A DNA stretch of 34,857 nt from an uncultured Actinomycetota bacterium. GTDB taxonomy: Bacteria; Auribacterota; Ancaeobacteria; Ancaeobacterales; CAZGMX01. Location: contig CAZGMX010000007.1 in assembly GCA_964526865.1 (NCBI GenBank), positions 1-34,857 on the forward strand, read 5' to 3'. Shown one piece after another: positions 1 to 34,857 of this stretch. The translations under genes were made by a program, and so were the position numbers. Each line of letters starts with the position of its first letter. Position 1 is the first letter of the stretch. The notes under the pieces are model-generated. The model searched no databases, was not told the origin of the DNA, and saw only the letters and a list, made by a program, of their open reading frames with translations.

Positions 1-3000
1 GTTCTCAATTCCCCTGCGATATCCGAAAGTTCCCCGTCAATGGTCAAAAGTGAAGCCTTGGGCACTGTCAGGGCACTGTTTATAGCGGCGATCTGCGTTG
101 CGTCAGTGATCTGCCCCCTGATCGCCTCAGCTTTAACGATAGCCGTATTGAGCGCTTCACGAACCGGGCTCATCGCCGCCTGCATGGCATTCAAGTTCGC
201 CAAAACCGTCGCTTCGGTCACTCTGCCCTGCCCAAGCATCGCGCCCAACTGAGCGACCGTCTTGCCCTGCAGACCGTCTGTGAACGCCGCCAAATCGTGC
301 GCGGCATCCGCGGTATTCTTTAGGGCAGTGAATCCTGTCAGCGAATTGTTGTAGCCGCTGATCGCGGTTGTCACACCACCAGACGCCGGCGTAAGTATCC
401 GGCTGCCGAAACCACTGACAATGTCTCGTATGGCATTGCTTTCAAACGTACTGATCTCACTGGCGCTGTTTGTGACCGCCGTCGCGGCGCCGGATTTCGC
501 GCTCGCCAGCGCGGCAGCGTGTGTATTCATCTGGCCGATAGCCCCATCGGCATAGCTCCAGATACGCTGGGCCTGTGCAGGACGCGTGGTAGAATCAGGA
601 TAGACCGTTTCTATCGTCCGTTTCATCGCCGCAAGATCGGCTAGAATCGTGTTCGTCGCGGCAATGGACCCACTGGTGACACCGCCCACCGTCGTATCCA
701 ACAATGTTTTCTTTGACGCCAATTGCGCCTGCAGGGAGGTAGCGGTAATTGCGGCTGTCTTGACATCCGTTATCAGCTGCTCGAATGTCGCGGACGTCAC
801 GGCCGCGGCCGCAATATCTGCGGTTATTTTGGTCTTTACCGGATTCAACGTCGCGCTGATTTCCCCGCTGATTGAATGGCCATCTGCGTCTTTTTCCCAA
901 TTTGCCAGAACCGCCTGATCCGTCTGCAATCGCTCAGCCGCGGATGCCGCAACCGCCTGCGCATCACTGCCGGAAGTCAGAATGGGTATCTGGTTTAGCG
1001 GATCCTGGAGCGCATTGGCGATCGGCGTTAAATCCGGCGCCGCGGGAATTGCCGGCGGCGGCGGTACCTGCAGGTCAATGGTGGTAGCAGCCGGCTGTGT
1101 CGCGGTCCCCGTAACAGCAGGCGGCGTGATCCTCCCCAAATCGGCGCTCATGTTCCACGTCGCGTTGTAGTCATATGTCGCTGGAACCGAGCCTACCGCC
1201 TGCGTCAAATCTTCCGCGGTCATCGTTGTGCCGGTAGGCAATGTCGTTGTCAACGGCGGCACGGCACTGGTGCTATTCTGCGCAAAACACACTCCGCCAG
1301 GAACCAGTTGCATCTGTCTTGGAGGTGAGGCAATAAGATTTGTGCCGGTGATGGGCGGCGGTGGCGGCGGCGGGGTAGGAGCCAGCGGCCCATAAGACAC
1401 ATTATCCAATGACATGGATTTTTGCGTAACCGCATTTATTCCTGCAAATAAGTATGGATTGAATGTAACGTTGTCAAATGTCGCGGTCGCTGTTGCCGGC
1501 CGTGAAGTGCCCGTCTTATACATACAAAGCAAGACTTGATTGCCGGATGTTTGCCACTCCACCTTCCCCGTCCAGGGCGTTTGATAGTCCCAATCCAATC
1601 TTGCTGTTTTTGTGACAAGAGCCCCACCAATTACACTATCTATTACGAGACGTTGCAGACCATCGGGGGCTCGGTCTACTTTAACCATGATGTAATCATG
1701 ACTGATATTACCAGTGGGATATGTTTGGTTGCTACTCAAACCGAATTCCCATCCCCGCAAATCTTCTACATAAGCTTGGGTAAGCCCCCCAGATGAGGGC
1801 CATTTTGCATCCAGAGTCAAATCAAAGCTGATCGTTGGGTTGTCCGTTCGAAGTATCGCTGTTTTCTCCATCATTCGGGCGTATCCGCCTTGTTCTGCGG
1901 TCAGCACAGCCTGGCCACCACTGATCACCGCACTGGTAGGATTTCCTGCCGGAACAACTCCACCTTCCAACATGGTCCGCGAAAAGTTAAACGCCGAACT
2001 GGCGGAATTAGAAAAATTGTCCACGGTTGTTCCGCTTGTGGTACCACTCCCCGGAACAACAGGATCCGGCTCAATATTCTGGCCGGTGATTGTTCCATTG
2101 GTAAACGTGAACTCCGCCTTCTTGCCGTTTGTTTTCCATACGGTGATCACACCGTTATAAATATTGTTGATGTCCAGCGCCTGGCCCTGTAAGCCGTATT
2201 CAAGCCTGTTTGGGTCACCAGACACGCTCGCCGTATTAGTCCGATATTGACTGCCCTCTTTTACTTCGATATACGAGATATTGGCTGGCCAATCCGTCAA
2301 GACAGCGGGGTTGTTGTTGTAAAAATATTGTTTCGCGCCGTACGTCACAAGTGTCTTGGATGCGTCACTCGGATCCAGCGCTTTGCAGAAAGTGCCGCCG
2401 GGAACTGGATTGGGAATACCCGCAGGCGGCACAACCGCACCGGATGTCGACAATGCCTGATCCGGCAATGTCCCGATGGCCCGAATGACTTTGGGCGGTT
2501 CCGTCTTGCTCAATGTCATCGTCACCGTCTTCCCACCGAACGTAAGATCCAGGCTTGCCGGCTTGTTGTCCGCGGAATCATACCGCCACGTCCGCTCCAG
2601 CGGAATATATGCTGTTCCCGTCCAGTAGGTCGTTGTTTCCTTCAAGAGCGCTGGATTGGATGTCCCCGGGACAAACTCCACATGACGACTATAGGGACAA
2701 TTGGCATCCACAACAGTCGGACGTTCATCATATGAATCGACGGAAAGCGGACTGCCGCTATACATTTTTGTGGCGTGGTATCCATATCGGAGATTTGTCG
2801 AATCCACGACATCCACGTACTTGCCCGTGATGGTAATCCCATCCAAACCTAAAGTATTTTCCACAACATAGTTGTATCGATATGTATTTGCGCCAACAGT
2901 TCTGGAAACCTCGCCTTCCAGCCTCTGCTTTGATTTCACCCCATTGGTGTAGTCGATGGACTCTGTGCTCAAAACCGTCCATGTGTATGTGTTCGCATCT

Positions 3001-6000
3001 TCATTCGGATAAACATATCGGCCAATAAAGTTTAAAGTCGCAACCTCTGACACCGGTGTTGTTCCATCCGTCGCATAGACAGTATTCTTTACAACCCTTT
3101 GACTGCCCTTGCCCGGAATTTGCACCGGCACACCACCGAACGACACCCTTTCCAAGGACCCATCCCCCCGATACGCAAACTGCTTGGTCCCCGGCACAGG
3201 TTTGGTGACAACCGCCGACAACGGCTTTTGCCCCGCCGGGTCAAACGTCAGCGTCTCGGCAAACTCCACACCGTCCTTTTTGCCTTCAATGAGAGCCGTC
3301 GCGGGAACGTCCTGGCCGCCCACTAGGGCCGTTTTGTACGTAATGGTATTTTTCAAGAAGTTGCTGGCGGGATCGCCAAGGATAACTTCCCGCCGGCTGG
3401 GCTGGCCCTCCAACGGCGCAGGCGCAGAACTCCCGCTGCAGAGACCTGTCACTTCCATCTTTGAGCCCCCAAATATTTCTATCTCAACCCGGTACAGGCT
3501 GTATGTCGTCGAATCGCTAAATTGCGGGGTCGCAGGCCGTGGCTGTCCTGCCACATAGGCATAGACATTGTTTTTGCCTCCCGAATTATCCGCCTCAAAA
3601 ACATATTGCGCGCCCTGTGTCAACGTCGGGAGAGAGTGGGAACCGGTGATAGGCGCACCGTTCAGCGTCCACTGGCCGCTGATGTAATTGAGAGATGTTG
3701 AACCGAGGCGCAAAACAACCACCCCATCGGCAGGAAGCACTGTAAGACCGGCTTCAATTTTTGCGCTATTCGCGCCGCCGCGATAGATCATGCGGGACCC
3801 GGAATTCAAAATGACCCTTCCACTGCCAACCTGGCTGCCAGAAACACTCACCCACAATCTTTCATTATCGTTCACATATCCACCGTACCCGTCTTGCACC
3901 ATTCCATCGAGTGATTCGGCCCTATTCCACGTGAGTCTCTGACCCATTGCGTTTTGTATGGTCTCCTGCCGCACGCCGTACTGCGCGTCTTTGCTGAACC
4001 GCGTTTCGCCCAGAATCCCCCCGTTCACATCATATCGAACAAGGCTGATTTCCTTTCCTGCCGGCAGAGACGCCGCGGCAGTTCGCATCACGGCTTTTGC
4101 CGCTTCGATCGTCGCTGCATCCGCCCTGTTACTGCCATTATTCAAGGCATTGTTGATGGCCAAACGATCCGCCGCGCCCAACTCGCTGGGAATATTGACG
4201 TTGACCACATCAGTCGTCTGATCCACCGCCAGCCCGTTCGGCAGCAGTCTTTGTGCGACGGTTCGACCATTGAGCGTCGTCCCGGTCACCATACCGCTTT
4301 GATAGGTCATCCGAAGGGTATTTAGCCTATCGGCCGATGACTCGCTGACGGCGCCGTCCAAAATGCTAACCGTTCCATCCGAACTAACCCTGTAAGAGGT
4401 TCCTGCTTCGATCACCTGTATTCTTCCATCACGAAGAGATATCACTCGCTCAACGGCGAACGCACGGTCATAAGCGGTCGGATTGCCGTCACGATCGCGG
4501 GCTATCACATTGCTGATGACAGATCCCGGCTCATTGCCGCTTAAAAGATCCACACCCGTCGCGTTATCCACCATCGATGTCCTCTGCCCGGCGGCGTCAT
4601 ATGTCACGGCAATATCCCTATCCCTGCCCGGTTCCACGATCGTGATCGTCATCCCCTTGGGAGTGATTGCCGCCTGTCCGGCCGTCATTTCAAAATTCGT
4701 TGTGCTGGTGGTGAACGTGGTATCACCAACTTGACAGGTCTGGCCAGGCCCCGTTACGGTGAAGCTCTCCGGAATTCCCAGGGCATCGAAATCGGCCATG
4801 GAGCTGTAGGCCGCACCACTGGCCGTGAGCACGGCACTGGGAGTTCCATCCGCACCGAAAGAGTACTTGTCGATCGTGCCATTGGCCTTGAGTACGCAGT
4901 CCATCCTGGCGCCGGCCGCCAAGGGCTTGGTGAAGACGATTCCTTCCTCGCCCGGACTCACCGTGAAGACACCCGTATTCAAATTGGCCGTCCAGGCCGT
5001 TGAGTTATCAGCCTTGACGCCACGCAGAGTCCCTGCACTCGTATCCAACACAGCCGTAATTCCTGGGCTGGAATAGAGCGCCTCCACCACTTTTACCCCT
5101 TCCGTCTGGACACCCAACGTATCAAACCTCTGCACAATGGCGGAAATACCGCTGGCGGCAGAAAGGTCAATGTCGGCAACGATCTGACCGGCCGTCTGCA
5201 ATGCCGCGGCATAACCGCTCAACCGCTGGCTGATATCTGTGTTTGTCTGCTGCGCGGCCAATAATTTTGCGGCAAGCCCGCTCTGCTGTAGTAAATCCCC
5301 GCCCACAAAAGCGGTTGCCATGGTCACGCCGCCAAAAACAGCGGTCGTTGCAGTTCGTTCCACATTTGCGTTGTATTGGGTGATCGAATTCTGGAGGGTT
5401 TGGATCTTGGATTGAATATCTGCATGATGCGTCGCCAGTTCGGCGACGCCGGCCGTTTGCCGTGTCACGTCACTGGTCAAGGTGTCCTTGCCCGTACCCG
5501 GCGGAAGCCTTGGCATCAATGCCCCCAGGGCCGCGATTTTGTCAGTCATCCCCGAAATGTCACCATCCACCTGCGAGGCGACATTGTCGGCAGGATCCAG
5601 CAGACTGACGTTTAAGAGCGCAGCCGTGGCCGCTGTACCGATTTGAGCCGGCGTCTTACCCGCCATCGTCGTCTTCAGCGCATCCATGGTAACCATGCCG
5701 TTGGAGATTGCGCTTCCCACTCCCGTCACTGCCGACAAATCCGTGGTCTTTCTTGTGGATATGGCATTGGCAATCAGATCGTTTTGCGCCGAAATACTTG
5801 TGCCCGCACCTGTCAGCACGTTGTTAAGTGCCGTACCCAACTCCGTCTTTTTGCCGTCGTAGAGCACTGTCAGTTCGCCTTCTCTGGACGATCGCGCGCC
5901 TTCTAAGACCCTTAGATTTGCCGAGTTGGTACTTACGCTGTTACTCAGGGTCGATGCCAACGCGCCTCCGGACATTTTGGCAAGCATCTCCCGTCCTACG

Positions 6001-8648
6001 GCACGGCGGTGATTGAGCGTCGCACCAAGCACGCTTATCTGACCGGCCACTTCCAACAATTTGGCTGACTTCAGTCCTTCAATGGTCGCCTCTTCCGTCC
6101 CCTTGTTTGCGTCCAGTTGACCAATCAGTGCCGTCACCTGCGCGGCAGTAACCGTCGCCACCGCCGGCATCGCGATCCCCGCCGTGAGTATCGCCTGTTC
6201 ATCGCGGCTGGTCAGGTTAGGATTCGCCAGAATCGCGTTCAAATCTGCCGTGTCCTGTGTCGCCGTCGCCGCAGAAAACACCGTCACACCCGCCTCATTC
6301 AATTGCAATGCGCCGCCCTCGATTCTGACCGAACGATCGTTGGCGTAATCCACGAAGTAGTTGCCTCTCACCTGCACCGTCTGGGTAGTCAAATTCACAT
6401 TGGCCCTGCCCGTGCCATACACATCAAACGACGTGCCGTTGAAGATATTTTCCAGGACGGTTTTTGCCTCGGATCTTGTTCCCATCGATTCAAATTGGGC
6501 GATACAGTCCCGAATAGCGCCCGAAACGGTCGCCGGGGACGCCAGCCTGCCCAGGAAGGCCGTGCCGCTGACAAACGCCGAGACATCGCGCACTCTGTTG
6601 AGATAGGCGCTTAATCTTGTAGCGGCAGGCAAAGACGAAAGAACCGCATCGGCGTTTGGCACCACTATCTGCGTCGTGCCGATTTTGACAATCAGCGAGG
6701 CCGGACTGCCCTCGGTTCCAGGCACATACGTCACGCTGTCCCCCGTCTGCGGGGCCCCCGCAAAAACCTGAGCGCCGTCAGCCCTGGACACCAGGGAAAT
6801 TTCGTCCACCGTGTTGCTGGCACTCAACGTCGCCACCGCGTTGTTGTTCGCGTCAGACAACCCGGTTTCAATCAGCGCCTTCGCCTGCGCGGGGGTCACC
6901 GTCAAACTCATCAGATTGGACATTAGGATATTGACATTGCCCATATTCTCTACGCTGATTGAGTCTTTTGCCGCCAAAAGCGAGGTCTCTAAAGACGTCG
7001 TCAGCATTTGCGCCTGGCCAAAATAATCATCTTCCGATGTCAACAGATCGGGATGATCCACGATGCTGGCCTGGAACGTCTTGCCCTCGGAGGTTGTCAT
7101 CGACATGGCCAGCGTAACCGCCGTCACATTGCCAGAATCATCGTGGCTAATTCCTGTCTGGTCCACAACCTGGCTGTAACTGCCGAAATCTTTTGTGACC
7201 GTATCCGACACCATCCGGAGGGCTCCTCCAGAAATGGCATAAACATTGGTTCCATCATAAGACAAAAATGTCTCTGGGCCATTGCCAATATCCATCGCTA
7301 TTTGATCAGGATTGTCAATGCTCGTAGTGTTTGTCTCCCTTGTCTCAGCACCCGCTGTATCCCTTTCATACACAGTTTCCTGATGCACCGTCAAATTCAC
7401 CCCCGTGAATTGCACGTCAGAGGTCGATCTCATGGTCTGATCTTCTCCGGCAATCCGGGAATACTCCTCATGCCATGTCGTGACTCTGGGCGATCCCGTA
7501 TCTACAGCATCGGCCGTTATAGTGTCTGTGCCGTCACTCACCGTCCGTCTTGGCTGCCCATTCACCAGATCCCGCTCATTGACCCACTCTGAGTGTACGC
7601 CCGTCACGCTGTCGTCCGTCCAGCGCGTTCCAAAATGGACAACACGACGGCCTTCAAACACAAATTTGTCTGTCGCGGCGGAAACCGTCTGCCCCGGGCC
7701 GGGAACGAGCGGTGTGCCATCATCATTGGGCACAACGTATCCATCCACTATATAATTCCCATCCCTTCCCCTCTTCAAGTCAAAGACATAACCGCCGGCG
7801 GTCTGGTGAACATATTTTGGATTGGGTATCGTCAGGCCTGGAATCTTCTTTTCCAGATTCATCTCCTCCACCGCCTCCAGATTCCTGCGGCTCAAATCCC
7901 ATACAATGTAGGCATATTTTGTCTGAGGAAATTCGGGCGCTGTGACGTATGTGTTTTGCCAGGGTCCGCTGTCATATTTGCCGGCCAGGTTGTGGGTCGT
8001 GTCCGCCAGATACGCGTCGATAGCGACCTTGATTTCATCCTGATTCGCCTCCGATCCCGCAAAGAACGTCTCCAAACTGCGGGCAATCCCCGTCCACTGC
8101 GTACGAGAACCAATCAGGTCTTCCTCCTGCGCCAAAATCTTGTCTTGCACGCCGCTTGTAAGGCGTTGTGTTTCCGACTCAATTTCCGCCACAATCGCGG
8201 CGGCCACATCATCATTAGCCTGATTCAGCGTGGCAGGCACATCCGCCAACTGTGCCCTTTTTGCCGTGGCCAAGGCGCTGGTGTGCAGTTGCGCGATCTC
8301 CGCTGGCAATCCCAGCCCCGCAATGCGAGCTTGTTGCGTCGTTTCAGCGTTACCCACGGCACTGGTATAGGTTGTCCCCGCGCTATCAATATTTGTCTCC
8401 AATCCCGCACCCAGATAATCCGCGGCTGTCCGGTCGGCCTTGGCAATAATCGATGCCTTGGCAGAGGCAAGCGCACCTGCGGGATCGTCCAAGCCCGCGA
8501 CAATGCCGTCTAATTGATCTAGAGTTTTGGCTGCCGAAATCTGCGTATCTGCCTGCCACAGCACATTCAGCACCGGTATCATTGTTTTCTTGCCAACCAG
8601 CGACTGGATACTCGTCGCCGCCTTGGCCGTTTCCAGCGCGCTATTCAT
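1..8648 (-). CDS. Second giant ORF, truncated at its 3' end by the window edge (>=2,882 codons). Ala-rich helical N-terminal part, YD-like beta stretches, one LamG-like jelly-roll domain, poly-Pro hinges.
   Basis: I reverse-complemented and translated by hand from the ATG at 8648-8646 (MNSALETAKAATSIQSLVGKKTMIPVLNVLWQ...). Translation reaches position 3 with no stop (ends ...TIDGELSDIAGELR, 2 nt left over). It is presumably missing from the supplied track because it has no stop in the window. No listed ORF >=60 aa occupies this frame, and spot checks at about 4320 and 6600 confirmed the frame. Composition and module types match ORF1. Confidence 0.8.
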   Translation of the reverse strand, partial: MNSALETAKAATSIQSLVGKKTMIPVLNVLWQADTQISAAKTLDQLDGIVAGLDDPAGALASAKASIIAKADRTAADYLGAGLETNIDSAGTTYTSAVGNAETTQQARIAGLGLPAEIAQLHTSALATAKRAQLADVPATLNQANDDVAAAIVAEIESETQRLTSGVQDKILAQEEDLIGSRTQWTGIARSLETFFAGSEANQDEIKVAIDAYLADTTHNLAGKYDSGPWQNTYVTAPEFPQTKYAYIVWDLSRRNLEAVEEMNLEKKIPGLTIPNPKYVHQTAGGYVFDLKRGRDGNYIVDGYVVPNDDGTPLVPGPGQTVSAATDKFVFEGRRVVHFGTRWTDDSVTGVHSEWVNERDLVNGQPRRTVSDGTDTITADAVDTGSPRVTTWHEEYSRIAGEDQTMRSTSDVQFTGVNLTVHQETVYERDTAGAETRETNTTSIDNPDQIAMDIGNGPETFLSYDGTNVYAISGGALRMVSDTVTKDFGSYSQVVDQTGISHDDSGNVTAVTLAMSMTTSEGKTFQASIVDHPDLLTSEDDYFGQAQMLTTSLETSLLAAKDSISVENMGNVNILMSNLMSLTVTPAQAKALIETGLSDANNNAVATLSASNTVDEISLVSRADGAQVFAGAPQTGDSVTYVPGTEGSPASLIVKIGTTQIVVPNADAVLSSLPAATRLSAYLNRVRDVSAFVSGTAFLGRLASPATVSGAIRDCIAQFESMGTRSEAKTVLENIFNGTSFDVYGTGRANVNLTTQTVQVRGNYFVDYANDRSVRIEGGALQLNEAGVTVFSAATATQDTADLNAILANPNLTSRDEQAILTAGIAMPAVATVTAAQVTALIGQLDANKGTEEATIEGLKSAKLLEVAGQISVLGATLNHRRAVGREMLAKMSGGALASTLSNSVSTNSANLRVLEGARSSREGELTVLYDGKKTELGTALNNVLTGAGTSISAQNDLIANAISTRKTTDLSAVTGVGSAISNGMVTMDALKTTMAGKTPAQIGTAATAALLNVSLLDPADNVASQVDGDISGMTDKIAALGALMPRLPPGTGKDTLTSDVTRQTAGVAELATHHADIQSKIQTLQNSITQYNANVERTATTAVFGGVTMATAFVGGDLLQQSGLAAKLLAAQQTNTDISQRLSGYAAALQTAGQIVADIDLSAASGISAIVQRFDTLGVQTEGVKVVEALYSSPGITAVLDTSAGTLRGVKADNSTAWTANLNTGVFTVSPGEEGIVFTKPLAAGARMDCVLKANGTIDKYSFGADGTPSAVLTASGAAYSSMADFDALGIPESFTVTGPGQTCQVGDTTFTTSTTNFEMTAGQAAITPKGMTITIVEPGRDRDIAVTYDAAGQRTSMVDNATGVDLLSGNEPGSVISNVIARDRDGNPTAYDRAFAVERVISLRDGRIQVIEAGTSYRVSSDGTVSILDGAVSESSADRLNTLRMTYQSGMVTGTTLNGRTVAQRLLPNGLAVDQTTDVVNVNIPSELGAADRLAINNALNNGSNRADAATIEAAKAVMRTAAASLPAGKEISLVRYDVNGGILGETRFSKDAQYGVRQETIQNAMGQRLTWNRAESLDGMVQDGYGGYVNDNERLWVSVSGSQVGSGRVILNSGSRMIYRGGANSAKIEAGLTVLPADGVVVLRLGSTSLNYISGQWTLNGAPITGSHSLPTLTQGAQYVFEADNSGGKNNVYAYVAGQPRPATPQFSDSTTYSLYRVEIEIFGGSKMEVTGLCSGSSAPAPLEGQPSRREVILGDPASNFLKNTITYKTALVGGQDVPATALIEGKKDGVEFAETLTFDPAGQKPLSAVVTKPVPGTKQFAYRGDGSLERVSFGGVPVQIPGKGSQRVVKNTVYATDGTTPVSEVATLNFIGRYVYPNEDANTYTWTVLSTESIDYTNGVKSKQRLEGEVSRTVGANTYRYNYVVENTLGLDGITITGKYVDVVDSTNLRYGYHATKMYSGSPLSVDSYDERPTVVDANCPYSRHVEFVPGTSNPALLKETTTYWTGTAYIPLERTWRYDSADNKPASLDLTFGGKTVTMTLSKTEPPKVIRAIGTLPDQALSTSGAVVPPAGIPNPVPGGTFCKALDPSDASKTLVTYGAKQYFYNNNPAVLTDWPANISYIEVKEGSQYRTNTASVSGDPNRLEYGLQGQALDINNIYNGVITVWKTNGKKAEFTFTNGTITGQNIEPDPVVPGSGTTSGTTVDNFSNSASSAFNFSRTMLEGGVVPAGNPTSAVISGGQAVLTAEQGGYARMMEKTAILRTDNPTISFDLTLDAKWPSSGGLTQAYVEDLRGWEFGLSSNQTYPTGNISHDYIMVKVDRAPDGLQRLVIDSVIGGALVTKTARLDWDYQTPWTGKVEWQTSGNQVLLCMYKTGTSRPATATATFDNVTFNPYLFAGINAVTQKSMSLDNVSYGPLAPTPPPPPPPITGTNLIASPPRQMQLVPGGVCFAQNSTSAVPPLTTTLPTGTTMTAEDLTQAVGSVPATYDYNATWNMSADLGRITPPAVTGTATQPAATTIDLQVPPPPAIPAAPDLTPIANALQDPLNQIPILTSGSDAQAVAASAAERLQTDQAVLANWEKDADGHSISGEISATLNPVKTKITADIAAAAVTSATFEQLITDVKTAAITATSLQAQLASKKTLLDTTVGGVTSGSIAATNTILADLAAMKRTIETVYPDSTTRPAQAQRIWSYADGAIGQMNTHAAALASAKSGAATAVTNSASEISTFESNAIRDIVSGFGSRILTPASGGVTTAISGYNNSLTGFTALKNTADAAHDLAAFTDGLQGKTVAQLGAMLGQGRVTEATVLANLNAMQAAMSPVREALNTAIVKAEAIRGQITDATQIAAINSALTVPKASLLTIDGELSDIAGELR
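1353..1373 (-). other. Poly-proline hinge (P7) in ORF2, directly after LamG-like domain 4. A second P4 tract lies at 1053..1064.
   Basis: Minus-strand codons CCG CCG CCG CCA CCG CCG CCC (…GPLAPTPPPPPPPITG…), and CCG x4 in …DLQVPPPPAIPAAPDL…. Confidence 0.9.
1392..2021 (-). other. ConA/LamG-like jelly-roll domain 4 (in ORF2).
   Basis: DNFSNSASSAFNFSRTMLEGGVVPAGNPTSAVISGGQAVLTAEQGGYARM...ISFDLTLDAKW...WTGKVEWQTSGNQVLLCMYKTG...FAGINAVTQKSMSLDNVSY, followed immediately by a poly-Pro hinge. Confidence 0.45.
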
Positions 8649-8678
8649 CGTCCCCGCCGCAATCTGCGCAGCGCTCTC
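8649..8678 (-). other. 30-nt spacer between the giant ORFs, in frame with both (10 sense codons E-S-A-A-Q-I-A-A-G-T following the TAG). Contains only a weak SD-like GGGGA (8651-8655), 2 nt from the ORF2 ATG.
   Basis: Minus-strand read: TAG GAG AGC GCT GCG CAG ATT GCG GCG GGG ACG ATG. The coordinates 34847 and 8648 both leave remainder 2 on division by 3. No hairpin or terminator is apparent. Confidence 0.9.
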
Positions 8679-11600
8679 CTACTCCACAGCCGCGCTGACA
8701 CCGTTTGCATCCAGAACCCGGCGCACGCCGTCGATGGTACGCACGGAACCTAAACTATGGCTAATATCCTGATAATTTATCGCTATATTATTCCCATCTT
8801 TAGTGTATTGGGCCGCAAAGAAATTTAGTTCCCCAGGGTGGAATTTCTCGATCAGTGGGAACTTTCCAAGCAACTCCAAATGGCTATTCAAAAACTCTTC
8901 CATCCCGGCTGCGCTAGTAGGATTGGAGGCCGCCTGCGCATCCCGGGCAAACTCTCGTAACGCAACAATATCCTGTGCAGAATTAGATACATTGGTATTC
9001 AATTCTGCCCGCACCAAATTGTGCCCGGTATCCGCAAACTGCTGAAAATATCCTTGCACCTTGCCTGCGCCCGGACCAGTGGTATAAGTGGTGGTTTCCA
9101 GCATCGATATTTCCTGCCTGCTTCTAAATTCTGTGTCGTTTTGTTTGTTGCCGTTCTCCACCGCGCTATTCTGGAGGAGATGCCCGTTCACAACCTTCAA
9201 CAGTCCATTTTCCCGCGTCACCACCGCCCCCGCCTTCAAGGTAACACCGGAATACCCATTCACATTCTCCGCCACCACCGTATCCACATTGATCGTCAAA
9301 CTCTGCCCCTCCGGCAGTGTGGCCGGCGTATAGAGCGAGATATTGGCCATGTTGAGCAGATTTGTCTGCGGGTCGCGGAGATCCCCGGCGACCGTGATGG
9401 GCATCTCATTGCTTGTTTGGACGTTATACGCCTTGGGATAGCCGGTCCTGGGCGTTACAGCCCCGTTGGAAGAATTGATATCCCACACGTCTTCCACCCG
9501 CACGGCAGTGCTATCGGCCAGAGTCACGGGATACGTGAAACTGCGTCCTATGTTCGCCCCCGTCGCCCCATCATAGGTGTTGACCACGTCAAAGATTTTG
9601 GTCGTGCCGCCCGGCTGAAACACGGAATAACTTCCATCGGATAGTTTTCCGCGCGTGACATTGCCCGTCACGGGATCCGTCATCTCAATGGTCCCGGCAA
9701 CAAGATTAATCACCGGCATATTTTTGGCCTGTTTGAGAACCTCCGCAAACGCCGCCGCAACCTTCACCGGCACTCCAGCATCATATCCCGGATAGGTGGA
9801 AATCAACGCCTGCAGAGTATTTAGATCTGTTACTCCTGTGGGTTTTGTCTGCCTCGACGGAACATTCACGGTATTGAGGAATTCCTGATAGATTTTTAAG
9901 CTCACCTCATTGATTCCCTGCGCGATCGTCCTGGGATCTGTCAAATTGGCCTTTTCGAGTGACTGAATGGCGGCAGGGGCAATTCTTTGGAGGATATTCA
10001 GGCTCTGGGAAGGTTTCAATACTTGTCTCTCTACTTCTTCTTTTGCAGCAGGACCGGGTACTAGTTCCTGCCCAGGAATCACCTCTCCTCCCTTGTATTT
10101 TGCCATCGTCATGGAAGGAGGCGCCGTCACCACAGGCACCGTCTCAATCGCTGGCAGTGAATTGTCGGGAGCAAAGAGCGTCCCCAGCATTGCCGTCAAC
10201 CCGGAATTGACCACAGCGTTTGTGGCCATGGTCGGGGTGGCGATATCCGTCCCCCACGCCGTCTTCACACCCGCGTCATACTTGTCTTTCACAACCGCTG
10301 TAACCGCATCATATTCGCTCTGAATCTTTTTCTGCACCGACTCATAGGCCGCTGCGAATGTTATCCTGCCCGTATCTTTGTCAGCCTGATTCAGGGGGGC
10401 CGCAAACTCCGGCAGCTCTGTGAAACTGCGCAGGTAGCCATACTTGACCTCTGCGTCCAGCACGTCCACAAAATCCGTCCGCCCATACAGATTTGATTTA
10501 TCAATCAAGGCATTTGTGTAAGCGAATAACTTCTCGGCATGCATGTTTTTCCGGTCATACAGCCAGGGATCCTTGGCGTGCACCCCCGCCAGGACACCGG
10601 CCGCCTGCAATCTTGCATTGCTCAAATAATCCGCCCTATGGGTTTCCAATGCCGCCAGATTCTCCGTCGCCAAATCACCCGCATTAGGATCCACATAACT
10701 GCCGGGCACCAATAACTTTGCCCCTTCCAGCATCGCCTGCCGGCGTTCCGTTCTCAACTTCATGGGCTCGTTAAAATAATCCACCCCGTCTTTGTTGAGC
10801 ATTTCTACATGACTACCGTTAACCATTCCATACACCAGCTCAATGTCCGCGACACTTTCCCCTGTGTCCGGATCCGCCTGATAGGTGACAAACTTATACT
10901 TCCAATCCTTCCCATCTTCCACCCACGGCTGGCCCTCCGTCACCCACGCAAGGTCCCGGCCGGTCAGACCAACCGCCTGATCCACACCTATGTAGAATTC
11001 CCGCACGGCAAACGACACCCCATCCGTGTCGGTCCCGAATATTTCCTTCGTCTTCTTGACCCAGTCTTCCGTTGTGTATGTATAGACGCCGCCGTAATCT
11101 GGATCGCTGCTTCTACTGATACTTCGTTCCGTAACCGTCTCTCCATCCGTATCGTAATCCGTAATCGTATAAGTCCCCGCGATAGGATCATTGGCGCTCG
11201 TTTCCCGCAAGGGATACGACGGCAGCGTTGTGGTCGAAGGATAATAGTAAAAATGTGTGTCCGTCCCGTTGATCACATCCATTTTTTCTGCCAGAAGTTC
11301 AACACCATCTTTCGTCGTCCCATAATACTCCAGCGTACCTTTGTCCATATCAAGCGCCGGCCGCATCCCGTTATAAGAAGTGACCGTCTCCACAATGTTC
11401 TTTGCCTCATCTGTACTCAATTTCTGTGCGAGCAATACATTGTAGAGACTTCCGACTACCCTTCCATCATCCCGTGCATCGTTCCAGACCTTGATCGCCG
11501 TATCCACGGCCGCTATTCTTGCCCCCCACCGGATGATTTTTTCATCCAGGACAACCGCCCCTGCATCAAAATCAGGGTCGGCGAGTTTTGCGGCAATCGC

Positions 11601-14600
11601 CTTCAAGGTGGACGACAGGATGGTTGATGGGATATTTTTTGCCCCATCGATGGCCTGTATTACTTTCCCAAAATTCTCTACCGCTTGCGCTCGCGAGAGC
11701 AGCGCGGCGGCCGCTGTCGTTGGGCCAGCAGGCGTAAACACATCAAAGCAATCCGCGGATAATTTCTTCCCGCCCAAATCAACATCCGCGGCGCTCAATC
11801 CAAAATTATTCATGAGCGTCTGCGTTGTGCCGCTCGATTCCATTTCCCATGCGCGCGAACCTCCCAAAGATGACACGATGGAATCAATTTCGGCCTTGTA
11901 GAGCTCCGCTCTTTTCTGCGTGAACTTGTCTTTCCGTCCCAGCGCGTATGTGGCCAGGTCACCCGTCTCCAGTTTTAATTCGGCTTCGGCAGTTTCCATC
12001 AGTTCATAGACAGGATCCGCCGTCGCTGGAACGGCCGTATCCAGCGCTGTCATGACAGCGCTGTCCACCGCCCCCAAGAGATCCTGGCTGAGTCCCTTGA
12101 CCGATCTATAATCGGCGATATTATCAGTCAAGGCCCCCATCATGTTTTGCGTTGCCGTGACATCGCCGGCAATCTGCGCCCTGATTTCACCCGCAACTCC
12201 GTCGAACCTCGCCTCCATCGGCACAATGGCTTCAAATGTATTCACGTTGTCCAACGGACGGGACACCGCATAATCCATCTGTTCCGCCGCTGAAAGCCTT
12301 CTGGTCTCCGCCGGCATAAATCCCAATTCCGCCGTGCCGGCGGTCAGATAGGAATACTTCTTGCCCGCGTACAATATGGTGACATTGAATCCGTCAATCC
12401 AGCCGTCTTCGTCCGGCTGCGCCTGCAGCCCTGGTATAAATCGCCCGATGTAATCGGGATTGAGCGATGAATGTCGAACAAAAATATTTTCGGCAGAAAT
12501 ATTTTCCGGGCTGACCCCCATGCGCTGGGCAAAATCCGTCTTTAAATTACTCAGAAGCGCCTCGGCGCTGGGTTTCATGTCTGTTACATAGTCGTCACCC
12601 TCGCCTTCCGGCGTCGAAATCAACTCCGCAAGCGACCGCATCCATATTTGTCTCGACACGGGAAATGACGAAGCCGGGTCCAGCCTTCCCGTAATATAAT
12701 TCTGCGCCTCCTGATACGCGTTATTGAATCCGTATTTGTTATTCACCAAATCCGACTTCAGCGTGGAGAGGTTCATCTCTTTTCCGCCCACCCGCGCGGC
12801 CCAATCTGTCCCGTCCCGCTTCACAAAGTTACCCGTGCCTAGTTCCAGCCGGAACGTCACGCCGATCGGGTCGGTGGAGATCGTCAGCATCTTCTTTGTG
12901 GTGTCATATACCGCCGTGTCCCCCACCCCCGGCCCTTTAAAGTGAGCCTCCAAAATCTGCTTTATTGCTTCGGCGGGCAGATTCTGCAGGGAGTTCACAA
13001 AGGTGATGATCCCATCTGCATTGGGCGCTGTGCGCGTGCCAATCGCCGGCACTGCGCCGGTTGCCTCCAGCAGTTGTTGGGCTGCCGCGGCATCATTCAC
13101 CACGCACTCGGCGCCGTTCACAACGGCCTTCCATTTACCCGTCGCCTGGTCGAGACTCGCGTACGCGCCGCTGTCCGCATTCACCATGAATTTTGCCGTG
13201 AACTTGGTTGTGACATAATGATCAACCTCCCAACGCACTTCCTTGTCACCCGTCATCAGCATTTTCTTGGAACGATCAAATACCACGCCGCCGCCATACG
13301 TTTCTTCCGCAAGCGCTCTCTGTGTGGACGCGCTCAAACCCCCGAGAGCGTTTTGAACATTCTCCAAATCCCGATTGAAGTCAGTTGCTTTTTCAGGCGG
13401 GATCATATGGAATTCCCCTCTGCTTATTGACCTGGATTCATACGCAGATGCCATTTCTTTAACAATTCTCCACTTCATATTAGTCGTCGTAATATCTCCA
13501 CCAATCTTATAGTCCACAAACACCATCTTTGACGGATCGTAAACACCAAATGAATTGTCATCTAATATTGTGTCGTTAATCTTTCCTTCAACACCTGTGT
13601 AAATTATAATTCTGGATTTGTAGTCGCTTGAGTACGCAATGAGACCATGTTCAATGGCGCTTTCTTCATCCGAAGGATTTTGTAATATCCCATTCGTATC
13701 CCGCCTCGCGGTCGGGATATTCAACCTCACCGTGATCCCGTTTGGCATCACCCACTCAAATGTCTCTGCGTACCAACCATTTGTCGTATCAGAAGGAATA
13801 TTCCTAAACCGCCTCACCATCGTCGCTTCACCCACCACCATCTGAACAGGCGGTTCGCCGACCAGATAGTCGTAGAGGAGTTTGCGCGTCTGCCCTGAGT
13901 AATTCGTGATGATCATGTCCCGTGTCTTCACAAAGTTCCCTTCCGCGTTCTTCTTCAACACGACACAGCGGCCCATTTCGCCGTACTCCGTACCCTTCTC
14001 CAGACGATAGATCGTATCCTCCCGCGCGATTTGCGCTGTGAGACCGGTCGTCCAGGAAGAGGCTTTCAGAATGGTTTCCAATTCATCGGTCAGCACACTG
14101 CCGTTTTTCCCCGCGATACGGACACACAAGGCCTCCACTTGAGCCCACGTCATTTGGTTCACCACGGCAGGACTACCGCTCAGACCGATGACCTGCTCCA
14201 TATTATCGCTCGAGTTACGATAAAATATGTTTGCTGTCAGAATAGGGGTTCCTCCCTGACCCACTGTCTCCGTTTTCTCCACCCGGCTGGCAACCGTCTC
14301 GCCGTCGTCCTCAAAATATTCCGTGGTCTCCGTCTTCGCGACGTTGTCGATGACTGTGCGCGACTGCAGGACGCCATTGGTCTTAACCTGCATAGTCGTT
14401 ACATTACTTTCTACGACGGTCTCCCTGATCGATCCGCCGCCGAGATTTTCAAATGTAGTCCATTTGCCGCCCACCCACTTCGAATATTTACCGCTGGCCA
14501 CCTCCAGCCGGAACACCGCACCGATCGGGTCGGTGGAGATCGTCAGCATCTTCTTTGTGGTGTCATATACCGCCGTGTCCCCCACCCCCGGCCCTTTAAA

Positions 14601-17600
14601 GTGAGCCTCCAAAATCTGCTTTATTGCTTCGGCGGGCAGATTCTGCAGGGAGTTCACAAAGGTGATGATCCCATCTGCATTGGGCTCTGCGCGCGTTCCA
14701 ACGCCCCCGATGACCGCGCCGATATCGCTCATGGCCGTCAAGACCTGATCGATCGTATCCGCGGGACTGCCTGCGAGGTCGGCCAGGCTCGCGATCCCAA
14801 AATGGGCCAGCACGCCGTCCTGCACCGCTTTGGGCGCAAGCATATCCACAACCGCCTGGGGATTGCCTTGGATCGCCATGATGCTCTTTGCGGCCGCGAT
14901 ACGATCCGCCGCACTGGTCATCGCCGCCGCCTGCTGAGCGATCACGCCGGCAACCGACGCATCCACGCTCTGTTTAAGCGTGGAGGTCTCATAACGGGCG
15001 GCAATTTGATCCGTCGTATACCGCACTTCCCGCCGATCCCAGCCGCCATTCAGTGAAAAATTCAACACACTCAGCATTAATGTCTTAATATTCCCTCTGG
15101 CCGTGATCACACTGGCAGAATCTGTGGCAGTGATCCCATTCAAGGCGCTATTGATTCGTCCCAACCCTGTAGAATAGCCCGCCACAGCGGTCTGAGGAGT
15201 AGGGTTAGCTGATCCCACAGTATTAGGCGGCGGGAACAGACTTGCCGAACGATCCCTGTCCCCCATATTCAGAATGTTATCCGCAGCATTTGGATCATAA
15301 CCGCACGCTCTTAAGTACTCCATCTTCAACCCACTTTGATTGATCACTTGTGCACGATCAGAACCCAATCCCACCGCCACACGGTCGATTTCCGCCAACA
15401 ACACCTCTTTTTTCTTCGCAATAAGATTGTTCTGCTGTGAATAGACAGCTGTTGTCAGCGCCTCCGGACGCCCCGCCAACATTATCTTTGCCTTATCGGT
15501 GGCTGTCCCTGTATCCCAGGTTGGTATCGTCGGGATATTAGTGTCCGACAAAATCTGGTTGATTTCATCCAGTTTCCCCGTAATCAACTCGCCGAGACTA
15601 CCCGCCCCCTGCGAGGCCGCAGTCTTGATATATGCACAGTCCCTGTTGGGCCAGTAGAATGTTGAATATCCGGTCCCCAGAGCAACAACCTTGCTCCCGG
15701 AACCATCGCCAAGGGCCGTCTGCACTGCTGCTAACGCACTCTTGAAATTGGCCTCCAGGGAATCCCATCCCGCCGCAGTAACTGGCTGTGTCACTGTCAC
15801 GCCCAAATCGCCGGCAACAGCATCCGCAACCAGATTGAGGGCACTGCCAGCCGCCGGAGCAGTTCCTTCCGCCGGCACAGCCATGTAGTTGACCGCGTCC
15901 GAATAGGCTCTGACCAGGCTGTCTTTTCCTAACGAGAGATTGCTCACCAACCGTGTAAGATTTCTGTCGCTGACACCTACATTGTTCGGGTTCCCACGAT
16001 ATCCAAATATCCAGTCATTCCCACTCCGTTTGACGTATTCGCCGCGGGAGACATCCAGACGATAGAAAATGCCGAGGTCATTGGACAACGTGAGGGTTTT
16101 CTTGTCCGTGTTATACACCGCGGATTCTCCCGTATTTGTGCTGGCAAATTTCGCTTCCATGAGGCTCTTCACCGCCGTGTCGCTCAACTTGTAGAAATTC
16201 GGGGATGCGTTATCCCTCATGAATGCATAAATCCTTTCCACATCGGGACTGGCATAGCTTCCCCATTGGGAGACGGCATTAACGACAGAGGACATCGTTT
16301 CAAATACCTGAGTGATTTTGCTTGCCGGCTGAGAGGCCAGACTGGCCAAATCACTCACACTATAGCTGGCCAAAATATCGGCCTGCGCCGCCCGCGGAAT
16401 CCCCTTGTCCAACACCGCCTGCGCATCCCCGCCCAAAGCCAAAATACTCTTTGCCGCCCCAACGGATACGCCGGCAATATTCGATTCGGCGGATATCCGG
16501 TTGAGTTCAACGATCAAAGCGCCCGCAACCTTTGCGTGCAGTGTCGAATTTTCATAGACCGCACCCGTGCCGTGCACTGCTCCATAAGCCGGCTTTAATA
16601 CGCTTGTGTCGATAAACGCCAGCCGACTCGCGCCGCCACTCGGATCATTAGACATGAGGCTGATTTGGTATCCGGCATTATTCACCGTATTTCGAAACGC
16701 CGCAATCGCGCCATAGGGCGCTGTCCCGCCGGCCGCAGGCGCCGCGTGCTGGCCATCAAACAAATTATAAATCCCGTTTGCCGCCCGTACGACGCCTCCC
16801 ATATCCACAGCGCCGGACGGCGTTTTAATGTCCGCCAGCAGGGCATCTTTCAAACCACTGGCCGCCATCGCCGCCATCGCATTGTCCAGCCGGGTATTGA
16901 GTCCCGGGTAATGGACATTGTCCAGAACATAAACCGCTTCCTGGTTATACACAGCGGCCATCCCGGCAATAAACCTGTCCTGCTGGTCATAGACATATCC
17001 CGTCAATGTCTCCTCTCGATTTTGCGGGTAAGCAAGCGGCACAGACGCCGTGCCCTGAATTTCTGAAAGCTTTGTGCTGATCAGCGCTTTCAGGTCCGCG
17101 CTCGCGCCATCATTCACCGCAGTAAATTCTCCTATCGCTGTTACCAGTTCTGATCGCGCCTGATCAAACGCGGCCCTCTTGCCGCTGACAGGATCCGTGA
17201 TGGCATTCTGCACCGCTGTCAGAGCTGTCGCATAACCACTCTTCAAATTGGTCCACGCCGCCTCCGTCATGGGCGATGCAATATTGCCGGCCGCAACCAG
17301 CCCCTGATCAACCGCGTCCTTGATCGCCTTGGCCGCTGTGTTGGCGGCAGGTGCCGTCCCCGTCGCGGGGACACCCAGATAGGCTTCGGTATCATTACAT
17401 ACGGCTGTAAAGTCGCCGTTTTCTCGTCTGATATCGCCCGCCACCGTGCTTAGATTGCGCTCCGTACCGTTCACCCGCACCACCCAATCCGCCCCGGTCT
17501 TCTTTGCAAAGTTGCCCGTGCCGATTTCCAGCTTGAACGGCGCGCCGCTCGACTCGGCAAGAATCGTCAGTAGCCTCTTTGGGGTGTTATAAACTGCCGT

Positions 17601-20600
17601 ATAGTCGTCATTCGTAAGTGCGGCGCTCAAGATATGTGCGACCGTCGTAATTCCTGCCGCCTGCATCTGCGCAACTGCCGCAATTATTCCGTCAGCGTTG
17701 GGTGCCGCCGGCGTCCCCAACGTACCCCAGGAAATCGGTGAAACATCCAAATTCGCGACATCGATCAGATTGTCCGTTGTGCGGCTGGAGGCAACGATCG
17801 GCAGATTGGTGCTGCCGTCCGCGGCAACTGCCCTCGGATAGCCAGCGGCAGGCACCAGGGTATTTGTCCCGGTATCCAGCTCCCAGCGGTCCGTCACCGT
17901 AGCCGTGGCGCCGCCTGCCAGCGTCACGGGATAACTGAACTCCCGCACGGTGTTTTTGCCGGTGCCATCGTAGGTGTTGGCTGCGTCACATATCTTTGTC
18001 GTGCCATTCGACTGGAACATGGAATAACTTCCGTCGGTTATGTTTCCGCGGATGATATTGCCCGTCGCGCTCGTGAACTCAATGGTCCCATTGGCAAGAT
18101 TGATTGTGGGCGCCACAGTCCCCTGTGTAAGGCGCTGTGCGAACGCCGCCGCAACGGACGCGTCCATCGCCTGCGACTGGGCCGTCTCGATGGGGCTCAC
18201 GAGTTGCGTTCTATATTCATTGCCGATCGCCGAACGCACCGCTTCGATTGCCGTCCCGATCGTCTTGAAATCAAGCAACGTCGCACTCGACATCGCGGAA
18301 TTTGTCGCGCCGGCAATCCGCTCCAAGGCGGCAACACACTGGGATGGCTTGAAATATGGACTTGCACTAATGTCACGATCCGGCGGCAAAGTTCCGCTGG
18401 GCCTTACCGTGCCATTCACCGGATCATAGACCGCCGCGGTATAATAGCTGAGAGCTCCTTGCGGCAACAAATCGCCCGTGGTCCACTGATCACTCGGGAC
18501 CACAGTCCTGCCGACAAACAGCGTGCTGATGGCATCCTTCAACCCCGACCCCTGAACCGCGGCGGCATTTTCCGTACTCAGCGAAGAATATGCCGCCGTC
18601 TGCCCCGCATTGAATTTCTCGAGAATCTTGCCGGCAATGGCCGCGTGCTGTGTGCGAATCGCTTCCTGCGCGGTATCGTAGTCGTTCACCAGACCCGAGT
18701 AACTAACGGTATCTTCCTCCCCATAACTGCGGGCATACGCATTCTTTGTGGCCGCCAAATAAGTATTTAGACTCAAGCGTTCACTAGATATCGTTTTGTC
18801 CATCATGTGGTTGATATAGCCAAACATTTGGACCGCCTGAGCGCTGTTCCATGGATTATTTGCGTCGATGGCGCCCACCGCGGCCGCCACCGTGTCTCGC
18901 GCCGCCGTCACGTATCTGCTTTCGTGTCCCTCCAGCGCGCTCAAACTCTCTGCATTCAAAGCGCCCGCATCCGAGTCAACAAACAGCGTTGGACTTGTAA
19001 AACTGGCCCTGGCGTCCAGCATCGCCTGCCGGCGCTGAGTCAACATCGGCCATGCAACCTCAAAATAATTCACATTATTTTTCATGAGCCGTTGATATTG
19101 CTGACCGTTATTTTCCCCAGTGATCAGTTCAATTTCCGGAACGATTGCCCCTGTCCCCGTATCCGTCATATACGACGTGCACGTCTGAACATAGGTTCCT
19201 CCGGCCGCCACCGTTCCCTCGCTTTTAAAAGAGATGTCCAGACCGGAAAGACCTGTTGAAATACCTGTTGATTGATCCACATTGTTGTAATATTCCTTGA
19301 TCGTCATCGGCGCCGCAGAATTAGTGGACACAATAGTTTTGCTCTTATTCACCCGGTTTTCCACTGTCGATGTCCGTGCAATGGGATCTGTTATCGTCAT
19401 CGTATTGATATTGCTGGTGCTGCCGTCGTAAATTATACAAGTCGTTGTCTTGCCGTTTATCAGGTTGTACGATGCCGTCACTCTGTTTGGAGCCGCTGTT
19501 TCCCGTGTTTGCAAAACAGTAGAGTCGCCATTCCATTCCGCAGCCACCCCGCTGGGAACAAACCAGGCCGCATTAACAATCGACCGGACATATTCCTTGA
19601 CTTGCGCTTCGGGAACATTGTGGTCTTTCATTGTCAGACAAAGCTGGGCAAAAGCGCGACCATCTGTGATTAGGTTGCTATAGGCATTGTTGAGGGCACC
19701 ATTGATCGCCGTCAACGCCGCGCGATATTGATCGATCTTACTGTCCAGCGCCGTGTTACTGCTTAAATCGCCCTGTGCCTTCAACCCCTCCAGCATTGCC
19801 GTGGGCATGGCGCTCCTATAGACCGCCAACATGAGGGTAAGCGCTCTATTTGCCTCCAGCGTGAAAACATCATTTCTAACGGACACGGCCGAGGCGGCAT
19901 TCCCCGCCTGATCATAGAGGGCCGCGATCGAGCGCAGGGCCGCAACATATGTCTCTCGATTGCTACTGGATTTGAATTCCGACAATGCCTGCGTCCTTGC
20001 CTGACTAAGCGCGGCCAACGCATTCCCGCCCACGGCCAAAATGTTGCCCGCCGCGGTGATGAGATCCGTGGTCGAAGTCAGGCCGGCCACCTGCGCCTCC
20101 ATGAGTTTCGCAATGGTGCCTGTCGTGCAATTTTTCATTTCCGATGTGTCGTAATCTGCCGCGGTTCCCAGCGCGAGATCTAATTCTGCATCCAACTGCG
20201 CCACTGCAGCCACTGTCGAATTGGGCGTTGCCGCGTTCACACCTCCCAGAACCACCTGCGCCCTGGCCAGCACCAACTTGAGTGCGTCGATTTTTGCGAT
20301 TGGATGAGGGAAGGTCGAATCATTGCCCATGTTCACCTGGGTTGCATTCATCTCAAAGTCGTCTATAATCGCCTGTTTGAGGCCGCTGGACTCAATCGCC
20401 CCGGCAGATGGCTGACCCAGACTGGTCACAGCAAGATTGATATTCTGCTGATAGATATTTTCTTTTGCCGGAACAATCCGCGCTGCATACTGCTGTTGGG
20501 CGTAATTTGTGAGCCCCGCAATCGCGCTCGATAGAGACGTCTCCACGGCGTTCTGAGCTGGATTGAGAATGAGAGCCCCCGAAGCCGGCACTTTCGAATC

Positions 20601-23600
20601 CAGATTGCCCAGGTCGGCCGTTACCAACTCATTTAATGTCCCGGCACCCGTCGCTGTGGTGGCAGATTTAATGGCGTCATATTTTGTCTTTTCTGTCTGA
20701 AAAGCCGATTTCACGCTTTCGGCATTCGTGATCTTGCCATCCGCTACGTCTAGTGACTCACTCAAACCATTCAGATCATAATAAGAATCCAATCGGTCCC
20801 AATCCGCAGTCGATGTGAATGTCGTAATTGGCAACAATGTCCCGGCAAAATATAGGTCATTGTCAATCGTTGCAGTAATGTTCCAGGCCAAAACATTGTT
20901 AGTGGGCGACGGAGGATTGTTCCCTTCGGGTAGCGCCAAAAAGGTCTGCGCCTCCTGCAGTTTATTATCAAACGTTGATTTGTTGTTTTCCAAATCCGTC
21001 GCCAGCGTGGACATGTTGTAAGACGTCCCGCCCACAGAAATCAGCCACTCCGAGGCATTGCTCGGATTTTTCTGCACATAATTGCCCGTCAGGACCTCCA
21101 TCCGCATCGCCGGCGCTCCACCCTGGGAAATTGTCAGCATGTTGTTGGCATAACCCACCACGGCGCTCGTGCCAATCCTGTCCTGCAGGATGCTTTGAAT
21201 CGCGCTGTCCGGCAGATTGTATTGCGTCTTTATGGAATCGATCGCGCCCTTGAGCGCGGCAATGTCACTGCCGGTCTGCCATACGGAGGCGATACCATCG
21301 ATGGCCGCATCCGCTGTCCGCAATGCCGCAAGAACATCCGTGATCTGCCGCATTGTCATATCGAACGGATCGGTTACACCTTTGTCGGCCAATATGTTGG
21401 CCTCCACTCCCGTGGAAACCAACAGATCATGGTTGCCCGTAACATACGCGCCGATCTTTTCGGGATCATAAAAGAGCCGGCTGGGGTCATCCGCTGCGAC
21501 ATTCGCCGCCCTGTCGGTTTCGCTCAACATCGCGTCATTTGCAAGATACAAGAAGCCGTCTGTGATGGGAGTCCCCGCAGCATCCACCAGCGTAGGATAT
21601 CCCGTAGCCGGGCTTGGAATAATCGTGCCCTGATCCGGCGATGCCTTTGATGGCCCGCCGCTAGCTGTCACGGGCGGCGCATATTTTTCCGCGAACTTGA
21701 CGGCATTCCCGGCCGCATCCGTTACCTGCCGGCGCAATTCCTTTTCTTGCAAGGTTAATACCGCCGGGCTCTGGGTGTTATCGACCGCATACTTGGTAAT
21801 GAATTTTGTCACTGCGCCCGGAGGAGTACCACCAGGGTTCACGCTCCGGTCAATGGTCACGATCTTTATCGGTGTCTTCGAGTTGTTGTCTTGTTCATCC
21901 GTCACATCGCGAGTCCATGCAAGATTGGGATCTATTACTCCCACACCAAGATTGGGGGTTTTTCCTCCCACATAATGACTTGTTGACACTATGTTTCGAG
22001 CGCCAAGATATGTGTAGCCGATCTCGTCTTCTATCACTGCACCCGCCGGACTGCCGCCCGCTTTTAGAACAAAATCCTTGCGCTGGATTGCGCCGGCATT
22101 CTGACCTGTGCCTTGAATATATGCAAACGTCGCCTGGCCGATTTGATTGCCGCCCGCATCCTTTAGGGCCGCAGTGATACTGCCGTCGGTATTCAATCCC
22201 AGATCAAAATCCCGCGCGTTAGCGGCAACAGCGGGATCAAGTTCAGCAGAATCAAACTCAAACGCCGTCTTGACCTTTTCTATCCCCACGATCTGTTTGA
22301 CGGCCGCCAGCGCCTGCGCGTCTGTAATCCCCGCCTTCCGCGAGTTGATCTCCACGTTATCTCTCAGCACATTTGCCGTGTACTTTATATTGTCGGGCTT
22401 GGGCTGTGCAATGGCTTGAATCCGGCCAAGTTCCCTCTGAACACTATTGAACGCCTCAACACAATCTGTGATATCAGATGACGAGCCTTGCAAGAGCATC
22501 AGTGCTTCCGCTTCCGTATTTGCCGCCAATCCAAAACTTGCCGCCACTTGTCCGGAAATCTCGCTGGAATCCATCACGGATTTCATGGAAAACTGCTTAA
22601 TTTGGAGATCGGCCGCATCGAACCTGCCTTGCGTGGCGCTATCGCTGCCAAATCCCGTTACCTGGCTTGTATCGGCCTGGCTTGTGAAAACAAAGACACT
22701 GTTCGTGATCTCTGTCCCCTGTGAATCCCAAACCTTGGGATATCCGGCTGAGACACCGGTTGCGCTATTGCGATCCACAAAATCAAAAGATGCTCCCACC
22801 GTTCTGTTGTCCGTAGTTCCTGGAGTAGAGTCATAGTCAACGACACTGCCGTTGCAGCGCCATTTCCATTCATCAAAAATTACGGTCTCGCTCCCCGTCT
22901 GCCCCTCAAATCTGCGCGCCCTTTCTTTGAGCCCCGCAGTACCGTTCATCCTTATGGGCTGATACGTGCCAGTCTCGGTCATTTCCCTGAAGGGCGTGCC
23001 TGATTCCATCAATCCGGTTGTCTCCTGCGTCGCAACACCGTTCGTGACTTTGAATTTGTTGACAATGCCGCCGTAATCGATAGTGAAATCGACATTGTCG
23101 GGCACATAGTTATCCAAAATTTGTCTTCTCGCCCACCGCGTCATCTCTCCGGGATCAGGAGATTCTGGATATGCGAGATCGTCACTGCGCCTGCTTTCCA
23201 GCTGGCGTTGCATGCTGTCGAAGAATCTGCCCACGTCGCCAAATTCGGACTCGGCCCCCTTTATGGTGATCGCAGGATGCACAGAATCCCCCGGCAGAAA
23301 AGTCTTTATTTCACGATTGTTCACGCCGCTCACCTTCTGCGTGATGTCGGTTTTGATCAGGTTGTATTCGGCATCATACACCCGGGTGGCAATATACGAT
23401 GTGCCTTCTATCGCCGCCGTCAATATGTGTTTATCGCCGCTTTTAATGTGTCTGATGTCGTAAGCGGTCGCGTTAATGTCCGCCCCGACCGCCTTTGTCT
23501 CATTGTTGAATCCGAACGCAGCTGCCACCGCGTCCCTTGACGCCTGATCCTGGGCATATTTGATACCCCACGCGGTTTCGATCTGGGTCATGATGGCCGA

Positions 23601-26600
23601 ATAATCCCGCTGCAACTCGGCAATCTGTGCGGCAAAATTTGGAAGATCGGCAACGTCCATACTCTGCAGGTGCCCCTGAACATCGGTCAACTTTGCAACA
23701 AAAGCAGCGGCCTTGCCGGCATCGGGAGCCTTATGAACATTCCAACCAGAAGGCGACGTTATGCCATTTGCAATGCACAATGCGCCGAATGTCCCGCTGT
23801 TCTCAAGAATCGTCTTTAATGCCGGATCAGGAGTAAAGATTTGGATGTTGCGCGGATCGATCCGGCCGAACGACGCGCTGTCGCTGCCCATCGTTGCATC
23901 GTAGACGGCCTCCGTATAGACCGCATACTTGCCTGTTGCGGGCGAAATGGTAACCGGCCCTGAAGGGGACGTTACCGACCTGCTGTCCTCCAATATTTCC
24001 CCGCTGGGCAGTTTCCACTTCCATATGTCGCACGCGGCCGCGCCCCCCGCCAATGGATAAGCACGCATTCTTTCTTGAAGCACGCTCACCCTGACATTGT
24101 CCGGATCCGAATTATCCGTCAGTGTTTTTTGAGCAGGCGGCATCTCGAATCCGTATTCATGAAACACTCTTTGCGAAGCGGTGTACTCTGTTTTTGTCTT
24201 CGGGACATAAATCTTTTTGCTCGCATCATTTGGATCCTCAACCATCTGCCCCACTTCCCAATTGCCTGTGCCGGGTAGCCCGCCGCCTGGAAGGGTTTTC
24301 TGTTCAAATTTATAGACAAAGTCTCCTTGAACCACCTGGCCTTTCGTACCCACGGGGATTTTTAACGTCGTGACGACGGTCTTTAGAACGTTTTCCAAAT
24401 CAGTCCTGGCAGGGTCTCCGATTGCCGTCTTGAGCGTGTTCCACGCCGTGTCTGTCACCTTCGCCGAGGCACCGCGCAGGGTGAGGACTCGATCCGTTCC
24501 CGCGCTGTTATAGAGCCCCATTTCCTTGAATGCAACCCCGCCCTCTTTACCCGTAACAACGTCGCTCTGGCACTGGGCCACCGGCTTGCCCGCGATCGTG
24601 ACCGTCTTCATGGTCGTCTCAGTCACTGAATAGTTGTCCGAAGTCGTAACACCCACCGTCTTAACCTCCCGGCCGGCAGCCACTTCTTCCGAAAGTGCGA
24701 GTGTCGGTTCACCTTTGATCTTCACATTTTCCACCAGCATGGGGGCGGCCGTAGCAAGCAGATTACGGGATGTGAACCTTGGTATGAATTCAGCCGCTTT
24801 GACATCGTCACTAATACTACTCCAGGTATAGACAGGATTAGTTGGCTGCTGCTGATCCCTTTGCCATACAAAGACCTTGGCGTCTATTTTTCCAGTGGTC
24901 GCGTTTTTTTCATAGCGGACATTCACGGAATAGAACACGTTGGAAGGACTCCCCTCTGCGGCCGGCGTCACCTGATAAACACAATAACTGCTATTTGTGC
25001 CCCGCGTCCCGGTTGCTGTCAGGTATTGATTGTCTTCCATCCTTTGAATTTTGATTTTTCCGCCATCAACAGAAATACCCAACCTGCGATACCCGGTCGA
25101 TAACGCCGCCAATCCGTTATCCAGAATAAAACAGTCATTCTGGCTTGTACCCGGATTTGTAGACGCCTTAATATCGAAACTTATCTCCGGCAGATCTGTG
25201 GTCTTCAAGGGCTTATCGAAAGTCAGTCCGACATAAGTACTCCTGCCCGTCATGGCCAGTTTGGAATCCGAACCAATGGATTGCGAAACAATGGTGTTTC
25301 CATCGCCTACCGGCCCGGTAGCAGTCCAATTCGGTGCGTACGCGCGCATGAACGTCTCTGTCACATCGGGGACAGAATTCCCGGCGGCGTCCGTCGCCGT
25401 TGTCGTTTTCTTTTCACTTTGCAATGTGCCGTTAAGGTATGTCTGTGCCCTCGTCCCGATTTCCGGGGCAGTCAGCGGTACCTCTACAACCCCCGTCACC
25501 ATGACCAAATCGCCGTTCTTGCGCGTGAGTGTCGCGGGTTCCTTGACAGTCGCGCCGTCCAGCCCGTTCACTTTTTCCTGGCTTATGGGCATGGGTGTGT
25601 TCGCTGTCACGGGCAATACAGTGCCTTCCGGCAGAGGAAAAACCTCCGATCCGCCTGTGGAAATCCAGTCACCGCCAACAATATCGTAGGAATAGGAATT
25701 TGTCGTATTATCCAGACTATATGTGCATTTGTAACGGACAGGTGCGCCGCCTTCATAATCATATTGCTCTGTTGTTTTGTAATTCCAAACCCATTTCGTT
25801 GGGTCGGCACAAGTTCCTGTGGGATCGGTAAAGTATTCCGTGTTGAGTACAGTTCTTTTAATTTGATCGCCATCCATTTCCGTCTCCGCCGAATATGGAT
25901 AGGGGTTCCAGCTCGTCCGAGACCCTCCTGAACTGATAAATTTGTTACCTCTTTGAACCACCGTACCGATCACGGTTGGATTGGCCCCCAGCGTAAGGTA
26001 CGTAGTCGTTTGCGCTCCTCCTTCGCTAACCACCTGCTTCGTACAATTGGTGCTATACAGTTGAGGATAGGTCATTCCGGGGACTAAGGAGGCATCTTGA
26101 ACAACCTCGCTGGCCATGGTCTTGACAATGGTCGTTCCATCAGGGCGGTAATAAGTTTCCGTCACTTTATACCCCAGCGTATCGGCATACCCTTGACAGA
26201 TCCGCTCCGACAACTTCTTCCCTTCCCTGGTCCGTGTCGTTGTTGTGGTTGCAGTTGCATAATCCTGAACCGTCTGAAGAACCTCTCCGGAGGGCAGGTT
26301 TTCCACGGTCGTTGTTCCATTGTATGTCTCTGAAATGGTCTTCATCACCGTCCCGTCACTCTTCCTGATCACTGTCATCCAGCCCCCGCCCATCACAGCG
26401 CGTTCTTCTGTATGACCGTCTTTATACGTCATCACATATTTGTCGATCGTCGCCGTGCTGGTATTTCCTGGCGTTGCATAGGTCCGATCCTCCCGTATCG
26501 ATGCAATGTCCGTTGGCGCCCCAGATTTCAGCGAAAACCAATTTTGATAATTCTGGCCGAATCGCGTTCGCATCGTATTCATATGGTTTTTATAGGCTTG

Positions 26601-29600
26601 AGGAGCCGTTGAATCCTCCGGCACGACCCTATAGGTATCAGAACGCTTGGCTTCCAGCCCATTGACATATTCCGATGTGGAATTCATCATGGACGAATTC
26701 TGAATGGTCTTCTTCGGGACTTTTACCCATTCCGTAGAAACAGCGGGGTCGTGCTCAGACCAAGTGCGTCTTACCTCCTTACCTGTCGAATCCGTATAGA
26801 TGACAACCAGCTGGTCCGTTGTTTTGGTCATCACCGATCTCCCCGCCCCTGCAAAAAGGGTTGCATCCGTGTATCTATCCTCGGTGACTTCCTCCAACAA
26901 TCTCGGTGCGTTCCCAACCCATTGATATGTTGTGGTTATTTTTCTGCCGTCCGCATATTCATAAATGCTTTGGATACACCGCCCGCCTGCGGTCGGATTG
27001 TTGACATCGGCAATATTCGATTCGTAAAGGAGGGTTTCCCGCAGGGCAAAAGCTCCATCAATGGTGGTTATTACATCGAGCATATTGCCCTGTACTACCC
27101 ACCTGATGACATCGTCTTCCCACCCCGCATTCGGATAGTTAGGATAAGTGTTGTAGTTAGTACCAGTTCCCGCCGTCGGCGTCACCTTGAATTTCATCAC
27201 GTCCGTTGACGTAATTGTCCCTGTTGCGTTTGGCTGGCTGAACGTTTCTGTCACCCGCGTCTTACTGACGGAATCCGTGATGATCCTTTCCGAACCGCCG
27301 CTGGTATTGTTGTTGATCTGGATAGTCCTCCTCGGATTTTGCGCCGCGTCGTACTCGATGATCTCCGTTTTCTGCGTATTGCCGAAACCTGTAATTTTCT
27401 TCTCGCTCACGATTTTTGTGCCCGTGGAATCCATTTCCTTTTCGGTTGTCAAACCCGTTTGATAATTTGTGTCCCGGATCGTGCGCCCCGCGGCCTGCGG
27501 CGTGCGCTGGAATACAATGTCCTTGATCTGGATATTCGCATCCCACGTACTCCCGTCACCGCCATCGTTCTTCCACTTCAACTGCACGGTCTTGGGCATC
27601 GTGCCTGTCATTTGACCAAGGGAGAAAGGAGTATTTGTCTGGTATTGGGAAGCGCTGGCCGGAATATTCATCGTGCCCTTGCTCACGCCATCAACAAACA
27701 CCTCGACTTGATAGTTTGTGTAGCTGGAATTCAGCGGCGCACCCCAGTTCTTAGCGGACACTTGAATCTGTACATTGGGACTATCACTGCCAAAATCCAC
27801 ACTGTAGTCCAGCGTTTGATCTTGGAATGCAACCTTTTGCGTCGCACCATCATCCAGCCAATTGGCACTTCTGTTGACATACTGAATCGCCGTAAAAGTC
27901 ATGTCCGGGCTCGTCGCTGGGATCTGCTCGATTTTTCGAAGCCGCGTCCCGCCGATATCCCAGTTTTCCACCACGGATTGATTGCCGGCAATGTCAAGGG
28001 TGGTCTTCGCTTTCACCTTTGAACTGTTCGGCGGAGGATATACTTCGCGGATCTCCGTTGTTGTTACCGCACCGGTTGTGTAAAAATCCGTGGTTTGGAC
28101 ATTGCCGACCGTGGTCACTTTCTTTTCATAATTCGTCGTACCGGCTATATAGAATTCCTCCTCTTTTTTTCCTGAGGGATAATAGATCGTGCGGTTATTT
28201 CCGGGCCCTGTGTTGCGATACATCGTGGAGGTCGGAGTCAGCGTTGTGACAATATTGCTAATGGCCGCTTCCAAATCGGCGCCAGACAGCGGTTTCAACC
28301 GGGTGAGCGCGTTTGTAACACACGTCTCCGCCGTACTTAGGTTTGTGGGTCCATTGAGACATATGCTTACATTTCCAACACTACCCGACACAAGCGATTT
28401 TGTGACAACCACACCATACTCCTGCGTAGGTGTCACCCCTAATGCGTCATAGGCGGAGTAGTATTTCTGTTTCTCATAATAACCTGCCCCATCGGGCGTT
28501 CCCGTGACATAGGTCTCTGTTTTGCGCAGTTTCTTGGGCGTCGCAGACGAATCATACACAAAAGATTCTTCCTTCAGCGTCGCAGATCTGCCGGCGGGGA
28601 CTGCAGATGCCTGATGATAGGTGATGGTCTCTTCCTTCCCTGCGGAATAGAACTGGGTCACCGTTGTTTTTTCTTTCAATCTGTTTTTATCCGCCTCTGT
28701 CGCCGGTTCACTAGAACAGATCGTTTCCGTCGTCCGCAGCACGTTACTCACGATTTTGCTCTCCGTCGTTTTATATTTCCCGTTTGGCAGGTTCTGACGG
28801 ACTTCCGTCCTGTCGGCAAAAATATACTTTTTCGCCCAGCTGCTGCTCTGAGCGTCCCAGATGGGAATATACACATTGGTCCCGGCAGGCAATGAATTGA
28901 GGCGGGCCTGTACCGCCGAAACAACAGCGGCCTCGGTTGCCGCAGCAAAATTGGGCACATCTGTTTTGATCTGATTAAAGAAACTCCTCAACTCTTCCTG
29001 CTTGCCTGCCTGGGCAATTTCAACCCACACGGCTAGGGGAGTAGCCCCTTCCCGGCTAGTAAGGCGCCCTTCTGTTTGCGGGACAGTTTGCGCCTGCATT
29101 AGGTCAATCTTGGCTTCCAATTGCGTTCTCGATGAATTGGGATATATAGCGACTGTTTCGCGTGTGTTATAAGCCTTGCTGCTCTTGAAGGGATCCGTGC
29201 CGCCGAATACCTGCGCCAAAGGATACTCCTCTTTCCTTATCCACTTGCCCCCTGCAGGCATGTTGGTCTCGATTTTCGTGACTGTCGTGGGGTCGTTCTG
29301 CTTATAACTTGTAATCACAGAGCTCCCGTCCTGCGGGAAACTGTCGATCATAAATTTATAGCCATCACCGACGACATATTCGCTTCGTGTCTTTACAACC
29401 GTTCCACCGGCATTTTTCCAAGTTGTTTCACGGCCCGTACCTGACACTGTTTTTCCTATTTTGATATATTCCCGCACGCCAGGATTGTTAACCGGGAACC
29501 CGAGATCTTCTCTGACCCGTGAAAAAACAGGGCCGCCGCCGATCTCAAGTACCTCTCCCATGGCGAGACCGGGCAAAATCGATTCTGCGGCAGTAATAAA

Positions 29601-32600
29601 CTGCTGCTGCGTCGTCACACCTTTAAGCTTTGTGCCTGTAGGTTGGAGAGCATTTTCAACTTGACTCAACCAATTTTTGAGCGCATCTGTCTTGCCCCCC
29701 GCATTGATGTTGGCGTAAAGCGTTACACGATTGTCCGTAACGTACCCTGCTCCACTTATTGGCTGGGATATATCTGTCCAGTCCCAATATTTCGCTCGCA
29801 GTTTTTTAGGCGTAACGCCCGCATCAAGAATATACTCATTGCGGCTGTATTTGGTCGTATCTGTCCGGTTGACATTTTCCGTCTTCCACACTTCACTGCC
29901 CACACTGCCGCTGGCAGTAAAATCCTGATTGGTATAAACGACGGTCTTTTCCACCCGGTTAAATGGCAGCGCCGCCCCTCCCCCTGTTATAAAACGATCA
30001 CTCACCCACACGGGTGTACCCGTACCCACCTCCGTCGCCTTCCATTCATTCGCCCCCGTCCGCTCCAGTGTAAAGCTCCTGTTGGGCGGTCCGCCGGGCA
30101 GGGTGGGCAATTCAATCTTTTCGCCGATTTCCAGCGGCGTCGCGGACGCCGGCAGTTTTTTAACCGCAGCGATGATTGAGTCAGCGTTGGTTAGATCAAC
30201 ACGTTTGGCAGGATCGGGATCACTAGCTAGCCTTTTCAGTTCCATCAAGCGGCTGTTCGCCTCTGTCTGCTTGCCGGCAGACCATGAATCTTTTAAGTTG
30301 AGCACAACGCTTTGGCCGTCCGCCCCCATGATACTTTCTTCATGGCTGAAAATGTCATATTTCTCTGGTGTCGTAGCCGTAGCACCTGTCACGGGCCCGC
30401 GTTCTTCGACAATACGAACAGCGGACTTATCCGGATTTGCTGGATCGTATCCCGTGTAATATTGAGTCAAGTAATCCGTCTGCACCTGAACATGGGTACT
30501 CCCTGCGATGGGGGTCGTGGTGTCTTTAGTGATTGCATAAGACACATTGGCTATACGTCCGATCTTGACGTTATCCACCAGTAAGGGAGCGGGACCGTAC
30601 ATTGAAAAAATAAAGTCTTGCTCCTGGTTCGTCCCATTGAAATCGCATATTTTATCGTCCGCAGCACCGGCAATCCCTTTTTTATACAACGAAAAACGCA
30701 ATTTGCCATCTTCATATAAAGCTTTTATTTTATAAGTGGAATTCTTATCTATCTCTTTTATGAACATCGCATTGTTACTTGCTTTGCGCGTATCCCACAG
30801 ATATGCCAAAGTTTTTCCGCTATACGGGCCCCCAAGGTCATCGGCAAAGGCCAGCTCATAACTACCAAAGCCCACTCCAGATCCGTATTCGCCACCAGCA
30901 AAATTGACATCCAATTCCAGTGTTGGTTTGCTTGCTATTTCGAGGGTGTTTCTTAACTCCAAGCCACCATAGCCGGTAATTTGCGCCTGTCCATTTTGCA
31001 GAGAAACGCCTGAATTCACTCTCCATATGTTTTCGTCAATAGCTTGGTTTTGAAAACTGTCGGCCATTACTTGCTGTTCGACACGCTGTGCCCTGTGATA
31101 CCTCTCCTCGACCACATTATTCGCCTTGTAATCAGTCCGTTTACACAGCATCTCGCCATCGGGTGTGCCCAATATGTAATCCTCCTTCCACTGTGGATTG
31201 CCATTGTCTGTGAACGTCCGATATTTCATCCACCCTTTCGTCTCCGTTGTGAGCGCTTCGGTTGCGGACACCTTCTGGACATCCTTGATAGAGGTGAGGT
31301 ACCCCATTTCAACATTGTCCAGCTTCAGGGGGGCACCACGGGTAAACATTGCGAGATTTGGATTAAAACCAATTCCGGCGACCGTTACCACTTGGGACGA
31401 CGGCGGTTTCTGTGTGCCCCTTTCATAGACATATAATTGCGCGGCACCTTGAACAATTTCGATCTCGGTAACATAGAATTTTGATGGATCGATGCGGGTT
31501 GAAATCAATTTGACAGCATTGCCTGACGAATCTGACAATAGCGACGGCGCCGCATCCGGCGGAACCATCTTTGCCATATAAAAAAAGTAATTGTTCGAAC
31601 TGGGGTCCTTGCAAGCATAAACTCCCAGCCGTTTCGATGCCACACCAGCATTTTCGTTCTTATTGTTGATCTCGATAAATGTTCCGGAGAGATTTTGCGT
31701 ATCCACCTGAAACTCAACTTTAAAGTACGGGTTCCTCGCCCCGTCGAGGGTATCGCGACCAACGATTTCTGCCCAGTAACCATCTGTTCTTGAAATGTGG
31801 GTTACCCCTTGTGTTATTTCCTGATCAGTTTGTCCAAAAGCAGTATCGGGTGTACCCGCAAAGAGCCGTGTCATATTTCGAAAATCTGAGAAATTTTCTG
31901 TCAGTTGTACCTGCTGCCCATCTCTTGTCACTGCGGGAATTGTTATTTCCTTTGTCTGTGCCACCGCGCCGTCGGATCCATATTGATACTGCTTGCGCGT
32001 GTTGCCGTCTTTCACCTCCGAATATTGTTTTCTGCCCAAGGCATCACAATAATCGGTGGTCACCTTCGTCCCTGCTGTTGTGGTTACCGTAATAAGTCCC
32101 GTCTGGGCATCTATGTGAGCAACCGAGCCCGGTCTCCAGGACGCGTCTGCTGTTGTGGCAGTGATATTTGTTATATCCTCTACCGGCCCGCCTTCTACAA
32201 ATGTCATTCCATTCTTTATTGCGCCGTTCTCATAAATGAACATCGTAACAGTTCCGCTGCCCCTCTTCATGACCGTGCCATTTATGATTTGCTCCGCACC
32301 GTCCACCATTCTTATGGTAGTTCCCCTCATGATGGTGAATCCTGATACCCCCATAACGCTGACAGTCGGTGTTGCGGCATCCACATCATAGACCACTGTG
32401 CCATCCAGCAACTGTTTTAGTTCGGCGAGAAGGTTTGCGGCTTTACCCACCGCTCTGGCTTGGCTTGCCACAACCGCACTGTTCACCGGCACTTCCGGGC
32501 TAATTGTGTCGGAAATAAACCGGCGGCTTATTTCGCCTGGAACATTCGTGCGGCACCTAGTCTTTTCCAGATACACATCCGGTGGGGGAGAAACATTTGC

Positions 32601-34847
32601 AAATATGGTCCGCGCCTGCTGTGCCGCTTGGGCTAATTGATCCGGAGTAGCAGTCCCTATTGCGATATTTTGCGACGCAAGATTATTCCTCACTGTTTCA
32701 AAATAGCTGCTAATAAGATCTTTCATTCCGGTTTCTTTTGCTTCCACAACCAGCGTGCTCTGGGTCCAGTCACCGGTTGCGCCTGTGAGCATCATCATAT
32801 GTCCTTTACTCGGGTTATCACGATTTGGCCATTCCCCCAAAACAACAGTATAGGAATCGGCCCCAAAACCATAACCAACATCTTGCCTCTTGAAATACGT
32901 ATTTTCCTGATCATACCCATATTGATATTCATCTGTTGTTACAAAACCGCTTGCCCCCCCCCGTTGATATGTGAGAGTGTTCAATTTTCCCGGAGCCACC
33001 GTAACGTCTGAACTTGCAAAGGTATCGCCGCGGTTCAAATATTCGTTCCTATATTGATATTCACGCTGATTGCCGCCCAAATCTTTGGAGAGTATTGTTT
33101 TTTTTTCTTTTACGGCCTGAGTTGCGTCGTGTATCTCTTCCTGCGTCTCTGACTCCACTACCATCACATCGCCATCGCTCCCGGTACTGGTGTATCCTGC
33201 ATAATCCTTCCGGACGGAAAAATAATTCTTGCTTCCCTTTAAAGAATCCGGAACAGTTATCGTAGCACCCCATGCACCGCTTATAGCCTCATCCGCAAGA
33301 TTCCTCGCTGAATTTCGAAGAGTTATGCCTGTAATACAATAGGTAATAAAACCGGCTTTGGGCCAGCTATAGCTCTTTTCTATGACAATTTCTTCACCGC
33401 TATTCAGTGCAGGCAGTACAGCGTCGATAGCGCTGTCAAGCGCCTCGTAACTGCCTACACTTTGAAAACTATCCCGGATAGCATTAAACCGCGCGGGAAG
33501 ACCTGTACCGAAATTTACGGGAGTTCCATCTGGATTCACGCCGGCGAATTCTGCTGTAATTATTGACTCGCCTTGAGCATAATATGTCTGTTGTATCTTT
33601 CCATTATCCTGAACTTCACGAACGGTTCCTTCCAAGATATTCAAGTAGTCTCCTTGCCTAATAAATGTGCATCCGTTAAGATAAGTGACGTCCCCCTCCG
33701 TCAGGTCCCCACTATTCAATATATAGCTCCCATCCTGCCGGGGTCCCGTCACCGTACCCGTCCCCGCCCCCAAAATCTCTTTGGCGCTTTCGGCGGCCAG
33801 GACCACCGGCTTGCCCGGTTCTGCGGTCAGAGCCGCTTCTGGCTTTACGGCCAGGGGCGCTTCACCGGCCTCGGCAATCGCGGGCGTTTCCGGCAGAGGC
33901 GCTTCTCCGGCAAGCGCGGGAACCTCTGGCAGAGCTAGTTCTTTGGCAATCGCGGGCTCTTCCGGTTGGACAACCGTGCCCGGAGGGAGCTGTTCGTCCG
34001 TCAAGATGACACCCGTTCCATTGCCTGCGGCCCACATGGCCTGAAATTCCATGATCCCGCGATCCTCGGCTTTTTCCCCGTCCGTCACTTTGACAAACTG
34101 GCTGCCATCGTCCCTGGTCATCACCTGCGCCATCACGTAGTGGTTGCCGCCAACGTGCGCGATAAAGGGTTCTTTCATCGCAGTCAAATCTGAAAAATCC
34201 ATTTGGACAACCTTCATGTCAAGGCCGGCACTTTTGGCCATGTTGGCAATTGTCCAGGCGGACGTCTGCAGCGCGCCCTGTTGCGGTTGCTCTCCCACTT
34301 CCAGCTTTAGGACACCGCCCAGGATGTCGGACAGGATGGTCTCGCCGACAAAACTCTCAAAGTCCTCGGCAAGCGCCCCTGTCTCTTCCCGCGTTCTGCC
34401 CGCCAGCATACGGCTCAATAAGGCCGCCTGCTGTGGAATTCCCTGATCCAGCGCCTGCTCGGGAGTCTGCATCACTCCCTGAATTCCGACCTCACCTTCC
34501 CCTTCCAGCACCGGCAGAATTCCCTGGTCCGGCTCCCCTCGGCGCGCCAGGGGCTGTGTCGCGGGCATTCCCTCGACAAACGCCTGCTCGGCCGTCTGCG
34601 CGGCGCCCGGCATAATCGCTTGCGCCCCCTCGGGCAGCAACAGCTCTTCCGGCGCCCCGGCCGGCAGGACAGGTTCTCCGGCCGCCGCCGCGCTCACCGG
34701 CTCCTCGGGCTTGAGCGTGCCGGCCTTGTAGGCCAGCAACGCGCCCAGAGAAAATACGGCGCAGTTGATCAGGGCCGTCCCCTGGCTGGTCAAGAAGGCC
34801 GCCATGTTTTCAACTGCCTTTTTGGCCTCCGCCGCATCGTTGATCAT
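8679..34847 (-). CDS. Giant modular protein, 8,722 aa. N-terminal C39-like cysteine peptidase domain, ConA/LamG-like and CBM-like beta-sandwich domains, many internally repeated alpha/beta modules. Probably a secreted or cell-surface adhesin-like protein. The 5' end may extend beyond the window.
   Basis: The ORF track shows one uninterrupted minus-strand ORF ending in TAG at 8679-8681. Every overlapping plus-strand ORF is short and R/P/C/H-rich, typical of antisense shadow frames. The three codons upstream of the ATG (K-Q-T, 34848-34856) are also open to the window edge. No Shine-Dalgarno is visible in the 10 nt available, so the start codon is uncertain. Confidence 0.9.
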   Translation of the reverse strand: MINDAAEAKKAVENMAAFLTSQGTALINCAVFSLGALLAYKAGTLKPEEPVSAAAAGEPVLPAGAPEELLLPEGAQAIMPGAAQTAEQAFVEGMPATQPLARRGEPDQGILPVLEGEGEVGIQGVMQTPEQALDQGIPQQAALLSRMLAGRTREETGALAEDFESFVGETILSDILGGVLKLEVGEQPQQGALQTSAWTIANMAKSAGLDMKVVQMDFSDLTAMKEPFIAHVGGNHYVMAQVMTRDDGSQFVKVTDGEKAEDRGIMEFQAMWAAGNGTGVILTDEQLPPGTVVQPEEPAIAKELALPEVPALAGEAPLPETPAIAEAGEAPLAVKPEAALTAEPGKPVVLAAESAKEILGAGTGTVTGPRQDGSYILNSGDLTEGDVTYLNGCTFIRQGDYLNILEGTVREVQDNGKIQQTYYAQGESIITAEFAGVNPDGTPVNFGTGLPARFNAIRDSFQSVGSYEALDSAIDAVLPALNSGEEIVIEKSYSWPKAGFITYCITGITLRNSARNLADEAISGAWGATITVPDSLKGSKNYFSVRKDYAGYTSTGSDGDVMVVESETQEEIHDATQAVKEKKTILSKDLGGNQREYQYRNEYLNRGDTFASSDVTVAPGKLNTLTYQRGGASGFVTTDEYQYGYDQENTYFKRQDVGYGFGADSYTVVLGEWPNRDNPSKGHMMMLTGATGDWTQSTLVVEAKETGMKDLISSYFETVRNNLASQNIAIGTATPDQLAQAAQQARTIFANVSPPPDVYLEKTRCRTNVPGEISRRFISDTISPEVPVNSAVVASQARAVGKAANLLAELKQLLDGTVVYDVDAATPTVSVMGVSGFTIMRGTTIRMVDGAEQIINGTVMKRGSGTVTMFIYENGAIKNGMTFVEGGPVEDITNITATTADASWRPGSVAHIDAQTGLITVTTTAGTKVTTDYCDALGRKQYSEVKDGNTRKQYQYGSDGAVAQTKEITIPAVTRDGQQVQLTENFSDFRNMTRLFAGTPDTAFGQTDQEITQGVTHISRTDGYWAEIVGRDTLDGARNPYFKVEFQVDTQNLSGTFIEINNKNENAGVASKRLGVYACKDPSSNNYFFYMAKMVPPDAAPSLLSDSSGNAVKLISTRIDPSKFYVTEIEIVQGAAQLYVYERGTQKPPSSQVVTVAGIGFNPNLAMFTRGAPLKLDNVEMGYLTSIKDVQKVSATEALTTETKGWMKYRTFTDNGNPQWKEDYILGTPDGEMLCKRTDYKANNVVEERYHRAQRVEQQVMADSFQNQAIDENIWRVNSGVSLQNGQAQITGYGGLELRNTLEIASKPTLELDVNFAGGEYGSGVGFGSYELAFADDLGGPYSGKTLAYLWDTRKASNNAMFIKEIDKNSTYKIKALYEDGKLRFSLYKKGIAGAADDKICDFNGTNQEQDFIFSMYGPAPLLVDNVKIGRIANVSYAITKDTTTPIAGSTHVQVQTDYLTQYYTGYDPANPDKSAVRIVEERGPVTGATATTPEKYDIFSHEESIMGADGQSVVLNLKDSWSAGKQTEANSRLMELKRLASDPDPAKRVDLTNADSIIAAVKKLPASATPLEIGEKIELPTLPGGPPNRSFTLERTGANEWKATEVGTGTPVWVSDRFITGGGAALPFNRVEKTVVYTNQDFTASGSVGSEVWKTENVNRTDTTKYSRNEYILDAGVTPKKLRAKYWDWTDISQPISGAGYVTDNRVTLYANINAGGKTDALKNWLSQVENALQPTGTKLKGVTTQQQFITAAESILPGLAMGEVLEIGGGPVFSRVREDLGFPVNNPGVREYIKIGKTVSGTGRETTWKNAGGTVVKTRSEYVVGDGYKFMIDSFPQDGSSVITSYKQNDPTTVTKIETNMPAGGKWIRKEEYPLAQVFGGTDPFKSSKAYNTRETVAIYPNSSRTQLEAKIDLMQAQTVPQTEGRLTSREGATPLAVWVEIAQAGKQEELRSFFNQIKTDVPNFAAATEAAVVSAVQARLNSLPAGTNVYIPIWDAQSSSWAKKYIFADRTEVRQNLPNGKYKTTESKIVSNVLRTTETICSSEPATEADKNRLKEKTTVTQFYSAGKEETITYHQASAVPAGRSATLKEESFVYDSSATPKKLRKTETYVTGTPDGAGYYEKQKYYSAYDALGVTPTQEYGVVVTKSLVSGSVGNVSICLNGPTNLSTAETCVTNALTRLKPLSGADLEAAISNIVTTLTPTSTMYRNTGPGNNRTIYYPSGKKEEEFYIAGTTNYEKKVTTVGNVQTTDFYTTGAVTTTEIREVYPPPNSSKVKAKTTLDIAGNQSVVENWDIGGTRLRKIEQIPATSPDMTFTAIQYVNRSANWLDDGATQKVAFQDQTLDYSVDFGSDSPNVQIQVSAKNWGAPLNSSYTNYQVEVFVDGVSKGTMNIPASASQYQTNTPFSLGQMTGTMPKTVQLKWKNDGGDGSTWDANIQIKDIVFQRTPQAAGRTIRDTNYQTGLTTEKEMDSTGTKIVSEKKITGFGNTQKTEIIEYDAAQNPRRTIQINNNTSGGSERIITDSVSKTRVTETFSQPNATGTITSTDVMKFKVTPTAGTGTNYNTYPNYPNAGWEDDVIRWVVQGNMLDVITTIDGAFALRETLLYESNIADVNNPTAGGRCIQSIYEYADGRKITTTYQWVGNAPRLLEEVTEDRYTDATLFAGAGRSVMTKTTDQLVVIYTDSTGKEVRRTWSEHDPAVSTEWVKVPKKTIQNSSMMNSTSEYVNGLEAKRSDTYRVVPEDSTAPQAYKNHMNTMRTRFGQNYQNWFSLKSGAPTDIASIREDRTYATPGNTSTATIDKYVMTYKDGHTEERAVMGGGWMTVIRKSDGTVMKTISETYNGTTTVENLPSGEVLQTVQDYATATTTTTRTREGKKLSERICQGYADTLGYKVTETYYRPDGTTIVKTMASEVVQDASLVPGMTYPQLYSTNCTKQVVSEGGAQTTTYLTLGANPTVIGTVVQRGNKFISSGGSRTSWNPYPYSAETEMDGDQIKRTVLNTEYFTDPTGTCADPTKWVWNYKTTEQYDYEGGAPVRYKCTYSLDNTTNSYSYDIVGGDWISTGGSEVFPLPEGTVLPVTANTPMPISQEKVNGLDGATVKEPATLTRKNGDLVMVTGVVEVPLTAPEIGTRAQTYLNGTLQSEKKTTTATDAAGNSVPDVTETFMRAYAPNWTATGPVGDGNTIVSQSIGSDSKLAMTGRSTYVGLTFDKPLKTTDLPEISFDIKASTNPGTSQNDCFILDNGLAALSTGYRRLGISVDGGKIKIQRMEDNQYLTATGTRGTNSSYCVYQVTPAAEGSPSNVFYSVNVRYEKNATTGKIDAKVFVWQRDQQQPTNPVYTWSSISDDVKAAEFIPRFTSRNLLATAAPMLVENVKIKGEPTLALSEEVAAGREVKTVGVTTSDNYSVTETTMKTVTIAGKPVAQCQSDVVTGKEGGVAFKEMGLYNSAGTDRVLTLRGASAKVTDTAWNTLKTAIGDPARTDLENVLKTVVTTLKIPVGTKGQVVQGDFVYKFEQKTLPGGGLPGTGNWEVGQMVEDPNDASKKIYVPKTKTEYTASQRVFHEYGFEMPPAQKTLTDNSDPDNVRVSVLQERMRAYPLAGGAAACDIWKWKLPSGEILEDSRSVTSPSGPVTISPATGKYAVYTEAVYDATMGSDSASFGRIDPRNIQIFTPDPALKTILENSGTFGALCIANGITSPSGWNVHKAPDAGKAAAFVAKLTDVQGHLQSMDVADLPNFAAQIAELQRDYSAIMTQIETAWGIKYAQDQASRDAVAAAFGFNNETKAVGADINATAYDIRHIKSGDKHILTAAIEGTSYIATRVYDAEYNLIKTDITQKVSGVNNREIKTFLPGDSVHPAITIKGAESEFGDVGRFFDSMQRQLESRRSDDLAYPESPDPGEMTRWARRQILDNYVPDNVDFTIDYGGIVNKFKVTNGVATQETTGLMESGTPFREMTETGTYQPIRMNGTAGLKERARRFEGQTGSETVIFDEWKWRCNGSVVDYDSTPGTTDNRTVGASFDFVDRNSATGVSAGYPKVWDSQGTEITNSVFVFTSQADTSQVTGFGSDSATQGRFDAADLQIKQFSMKSVMDSSEISGQVAASFGLAANTEAEALMLLQGSSSDITDCVEAFNSVQRELGRIQAIAQPKPDNIKYTANVLRDNVEINSRKAGITDAQALAAVKQIVGIEKVKTAFEFDSAELDPAVAANARDFDLGLNTDGSITAALKDAGGNQIGQATFAYIQGTGQNAGAIQRKDFVLKAGGSPAGAVIEDEIGYTYLGARNIVSTSHYVGGKTPNLGVGVIDPNLAWTRDVTDEQDNNSKTPIKIVTIDRSVNPGGTPPGAVTKFITKYAVDNTQSPAVLTLQEKELRRQVTDAAGNAVKFAEKYAPPVTASGGPSKASPDQGTIIPSPATGYPTLVDAAGTPITDGFLYLANDAMLSETDRAANVAADDPSRLFYDPEKIGAYVTGNHDLLVSTGVEANILADKGVTDPFDMTMRQITDVLAALRTADAAIDGIASVWQTGSDIAALKGAIDSIKTQYNLPDSAIQSILQDRIGTSAVVGYANNMLTISQGGAPAMRMEVLTGNYVQKNPSNASEWLISVGGTSYNMSTLATDLENNKSTFDNKLQEAQTFLALPEGNNPPSPTNNVLAWNITATIDNDLYFAGTLLPITTFTSTADWDRLDSYYDLNGLSESLDVADGKITNAESVKSAFQTEKTKYDAIKSATTATGAGTLNELVTADLGNLDSKVPASGALILNPAQNAVETSLSSAIAGLTNYAQQQYAARIVPAKENIYQQNINLAVTSLGQPSAGAIESSGLKQAIIDDFEMNATQVNMGNDSTFPHPIAKIDALKLVLARAQVVLGGVNAATPNSTVAAVAQLDAELDLALGTAADYDTSEMKNCTTGTIAKLMEAQVAGLTSTTDLITAAGNILAVGGNALAALSQARTQALSEFKSSSNRETYVAALRSIAALYDQAGNAASAVSVRNDVFTLEANRALTLMLAVYRSAMPTAMLEGLKAQGDLSSNTALDSKIDQYRAALTAINGALNNAYSNLITDGRAFAQLCLTMKDHNVPEAQVKEYVRSIVNAAWFVPSGVAAEWNGDSTVLQTRETAAPNRVTASYNLINGKTTTCIIYDGSTSNINTMTITDPIARTSTVENRVNKSKTIVSTNSAAPMTIKEYYNNVDQSTGISTGLSGLDISFKSEGTVAAGGTYVQTCTSYMTDTGTGAIVPEIELITGENNGQQYQRLMKNNVNYFEVAWPMLTQRRQAMLDARASFTSPTLFVDSDAGALNAESLSALEGHESRYVTAARDTVAAAVGAIDANNPWNSAQAVQMFGYINHMMDKTISSERLSLNTYLAATKNAYARSYGEEDTVSYSGLVNDYDTAQEAIRTQHAAIAGKILEKFNAGQTAAYSSLSTENAAAVQGSGLKDAISTLFVGRTVVPSDQWTTGDLLPQGALSYYTAAVYDPVNGTVRPSGTLPPDRDISASPYFKPSQCVAALERIAGATNSAMSSATLLDFKTIGTAIEAVRSAIGNEYRTQLVSPIETAQSQAMDASVAAAFAQRLTQGTVAPTINLANGTIEFTSATGNIIRGNITDGSYSMFQSNGTTKICDAANTYDGTGKNTVREFSYPVTLAGGATATVTDRWELDTGTNTLVPAAGYPRAVAADGSTNLPIVASSRTTDNLIDVANLDVSPISWGTLGTPAAPNADGIIAAVAQMQAAGITTVAHILSAALTNDDYTAVYNTPKRLLTILAESSGAPFKLEIGTGNFAKKTGADWVVRVNGTERNLSTVAGDIRRENGDFTAVCNDTEAYLGVPATGTAPAANTAAKAIKDAVDQGLVAAGNIASPMTEAAWTNLKSGYATALTAVQNAITDPVSGKRAAFDQARSELVTAIGEFTAVNDGASADLKALISTKLSEIQGTASVPLAYPQNREETLTGYVYDQQDRFIAGMAAVYNQEAVYVLDNVHYPGLNTRLDNAMAAMAASGLKDALLADIKTPSGAVDMGGVVRAANGIYNLFDGQHAAPAAGGTAPYGAIAAFRNTVNNAGYQISLMSNDPSGGASRLAFIDTSVLKPAYGAVHGTGAVYENSTLHAKVAGALIVELNRISAESNIAGVSVGAAKSILALGGDAQAVLDKGIPRAAQADILASYSVSDLASLASQPASKITQVFETMSSVVNAVSQWGSYASPDVERIYAFMRDNASPNFYKLSDTAVKSLMEAKFASTNTGESAVYNTDKKTLTLSNDLGIFYRLDVSRGEYVKRSGNDWIFGYRGNPNNVGVSDRNLTRLVSNLSLGKDSLVRAYSDAVNYMAVPAEGTAPAAGSALNLVADAVAGDLGVTVTQPVTAAGWDSLEANFKSALAAVQTALGDGSGSKVVALGTGYSTFYWPNRDCAYIKTAASQGAGSLGELITGKLDEINQILSDTNIPTIPTWDTGTATDKAKIMLAGRPEALTTAVYSQQNNLIAKKKEVLLAEIDRVAVGLGSDRAQVINQSGLKMEYLRACGYDPNAADNILNMGDRDRSASLFPPPNTVGSANPTPQTAVAGYSTGLGRINSALNGITATDSASVITARGNIKTLMLSVLNFSLNGGWDRREVRYTTDQIAARYETSTLKQSVDASVAGVIAQQAAAMTSAADRIAAAKSIMAIQGNPQAVVDMLAPKAVQDGVLAHFGIASLADLAGSPADTIDQVLTAMSDIGAVIGGVGTRAEPNADGIITFVNSLQNLPAEAIKQILEAHFKGPGVGDTAVYDTTKKMLTISTDPIGAVFRLEVASGKYSKWVGGKWTTFENLGGGSIRETVVESNVTTMQVKTNGVLQSRTVIDNVAKTETTEYFEDDGETVASRVEKTETVGQGGTPILTANIFYRNSSDNMEQVIGLSGSPAVVNQMTWAQVEALCVRIAGKNGSVLTDELETILKASSWTTGLTAQIAREDTIYRLEKGTEYGEMGRCVVLKKNAEGNFVKTRDMIITNYSGQTRKLLYDYLVGEPPVQMVVGEATMVRRFRNIPSDTTNGWYAETFEWVMPNGITVRLNIPTARRDTNGILQNPSDEESAIEHGLIAYSSDYKSRIIIYTGVEGKINDTILDDNSFGVYDPSKMVFVDYKIGGDITTTNMKWRIVKEMASAYESRSISRGEFHMIPPEKATDFNRDLENVQNALGGLSASTQRALAEETYGGGVVFDRSKKMLMTGDKEVRWEVDHYVTTKFTAKFMVNADSGAYASLDQATGKWKAVVNGAECVVNDAAAAQQLLEATGAVPAIGTRTAPNADGIITFVNSLQNLPAEAIKQILEAHFKGPGVGDTAVYDTTKKMLTISTDPIGVTFRLELGTGNFVKRDGTDWAARVGGKEMNLSTLKSDLVNNKYGFNNAYQEAQNYITGRLDPASSFPVSRQIWMRSLAELISTPEGEGDDYVTDMKPSAEALLSNLKTDFAQRMGVSPENISAENIFVRHSSLNPDYIGRFIPGLQAQPDEDGWIDGFNVTILYAGKKYSYLTAGTAELGFMPAETRRLSAAEQMDYAVSRPLDNVNTFEAIVPMEARFDGVAGEIRAQIAGDVTATQNMMGALTDNIADYRSVKGLSQDLLGAVDSAVMTALDTAVPATADPVYELMETAEAELKLETGDLATYALGRKDKFTQKRAELYKAEIDSIVSSLGGSRAWEMESSGTTQTLMNNFGLSAADVDLGGKKLSADCFDVFTPAGPTTAAAALLSRAQAVENFGKVIQAIDGAKNIPSTILSSTLKAIAAKLADPDFDAGAVVLDEKIIRWGARIAAVDTAIKVWNDARDDGRVVGSLYNVLLAQKLSTDEAKNIVETVTSYNGMRPALDMDKGTLEYYGTTKDGVELLAEKMDVINGTDTHFYYYPSTTTLPSYPLRETSANDPIAGTYTITDYDTDGETVTERSISRSSDPDYGGVYTYTTEDWVKKTKEIFGTDTDGVSFAVREFYIGVDQAVGLTGRDLAWVTEGQPWVEDGKDWKYKFVTYQADPDTGESVADIELVYGMVNGSHVEMLNKDGVDYFNEPMKLRTERRQAMLEGAKLLVPGSYVDPNAGDLATENLAALETHRADYLSNARLQAAGVLAGVHAKDPWLYDRKNMHAEKLFAYTNALIDKSNLYGRTDFVDVLDAEVKYGYLRSFTELPEFAAPLNQADKDTGRITFAAAYESVQKKIQSEYDAVTAVVKDKYDAGVKTAWGTDIATPTMATNAVVNSGLTAMLGTLFAPDNSLPAIETVPVVTAPPSMTMAKYKGGEVIPGQELVPGPAAKEEVERQVLKPSQSLNILQRIAPAAIQSLEKANLTDPRTIAQGINEVSLKIYQEFLNTVNVPSRQTKPTGVTDLNTLQALISTYPGYDAGVPVKVAAAFAEVLKQAKNMPVINLVAGTIEMTDPVTGNVTRGKLSDGSYSVFQPGGTTKIFDVVNTYDGATGANIGRSFTYPVTLADSTAVRVEDVWDINSSNGAVTPRTGYPKAYNVQTSNEMPITVAGDLRDPQTNLLNMANISLYTPATLPEGQSLTINVDTVVAENVNGYSGVTLKAGAVVTRENGLLKVVNGHLLQNSAVENGNKQNDTEFRSRQEISMLETTTYTTGPGAGKVQGYFQQFADTGHNLVRAELNTNVSNSAQDIVALREFARDAQAASNPTSAAGMEEFLNSHLELLGKFPLIEKFHPGELNFFAAQYTKDGNNIAINYQDISHSLGSVRTIDGVRRVLDANGVSAAVE
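9330..11010 (-). repeat. Paralogous block B (~560 aa) of the same duplication.
   Basis: See block A. The order of all sub-motifs is conserved, and the blocks lie about 8.4 kb apart. Confidence 0.8.
12862..13026 (-). repeat. Copy A of a perfect 165-bp direct repeat inside ORF1 (codes ...PNADGIITFVNSLQNLPAEAIKQILEAHFKGPGVGDTAVYDTTKKMLTISTDPIG).
   Basis: Base-by-base comparison with 14521..14685 gives 165/165 identical (ccgatcgggtcggtggagatcgtcagc...cccatctgcattgggc). The flanks drop to partial similarity within about 20 nt on each side. Confidence 0.9.
14521..14685 (-). repeat. Copy B of the perfect 165-bp direct repeat, offset 1,659 bp (553 codons, in frame) from copy A.
   Basis: Same comparison as for copy A. 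The shared antisense peptides in track ORFs 12724..12945 / 14323..14604 and 12942..13430 / 14031..15056 reflect the same identity. Confidence 0.9.
17740..19310 (-). repeat. Paralogous block A (~520 aa) of an old intragenic segmental duplication.
   Basis: Colinear protein similarity with block B. Matching pairs: MTIKEYYNNVDQSTGI.../FAVREFYIGVDQAVGL...; ...LTQRRQAMLDARA/...RTERRQAMLEGAK; ...FKPSQCVAALERIA/...LKPSQSLNILQRIA; ...NLANGTIEFTSATGNIIRGNITDGSYSMFQSNGTTKICDAANTYDG.../...NLVAGTIEMTDPVTGNVTRGKLSDGSYSVFQPGGTTKIFDVVNTYDG.... DNA similarity is only partial in the stretch compared (18021.. vs 9624..). Confidence 0.8.
24705..25340 (-). other. ConA/LamG-like jelly-roll domain 3.
   Basis: APNWTATGPVGDGNTIVSQSIGSDSKLAMTGRSTYVGLTFDKPL...EISFDIKAS...GKIKIQRMEDNQY...FYSVNVRYEKNATTGKIDAKVFVWQRD...LLATAAPMLVENVKIKGE. 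Same organisation and same terminal strand as domains 1 and 2. Confidence 0.45.
27503..27866 (-). other. CBM6/CBM35-like (galactose-binding-like) beta-sandwich domain, ~121 aa.
   Basis: ANWLDDGATQKVAFQDQTLDYSVDFGSDSPNVQIQVSAKNWGAPLNSSYTNYQVEVFVDGVSKGTMNIPASASQYQTNTPFSLGQMTGTMPKTVQLKWKNDGGDGSTWDANIQIKDIVFQR. The pattern (x-V-x-V-D-G-x-x-x-G-x-x-x-I-P..., ...V-x-L-x-W-x-N-D..., terminal I-x-F) resembles carbohydrate-binding modules. Assignment is by eye only. Confidence 0.4.
30552..31055 (-). other. ConA/LamG-like jelly-roll domain 2 (aa ~1265-1432).
   Basis: IWRVNSGVSLQNGQAQITGYGGLELRNTLEIASKPTLELDVNF...TYKIKALYEDGKLRFSLYKKG...DFIFSMYGPAPLLVDNVKIGRI. The opening W-x-x-x-x-G-x-x-L-x-N-G-x-x-x-I and the closing DNV strand are typical of LamG/DUF1080-like lectin folds. 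Confidence 0.55.
31299..31790 (-). other. ConA/LamG-like jelly-roll domain 1 (aa ~1020-1183).
   Basis: Alternating beta-strand pattern ...YFKVEFQVDTQNLSGTFIEINN...KFYVTEIEIVQGAAQLYVYERG...FNPNLAMFTRGAPLKLDNVEMGY. The terminal strand resembles the hydrophobic-D-(N/E)-(V/I)-x-(I/V) last strand of LamG/DUF1080-type domains. Assignment is by eye only. Confidence 0.45.
32954..32962 (-). repeat. G9 homopolymer on the coding strand (C9 on plus), codons Q-R-G-G-A (aa ~628-632 of ORF1).
   Basis: Plus strand ttg ccccccccc gttg. Minus strand CAA CGG GGG GGG GCA. Confidence 0.95.
33098..33106 (-). repeat. A9 homopolymer on the coding strand (T9 on plus), codons K-E-K-K-T (aa ~580-584 of ORF1).
   Basis: Plus strand attg ttttttttt c. 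Minus strand GTA AAA GAA AAA AAA ACA. Confidence 0.95.
33813..33965 (-). repeat. Imperfectly repetitive P/E/A-rich linker following the peptidase domain (aa ~295-345).
   Basis: Peptide PEEPAIAKELALPEVPALAGEAPLPETPAIAEAGEAPLAVKPEAALTAEPGKP, with GEAPL x2 and PAIA x2. At the DNA level, ggcgcttc(a/t)ccgg recurs at 33856 and 33898, and ggcaatcgcggg recurs at 33872 and 33945. Confidence 0.7.
33993..34805 (-). other. C39-like (bacteriocin-processing type, papain-fold) cysteine peptidase domain, aa ~15-285 of ORF1, interrupted by a large insertion.
   Basis: Motifs match the C39 family pattern. SQGTALINCAVFSLGALLAYKAG corresponds to Q-x6-C followed by a helix (Cys29 codon at 34761-34763). GALQTSAWTIANMAKSAGLDMKVVQMDFSDLTAMKEPFIAHVGGNHYVMAQV corresponds to ...P-x-I-x-H....H-f-v-V (His236 codon at 34140-34142). 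FVKVTDG supplies Asp256, and IMEFQAMWAAGNGTGVIL matches the eF...W....G.vl tail. Confidence 0.7.
34278..34715 (-). other. Low-complexity P/E/G/A/Q-rich insertion (aa ~45-190) between the catalytic Cys helix and the His-bearing half of the C39-like domain.
   Basis: The Cys29-to-His236 spacing is 207 aa, against roughly 70-80 aa in canonical C39 domains. The insert has internal similarity (AIMPGAAQTAEQAFVEGMPATQP vs GVMQTPEQALDQGIPQQ). Confidence 0.6.
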
Positions 34848-34857
34848 CGTCTGCTTG

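Follow-up and report, generated by a model that had tools for sequence, protein, structure and literature searches.

The window, that is, the whole stretch of 34,857 nucleotides analysed here, was open from edge to edge in one minus-strand frame (frame offset 1), which contained a single stop, a TAG, among 11,618 codons. Since about 530 stops were expected from base composition over that number of codons, the open frame did not arise by chance; the five remaining frames held 369, 510, 157, 485, and 568 stops, with a longest open run of 385 codons. The TAG separates ORF A from ORF B (Table 1), which, counted from their first ATGs (34845-34847 and 8646-8648), encode 8,722 and at least 2,882 aa, respectively, reproducing the giant locus described in the first-pass annotation. 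The locus runs off the left and right edges, and both of its ends lie beyond the window.

Table 1 Features of the giant-gene locus. Window positions are given with amino acid (aa) positions where available.
Feature	Window position	Strand	Remarks
ORF A	8682..34856	-	8,725 open codons; N-terminus cut by right window edge; ends at TAG
ORF B	3..8678	-	2,892 open codons, same frame as ORF A; C-terminus cut by left window edge
Only in-frame stop (TAG)	8679..8681	-	inside GGAGTAGGAGAG; codon 8,726
C39-type (papain-fold) cysteine peptidase domain, aa 1-290	33987..34856	-	Pfam PF03412 match
Candidate catalytic Cys32	34761-34763	-	'LINCAVFSLGALLAY'; assigned by eye, outside HMM alignment
Candidate catalytic His239	34140-34142	-	'GGNHYVMAQV'; His motif 'NHYVMA' within PF03412-matched stretch
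Candidate catalytic Asp259	34080-34082	-	assigned by eye, outside HMM alignment
Candidate oxyanion residue Gln25		-	assigned by eye, outside HMM alignment
Pro/Glu/Ala/Gly/Gln-rich insertion, ~150 aa (aa 46-195)	34272..34721	-	between Cys helix and His strand of peptidase
Double-glycine-leader-like motif, aa 170-181	34314-34349	-	'FVGETILSDILGG|VLK'; inside insertion; from sequence, motif scan and shuffles
Unique beta-rich region, ~4,180 aa (aa 291-4470)	21447..33986	-	from profile, repeat and TM scans
U1 repeat unit, aa 4471-5117	19506..21446	-	
V1 repeat unit, aa 5118-5662	17871..19505	-	37% identical to V2
U2 repeat unit, aa 5663-6149	16410..17870	-	
U3 repeat unit, aa 6150-6670	14847..16409	-	
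U4 repeat unit, aa 6671-7225	13182..14846	-	
U5 repeat unit, aa 7226-7883	11208..13181	-	
V2 repeat unit, aa 7884-8470	9447..11207	-	
228-nt direct DNA repeat	12815..13042	.	92% identical to 14474-14701; conserved core of U5 and U4
Weak sixth U-core-like segment in ORF B, aa 9859-9974	4935..5282	-	'GISAIVQRFDTLGV...VVEALYSSPGITAVLDTSAGTL'; hmmsearch i-E 0.004; hhalign E 0.033

At the N-terminus, the C39-like papain-fold peptidase noticed in the first reading was borne out by a match to PF03412 (Peptidase_C39) at 28.8-32.8 bits against a GA of 22. This was the sole family above threshold in both ORFs, in agreement with the earlier statement that the bulk of the sequence could not be assigned. 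The aligned part comprised only 52 residues (aa 198-249, window 34110-34265; profile positions 45-98 of 133), and no C39 chain was recovered from PDB by phmmer. In the scans of both ORFs, no recognisable catalytic domain other than the peptidase was found.

The region between the peptidase and the repeats (aa 291-4470) gave no family match, internal repeat or TM helix. The first-pass annotation had placed LamG-like jelly rolls and a CBM-like module in the protein. Family scans of aa 1-3500 and 3501-11618 at E<=1, and of all tiles at E<=0.01, gave no match to a Laminin_G or concanavalin-like family, so that the jelly rolls were not upheld. The only CBM signal, CBM60 at aa ~2365-2450 (E=0.084), scored 13.8 bits where 28.2 was required and was overlapped by an equally weak, sub-threshold Cadherin-like match; the module was likewise not upheld. 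Single-sequence AF2 prediction of aa 701-1900 gave a poor model (mean pLDDT 33), with which all Foldseek matches were insignificant (best E 0.28, prob <=0.25). A few of these insignificant matches were lectin-type beta-sandwiches, a hint only. Profile and repeat scans revealed no tandem Ig-like, cadherin or RTX repeats typical of adhesins, and no beta-solenoid periodicity was seen in the repetition scan. The Ala-rich helical stretches described earlier as spacers were found. The protein is acidic (D+E 10.0-11.4%, K+R 7.1-8.7%) and Cys-poor (44 Cys in 11,617 residues, 0.4%), and no TM helix was detected in the 11.6k residues (Kyte-Doolittle maximum 1.6). Such a composition fits that expected of an extracellular protein; the carbohydrate-binding surface fibre or adhesin proposed in the first-pass annotation is conjectural.

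Detectable repeats were limited to aa 4471-8470, where five U and two V units of 490-660 aa each, 25-70% identical, are arranged in the order U-V-U-U-U-U-V. The "thousands of residues of repeated modules" claimed earlier were an overstatement, since the ~7,600 residues outside this block are unique sequence without short-period repetition. In the AF2 model of U3, the first ~135 residues formed a confident alpha/beta domain (pLDDT 76-88) with helices followed by a 5-6-stranded meander, and the rest of U3 was helical with low confidence. This U core (~135 aa) is confidently predicted, on the basis of its five internal copies only, to be a new domain; no Foldseek match was obtained with its model. 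A sixth U core in ORF B is suggestive only.

Five internal repeat pairs were compared at the codon level and showed 35-57% amino-acid identity. In four of them, identity was lower at codon position 3 (0.34-0.48) than at positions 1 and 2 (0.52-0.65), indicating purifying selection on the protein. The exception was the U4/U5 core pair (0.67 at position 3, 0.70-0.73 at positions 1 and 2), as expected of a recent conversion tract. Indeed, the same codon was used at 66 of the 76 identical residues in this pair, suggesting that gene conversion or duplication took place recently.

Codon position 1 carried 38% G, GC1/GC2/GC3 were 0.54/0.47/0.59, and tetranucleotide and codon usage were homogeneous across the window (GC 53%). 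GC3 falls to 0.47-0.49 within aa 501-1500. At the DNA level, repetition was nearly nil, amounting to the 228-nt pair and one 53-nt tandem without any tandem array; hence neither a tandem array nor any obvious collapse of repeats gave rise to the ORF, the latter having been a concern at the first reading. The unusual total absence of homologues and the dip in GC3 could raise the suspicion that the contig is chimeric or mis-assembled, or that the ORF, though open, is not expressed. Such an artefact is nevertheless very improbable, because open frames of 26 kb and 8.7 kb cannot persist without selection, the repeats have diverged in the manner of purifying selection, codon and tetranucleotide usage is homogeneous, the sequence contains both a bona fide Pfam domain and a U core with a confident AF2 fold, and the DNA is nearly free of repeats. 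Genuine coding sequence fills the whole ~35-kb window and specifies one or two enormous proteins, of at least 8,725 and at least 2,882 residues.

Whether there are one or two proteins turns on the TAG, which is flanked on both sides by Ala-rich sequence ('...GVSAAVE*ESAAQIAAG...'). We lean slightly toward a true cistron boundary, with ORF B re-initiated at its first ATG. A single gene running on for more than 11,617 codons falls somewhat short of an even chance and bears on gene structure only, not on function; the TAG would then stem from a base-call or assembly error or from a nonsense mutation specific to the strain, or it would be a leaky stop that allows some readthrough. ORF A and ORF B share the frame with no further stop between them (probability ~0.2 for independent genes) and have a common codon usage (r = 0.93), the Ala-rich, helix-like start of ORF B carries on from the last residues of ORF A, and a weak U-core-like segment lies within ORF B, all as a continuous gene would have it. 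The signals at the junction point the same way: an AGGAG overlaps the TAG without a start codon at working distance, the first ATG lies 30 nt downstream and is preceded by GGGGACG only, the ORF B N-terminus has no signal-peptide-like or distinctive features, and neither terminator nor promoter signal was found around the TAG. Against continuity, TAG is a normal stop that only one substitution class yields, repeat units could not be aligned over it, the RNA 3' of it lacks readthrough-type structure (z = -0.83), and tandem giant genes are documented elsewhere (PMC12863079). Reassignment of TAG is disfavoured, one TAG per 11.6k codons being far too few. ORF A and ORF B were treated as one co-expressed locus.

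The locus appears to be without sequenced relatives in the collections searched. No relative was found by a full HMMER search with 1,200 aa against 1.84 billion protein representatives, and pattern scans of GTDB at one genome per species, a set in which Omnitrophota should be represented, yielded none that tblastn confirmed. Nothing related was obtained from three word-indexed searches, from pattern scans of IMG/VR and JGI contigs, or from PDB, NCBIfam, and PADLOC. Megablast, PHROGs (on any tile), and tblastn against 50,697 phage records (5,892 aa) and 72,556 plasmids (6,000 aa) also gave no match. The empty phage, plasmid, megablast, IMG/VR, PADLOC and PHROGs results make it quite unlikely that a huge phage, plasmid or other mobile element carries the locus as the gene for a virion, tail-fibre or injected protein, C39 being its maturation protease or lysin, even though giant size and orphan status are common in mobile-element cargo, the Ala-rich helices resemble tape-measure-like segments, and the top BFVD matches, at prob <0.1 only, were tape-measure or virion proteins.

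From the composition described above, and from it alone, we infer export and localisation; the product is most likely an exported structural or adhesive scaffold. The best explanation overall, to which we give about an even chance, is a C39-headed giant-gene locus of a prokaryote, or of its mobile element, encoding such a scaffold. The window would then be the first ~35 kb of the locus, and the C39-type cysteine peptidase domain, of clan CA, would mark the start of the product at or very near the right edge; a disordered acidic loop of ~150 residues is inserted into this domain. Next come some 4,200 residues of beta-rich modules, all unique, then the seven divergent large repeats (U-V-U-U-U-U-V), and past the TAG at least 2,882 further residues of like style. 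The peptidase may act as a processing enzyme that cuts after Gly-Gly motifs during or after export, and its substrate could be the giant itself or partner proteins. Counting against this explanation, the HMM covers just 52 residues of the C39 domain, whose Cys was assigned by eye, adhesin-type tandem repeats are absent, and the N-terminus, with any signal peptide, falls beyond the right edge. Moreover, giants of Omnitrophota usually have many TM helices and SecA-like domains (bioRxiv 10.1101/2023.11.21.568195; 10.64898/2026.06.07.730766), and none occurred in these 11.6k residues.

The window could instead cover only the N-terminal part, poor in domains and between a tenth and a third of the whole, of an Omnitrophota-type giant of 30-150 kAA ('Archaeovorin' or multi-enzyme class). 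TM helices, SecA-like and enzyme domains would then be located past the left edge, and the protein would serve predation or the degradation of cell walls, not passive adhesion. In giants of this kind, a C39 near the N-terminus is the one identifiable domain of a long N-terminal region (bioRxiv 10.1101/2023.11.21.568195; 10.64898/2026.06.07.730766), the locus passes both window edges, and nothing in its GC or codon style conflicts with this reading. We regard this as unlikely, because neither the GTDB species-level scans nor the 1.84 billion representatives yielded a relative, an in-frame TAG stands at codon 8,726, and there is no TM helix where Omnitrophota proteins of at least 10 kAA carry a mean of ~22 each, or ~2% of residues (bioRxiv 10.64898/2026.06.07.730766).

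Returning to the proposed exported scaffold, its head resembles the bacteriocin/PCAT ABC exporters (ComA, LagD, PCAT1; PF03412) in the profile match above threshold, the 'P-x-I-x-H...N-H-[FY]-V-[VM]' His motif, plausible Gln/Cys/His/Asp residues, and a double-glycine-leader-like motif in the same protein. It differs in that the C39 domain is not fused to ABC transmembrane and ATPase domains but heads a giant non-transporter protein, and in that Cys and His lie on either side of a disordered insertion of ~150 aa, with only 52 residues aligned by the HMM.

Another comparison is with Apilactobacillus kunkeei, whose genome is that of a low-GC Firmicute, whereas the GC content here is 53%. The consecutive giant surface-protein genes Giant1-5 of this species (PMC12863079) share with the present locus the back-to-back arrangement of genes for proteins of 3,000-8,000 aa that are extracellular and contain few known domains, as well as recombination or conversion between modules. 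According to that paper, Giant1-4 start with an N-terminal beta-solenoid domain, whereas the present protein has a C39 head.

In Tox-PL-C39 and the 'releasing' papain-like peptidases of polymorphic toxins, a C39-like papain-fold domain likewise lies within a very large secreted multi-domain protein, as we suppose the present one to be, and autoprocessing has been proposed (Zhang et al. 2012, PMC3482391). That study counts Tox-PL-C39 among the toxin domains, which, as it describes for the Tox-PL1 and OTU modules, are usually C-terminal, and the associated repeats that it lists are RHS. Here, in contrast, the peptidase is N-terminal, and family scans of both ORFs gave no RHS or filamentous haemagglutinin repeats and no toxin or immunity modules.

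The C39-headed giants of Omnitrophota share the >10 kAA scale of the ORF, an N-terminal C39 as the only recognisable domain, a long Pfam-free N-terminal stretch, sequence-singleton status, and old, diverged internal repeats without DNA-level tandems. The present locus differs in the in-frame TAG, in that no sequence similarity was detected to the GTDB representatives or the 1.84 billion protein representatives, and in the absence of TM helices and SecA-like, dockerin or enzyme domains within 11.6k residues. In Omnitrophota, the N-terminal C39 peptidases were proposed to cut the giant up into shorter polypeptides (West-Roberts et al. 2023, bioRxiv 10.1101/2023.11.21.568195). Among 779 long Omnitrophota proteins, a PF03412 group is the largest Pfam-architecture cluster; in the same set, 137 of 916 long proteins have no match at all, and 80% of those of at least 10 kAA are sequence singletons (bioRxiv 10.64898/2026.06.07.730766). 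A C39-headed, otherwise Pfam-dark architecture has already been described for Omnitrophota giant genes; the locus is a further example of the giant genes of uncultivated microbes, which are poorly understood, rather than a new kind of system.

Six-frame translation gave a single stop, a TAG, in the 11,618 codons at offset 1 of the minus strand, while the remaining five frames each carried 157-568 stops with a longest open run of 385 codons. Since about 530 stops were expected from the base composition, chance was excluded as an explanation of the open frame. The open stretches before and after the TAG, designated ORF A and ORF B, comprise 8,722 and 2,882 aa, respectively, counted from their first ATGs, and both extend past the window edges. 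These figures reproduce those of the first-pass annotation, whose description of a giant frame was accurate.

Codon positions were markedly asymmetric, with G at 38% of first positions and GC contents of 0.54, 0.47, and 0.59 at positions 1, 2, and 3, respectively. The codon usage of ORF A and ORF B was correlated (r = 0.93), and tetranucleotide usage was homogeneous along the window. For four of the five internal repeat pairs tested, which retained 35-43% of their residues, identity at third positions was 0.34-0.48, as against 0.52-0.65 at positions 1 and 2. This stronger divergence of third positions is a signature of purifying selection on the protein. DNA repeats were almost absent, namely one 228-nt pair with 92% identity and one 53-nt tandem, indicating that a collapsed tandem array is not the cause of the ORF. 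Taken together, the locus is real coding sequence and a giant-gene locus. The coordinates of its features are collected in the table, where residues are numbered through both ORFs.

Features of the giant-gene locus, with positions in the window and residue numbers
Feature	Window position (strand)	Residues (aa)	Remark
ORF A	8682-34856 (-)		8,725 open codons; first ATG at 34847
TAG	8679-8681 (-)		sole stop of the frame
ORF B	3-8678 (-)		2,892 open codons; first ATG at 8646-8648; unique sequence apart from the U-core-like stretch
C39 head		1-290	papain-fold cysteine peptidase-like domain
Insertion in C39 head		46-195	~150 residues; rich in Pro/Glu/Ala/Gly/Gln
Double-glycine-leader-like motif	34314-34364 (-)	165-181	EDFESFVGETILSDILGG followed by VLK
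Strict GG-leader motifs		170, 1764, 9620, 11067
PF03412-aligned stretch		198-249	profile positions 45-98 of 133 only
Unique beta-rich region		291-4470	~4,180 residues; no internal repeats, short periodicity, or family matches
Low-GC3 stretch	~30350-33350	501-1500	GC3 0.47-0.49
CBM60 match below cut-off		about 2365-2450
Shared ~60-residue motif, first copy	25448-25637	3074-3137
Shared ~60-residue motif, second copy	9141-9320	8513-8572	in the tail after V2
LPGTG		3527	internal
U/V repeat block		4471-8470	order U1-V1-U2-U3-U4-U5-V2; 25-70% identical; large, old repeats
'SGLK' in V		~5440-5455
'SGLK' in U		~6505-6515
228-nt DNA repeat	12815-13042 and 14474-14701		conserved core of adjacent U5 and U4
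Stretch between V2 and TAG			about 250 residues
AGGAG overlapping TAG	8646-8700 (-)		GGAGTAGGAGAG
Weak U-core-like stretch in ORF B		9859-9974	i-E 0.004 (HMM); hhalign E 0.033

GC3 in the low-GC3 stretch compares with 0.64 for the first 500 codons and 0.55-0.66 for the rest of the locus. Either recombination or a local shift in base composition may account for this stretch; its tetranucleotide usage was broadly like that found elsewhere. Rfam and tRNA searches of the window gave no RNA genes, and the plus-strand ORFs of 150-341 aa, which had no Pfam matches, were dismissed as shadow ORFs.

The repeat block of ORF A is built from two types of large divergent units, U1-U5 and V1-V2. The 228-nt DNA repeat lies in the U4/U5 core, where identical codons were used at 66 of the 76 identical residues, unlike in every other repeat pair. 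This sharing of codons suggests that the core is a recent gene conversion tract between neighbouring modules. When U3 was modelled by AF2 from an alignment of the five internal copies, a confident alpha/beta core of ~135 residues was obtained (pLDDT 76-88), in which helices are followed by a 5-6-stranded meander; a helical region of low confidence came after it. Foldseek comparison of the U3 model with the PDB and BFVD gave no significant match (best E 0.4-0.7). The seven old internal repeats yield one confidently predicted new domain, the modelled U core. No relation between U and V was detected by profile comparison with hhalign. The sole aligned stretch was an 'SGLK' motif in a helical context (E 0.24), a likeness that is probably due to chance. 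The only link between the N-terminal unique region and the repeat block was the shared motif of ~60 residues (E 2e-4).

The sole domain of the locus recognised by Pfam was the C39 head, the N-terminal ~290 residues of ORF A. PF03412 (Peptidase_C39) matched with 28.8, 30.0, and 32.8 bits (E 1e-6 to 7e-8), all above its gathering score of 22. A candidate catalytic His239, in 'PFIAHVGGNHYVMAQV', falls within the residues aligned by the HMM, and a candidate Asp259 ('VKVTDGE'), picked by eye, follows 20 residues later, the family expectation being about 16-20. On the other side of the insertion, a candidate catalytic Cys32, also picked by eye, occurs in 'SQGTALINCAVFSLGALLAYKAG' (context 'LINCAVFSLGALLAYKAG') with Gln25 upstream, consistent with the family pattern, Q-x(5-7)-C-[GA]-x-[AF]-x-L...Y-x-G. 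Because the HMM alignment stopped short of Cys32 even when the insertion was spliced out, we infer the catalytic role of this residue. Gln25, Cys32, His239, and Asp259 would then make up a plausible Gln/Cys/His/Asp set. Matches to ABC_membrane and ABC_tran and TM helices were absent from the window. The NCBIfam PCAT models matched only the ~50 aligned C39 residues, scoring 12-15 bits where the cut-off is 853, and NCBIfam otherwise gave only noise. A PCAT transporter was ruled out, since the locus has no ABC domains.

The substrates of C39-type peptidases are amphipathic leaders, which are cut after a Gly-Gly. In the present C39 head, the inserted disordered loop carries a good double-glycine-leader-like motif, FVGETILSDILGG followed by V, in which positions -4, -7, and -12 are hydrophobic. 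In its strict form, the GG-leader motif occurred four times in the locus as against 1.2 +/- 1.1 times in residue shuffles, a weak enrichment. The loop motif might serve the C39 head as a cis-substrate or pseudo-substrate. The protein is acidic, contains 0.4% Cys, and has no predicted TM helix across 11.6k residues, a composition that fits an exported protein. This composition, the C39 domain as the only catalytic module, and the loop motif lead us to favour a scaffold or adhesive giant protein, whose head C39 domain would process the precursor or its partners.

A carbohydrate-binding surface fibre or adhesin had been suggested in the first-pass annotation from a papain-fold peptidase, lectin-like beta-sandwiches, and Ala-rich helical spacers; the domains it named were a C39-like peptidase, LamG-like jelly rolls, and a CBM-like module. 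The peptidase was borne out by the PF03412 score, being the only Pfam family above threshold. The jelly rolls and the CBM were not confirmed: no Laminin_G or concanavalin-A-like family (e.g. PF13385, PF02210) matched even at E<=1, and the only CBM match, to CBM60, reached 13.8 bits (E 0.084), below the cut-off of 28.2. A single-sequence AF2 model of aa 701-1900 had a mean pLDDT of 33, and its Foldseek matches were not significant. The Pfam scan gave no match to the repeat families of classical giant adhesins (RTX/LapA/SiiE, Ebh/FIVAR, cadherin/Big), the locus had zero GGxGxD RTX nonapeptides, and no short-period repetition was seen; a classical repeat adhesin or RTX protein was ruled out on these grounds. 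The one LPGTG is internal, the C-terminus being outside the window. A recognisable phage structural, tape-measure, or tail-fibre protein was likewise rejected, as neither PHROGs nor phage genomes showed similarity.

We lean slightly towards reading the TAG as the boundary of two cistrons. It is an ordinary stop, followed after 10 codons by an ATG; no alignment of a module across the TAG was obtained, and no RNA structure of the readthrough type follows it. The alternative, that ORF A and ORF B are one gene interrupted or read through at the TAG, has not quite an even chance. The two ORFs share a frame with no further stop between them and are alike in codon usage; ORF B has no distinctive N-terminus, Ala-rich sequence running on into it from ORF A, and it contains the weak U-like core. 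Neither a terminator nor a promoter was found at the junction. The TAG is overlapped by an AGGAG, a strong Shine-Dalgarno-like sequence. The first ATG of ORF B comes 19 nt downstream of this AGGAG, a distance too long for normal initiation, and an in-frame ATT is found 12 nt after the AGGAG; the lack of a start codon at working distance from it also speaks for one gene. Against this, back-to-back giant genes are known elsewhere (PMC12863079), as two cistrons would be here. An alternative genetic code with codon reassignment was ruled out, as the 11.6k codons hold a single TAG and neither TGA nor TAA in frame.

No homologue of the tested segments was detected. When aa 5118-6317 were run by HMMER against the full set of 1.84 billion cluster representatives, no match at E<=1e-3 was obtained, and word-indexed searches of a 5.8-billion-cluster collection with aa 1-1500, the insertion-free C39 domain, and aa 10119-11618 gave nothing. 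The 8,722-aa ORF had no exact copy among 15 billion proteins, and an exact 49-mer was absent from GTDB genome contigs and IMG/VR. Pattern scans found no related loci with aa 1-1000 in IMG/VR, GTDB species representatives, and JGI metagenomes, with the V-unit alignment, or, in IMG/VR, with two more segments of 1,000 aa; the U units diverge too much among themselves to define a pattern. Phage and plasmid collections gave nothing, either by megablast of 25 kb or by tblastn; PHROGs gave no match, PADLOC only noise, and the PDB no match by sequence. Matches to designed armadillo proteins were discarded, each being the sum of numerous 3-9-bit hits on a repetitive target with i-E values of 6 to several hundred apiece. 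The absence of homologues for four tested segments (~4,300 of 11,617 residues) marks either a lineage not yet sampled or a class of proteins that evolves extremely fast.

These observations can be joined into a single reading, which we consider very improbable as a whole. It would hold that the locus belongs to a lineage or mobile element for whose tested segments no relative is detectable among ~15 billion public proteins; that U, V, and the greater part of the 4,200-aa unique region have new folds; that the C39 head, with the loop GG as pseudo-substrate, is a self-regulated maturation protease cutting the precursor at GG sites; and that the TAG is a programmed leaky stop giving isoforms of ~8.7k and >11.6k aa.

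Few parts of microbial genomes are as poorly understood as giant genes with regard to the making, export, processing, and role of proteins of 10,000 or more residues. The locus adds a case with clean, non-repetitive sequence, a plausibly active C39 head, and a candidate internal Gly-Gly substrate motif. Its main points of interest are its orphan status, the idea of C39/GG self-processing, and the in-frame TAG.

Among known systems, PCAT exporters have C39 fused to ABC TM and ATPase domains, whereas no such fusion is present here. The giant proteins of Omnitrophota resemble the locus in architecture. West-Roberts et al. proposed that their C39 domains cleave the giant protein (bioRxiv 10.1101/2023.11.21.568195), an idea directly testable here with a construct of ~300 residues. 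Among the long Omnitrophota proteins of a 2026 preprint, the biggest cluster by Pfam architecture was a PF03412 group, 137 of 916 long proteins were without any match, 80% of proteins of at least 10 kAA were sequence singletons, and the internal repeats were old, with DNA tandems no longer visible (10.64898/2026.06.07.730766). The window matches this description point by point, in architecture alone: C39 lies near the N-terminus of a >10 kAA protein with a domain-poor N-terminal region. In contrast, neither a TM helix nor a SecA domain was found in the 11.6k residues available, both ends being outside the window. No relative emerged from the pattern scan of GTDB species representatives or from the HMMER search of 1.84 billion representatives, and the window has no marker gene. 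The locus alone reveals no new kind of system; by architectural analogy, it is a homologue-free addition to a recognised kind, the C39-headed, Pfam-dark giant proteins.

Follow-up and report, generated by a model that had tools for sequence, protein, structure and literature searches.

Layout of the 8,722-residue reading frame

The window, i.e., the whole stretch of 34,857 nucleotides that was analysed, carries on its minus strand an open reading frame of 8,722 aa (window 8679-34847). Its first residues belong to a C39-type peptidase domain that is split in two, followed by a short candidate cleavage motif. All four features are given in residues of this minus-strand frame:

aa 9-42, minus strand, Cys half of the C39 domain
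aa 44-156, minus strand, disordered insert, in one block
aa 163-287, minus strand, His half of the C39 domain
aa 349-361, minus strand, candidate cleavage motif VLAAESAKEILGA

Upstream of M1, the window holds three further codons with no stop, leaving the frame open at the window edge. Because of this open end, and because the homologous C39-type copies are internal in their giant proteins, the label "N-terminal" for this domain is provisional.

A split and divergent C39 peptidase domain

The sequence profiles show that aa 9-42 and aa 163-287 are the two halves of a single C39-family peptidase domain, real but divergent. The original prediction of a C39-like peptidase at the start of the frame is borne out by three lines of evidence. 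First, Pfam Peptidase_C39 (PF03412) matches with 31 bits (E 2.5e-7), above its gathering cut-off of 22 bits, although only over aa 195-246 (profile positions 45-98); the Cys half lies outside this alignment, as it also does in insert-free homologues. Second, two HMMs specific to the family, one trained on 24 and the other on 37 homologous copies of the domain, find both halves in the correct order, the Cys half (aa 9-40/42) on HMM positions 3-34/36 with an i-E of about 3e-5 and the His half (aa 163-287) on positions 41-152 with an i-E of about 1e-19, and give no further matches elsewhere in the 11,614 aa of both reading frames. Third, a profile-profile comparison of the subfamily with canonical C39 domains yields a probability of 99.7% (E 9e-27), aligning the N-C-A cysteine of the subfamily on the catalytic cysteine of the canonical C-G-P.

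Q22, C29, H231, H236 and D256 are all present in the frame, and C29 is the sole cysteine within aa 1-392. The proposed catalytic set of Gln, Cys, His and Asp stands in part: Cys29, His236 and Asp256 occupy the catalytic columns, the last being D or E in homologues in an alignment ambiguous by one residue, whereas Gln22 sits at -7 from the cysteine instead of the canonical -6, in a column that is M, S or A in homologues, and is not conserved across the subfamily.

Composition and length of the insert

As predicted, the Cys and His halves, which the HMMs match as two pieces, are separated by an insert rich in P, E, A, G and Q (62% vs 33% in the whole protein). This insert is a disordered, floppy loop, with AlphaFold pLDDT below 50 over aa 49-126. 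The Cys-His spacing is 207 here, vs 85-128 in homologues, where 86-87 predominates; the insert therefore amounts to about 113-116 aa in one block, with about 4 aa more in the next loop. The predicted 130-145 aa is slightly too long against the homologues, but about right if a canonical C39 domain is the yardstick (spacing of 73 in the canonical sequence P0004).

The closest relatives of the domain, about 60 copies, sit within giant proteins that come chiefly from Candidatus Omnitrophota MAGs; insert-free copies exist among them, and the length of this loop differs between copies. Giant proteins of Omnitrophota bacteria were already known to carry C39 domains of this type, and since this has been published, the architecture is not new.

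A double-glycine-like motif beyond the domain

What appears to be new is a motif downstream of the catalytic His. The pattern L(-12)..[LM](-7)..I(-4).G(-2)A(-1) lies 60-62 residues C-terminal to this His in 25 of 25 non-identical, complete "type I" copies examined, and its instance here, VLAAESAKEILGA, is the top match in 11,614 aa. Given a motif like a C39 cleavage site beyond the domain, the giant protein is probably clipped by its own domain, a function predicted from sequence: the C39 domain would recognise VLAAESAKEILGA and cut its own chain after Gly360-Ala361. The motif resembles the recognition pattern of double-glycine leaders, the site at which C39-type proteases cut.

The host frame and its C39-family domain

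Nearly all 34,857 bases of the window are filled by one minus-strand frame, which is divided by a single stop codon into two large reading frames.

8679-34847, minus strand: ORF A, 8,722 aa from the first ATG to the TAG stop; the frame is open upstream to 34856
8679-8681, minus strand: TAG between ORF A and ORF B, the sole in-frame stop in the 11,618 codons of frame 3-34856
3-8678, minus strand: ORF B, 2,892 codons that continue the frame of ORF A and extend beyond the start of the window

Upstream of the first ATG (34847), only three sense codons (K-Q-T) precede the window end, and no Shine-Dalgarno sequence is visible in the 10 nt upstream of M1, up to the window edge. The true start of ORF A may lie outside the window, and the residue numbers used here are window numbering, which is not necessarily that of the protein. 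The next ATG after the TAG is found at 8646-8648, preceded at 2 nt by no more than a weak GGGGA. The two ORFs may belong to a single gene, with a nonsense mutation, a sequencing error or a stop that is read through, or they may be separate giant genes in tandem. No protein among ~15 billion is identical to ORF A, whether or not the three upstream codons are included, and an exact 42-mer from its N-terminus has no match among genome, metagenome and viral contigs.

Residues ~8-284 of ORF A are one C39-family (clan CA, papain-fold) domain of a divergent giant-protein subfamily, in which a long insert separates an N-terminal piece carrying the Cys from a C-terminal piece carrying the His.

34719-34826, minus strand: N-terminal piece of the C39-like domain, aa 8-43; lead-in segment and catalytic helix α1, TALINCAVFSLGALLAYKAG
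34761-34763, minus strand: Cys29 codon (TGC), predicted nucleophile; column invariant in A1-A3, the alignments of homologous domain copies
34380-34718, minus strand: insert, aa 44-156; α1-α2 loop expansion, rich in P/E/A/G/Q and mostly disordered; a gap in every homologue
33996-34379, minus strand: C-terminal piece of the C39-like domain, aa 157-284; extended α2 (ILSDILGG), α3 and the β-sheet with His236 and Asp256
34140-34142, minus strand: His236 codon (CAC), predicted general base; column invariant, aligned with the His of PCAT1 laHFVVIY
34080-34082, minus strand: Asp256 codon, predicted third triad member; at or beside the Asp of PCAT1 vaDPG

Two plus-strand ORFs overlapping the domain region (34144-34446 and 34250-34615) were taken as antisense artefacts of GC-rich coding DNA.

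The original prediction had placed a C39-like cysteine peptidase, split by a low-complexity insertion, at 33993-34805, i.e., aa 15-285 of ORF A, and both elements of that assignment stand. The papain-fold family is recovered by Pfam PF03412 (Peptidase_C39), by a profile match to PCAT1, by hhalign and by Foldseek, and the split is recovered by family HMMs, which find two ordered pieces around aa 44-156. The Pfam match, at 31 bits (E 2.5e-7; gathering cut-off 22), covers aa 195-246 only, corresponding to profile positions 45-98. Crude masking of the insert failed to recover the Cys half. The two closest relatives, the insert-free proteins P0001 and P0002, likewise match Pfam positions 45-127 only; because these relatives also lack a Cys-half match, the insert is not what limits Pfam to half of the domain. 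With the other half beyond the reach of standard profiles, domains of this kind will be under-called by annotation pipelines.

Profiles built from the subfamily itself cover both halves. Family HMMs made from 24 type I copies, which have an adjacent leader-like motif, and 37 type II copies, which lack an adjacent G-A motif, find exactly two pieces, in the right order, in all 11,614 aa of the two ORFs: aa 9-40/42 on model positions 3-34/36, and aa 163-287 on positions 41-152; the family HMM E-values are ~1e-24 to 1e-27. Against the PDB, the subfamily profile matches PCAT1 (7n87, E 1e-7), LahT (6mpz), ComA (3k8u) and HlyB (3zua), with His236 on the catalytic His. When a 23-sequence subfamily alignment was compared by hhalign with four canonical C39 domains, they aligned over 120 columns (probability 99.7%, E 9e-27), the subfamily N-C-A Cys being superposed on the canonical C-G-P Cys and the subfamily α2 being extended by 13 residues (ILxDxLxG). 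Within this extension, Asp174 and Gly178 (34314-34328) are invariant in all aligned copies, and canonical C39 domains lack the segment. The subfamily signature thus reads [IV]-[NS]-C-[AG], ILxDxLxG and P-V-I-A-H-V-G-G-x-H, represented in the window by INCA, ILSDILGG and PFIAHVGGNH; the Cys region reads TALINCAVFSL, and [VI]-N-C-A is also invariant in the P0001 and P0002 copies. Single-sequence searches return far less: a homologue search with aa 1-300 gave nothing (with alignments, only four canonical C39 proteins), phmmer with aa 1-300 against the PDB gave nothing relevant, and an exhaustive phmmer search with aa 1-1200 against 1.84 billion representative proteins gave two matches only, P0001 and P0002, both to the His half.

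In line with the family assignment, the Cys, His and acidic residues that had been picked out as catalytic are intact and fall on the catalytic columns in hhalign and in the alignment with PCAT1, with the Cys and His columns invariant. Cys29 is the only Cys before aa 393, and the Cys motif is present in 61/64 complete homologous copies; the Asp256 column holds D or E in homologues, with a one-residue alignment ambiguity. Gln22, proposed as the oxyanion residue, does not share this conservation: it lies at -7 from Cys29, the canonical Q at -6, and the homologue column holds M, S, A or G. In LahT, the Gln is 4.3 Å from the oxyanion and its catalytic role has been questioned (PMC6363468). As judged from sequence, all defining features of the C39 family are present in the domain except the Gln.

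Structure prediction from the single sequence was uninformative (AlphaFold pLDDT 39.5). A second AlphaFold run had alignment rows for the His half only, because MAFFT, when run with canonical C39 sequences, put their Cys helix wrongly, on V167-G168 or on α3. In this run, pLDDT was 82-94 over aa 200-280, 64-70 over aa 340-375 and below 50 over aa 49-126 and aa 155-192, and the Cys helix (aa 31-40) reached 79, though the alignment rows gave nothing there. The top four Foldseek matches in the PDB (7n87, 3zua, 3b79 and 7sgr) are all C39 or C39-like, and other papain-fold proteases come next; the best, 7n87, has probability 1.0, E 6e-3 and a target TM-score of 0.47 over ~100 aligned columns, none of the matches reaching E <= 1e-3. 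That aa 24-43 might be a transmembrane segment or signal anchor was rejected on account of the family HMM match and the weakly hydrophobic homologue segments.

Loop expansions, homologues and the protein body

To place the domain among its relatives, GTDB genomes and JGI metagenomes were scanned with the pattern P-[VF]-I-A-x-x-x-x-x-H, yielding 42 loci, the 16 genome loci among them coming mostly from Candidatus Omnitrophota MAGs; the subfamily was defined here from ~60 domain copies. The homologous domains, as a rule present in two or three copies, are embedded in stop-free stretches of 1,000 to more than 5,000 codons, and P0001 contains three internal C39 copies. L004, L007-L011, L016 and P0001 share the N-terminus M-L-D-W-Q-x-K-K-W-[IV]-K-V-I-A...Y-D-I-A-W-A followed by x-D-F-S-P. 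This shared homologue N-terminus (MLDWQxKKWIKVIA...AWA) has the look of a Sec signal peptide cleaved at an AxA site. Next come ~600 aa of D-[LVM]-F-G-containing repeats, and the first copy, of type I, lies ~640 aa downstream of the signal peptide.

Three homologous copies depart from the usual Cys half. The type I copy of locus L006 (His at aa 990 of its frame) has Ser in place of Cys (GSSA), the copy at L040:10001-10288 has Pro in place of Cys (LSPF), and L042:10001-10186 consists of the His half alone, located right after YVTN β-propeller-like repeats; the leader-like motif (G-A or G-S) is kept in all three. In L040 and L042 the motif is followed by a long hydrophobic transmembrane-like tail, and their G+C, 0.55, is near that of the window.

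The insert (~113-116 aa) follows the Cys helix, which ends in ...AYKAG, and precedes helix α2 (ALAEDFESFVGETILSD). Its P+E+A+G+Q content is 62%, versus 33% for the whole protein, and Tandem Repeats Finder detected no DNA tandem repeat in it. A further segment of this kind follows the domain, and the two are the only P/E/A-rich segments of such composition in the 11,614 aa.

33804-33995, minus strand: second P/E/A-rich linker, aa 285-348, from the end of the domain to the leader-like motif; ~65 aa longer than in homologues

A comparison with homologous giant proteins with and without the insert had been suggested; those without it were found, but none of the 42 homologous loci has an insert of comparable size. 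Cys-His spacing is 85-128 residues in homologues (86-87 in the P0001 and P0002 copies) versus 207 in the window. The extra residues of the longer homologues fall in the same α1-α2 loop and in the adjacent α2-α3 loop, and L040 has a 15-aa P/E/D-rich insert at the same spot. Type II copies of L017, L020-L022, L025, L029-L032, L036 and L041, with spacings of 91-128, carry variable low-complexity insertions flanking α2, including KVTGTFS and QTQTEVSYS repeats. Because such insertions differ between otherwise closely related metagenome sequences, the loops beside α2 evolve fast. The window insert is, by this sequence comparison, the extreme of a family habit of loop indels, and the varying α1-α2 loop length across the family argues that it is a tolerated expansion of a surface loop rather than decay. 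The C39 loop after the catalytic helix thus tolerates more than 100 disordered residues; the insert matters less than the motif described below.

Pfam, PDB and phmmer searches turned up no relatives for the body of the protein, ~11,250 aa (3-33764; ORF A aa 362-8722 and ORF B), so that the terms "fibre" and "structural" used for it in the original prediction find no backing. This body is rich in Thr, Ala, Gly and Asn, contains 0.4% Cys and lacks strong hydrophobic segments. Divergent internal repeats lie within ORF A aa 4500-8500, where aa 5115-5700 and 7881-8505 form one large duplication and a unit of ~115 aa recurs at a spacing of ~500-550 aa. The domain may also lie away from the "head" of the protein: no stop closes the frame before the window ends, and every homologue whose 5' end is complete has the domain 330-2,000 aa in, after the signal peptide.

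The likeness of ORF A to the 42 homologous loci is confined to aa ~144-343. GC3 of codons 1-361 (33765-34847) is 0.715, compared with a mean of 0.584 (sd 0.051, maximum 0.686) for 360-codon windows in the rest of the gene, and it falls to 0.35-0.48 after codon ~380, at the predicted cleavage site. That only the C39 domain and its motif have relatives, together with the GC3 contrast, suggests that this cassette was grafted onto an unrelated body.

A leader-like motif and a candidate self-cleavage

Just downstream of the domain, ORF A carries a segment resembling the leaders that C39 peptidases cut.

33765-33803, minus strand: double-glycine-type leader-like motif VLAAESAKEILGA, aa 349-361; predicted scissile bond after Gly360-Ala361

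All 25 of the compiled type I copies that are complete and non-identical have the motif, its end lying 60-62 residues past the catalytic His; homologue examples are VLELEELKGILGA followed by DD, ALSEERMREIRGA followed by TE and ELTIKEMLEIRGS followed by DE. Over these 25 copies, information content peaks at -12, -7, -4, -2 and -1 and drops directly after -1, giving the signature L(-12), E(-9/-8), L/M(-7), I(-4), G(-2), A/S(-1).

Residues at the most informative motif positions in the 25 type I copies
Position -12: Leu, 22/25
Position -7: Met or Leu, 22/25
Position -4: Ile, 22/25
Position -2: Gly, 25/25
Position -1: Ala, 23/25

C39 peptidases recognise Leu-12, Glu-8, Leu-7 and Val-4 and cut after GG, GA or GS (PMC6363468). 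Part of the motif conservation could reflect shared ancestry, the homologues being related.

A scoring matrix built from 12 homologue motifs has its top match in ORF A and ORF B at VLAAESAKEILGA followed by GTGTV, with a score of 14.8; the maximum in shuffled sequences is 8.2 +/- 2.9 (95th percentile 13.5), and the homologue motifs score 24-35. The window motif has Ala at -7. It also lies farther from the catalytic His, with 125 residues from His236 to Ala361 versus 60-62 in homologues, because of the second insert (linker aa 285-348). In the second AlphaFold run a two-turn helix is predicted at aa 352-359, with pLDDT 64-70. Scanning seven motif segments against NCBIfam, each only 30 aa and too short, gave no matches. 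Two further matrix matches fall within the insert, VLEGEGEVGIQGV at aa 113-125 (34473-34511; score 5.5, fourth best of 8,710 ORF A positions) and AGAPEELLLPEGA at aa 63-75 (34623-34661; score 3.6, fifth best); both are below the shuffle noise level and may have arisen by chance or be left over from duplicated motif sequence.

A role in autoprocessing had been one of several suggestions for the domain, and a double-glycine-type motif just downstream of it lends that suggestion concrete support. We favour, with a probability of roughly 0.55, a self-processing cassette in which the C39 domain cuts its own or a sister chain after Gly360-Ala361. The C39 domain would be the protease half, and the downstream amphipathic motif the other half, of a conserved two-part cassette: the motif helix would dock in a hydrophobic groove of the C39 domain, and Cys29 and His236 would then cut the chain after Gly360-Ala361. 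Cleavage might proceed in cis, with the long flexible linker giving slack, or between molecules, and the cut would detach the protease-bearing N-terminal segment from a body of more than 8,300 aa, perhaps to mature or release the giant protein. The ~10-residue linker between domain and motif in homologues may be too short for cis docking. A cis reaction of this type is documented for StbD, a CdiA-like protein whose C39 domain cuts after the Gly-Gly of an adjacent flexible linker; this cleavage is abolished by C183A or by GG-to-SS and needs reducing conditions (bioRxiv 10.64898/2026.05.07.723447). Against self-cleavage in the window stand the Ala at -7, a motif score far below those of homologues, and a Gln that is unconserved in the subfamily.

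These same features, taken with the Cys-less copies, leave room for non-catalytic docking or for cleavage in trans by another copy. A catalytically silent, HlyB-like docking module, which would bind its own leader-like helix or a partner's leader uncut and serve as a clamp, chaperone or secretion tether, could account for the unconserved Gln22, for the failure of Pfam to align the Cys half in any subfamily member, for the presence of the HlyB C39-like domain (3zua) and of 3b79 among the top Foldseek matches, and for the three homologous copies (L006, L040 and L042) that keep the motif without the Cys or the Cys half. From these three copies, the motif may have a role independent of an adjacent nucleophile. 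We nevertheless consider a silent domain unlikely: Cys and His are kept in 61/64 complete copies with D or E at the acidic position, hhalign sets the Cys on the catalytic column, whereas defined C39-like domains lack the Cys, and the Gln itself is of questioned importance in LahT (PMC6363468).

It is also rather improbable that the domain is an active protease on other proteins, such as partner giants, peptides with double-glycine leaders or prey and targets, with the motif being a structural tail of the domain. West-Roberts et al. raised this alternative for giant proteins (bioRxiv 10.1101/2023.11.21.568195), C39 toxin domains do cut foreign targets, as StbD cuts GyrB and ParE (bioRxiv 10.64898/2026.05.07.723447), and the type II homologue copies lack an adjacent G-A motif; yet the motif has all known recognition positions, its conservation ends exactly at -1, and the window, which holds only the giant frame, contains no gene for a GG-leader peptide. 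Finally, we dismiss as highly improbable a coincidental Cys29, with aa 15-43 as a signal anchor or hydrophobic leader, the "insert" as a linker and aa ~160-285 as a Cys-less C39 remnant: no other stretch near the start is as hydrophobic as aa 24-43 (Kyte-Doolittle 1.47), a MAFFT alignment that included four canonical C39 sequences put their C-G-P on V167-G168 and Pfam covers the His half only, but aa 9-42 fit 34 N-terminal positions of each family HMM, uniquely in 11,614 aa, I-N-C-A and the next helix are common to ~60 copies in which the segment is too little hydrophobic for a membrane span, and hhalign reads ILxDxLxG as a subfamily-specific α2 extension, not as α1.

Self-processing remains the reading that we favour. 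Bacterial proteins of giant size (10,000 to 147,000 aa) were discovered only recently, and the question is whether they exist as a single chain or as cut pieces; a conserved substrate-type motif beside the sole recognisable protease domain makes the cutting of giant proteins specifically testable. More speculatively, and in our view with little likelihood, the C39 domain and motif would form a portable self-cleaving "release cassette" and the first concrete processing site in Omnitrophota-like giant proteins, grafted here onto an orphan body, with the P/E/A-rich expansions acting as entropic tethers or pseudo-substrate loops that tune the timing of the cut.

Comparison with known C39 systems

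The presumption that giant proteins lack C39 domains is outdated (bioRxiv 10.1101/2023.11.21.568195, 10.64898/2026.06.07.730766). C39 domains near the N-termini of Omnitrophota giant proteins have been reported and suggested to cleave the giants by West-Roberts et al. (2023), who point to missing information on cleavage points (bioRxiv 10.1101/2023.11.21.568195), and a 2026 preprint describes a 24-protein architecture cluster based on PF03412 (bioRxiv 10.64898/2026.06.07.730766). Cleavage sites, a double-glycine or leader-like motif and split domains are in neither 10.1101/2023.11.21.568195 nor 10.64898/2026.06.07.730766.

Among more distant systems, FapD of the Fap amyloid system (NCBIfam NF058616) resembles the window domain in being a C39 domain not fused to a transporter. 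NF058616 is a different subfamily, to which P0002 has a weak match (E 5e-5, far below the cut-off) and the window sequence none. The HlyB-type C39-like domain (3zua) is a structural neighbour and represents the C39 fold outside bacteriocin processing; it lacks the catalytic Cys, whereas the window domain keeps Cys, His and Asp and so does not belong to the HlyB type.

Closer in mode of action, StbD-CT/Cpe1 places a C39 domain inside a very large secreted protein and makes a cis self-cut at a small-residue pair in a flexible linker (bioRxiv 10.64898/2026.05.07.723447). In StbD the Gly-Gly is N-terminal to a C-terminal toxin domain that hits GyrB and ParE; in the window, by contrast, the candidate site follows the domain, and nothing around it points to immunity or toxin functions. 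StbD and the window domain were compared at the level of the C39 family.

The C39 domains of PCAT/AMS transporters (PCAT1, 7n87/4ry2; LahT150, 6mpz; ComA, 3k8u) share with the window domain the fold family and the Cys, His and Asp columns, and their substrate code matches the window motif. They are fused to an ABC transporter, whereas the 11,614 aa of the window contain no ABC Pfam domain and no strong hydrophobic segments, and the protein is therefore not a PCAT. The Cys region also differs, Q-x5-C-G in PCATs versus x-N-C-A in the window, where α2 is 13 aa longer. Moreover, the PCAT substrate motif is at the N-terminus of a separate peptide, whereas the window motif is on the same chain, C-terminal to the protease.

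The closest comparison is with the Omnitrophota giant-protein C39 domains themselves, which belong to the same subfamily and likewise occur in a multi-thousand-residue frame whose sole Pfam match is PF03412. They differ from the window in that identity to any homologue is 25-35%, in lacking the ~115-aa and ~65-aa inserts, and in G+C, which at 53% in the window is above that of most homologous loci. The Omnitrophota proteins also have a conserved signal peptide and a ~640-aa N-terminal region, which are not within the window, and the body of the window protein is without relatives. In this light, both the domain in the window and the kind of protein that carries it are familiar; the copy stands out by the unusual size of its loop insert and by a substrate-like motif in cis that had gone unremarked.
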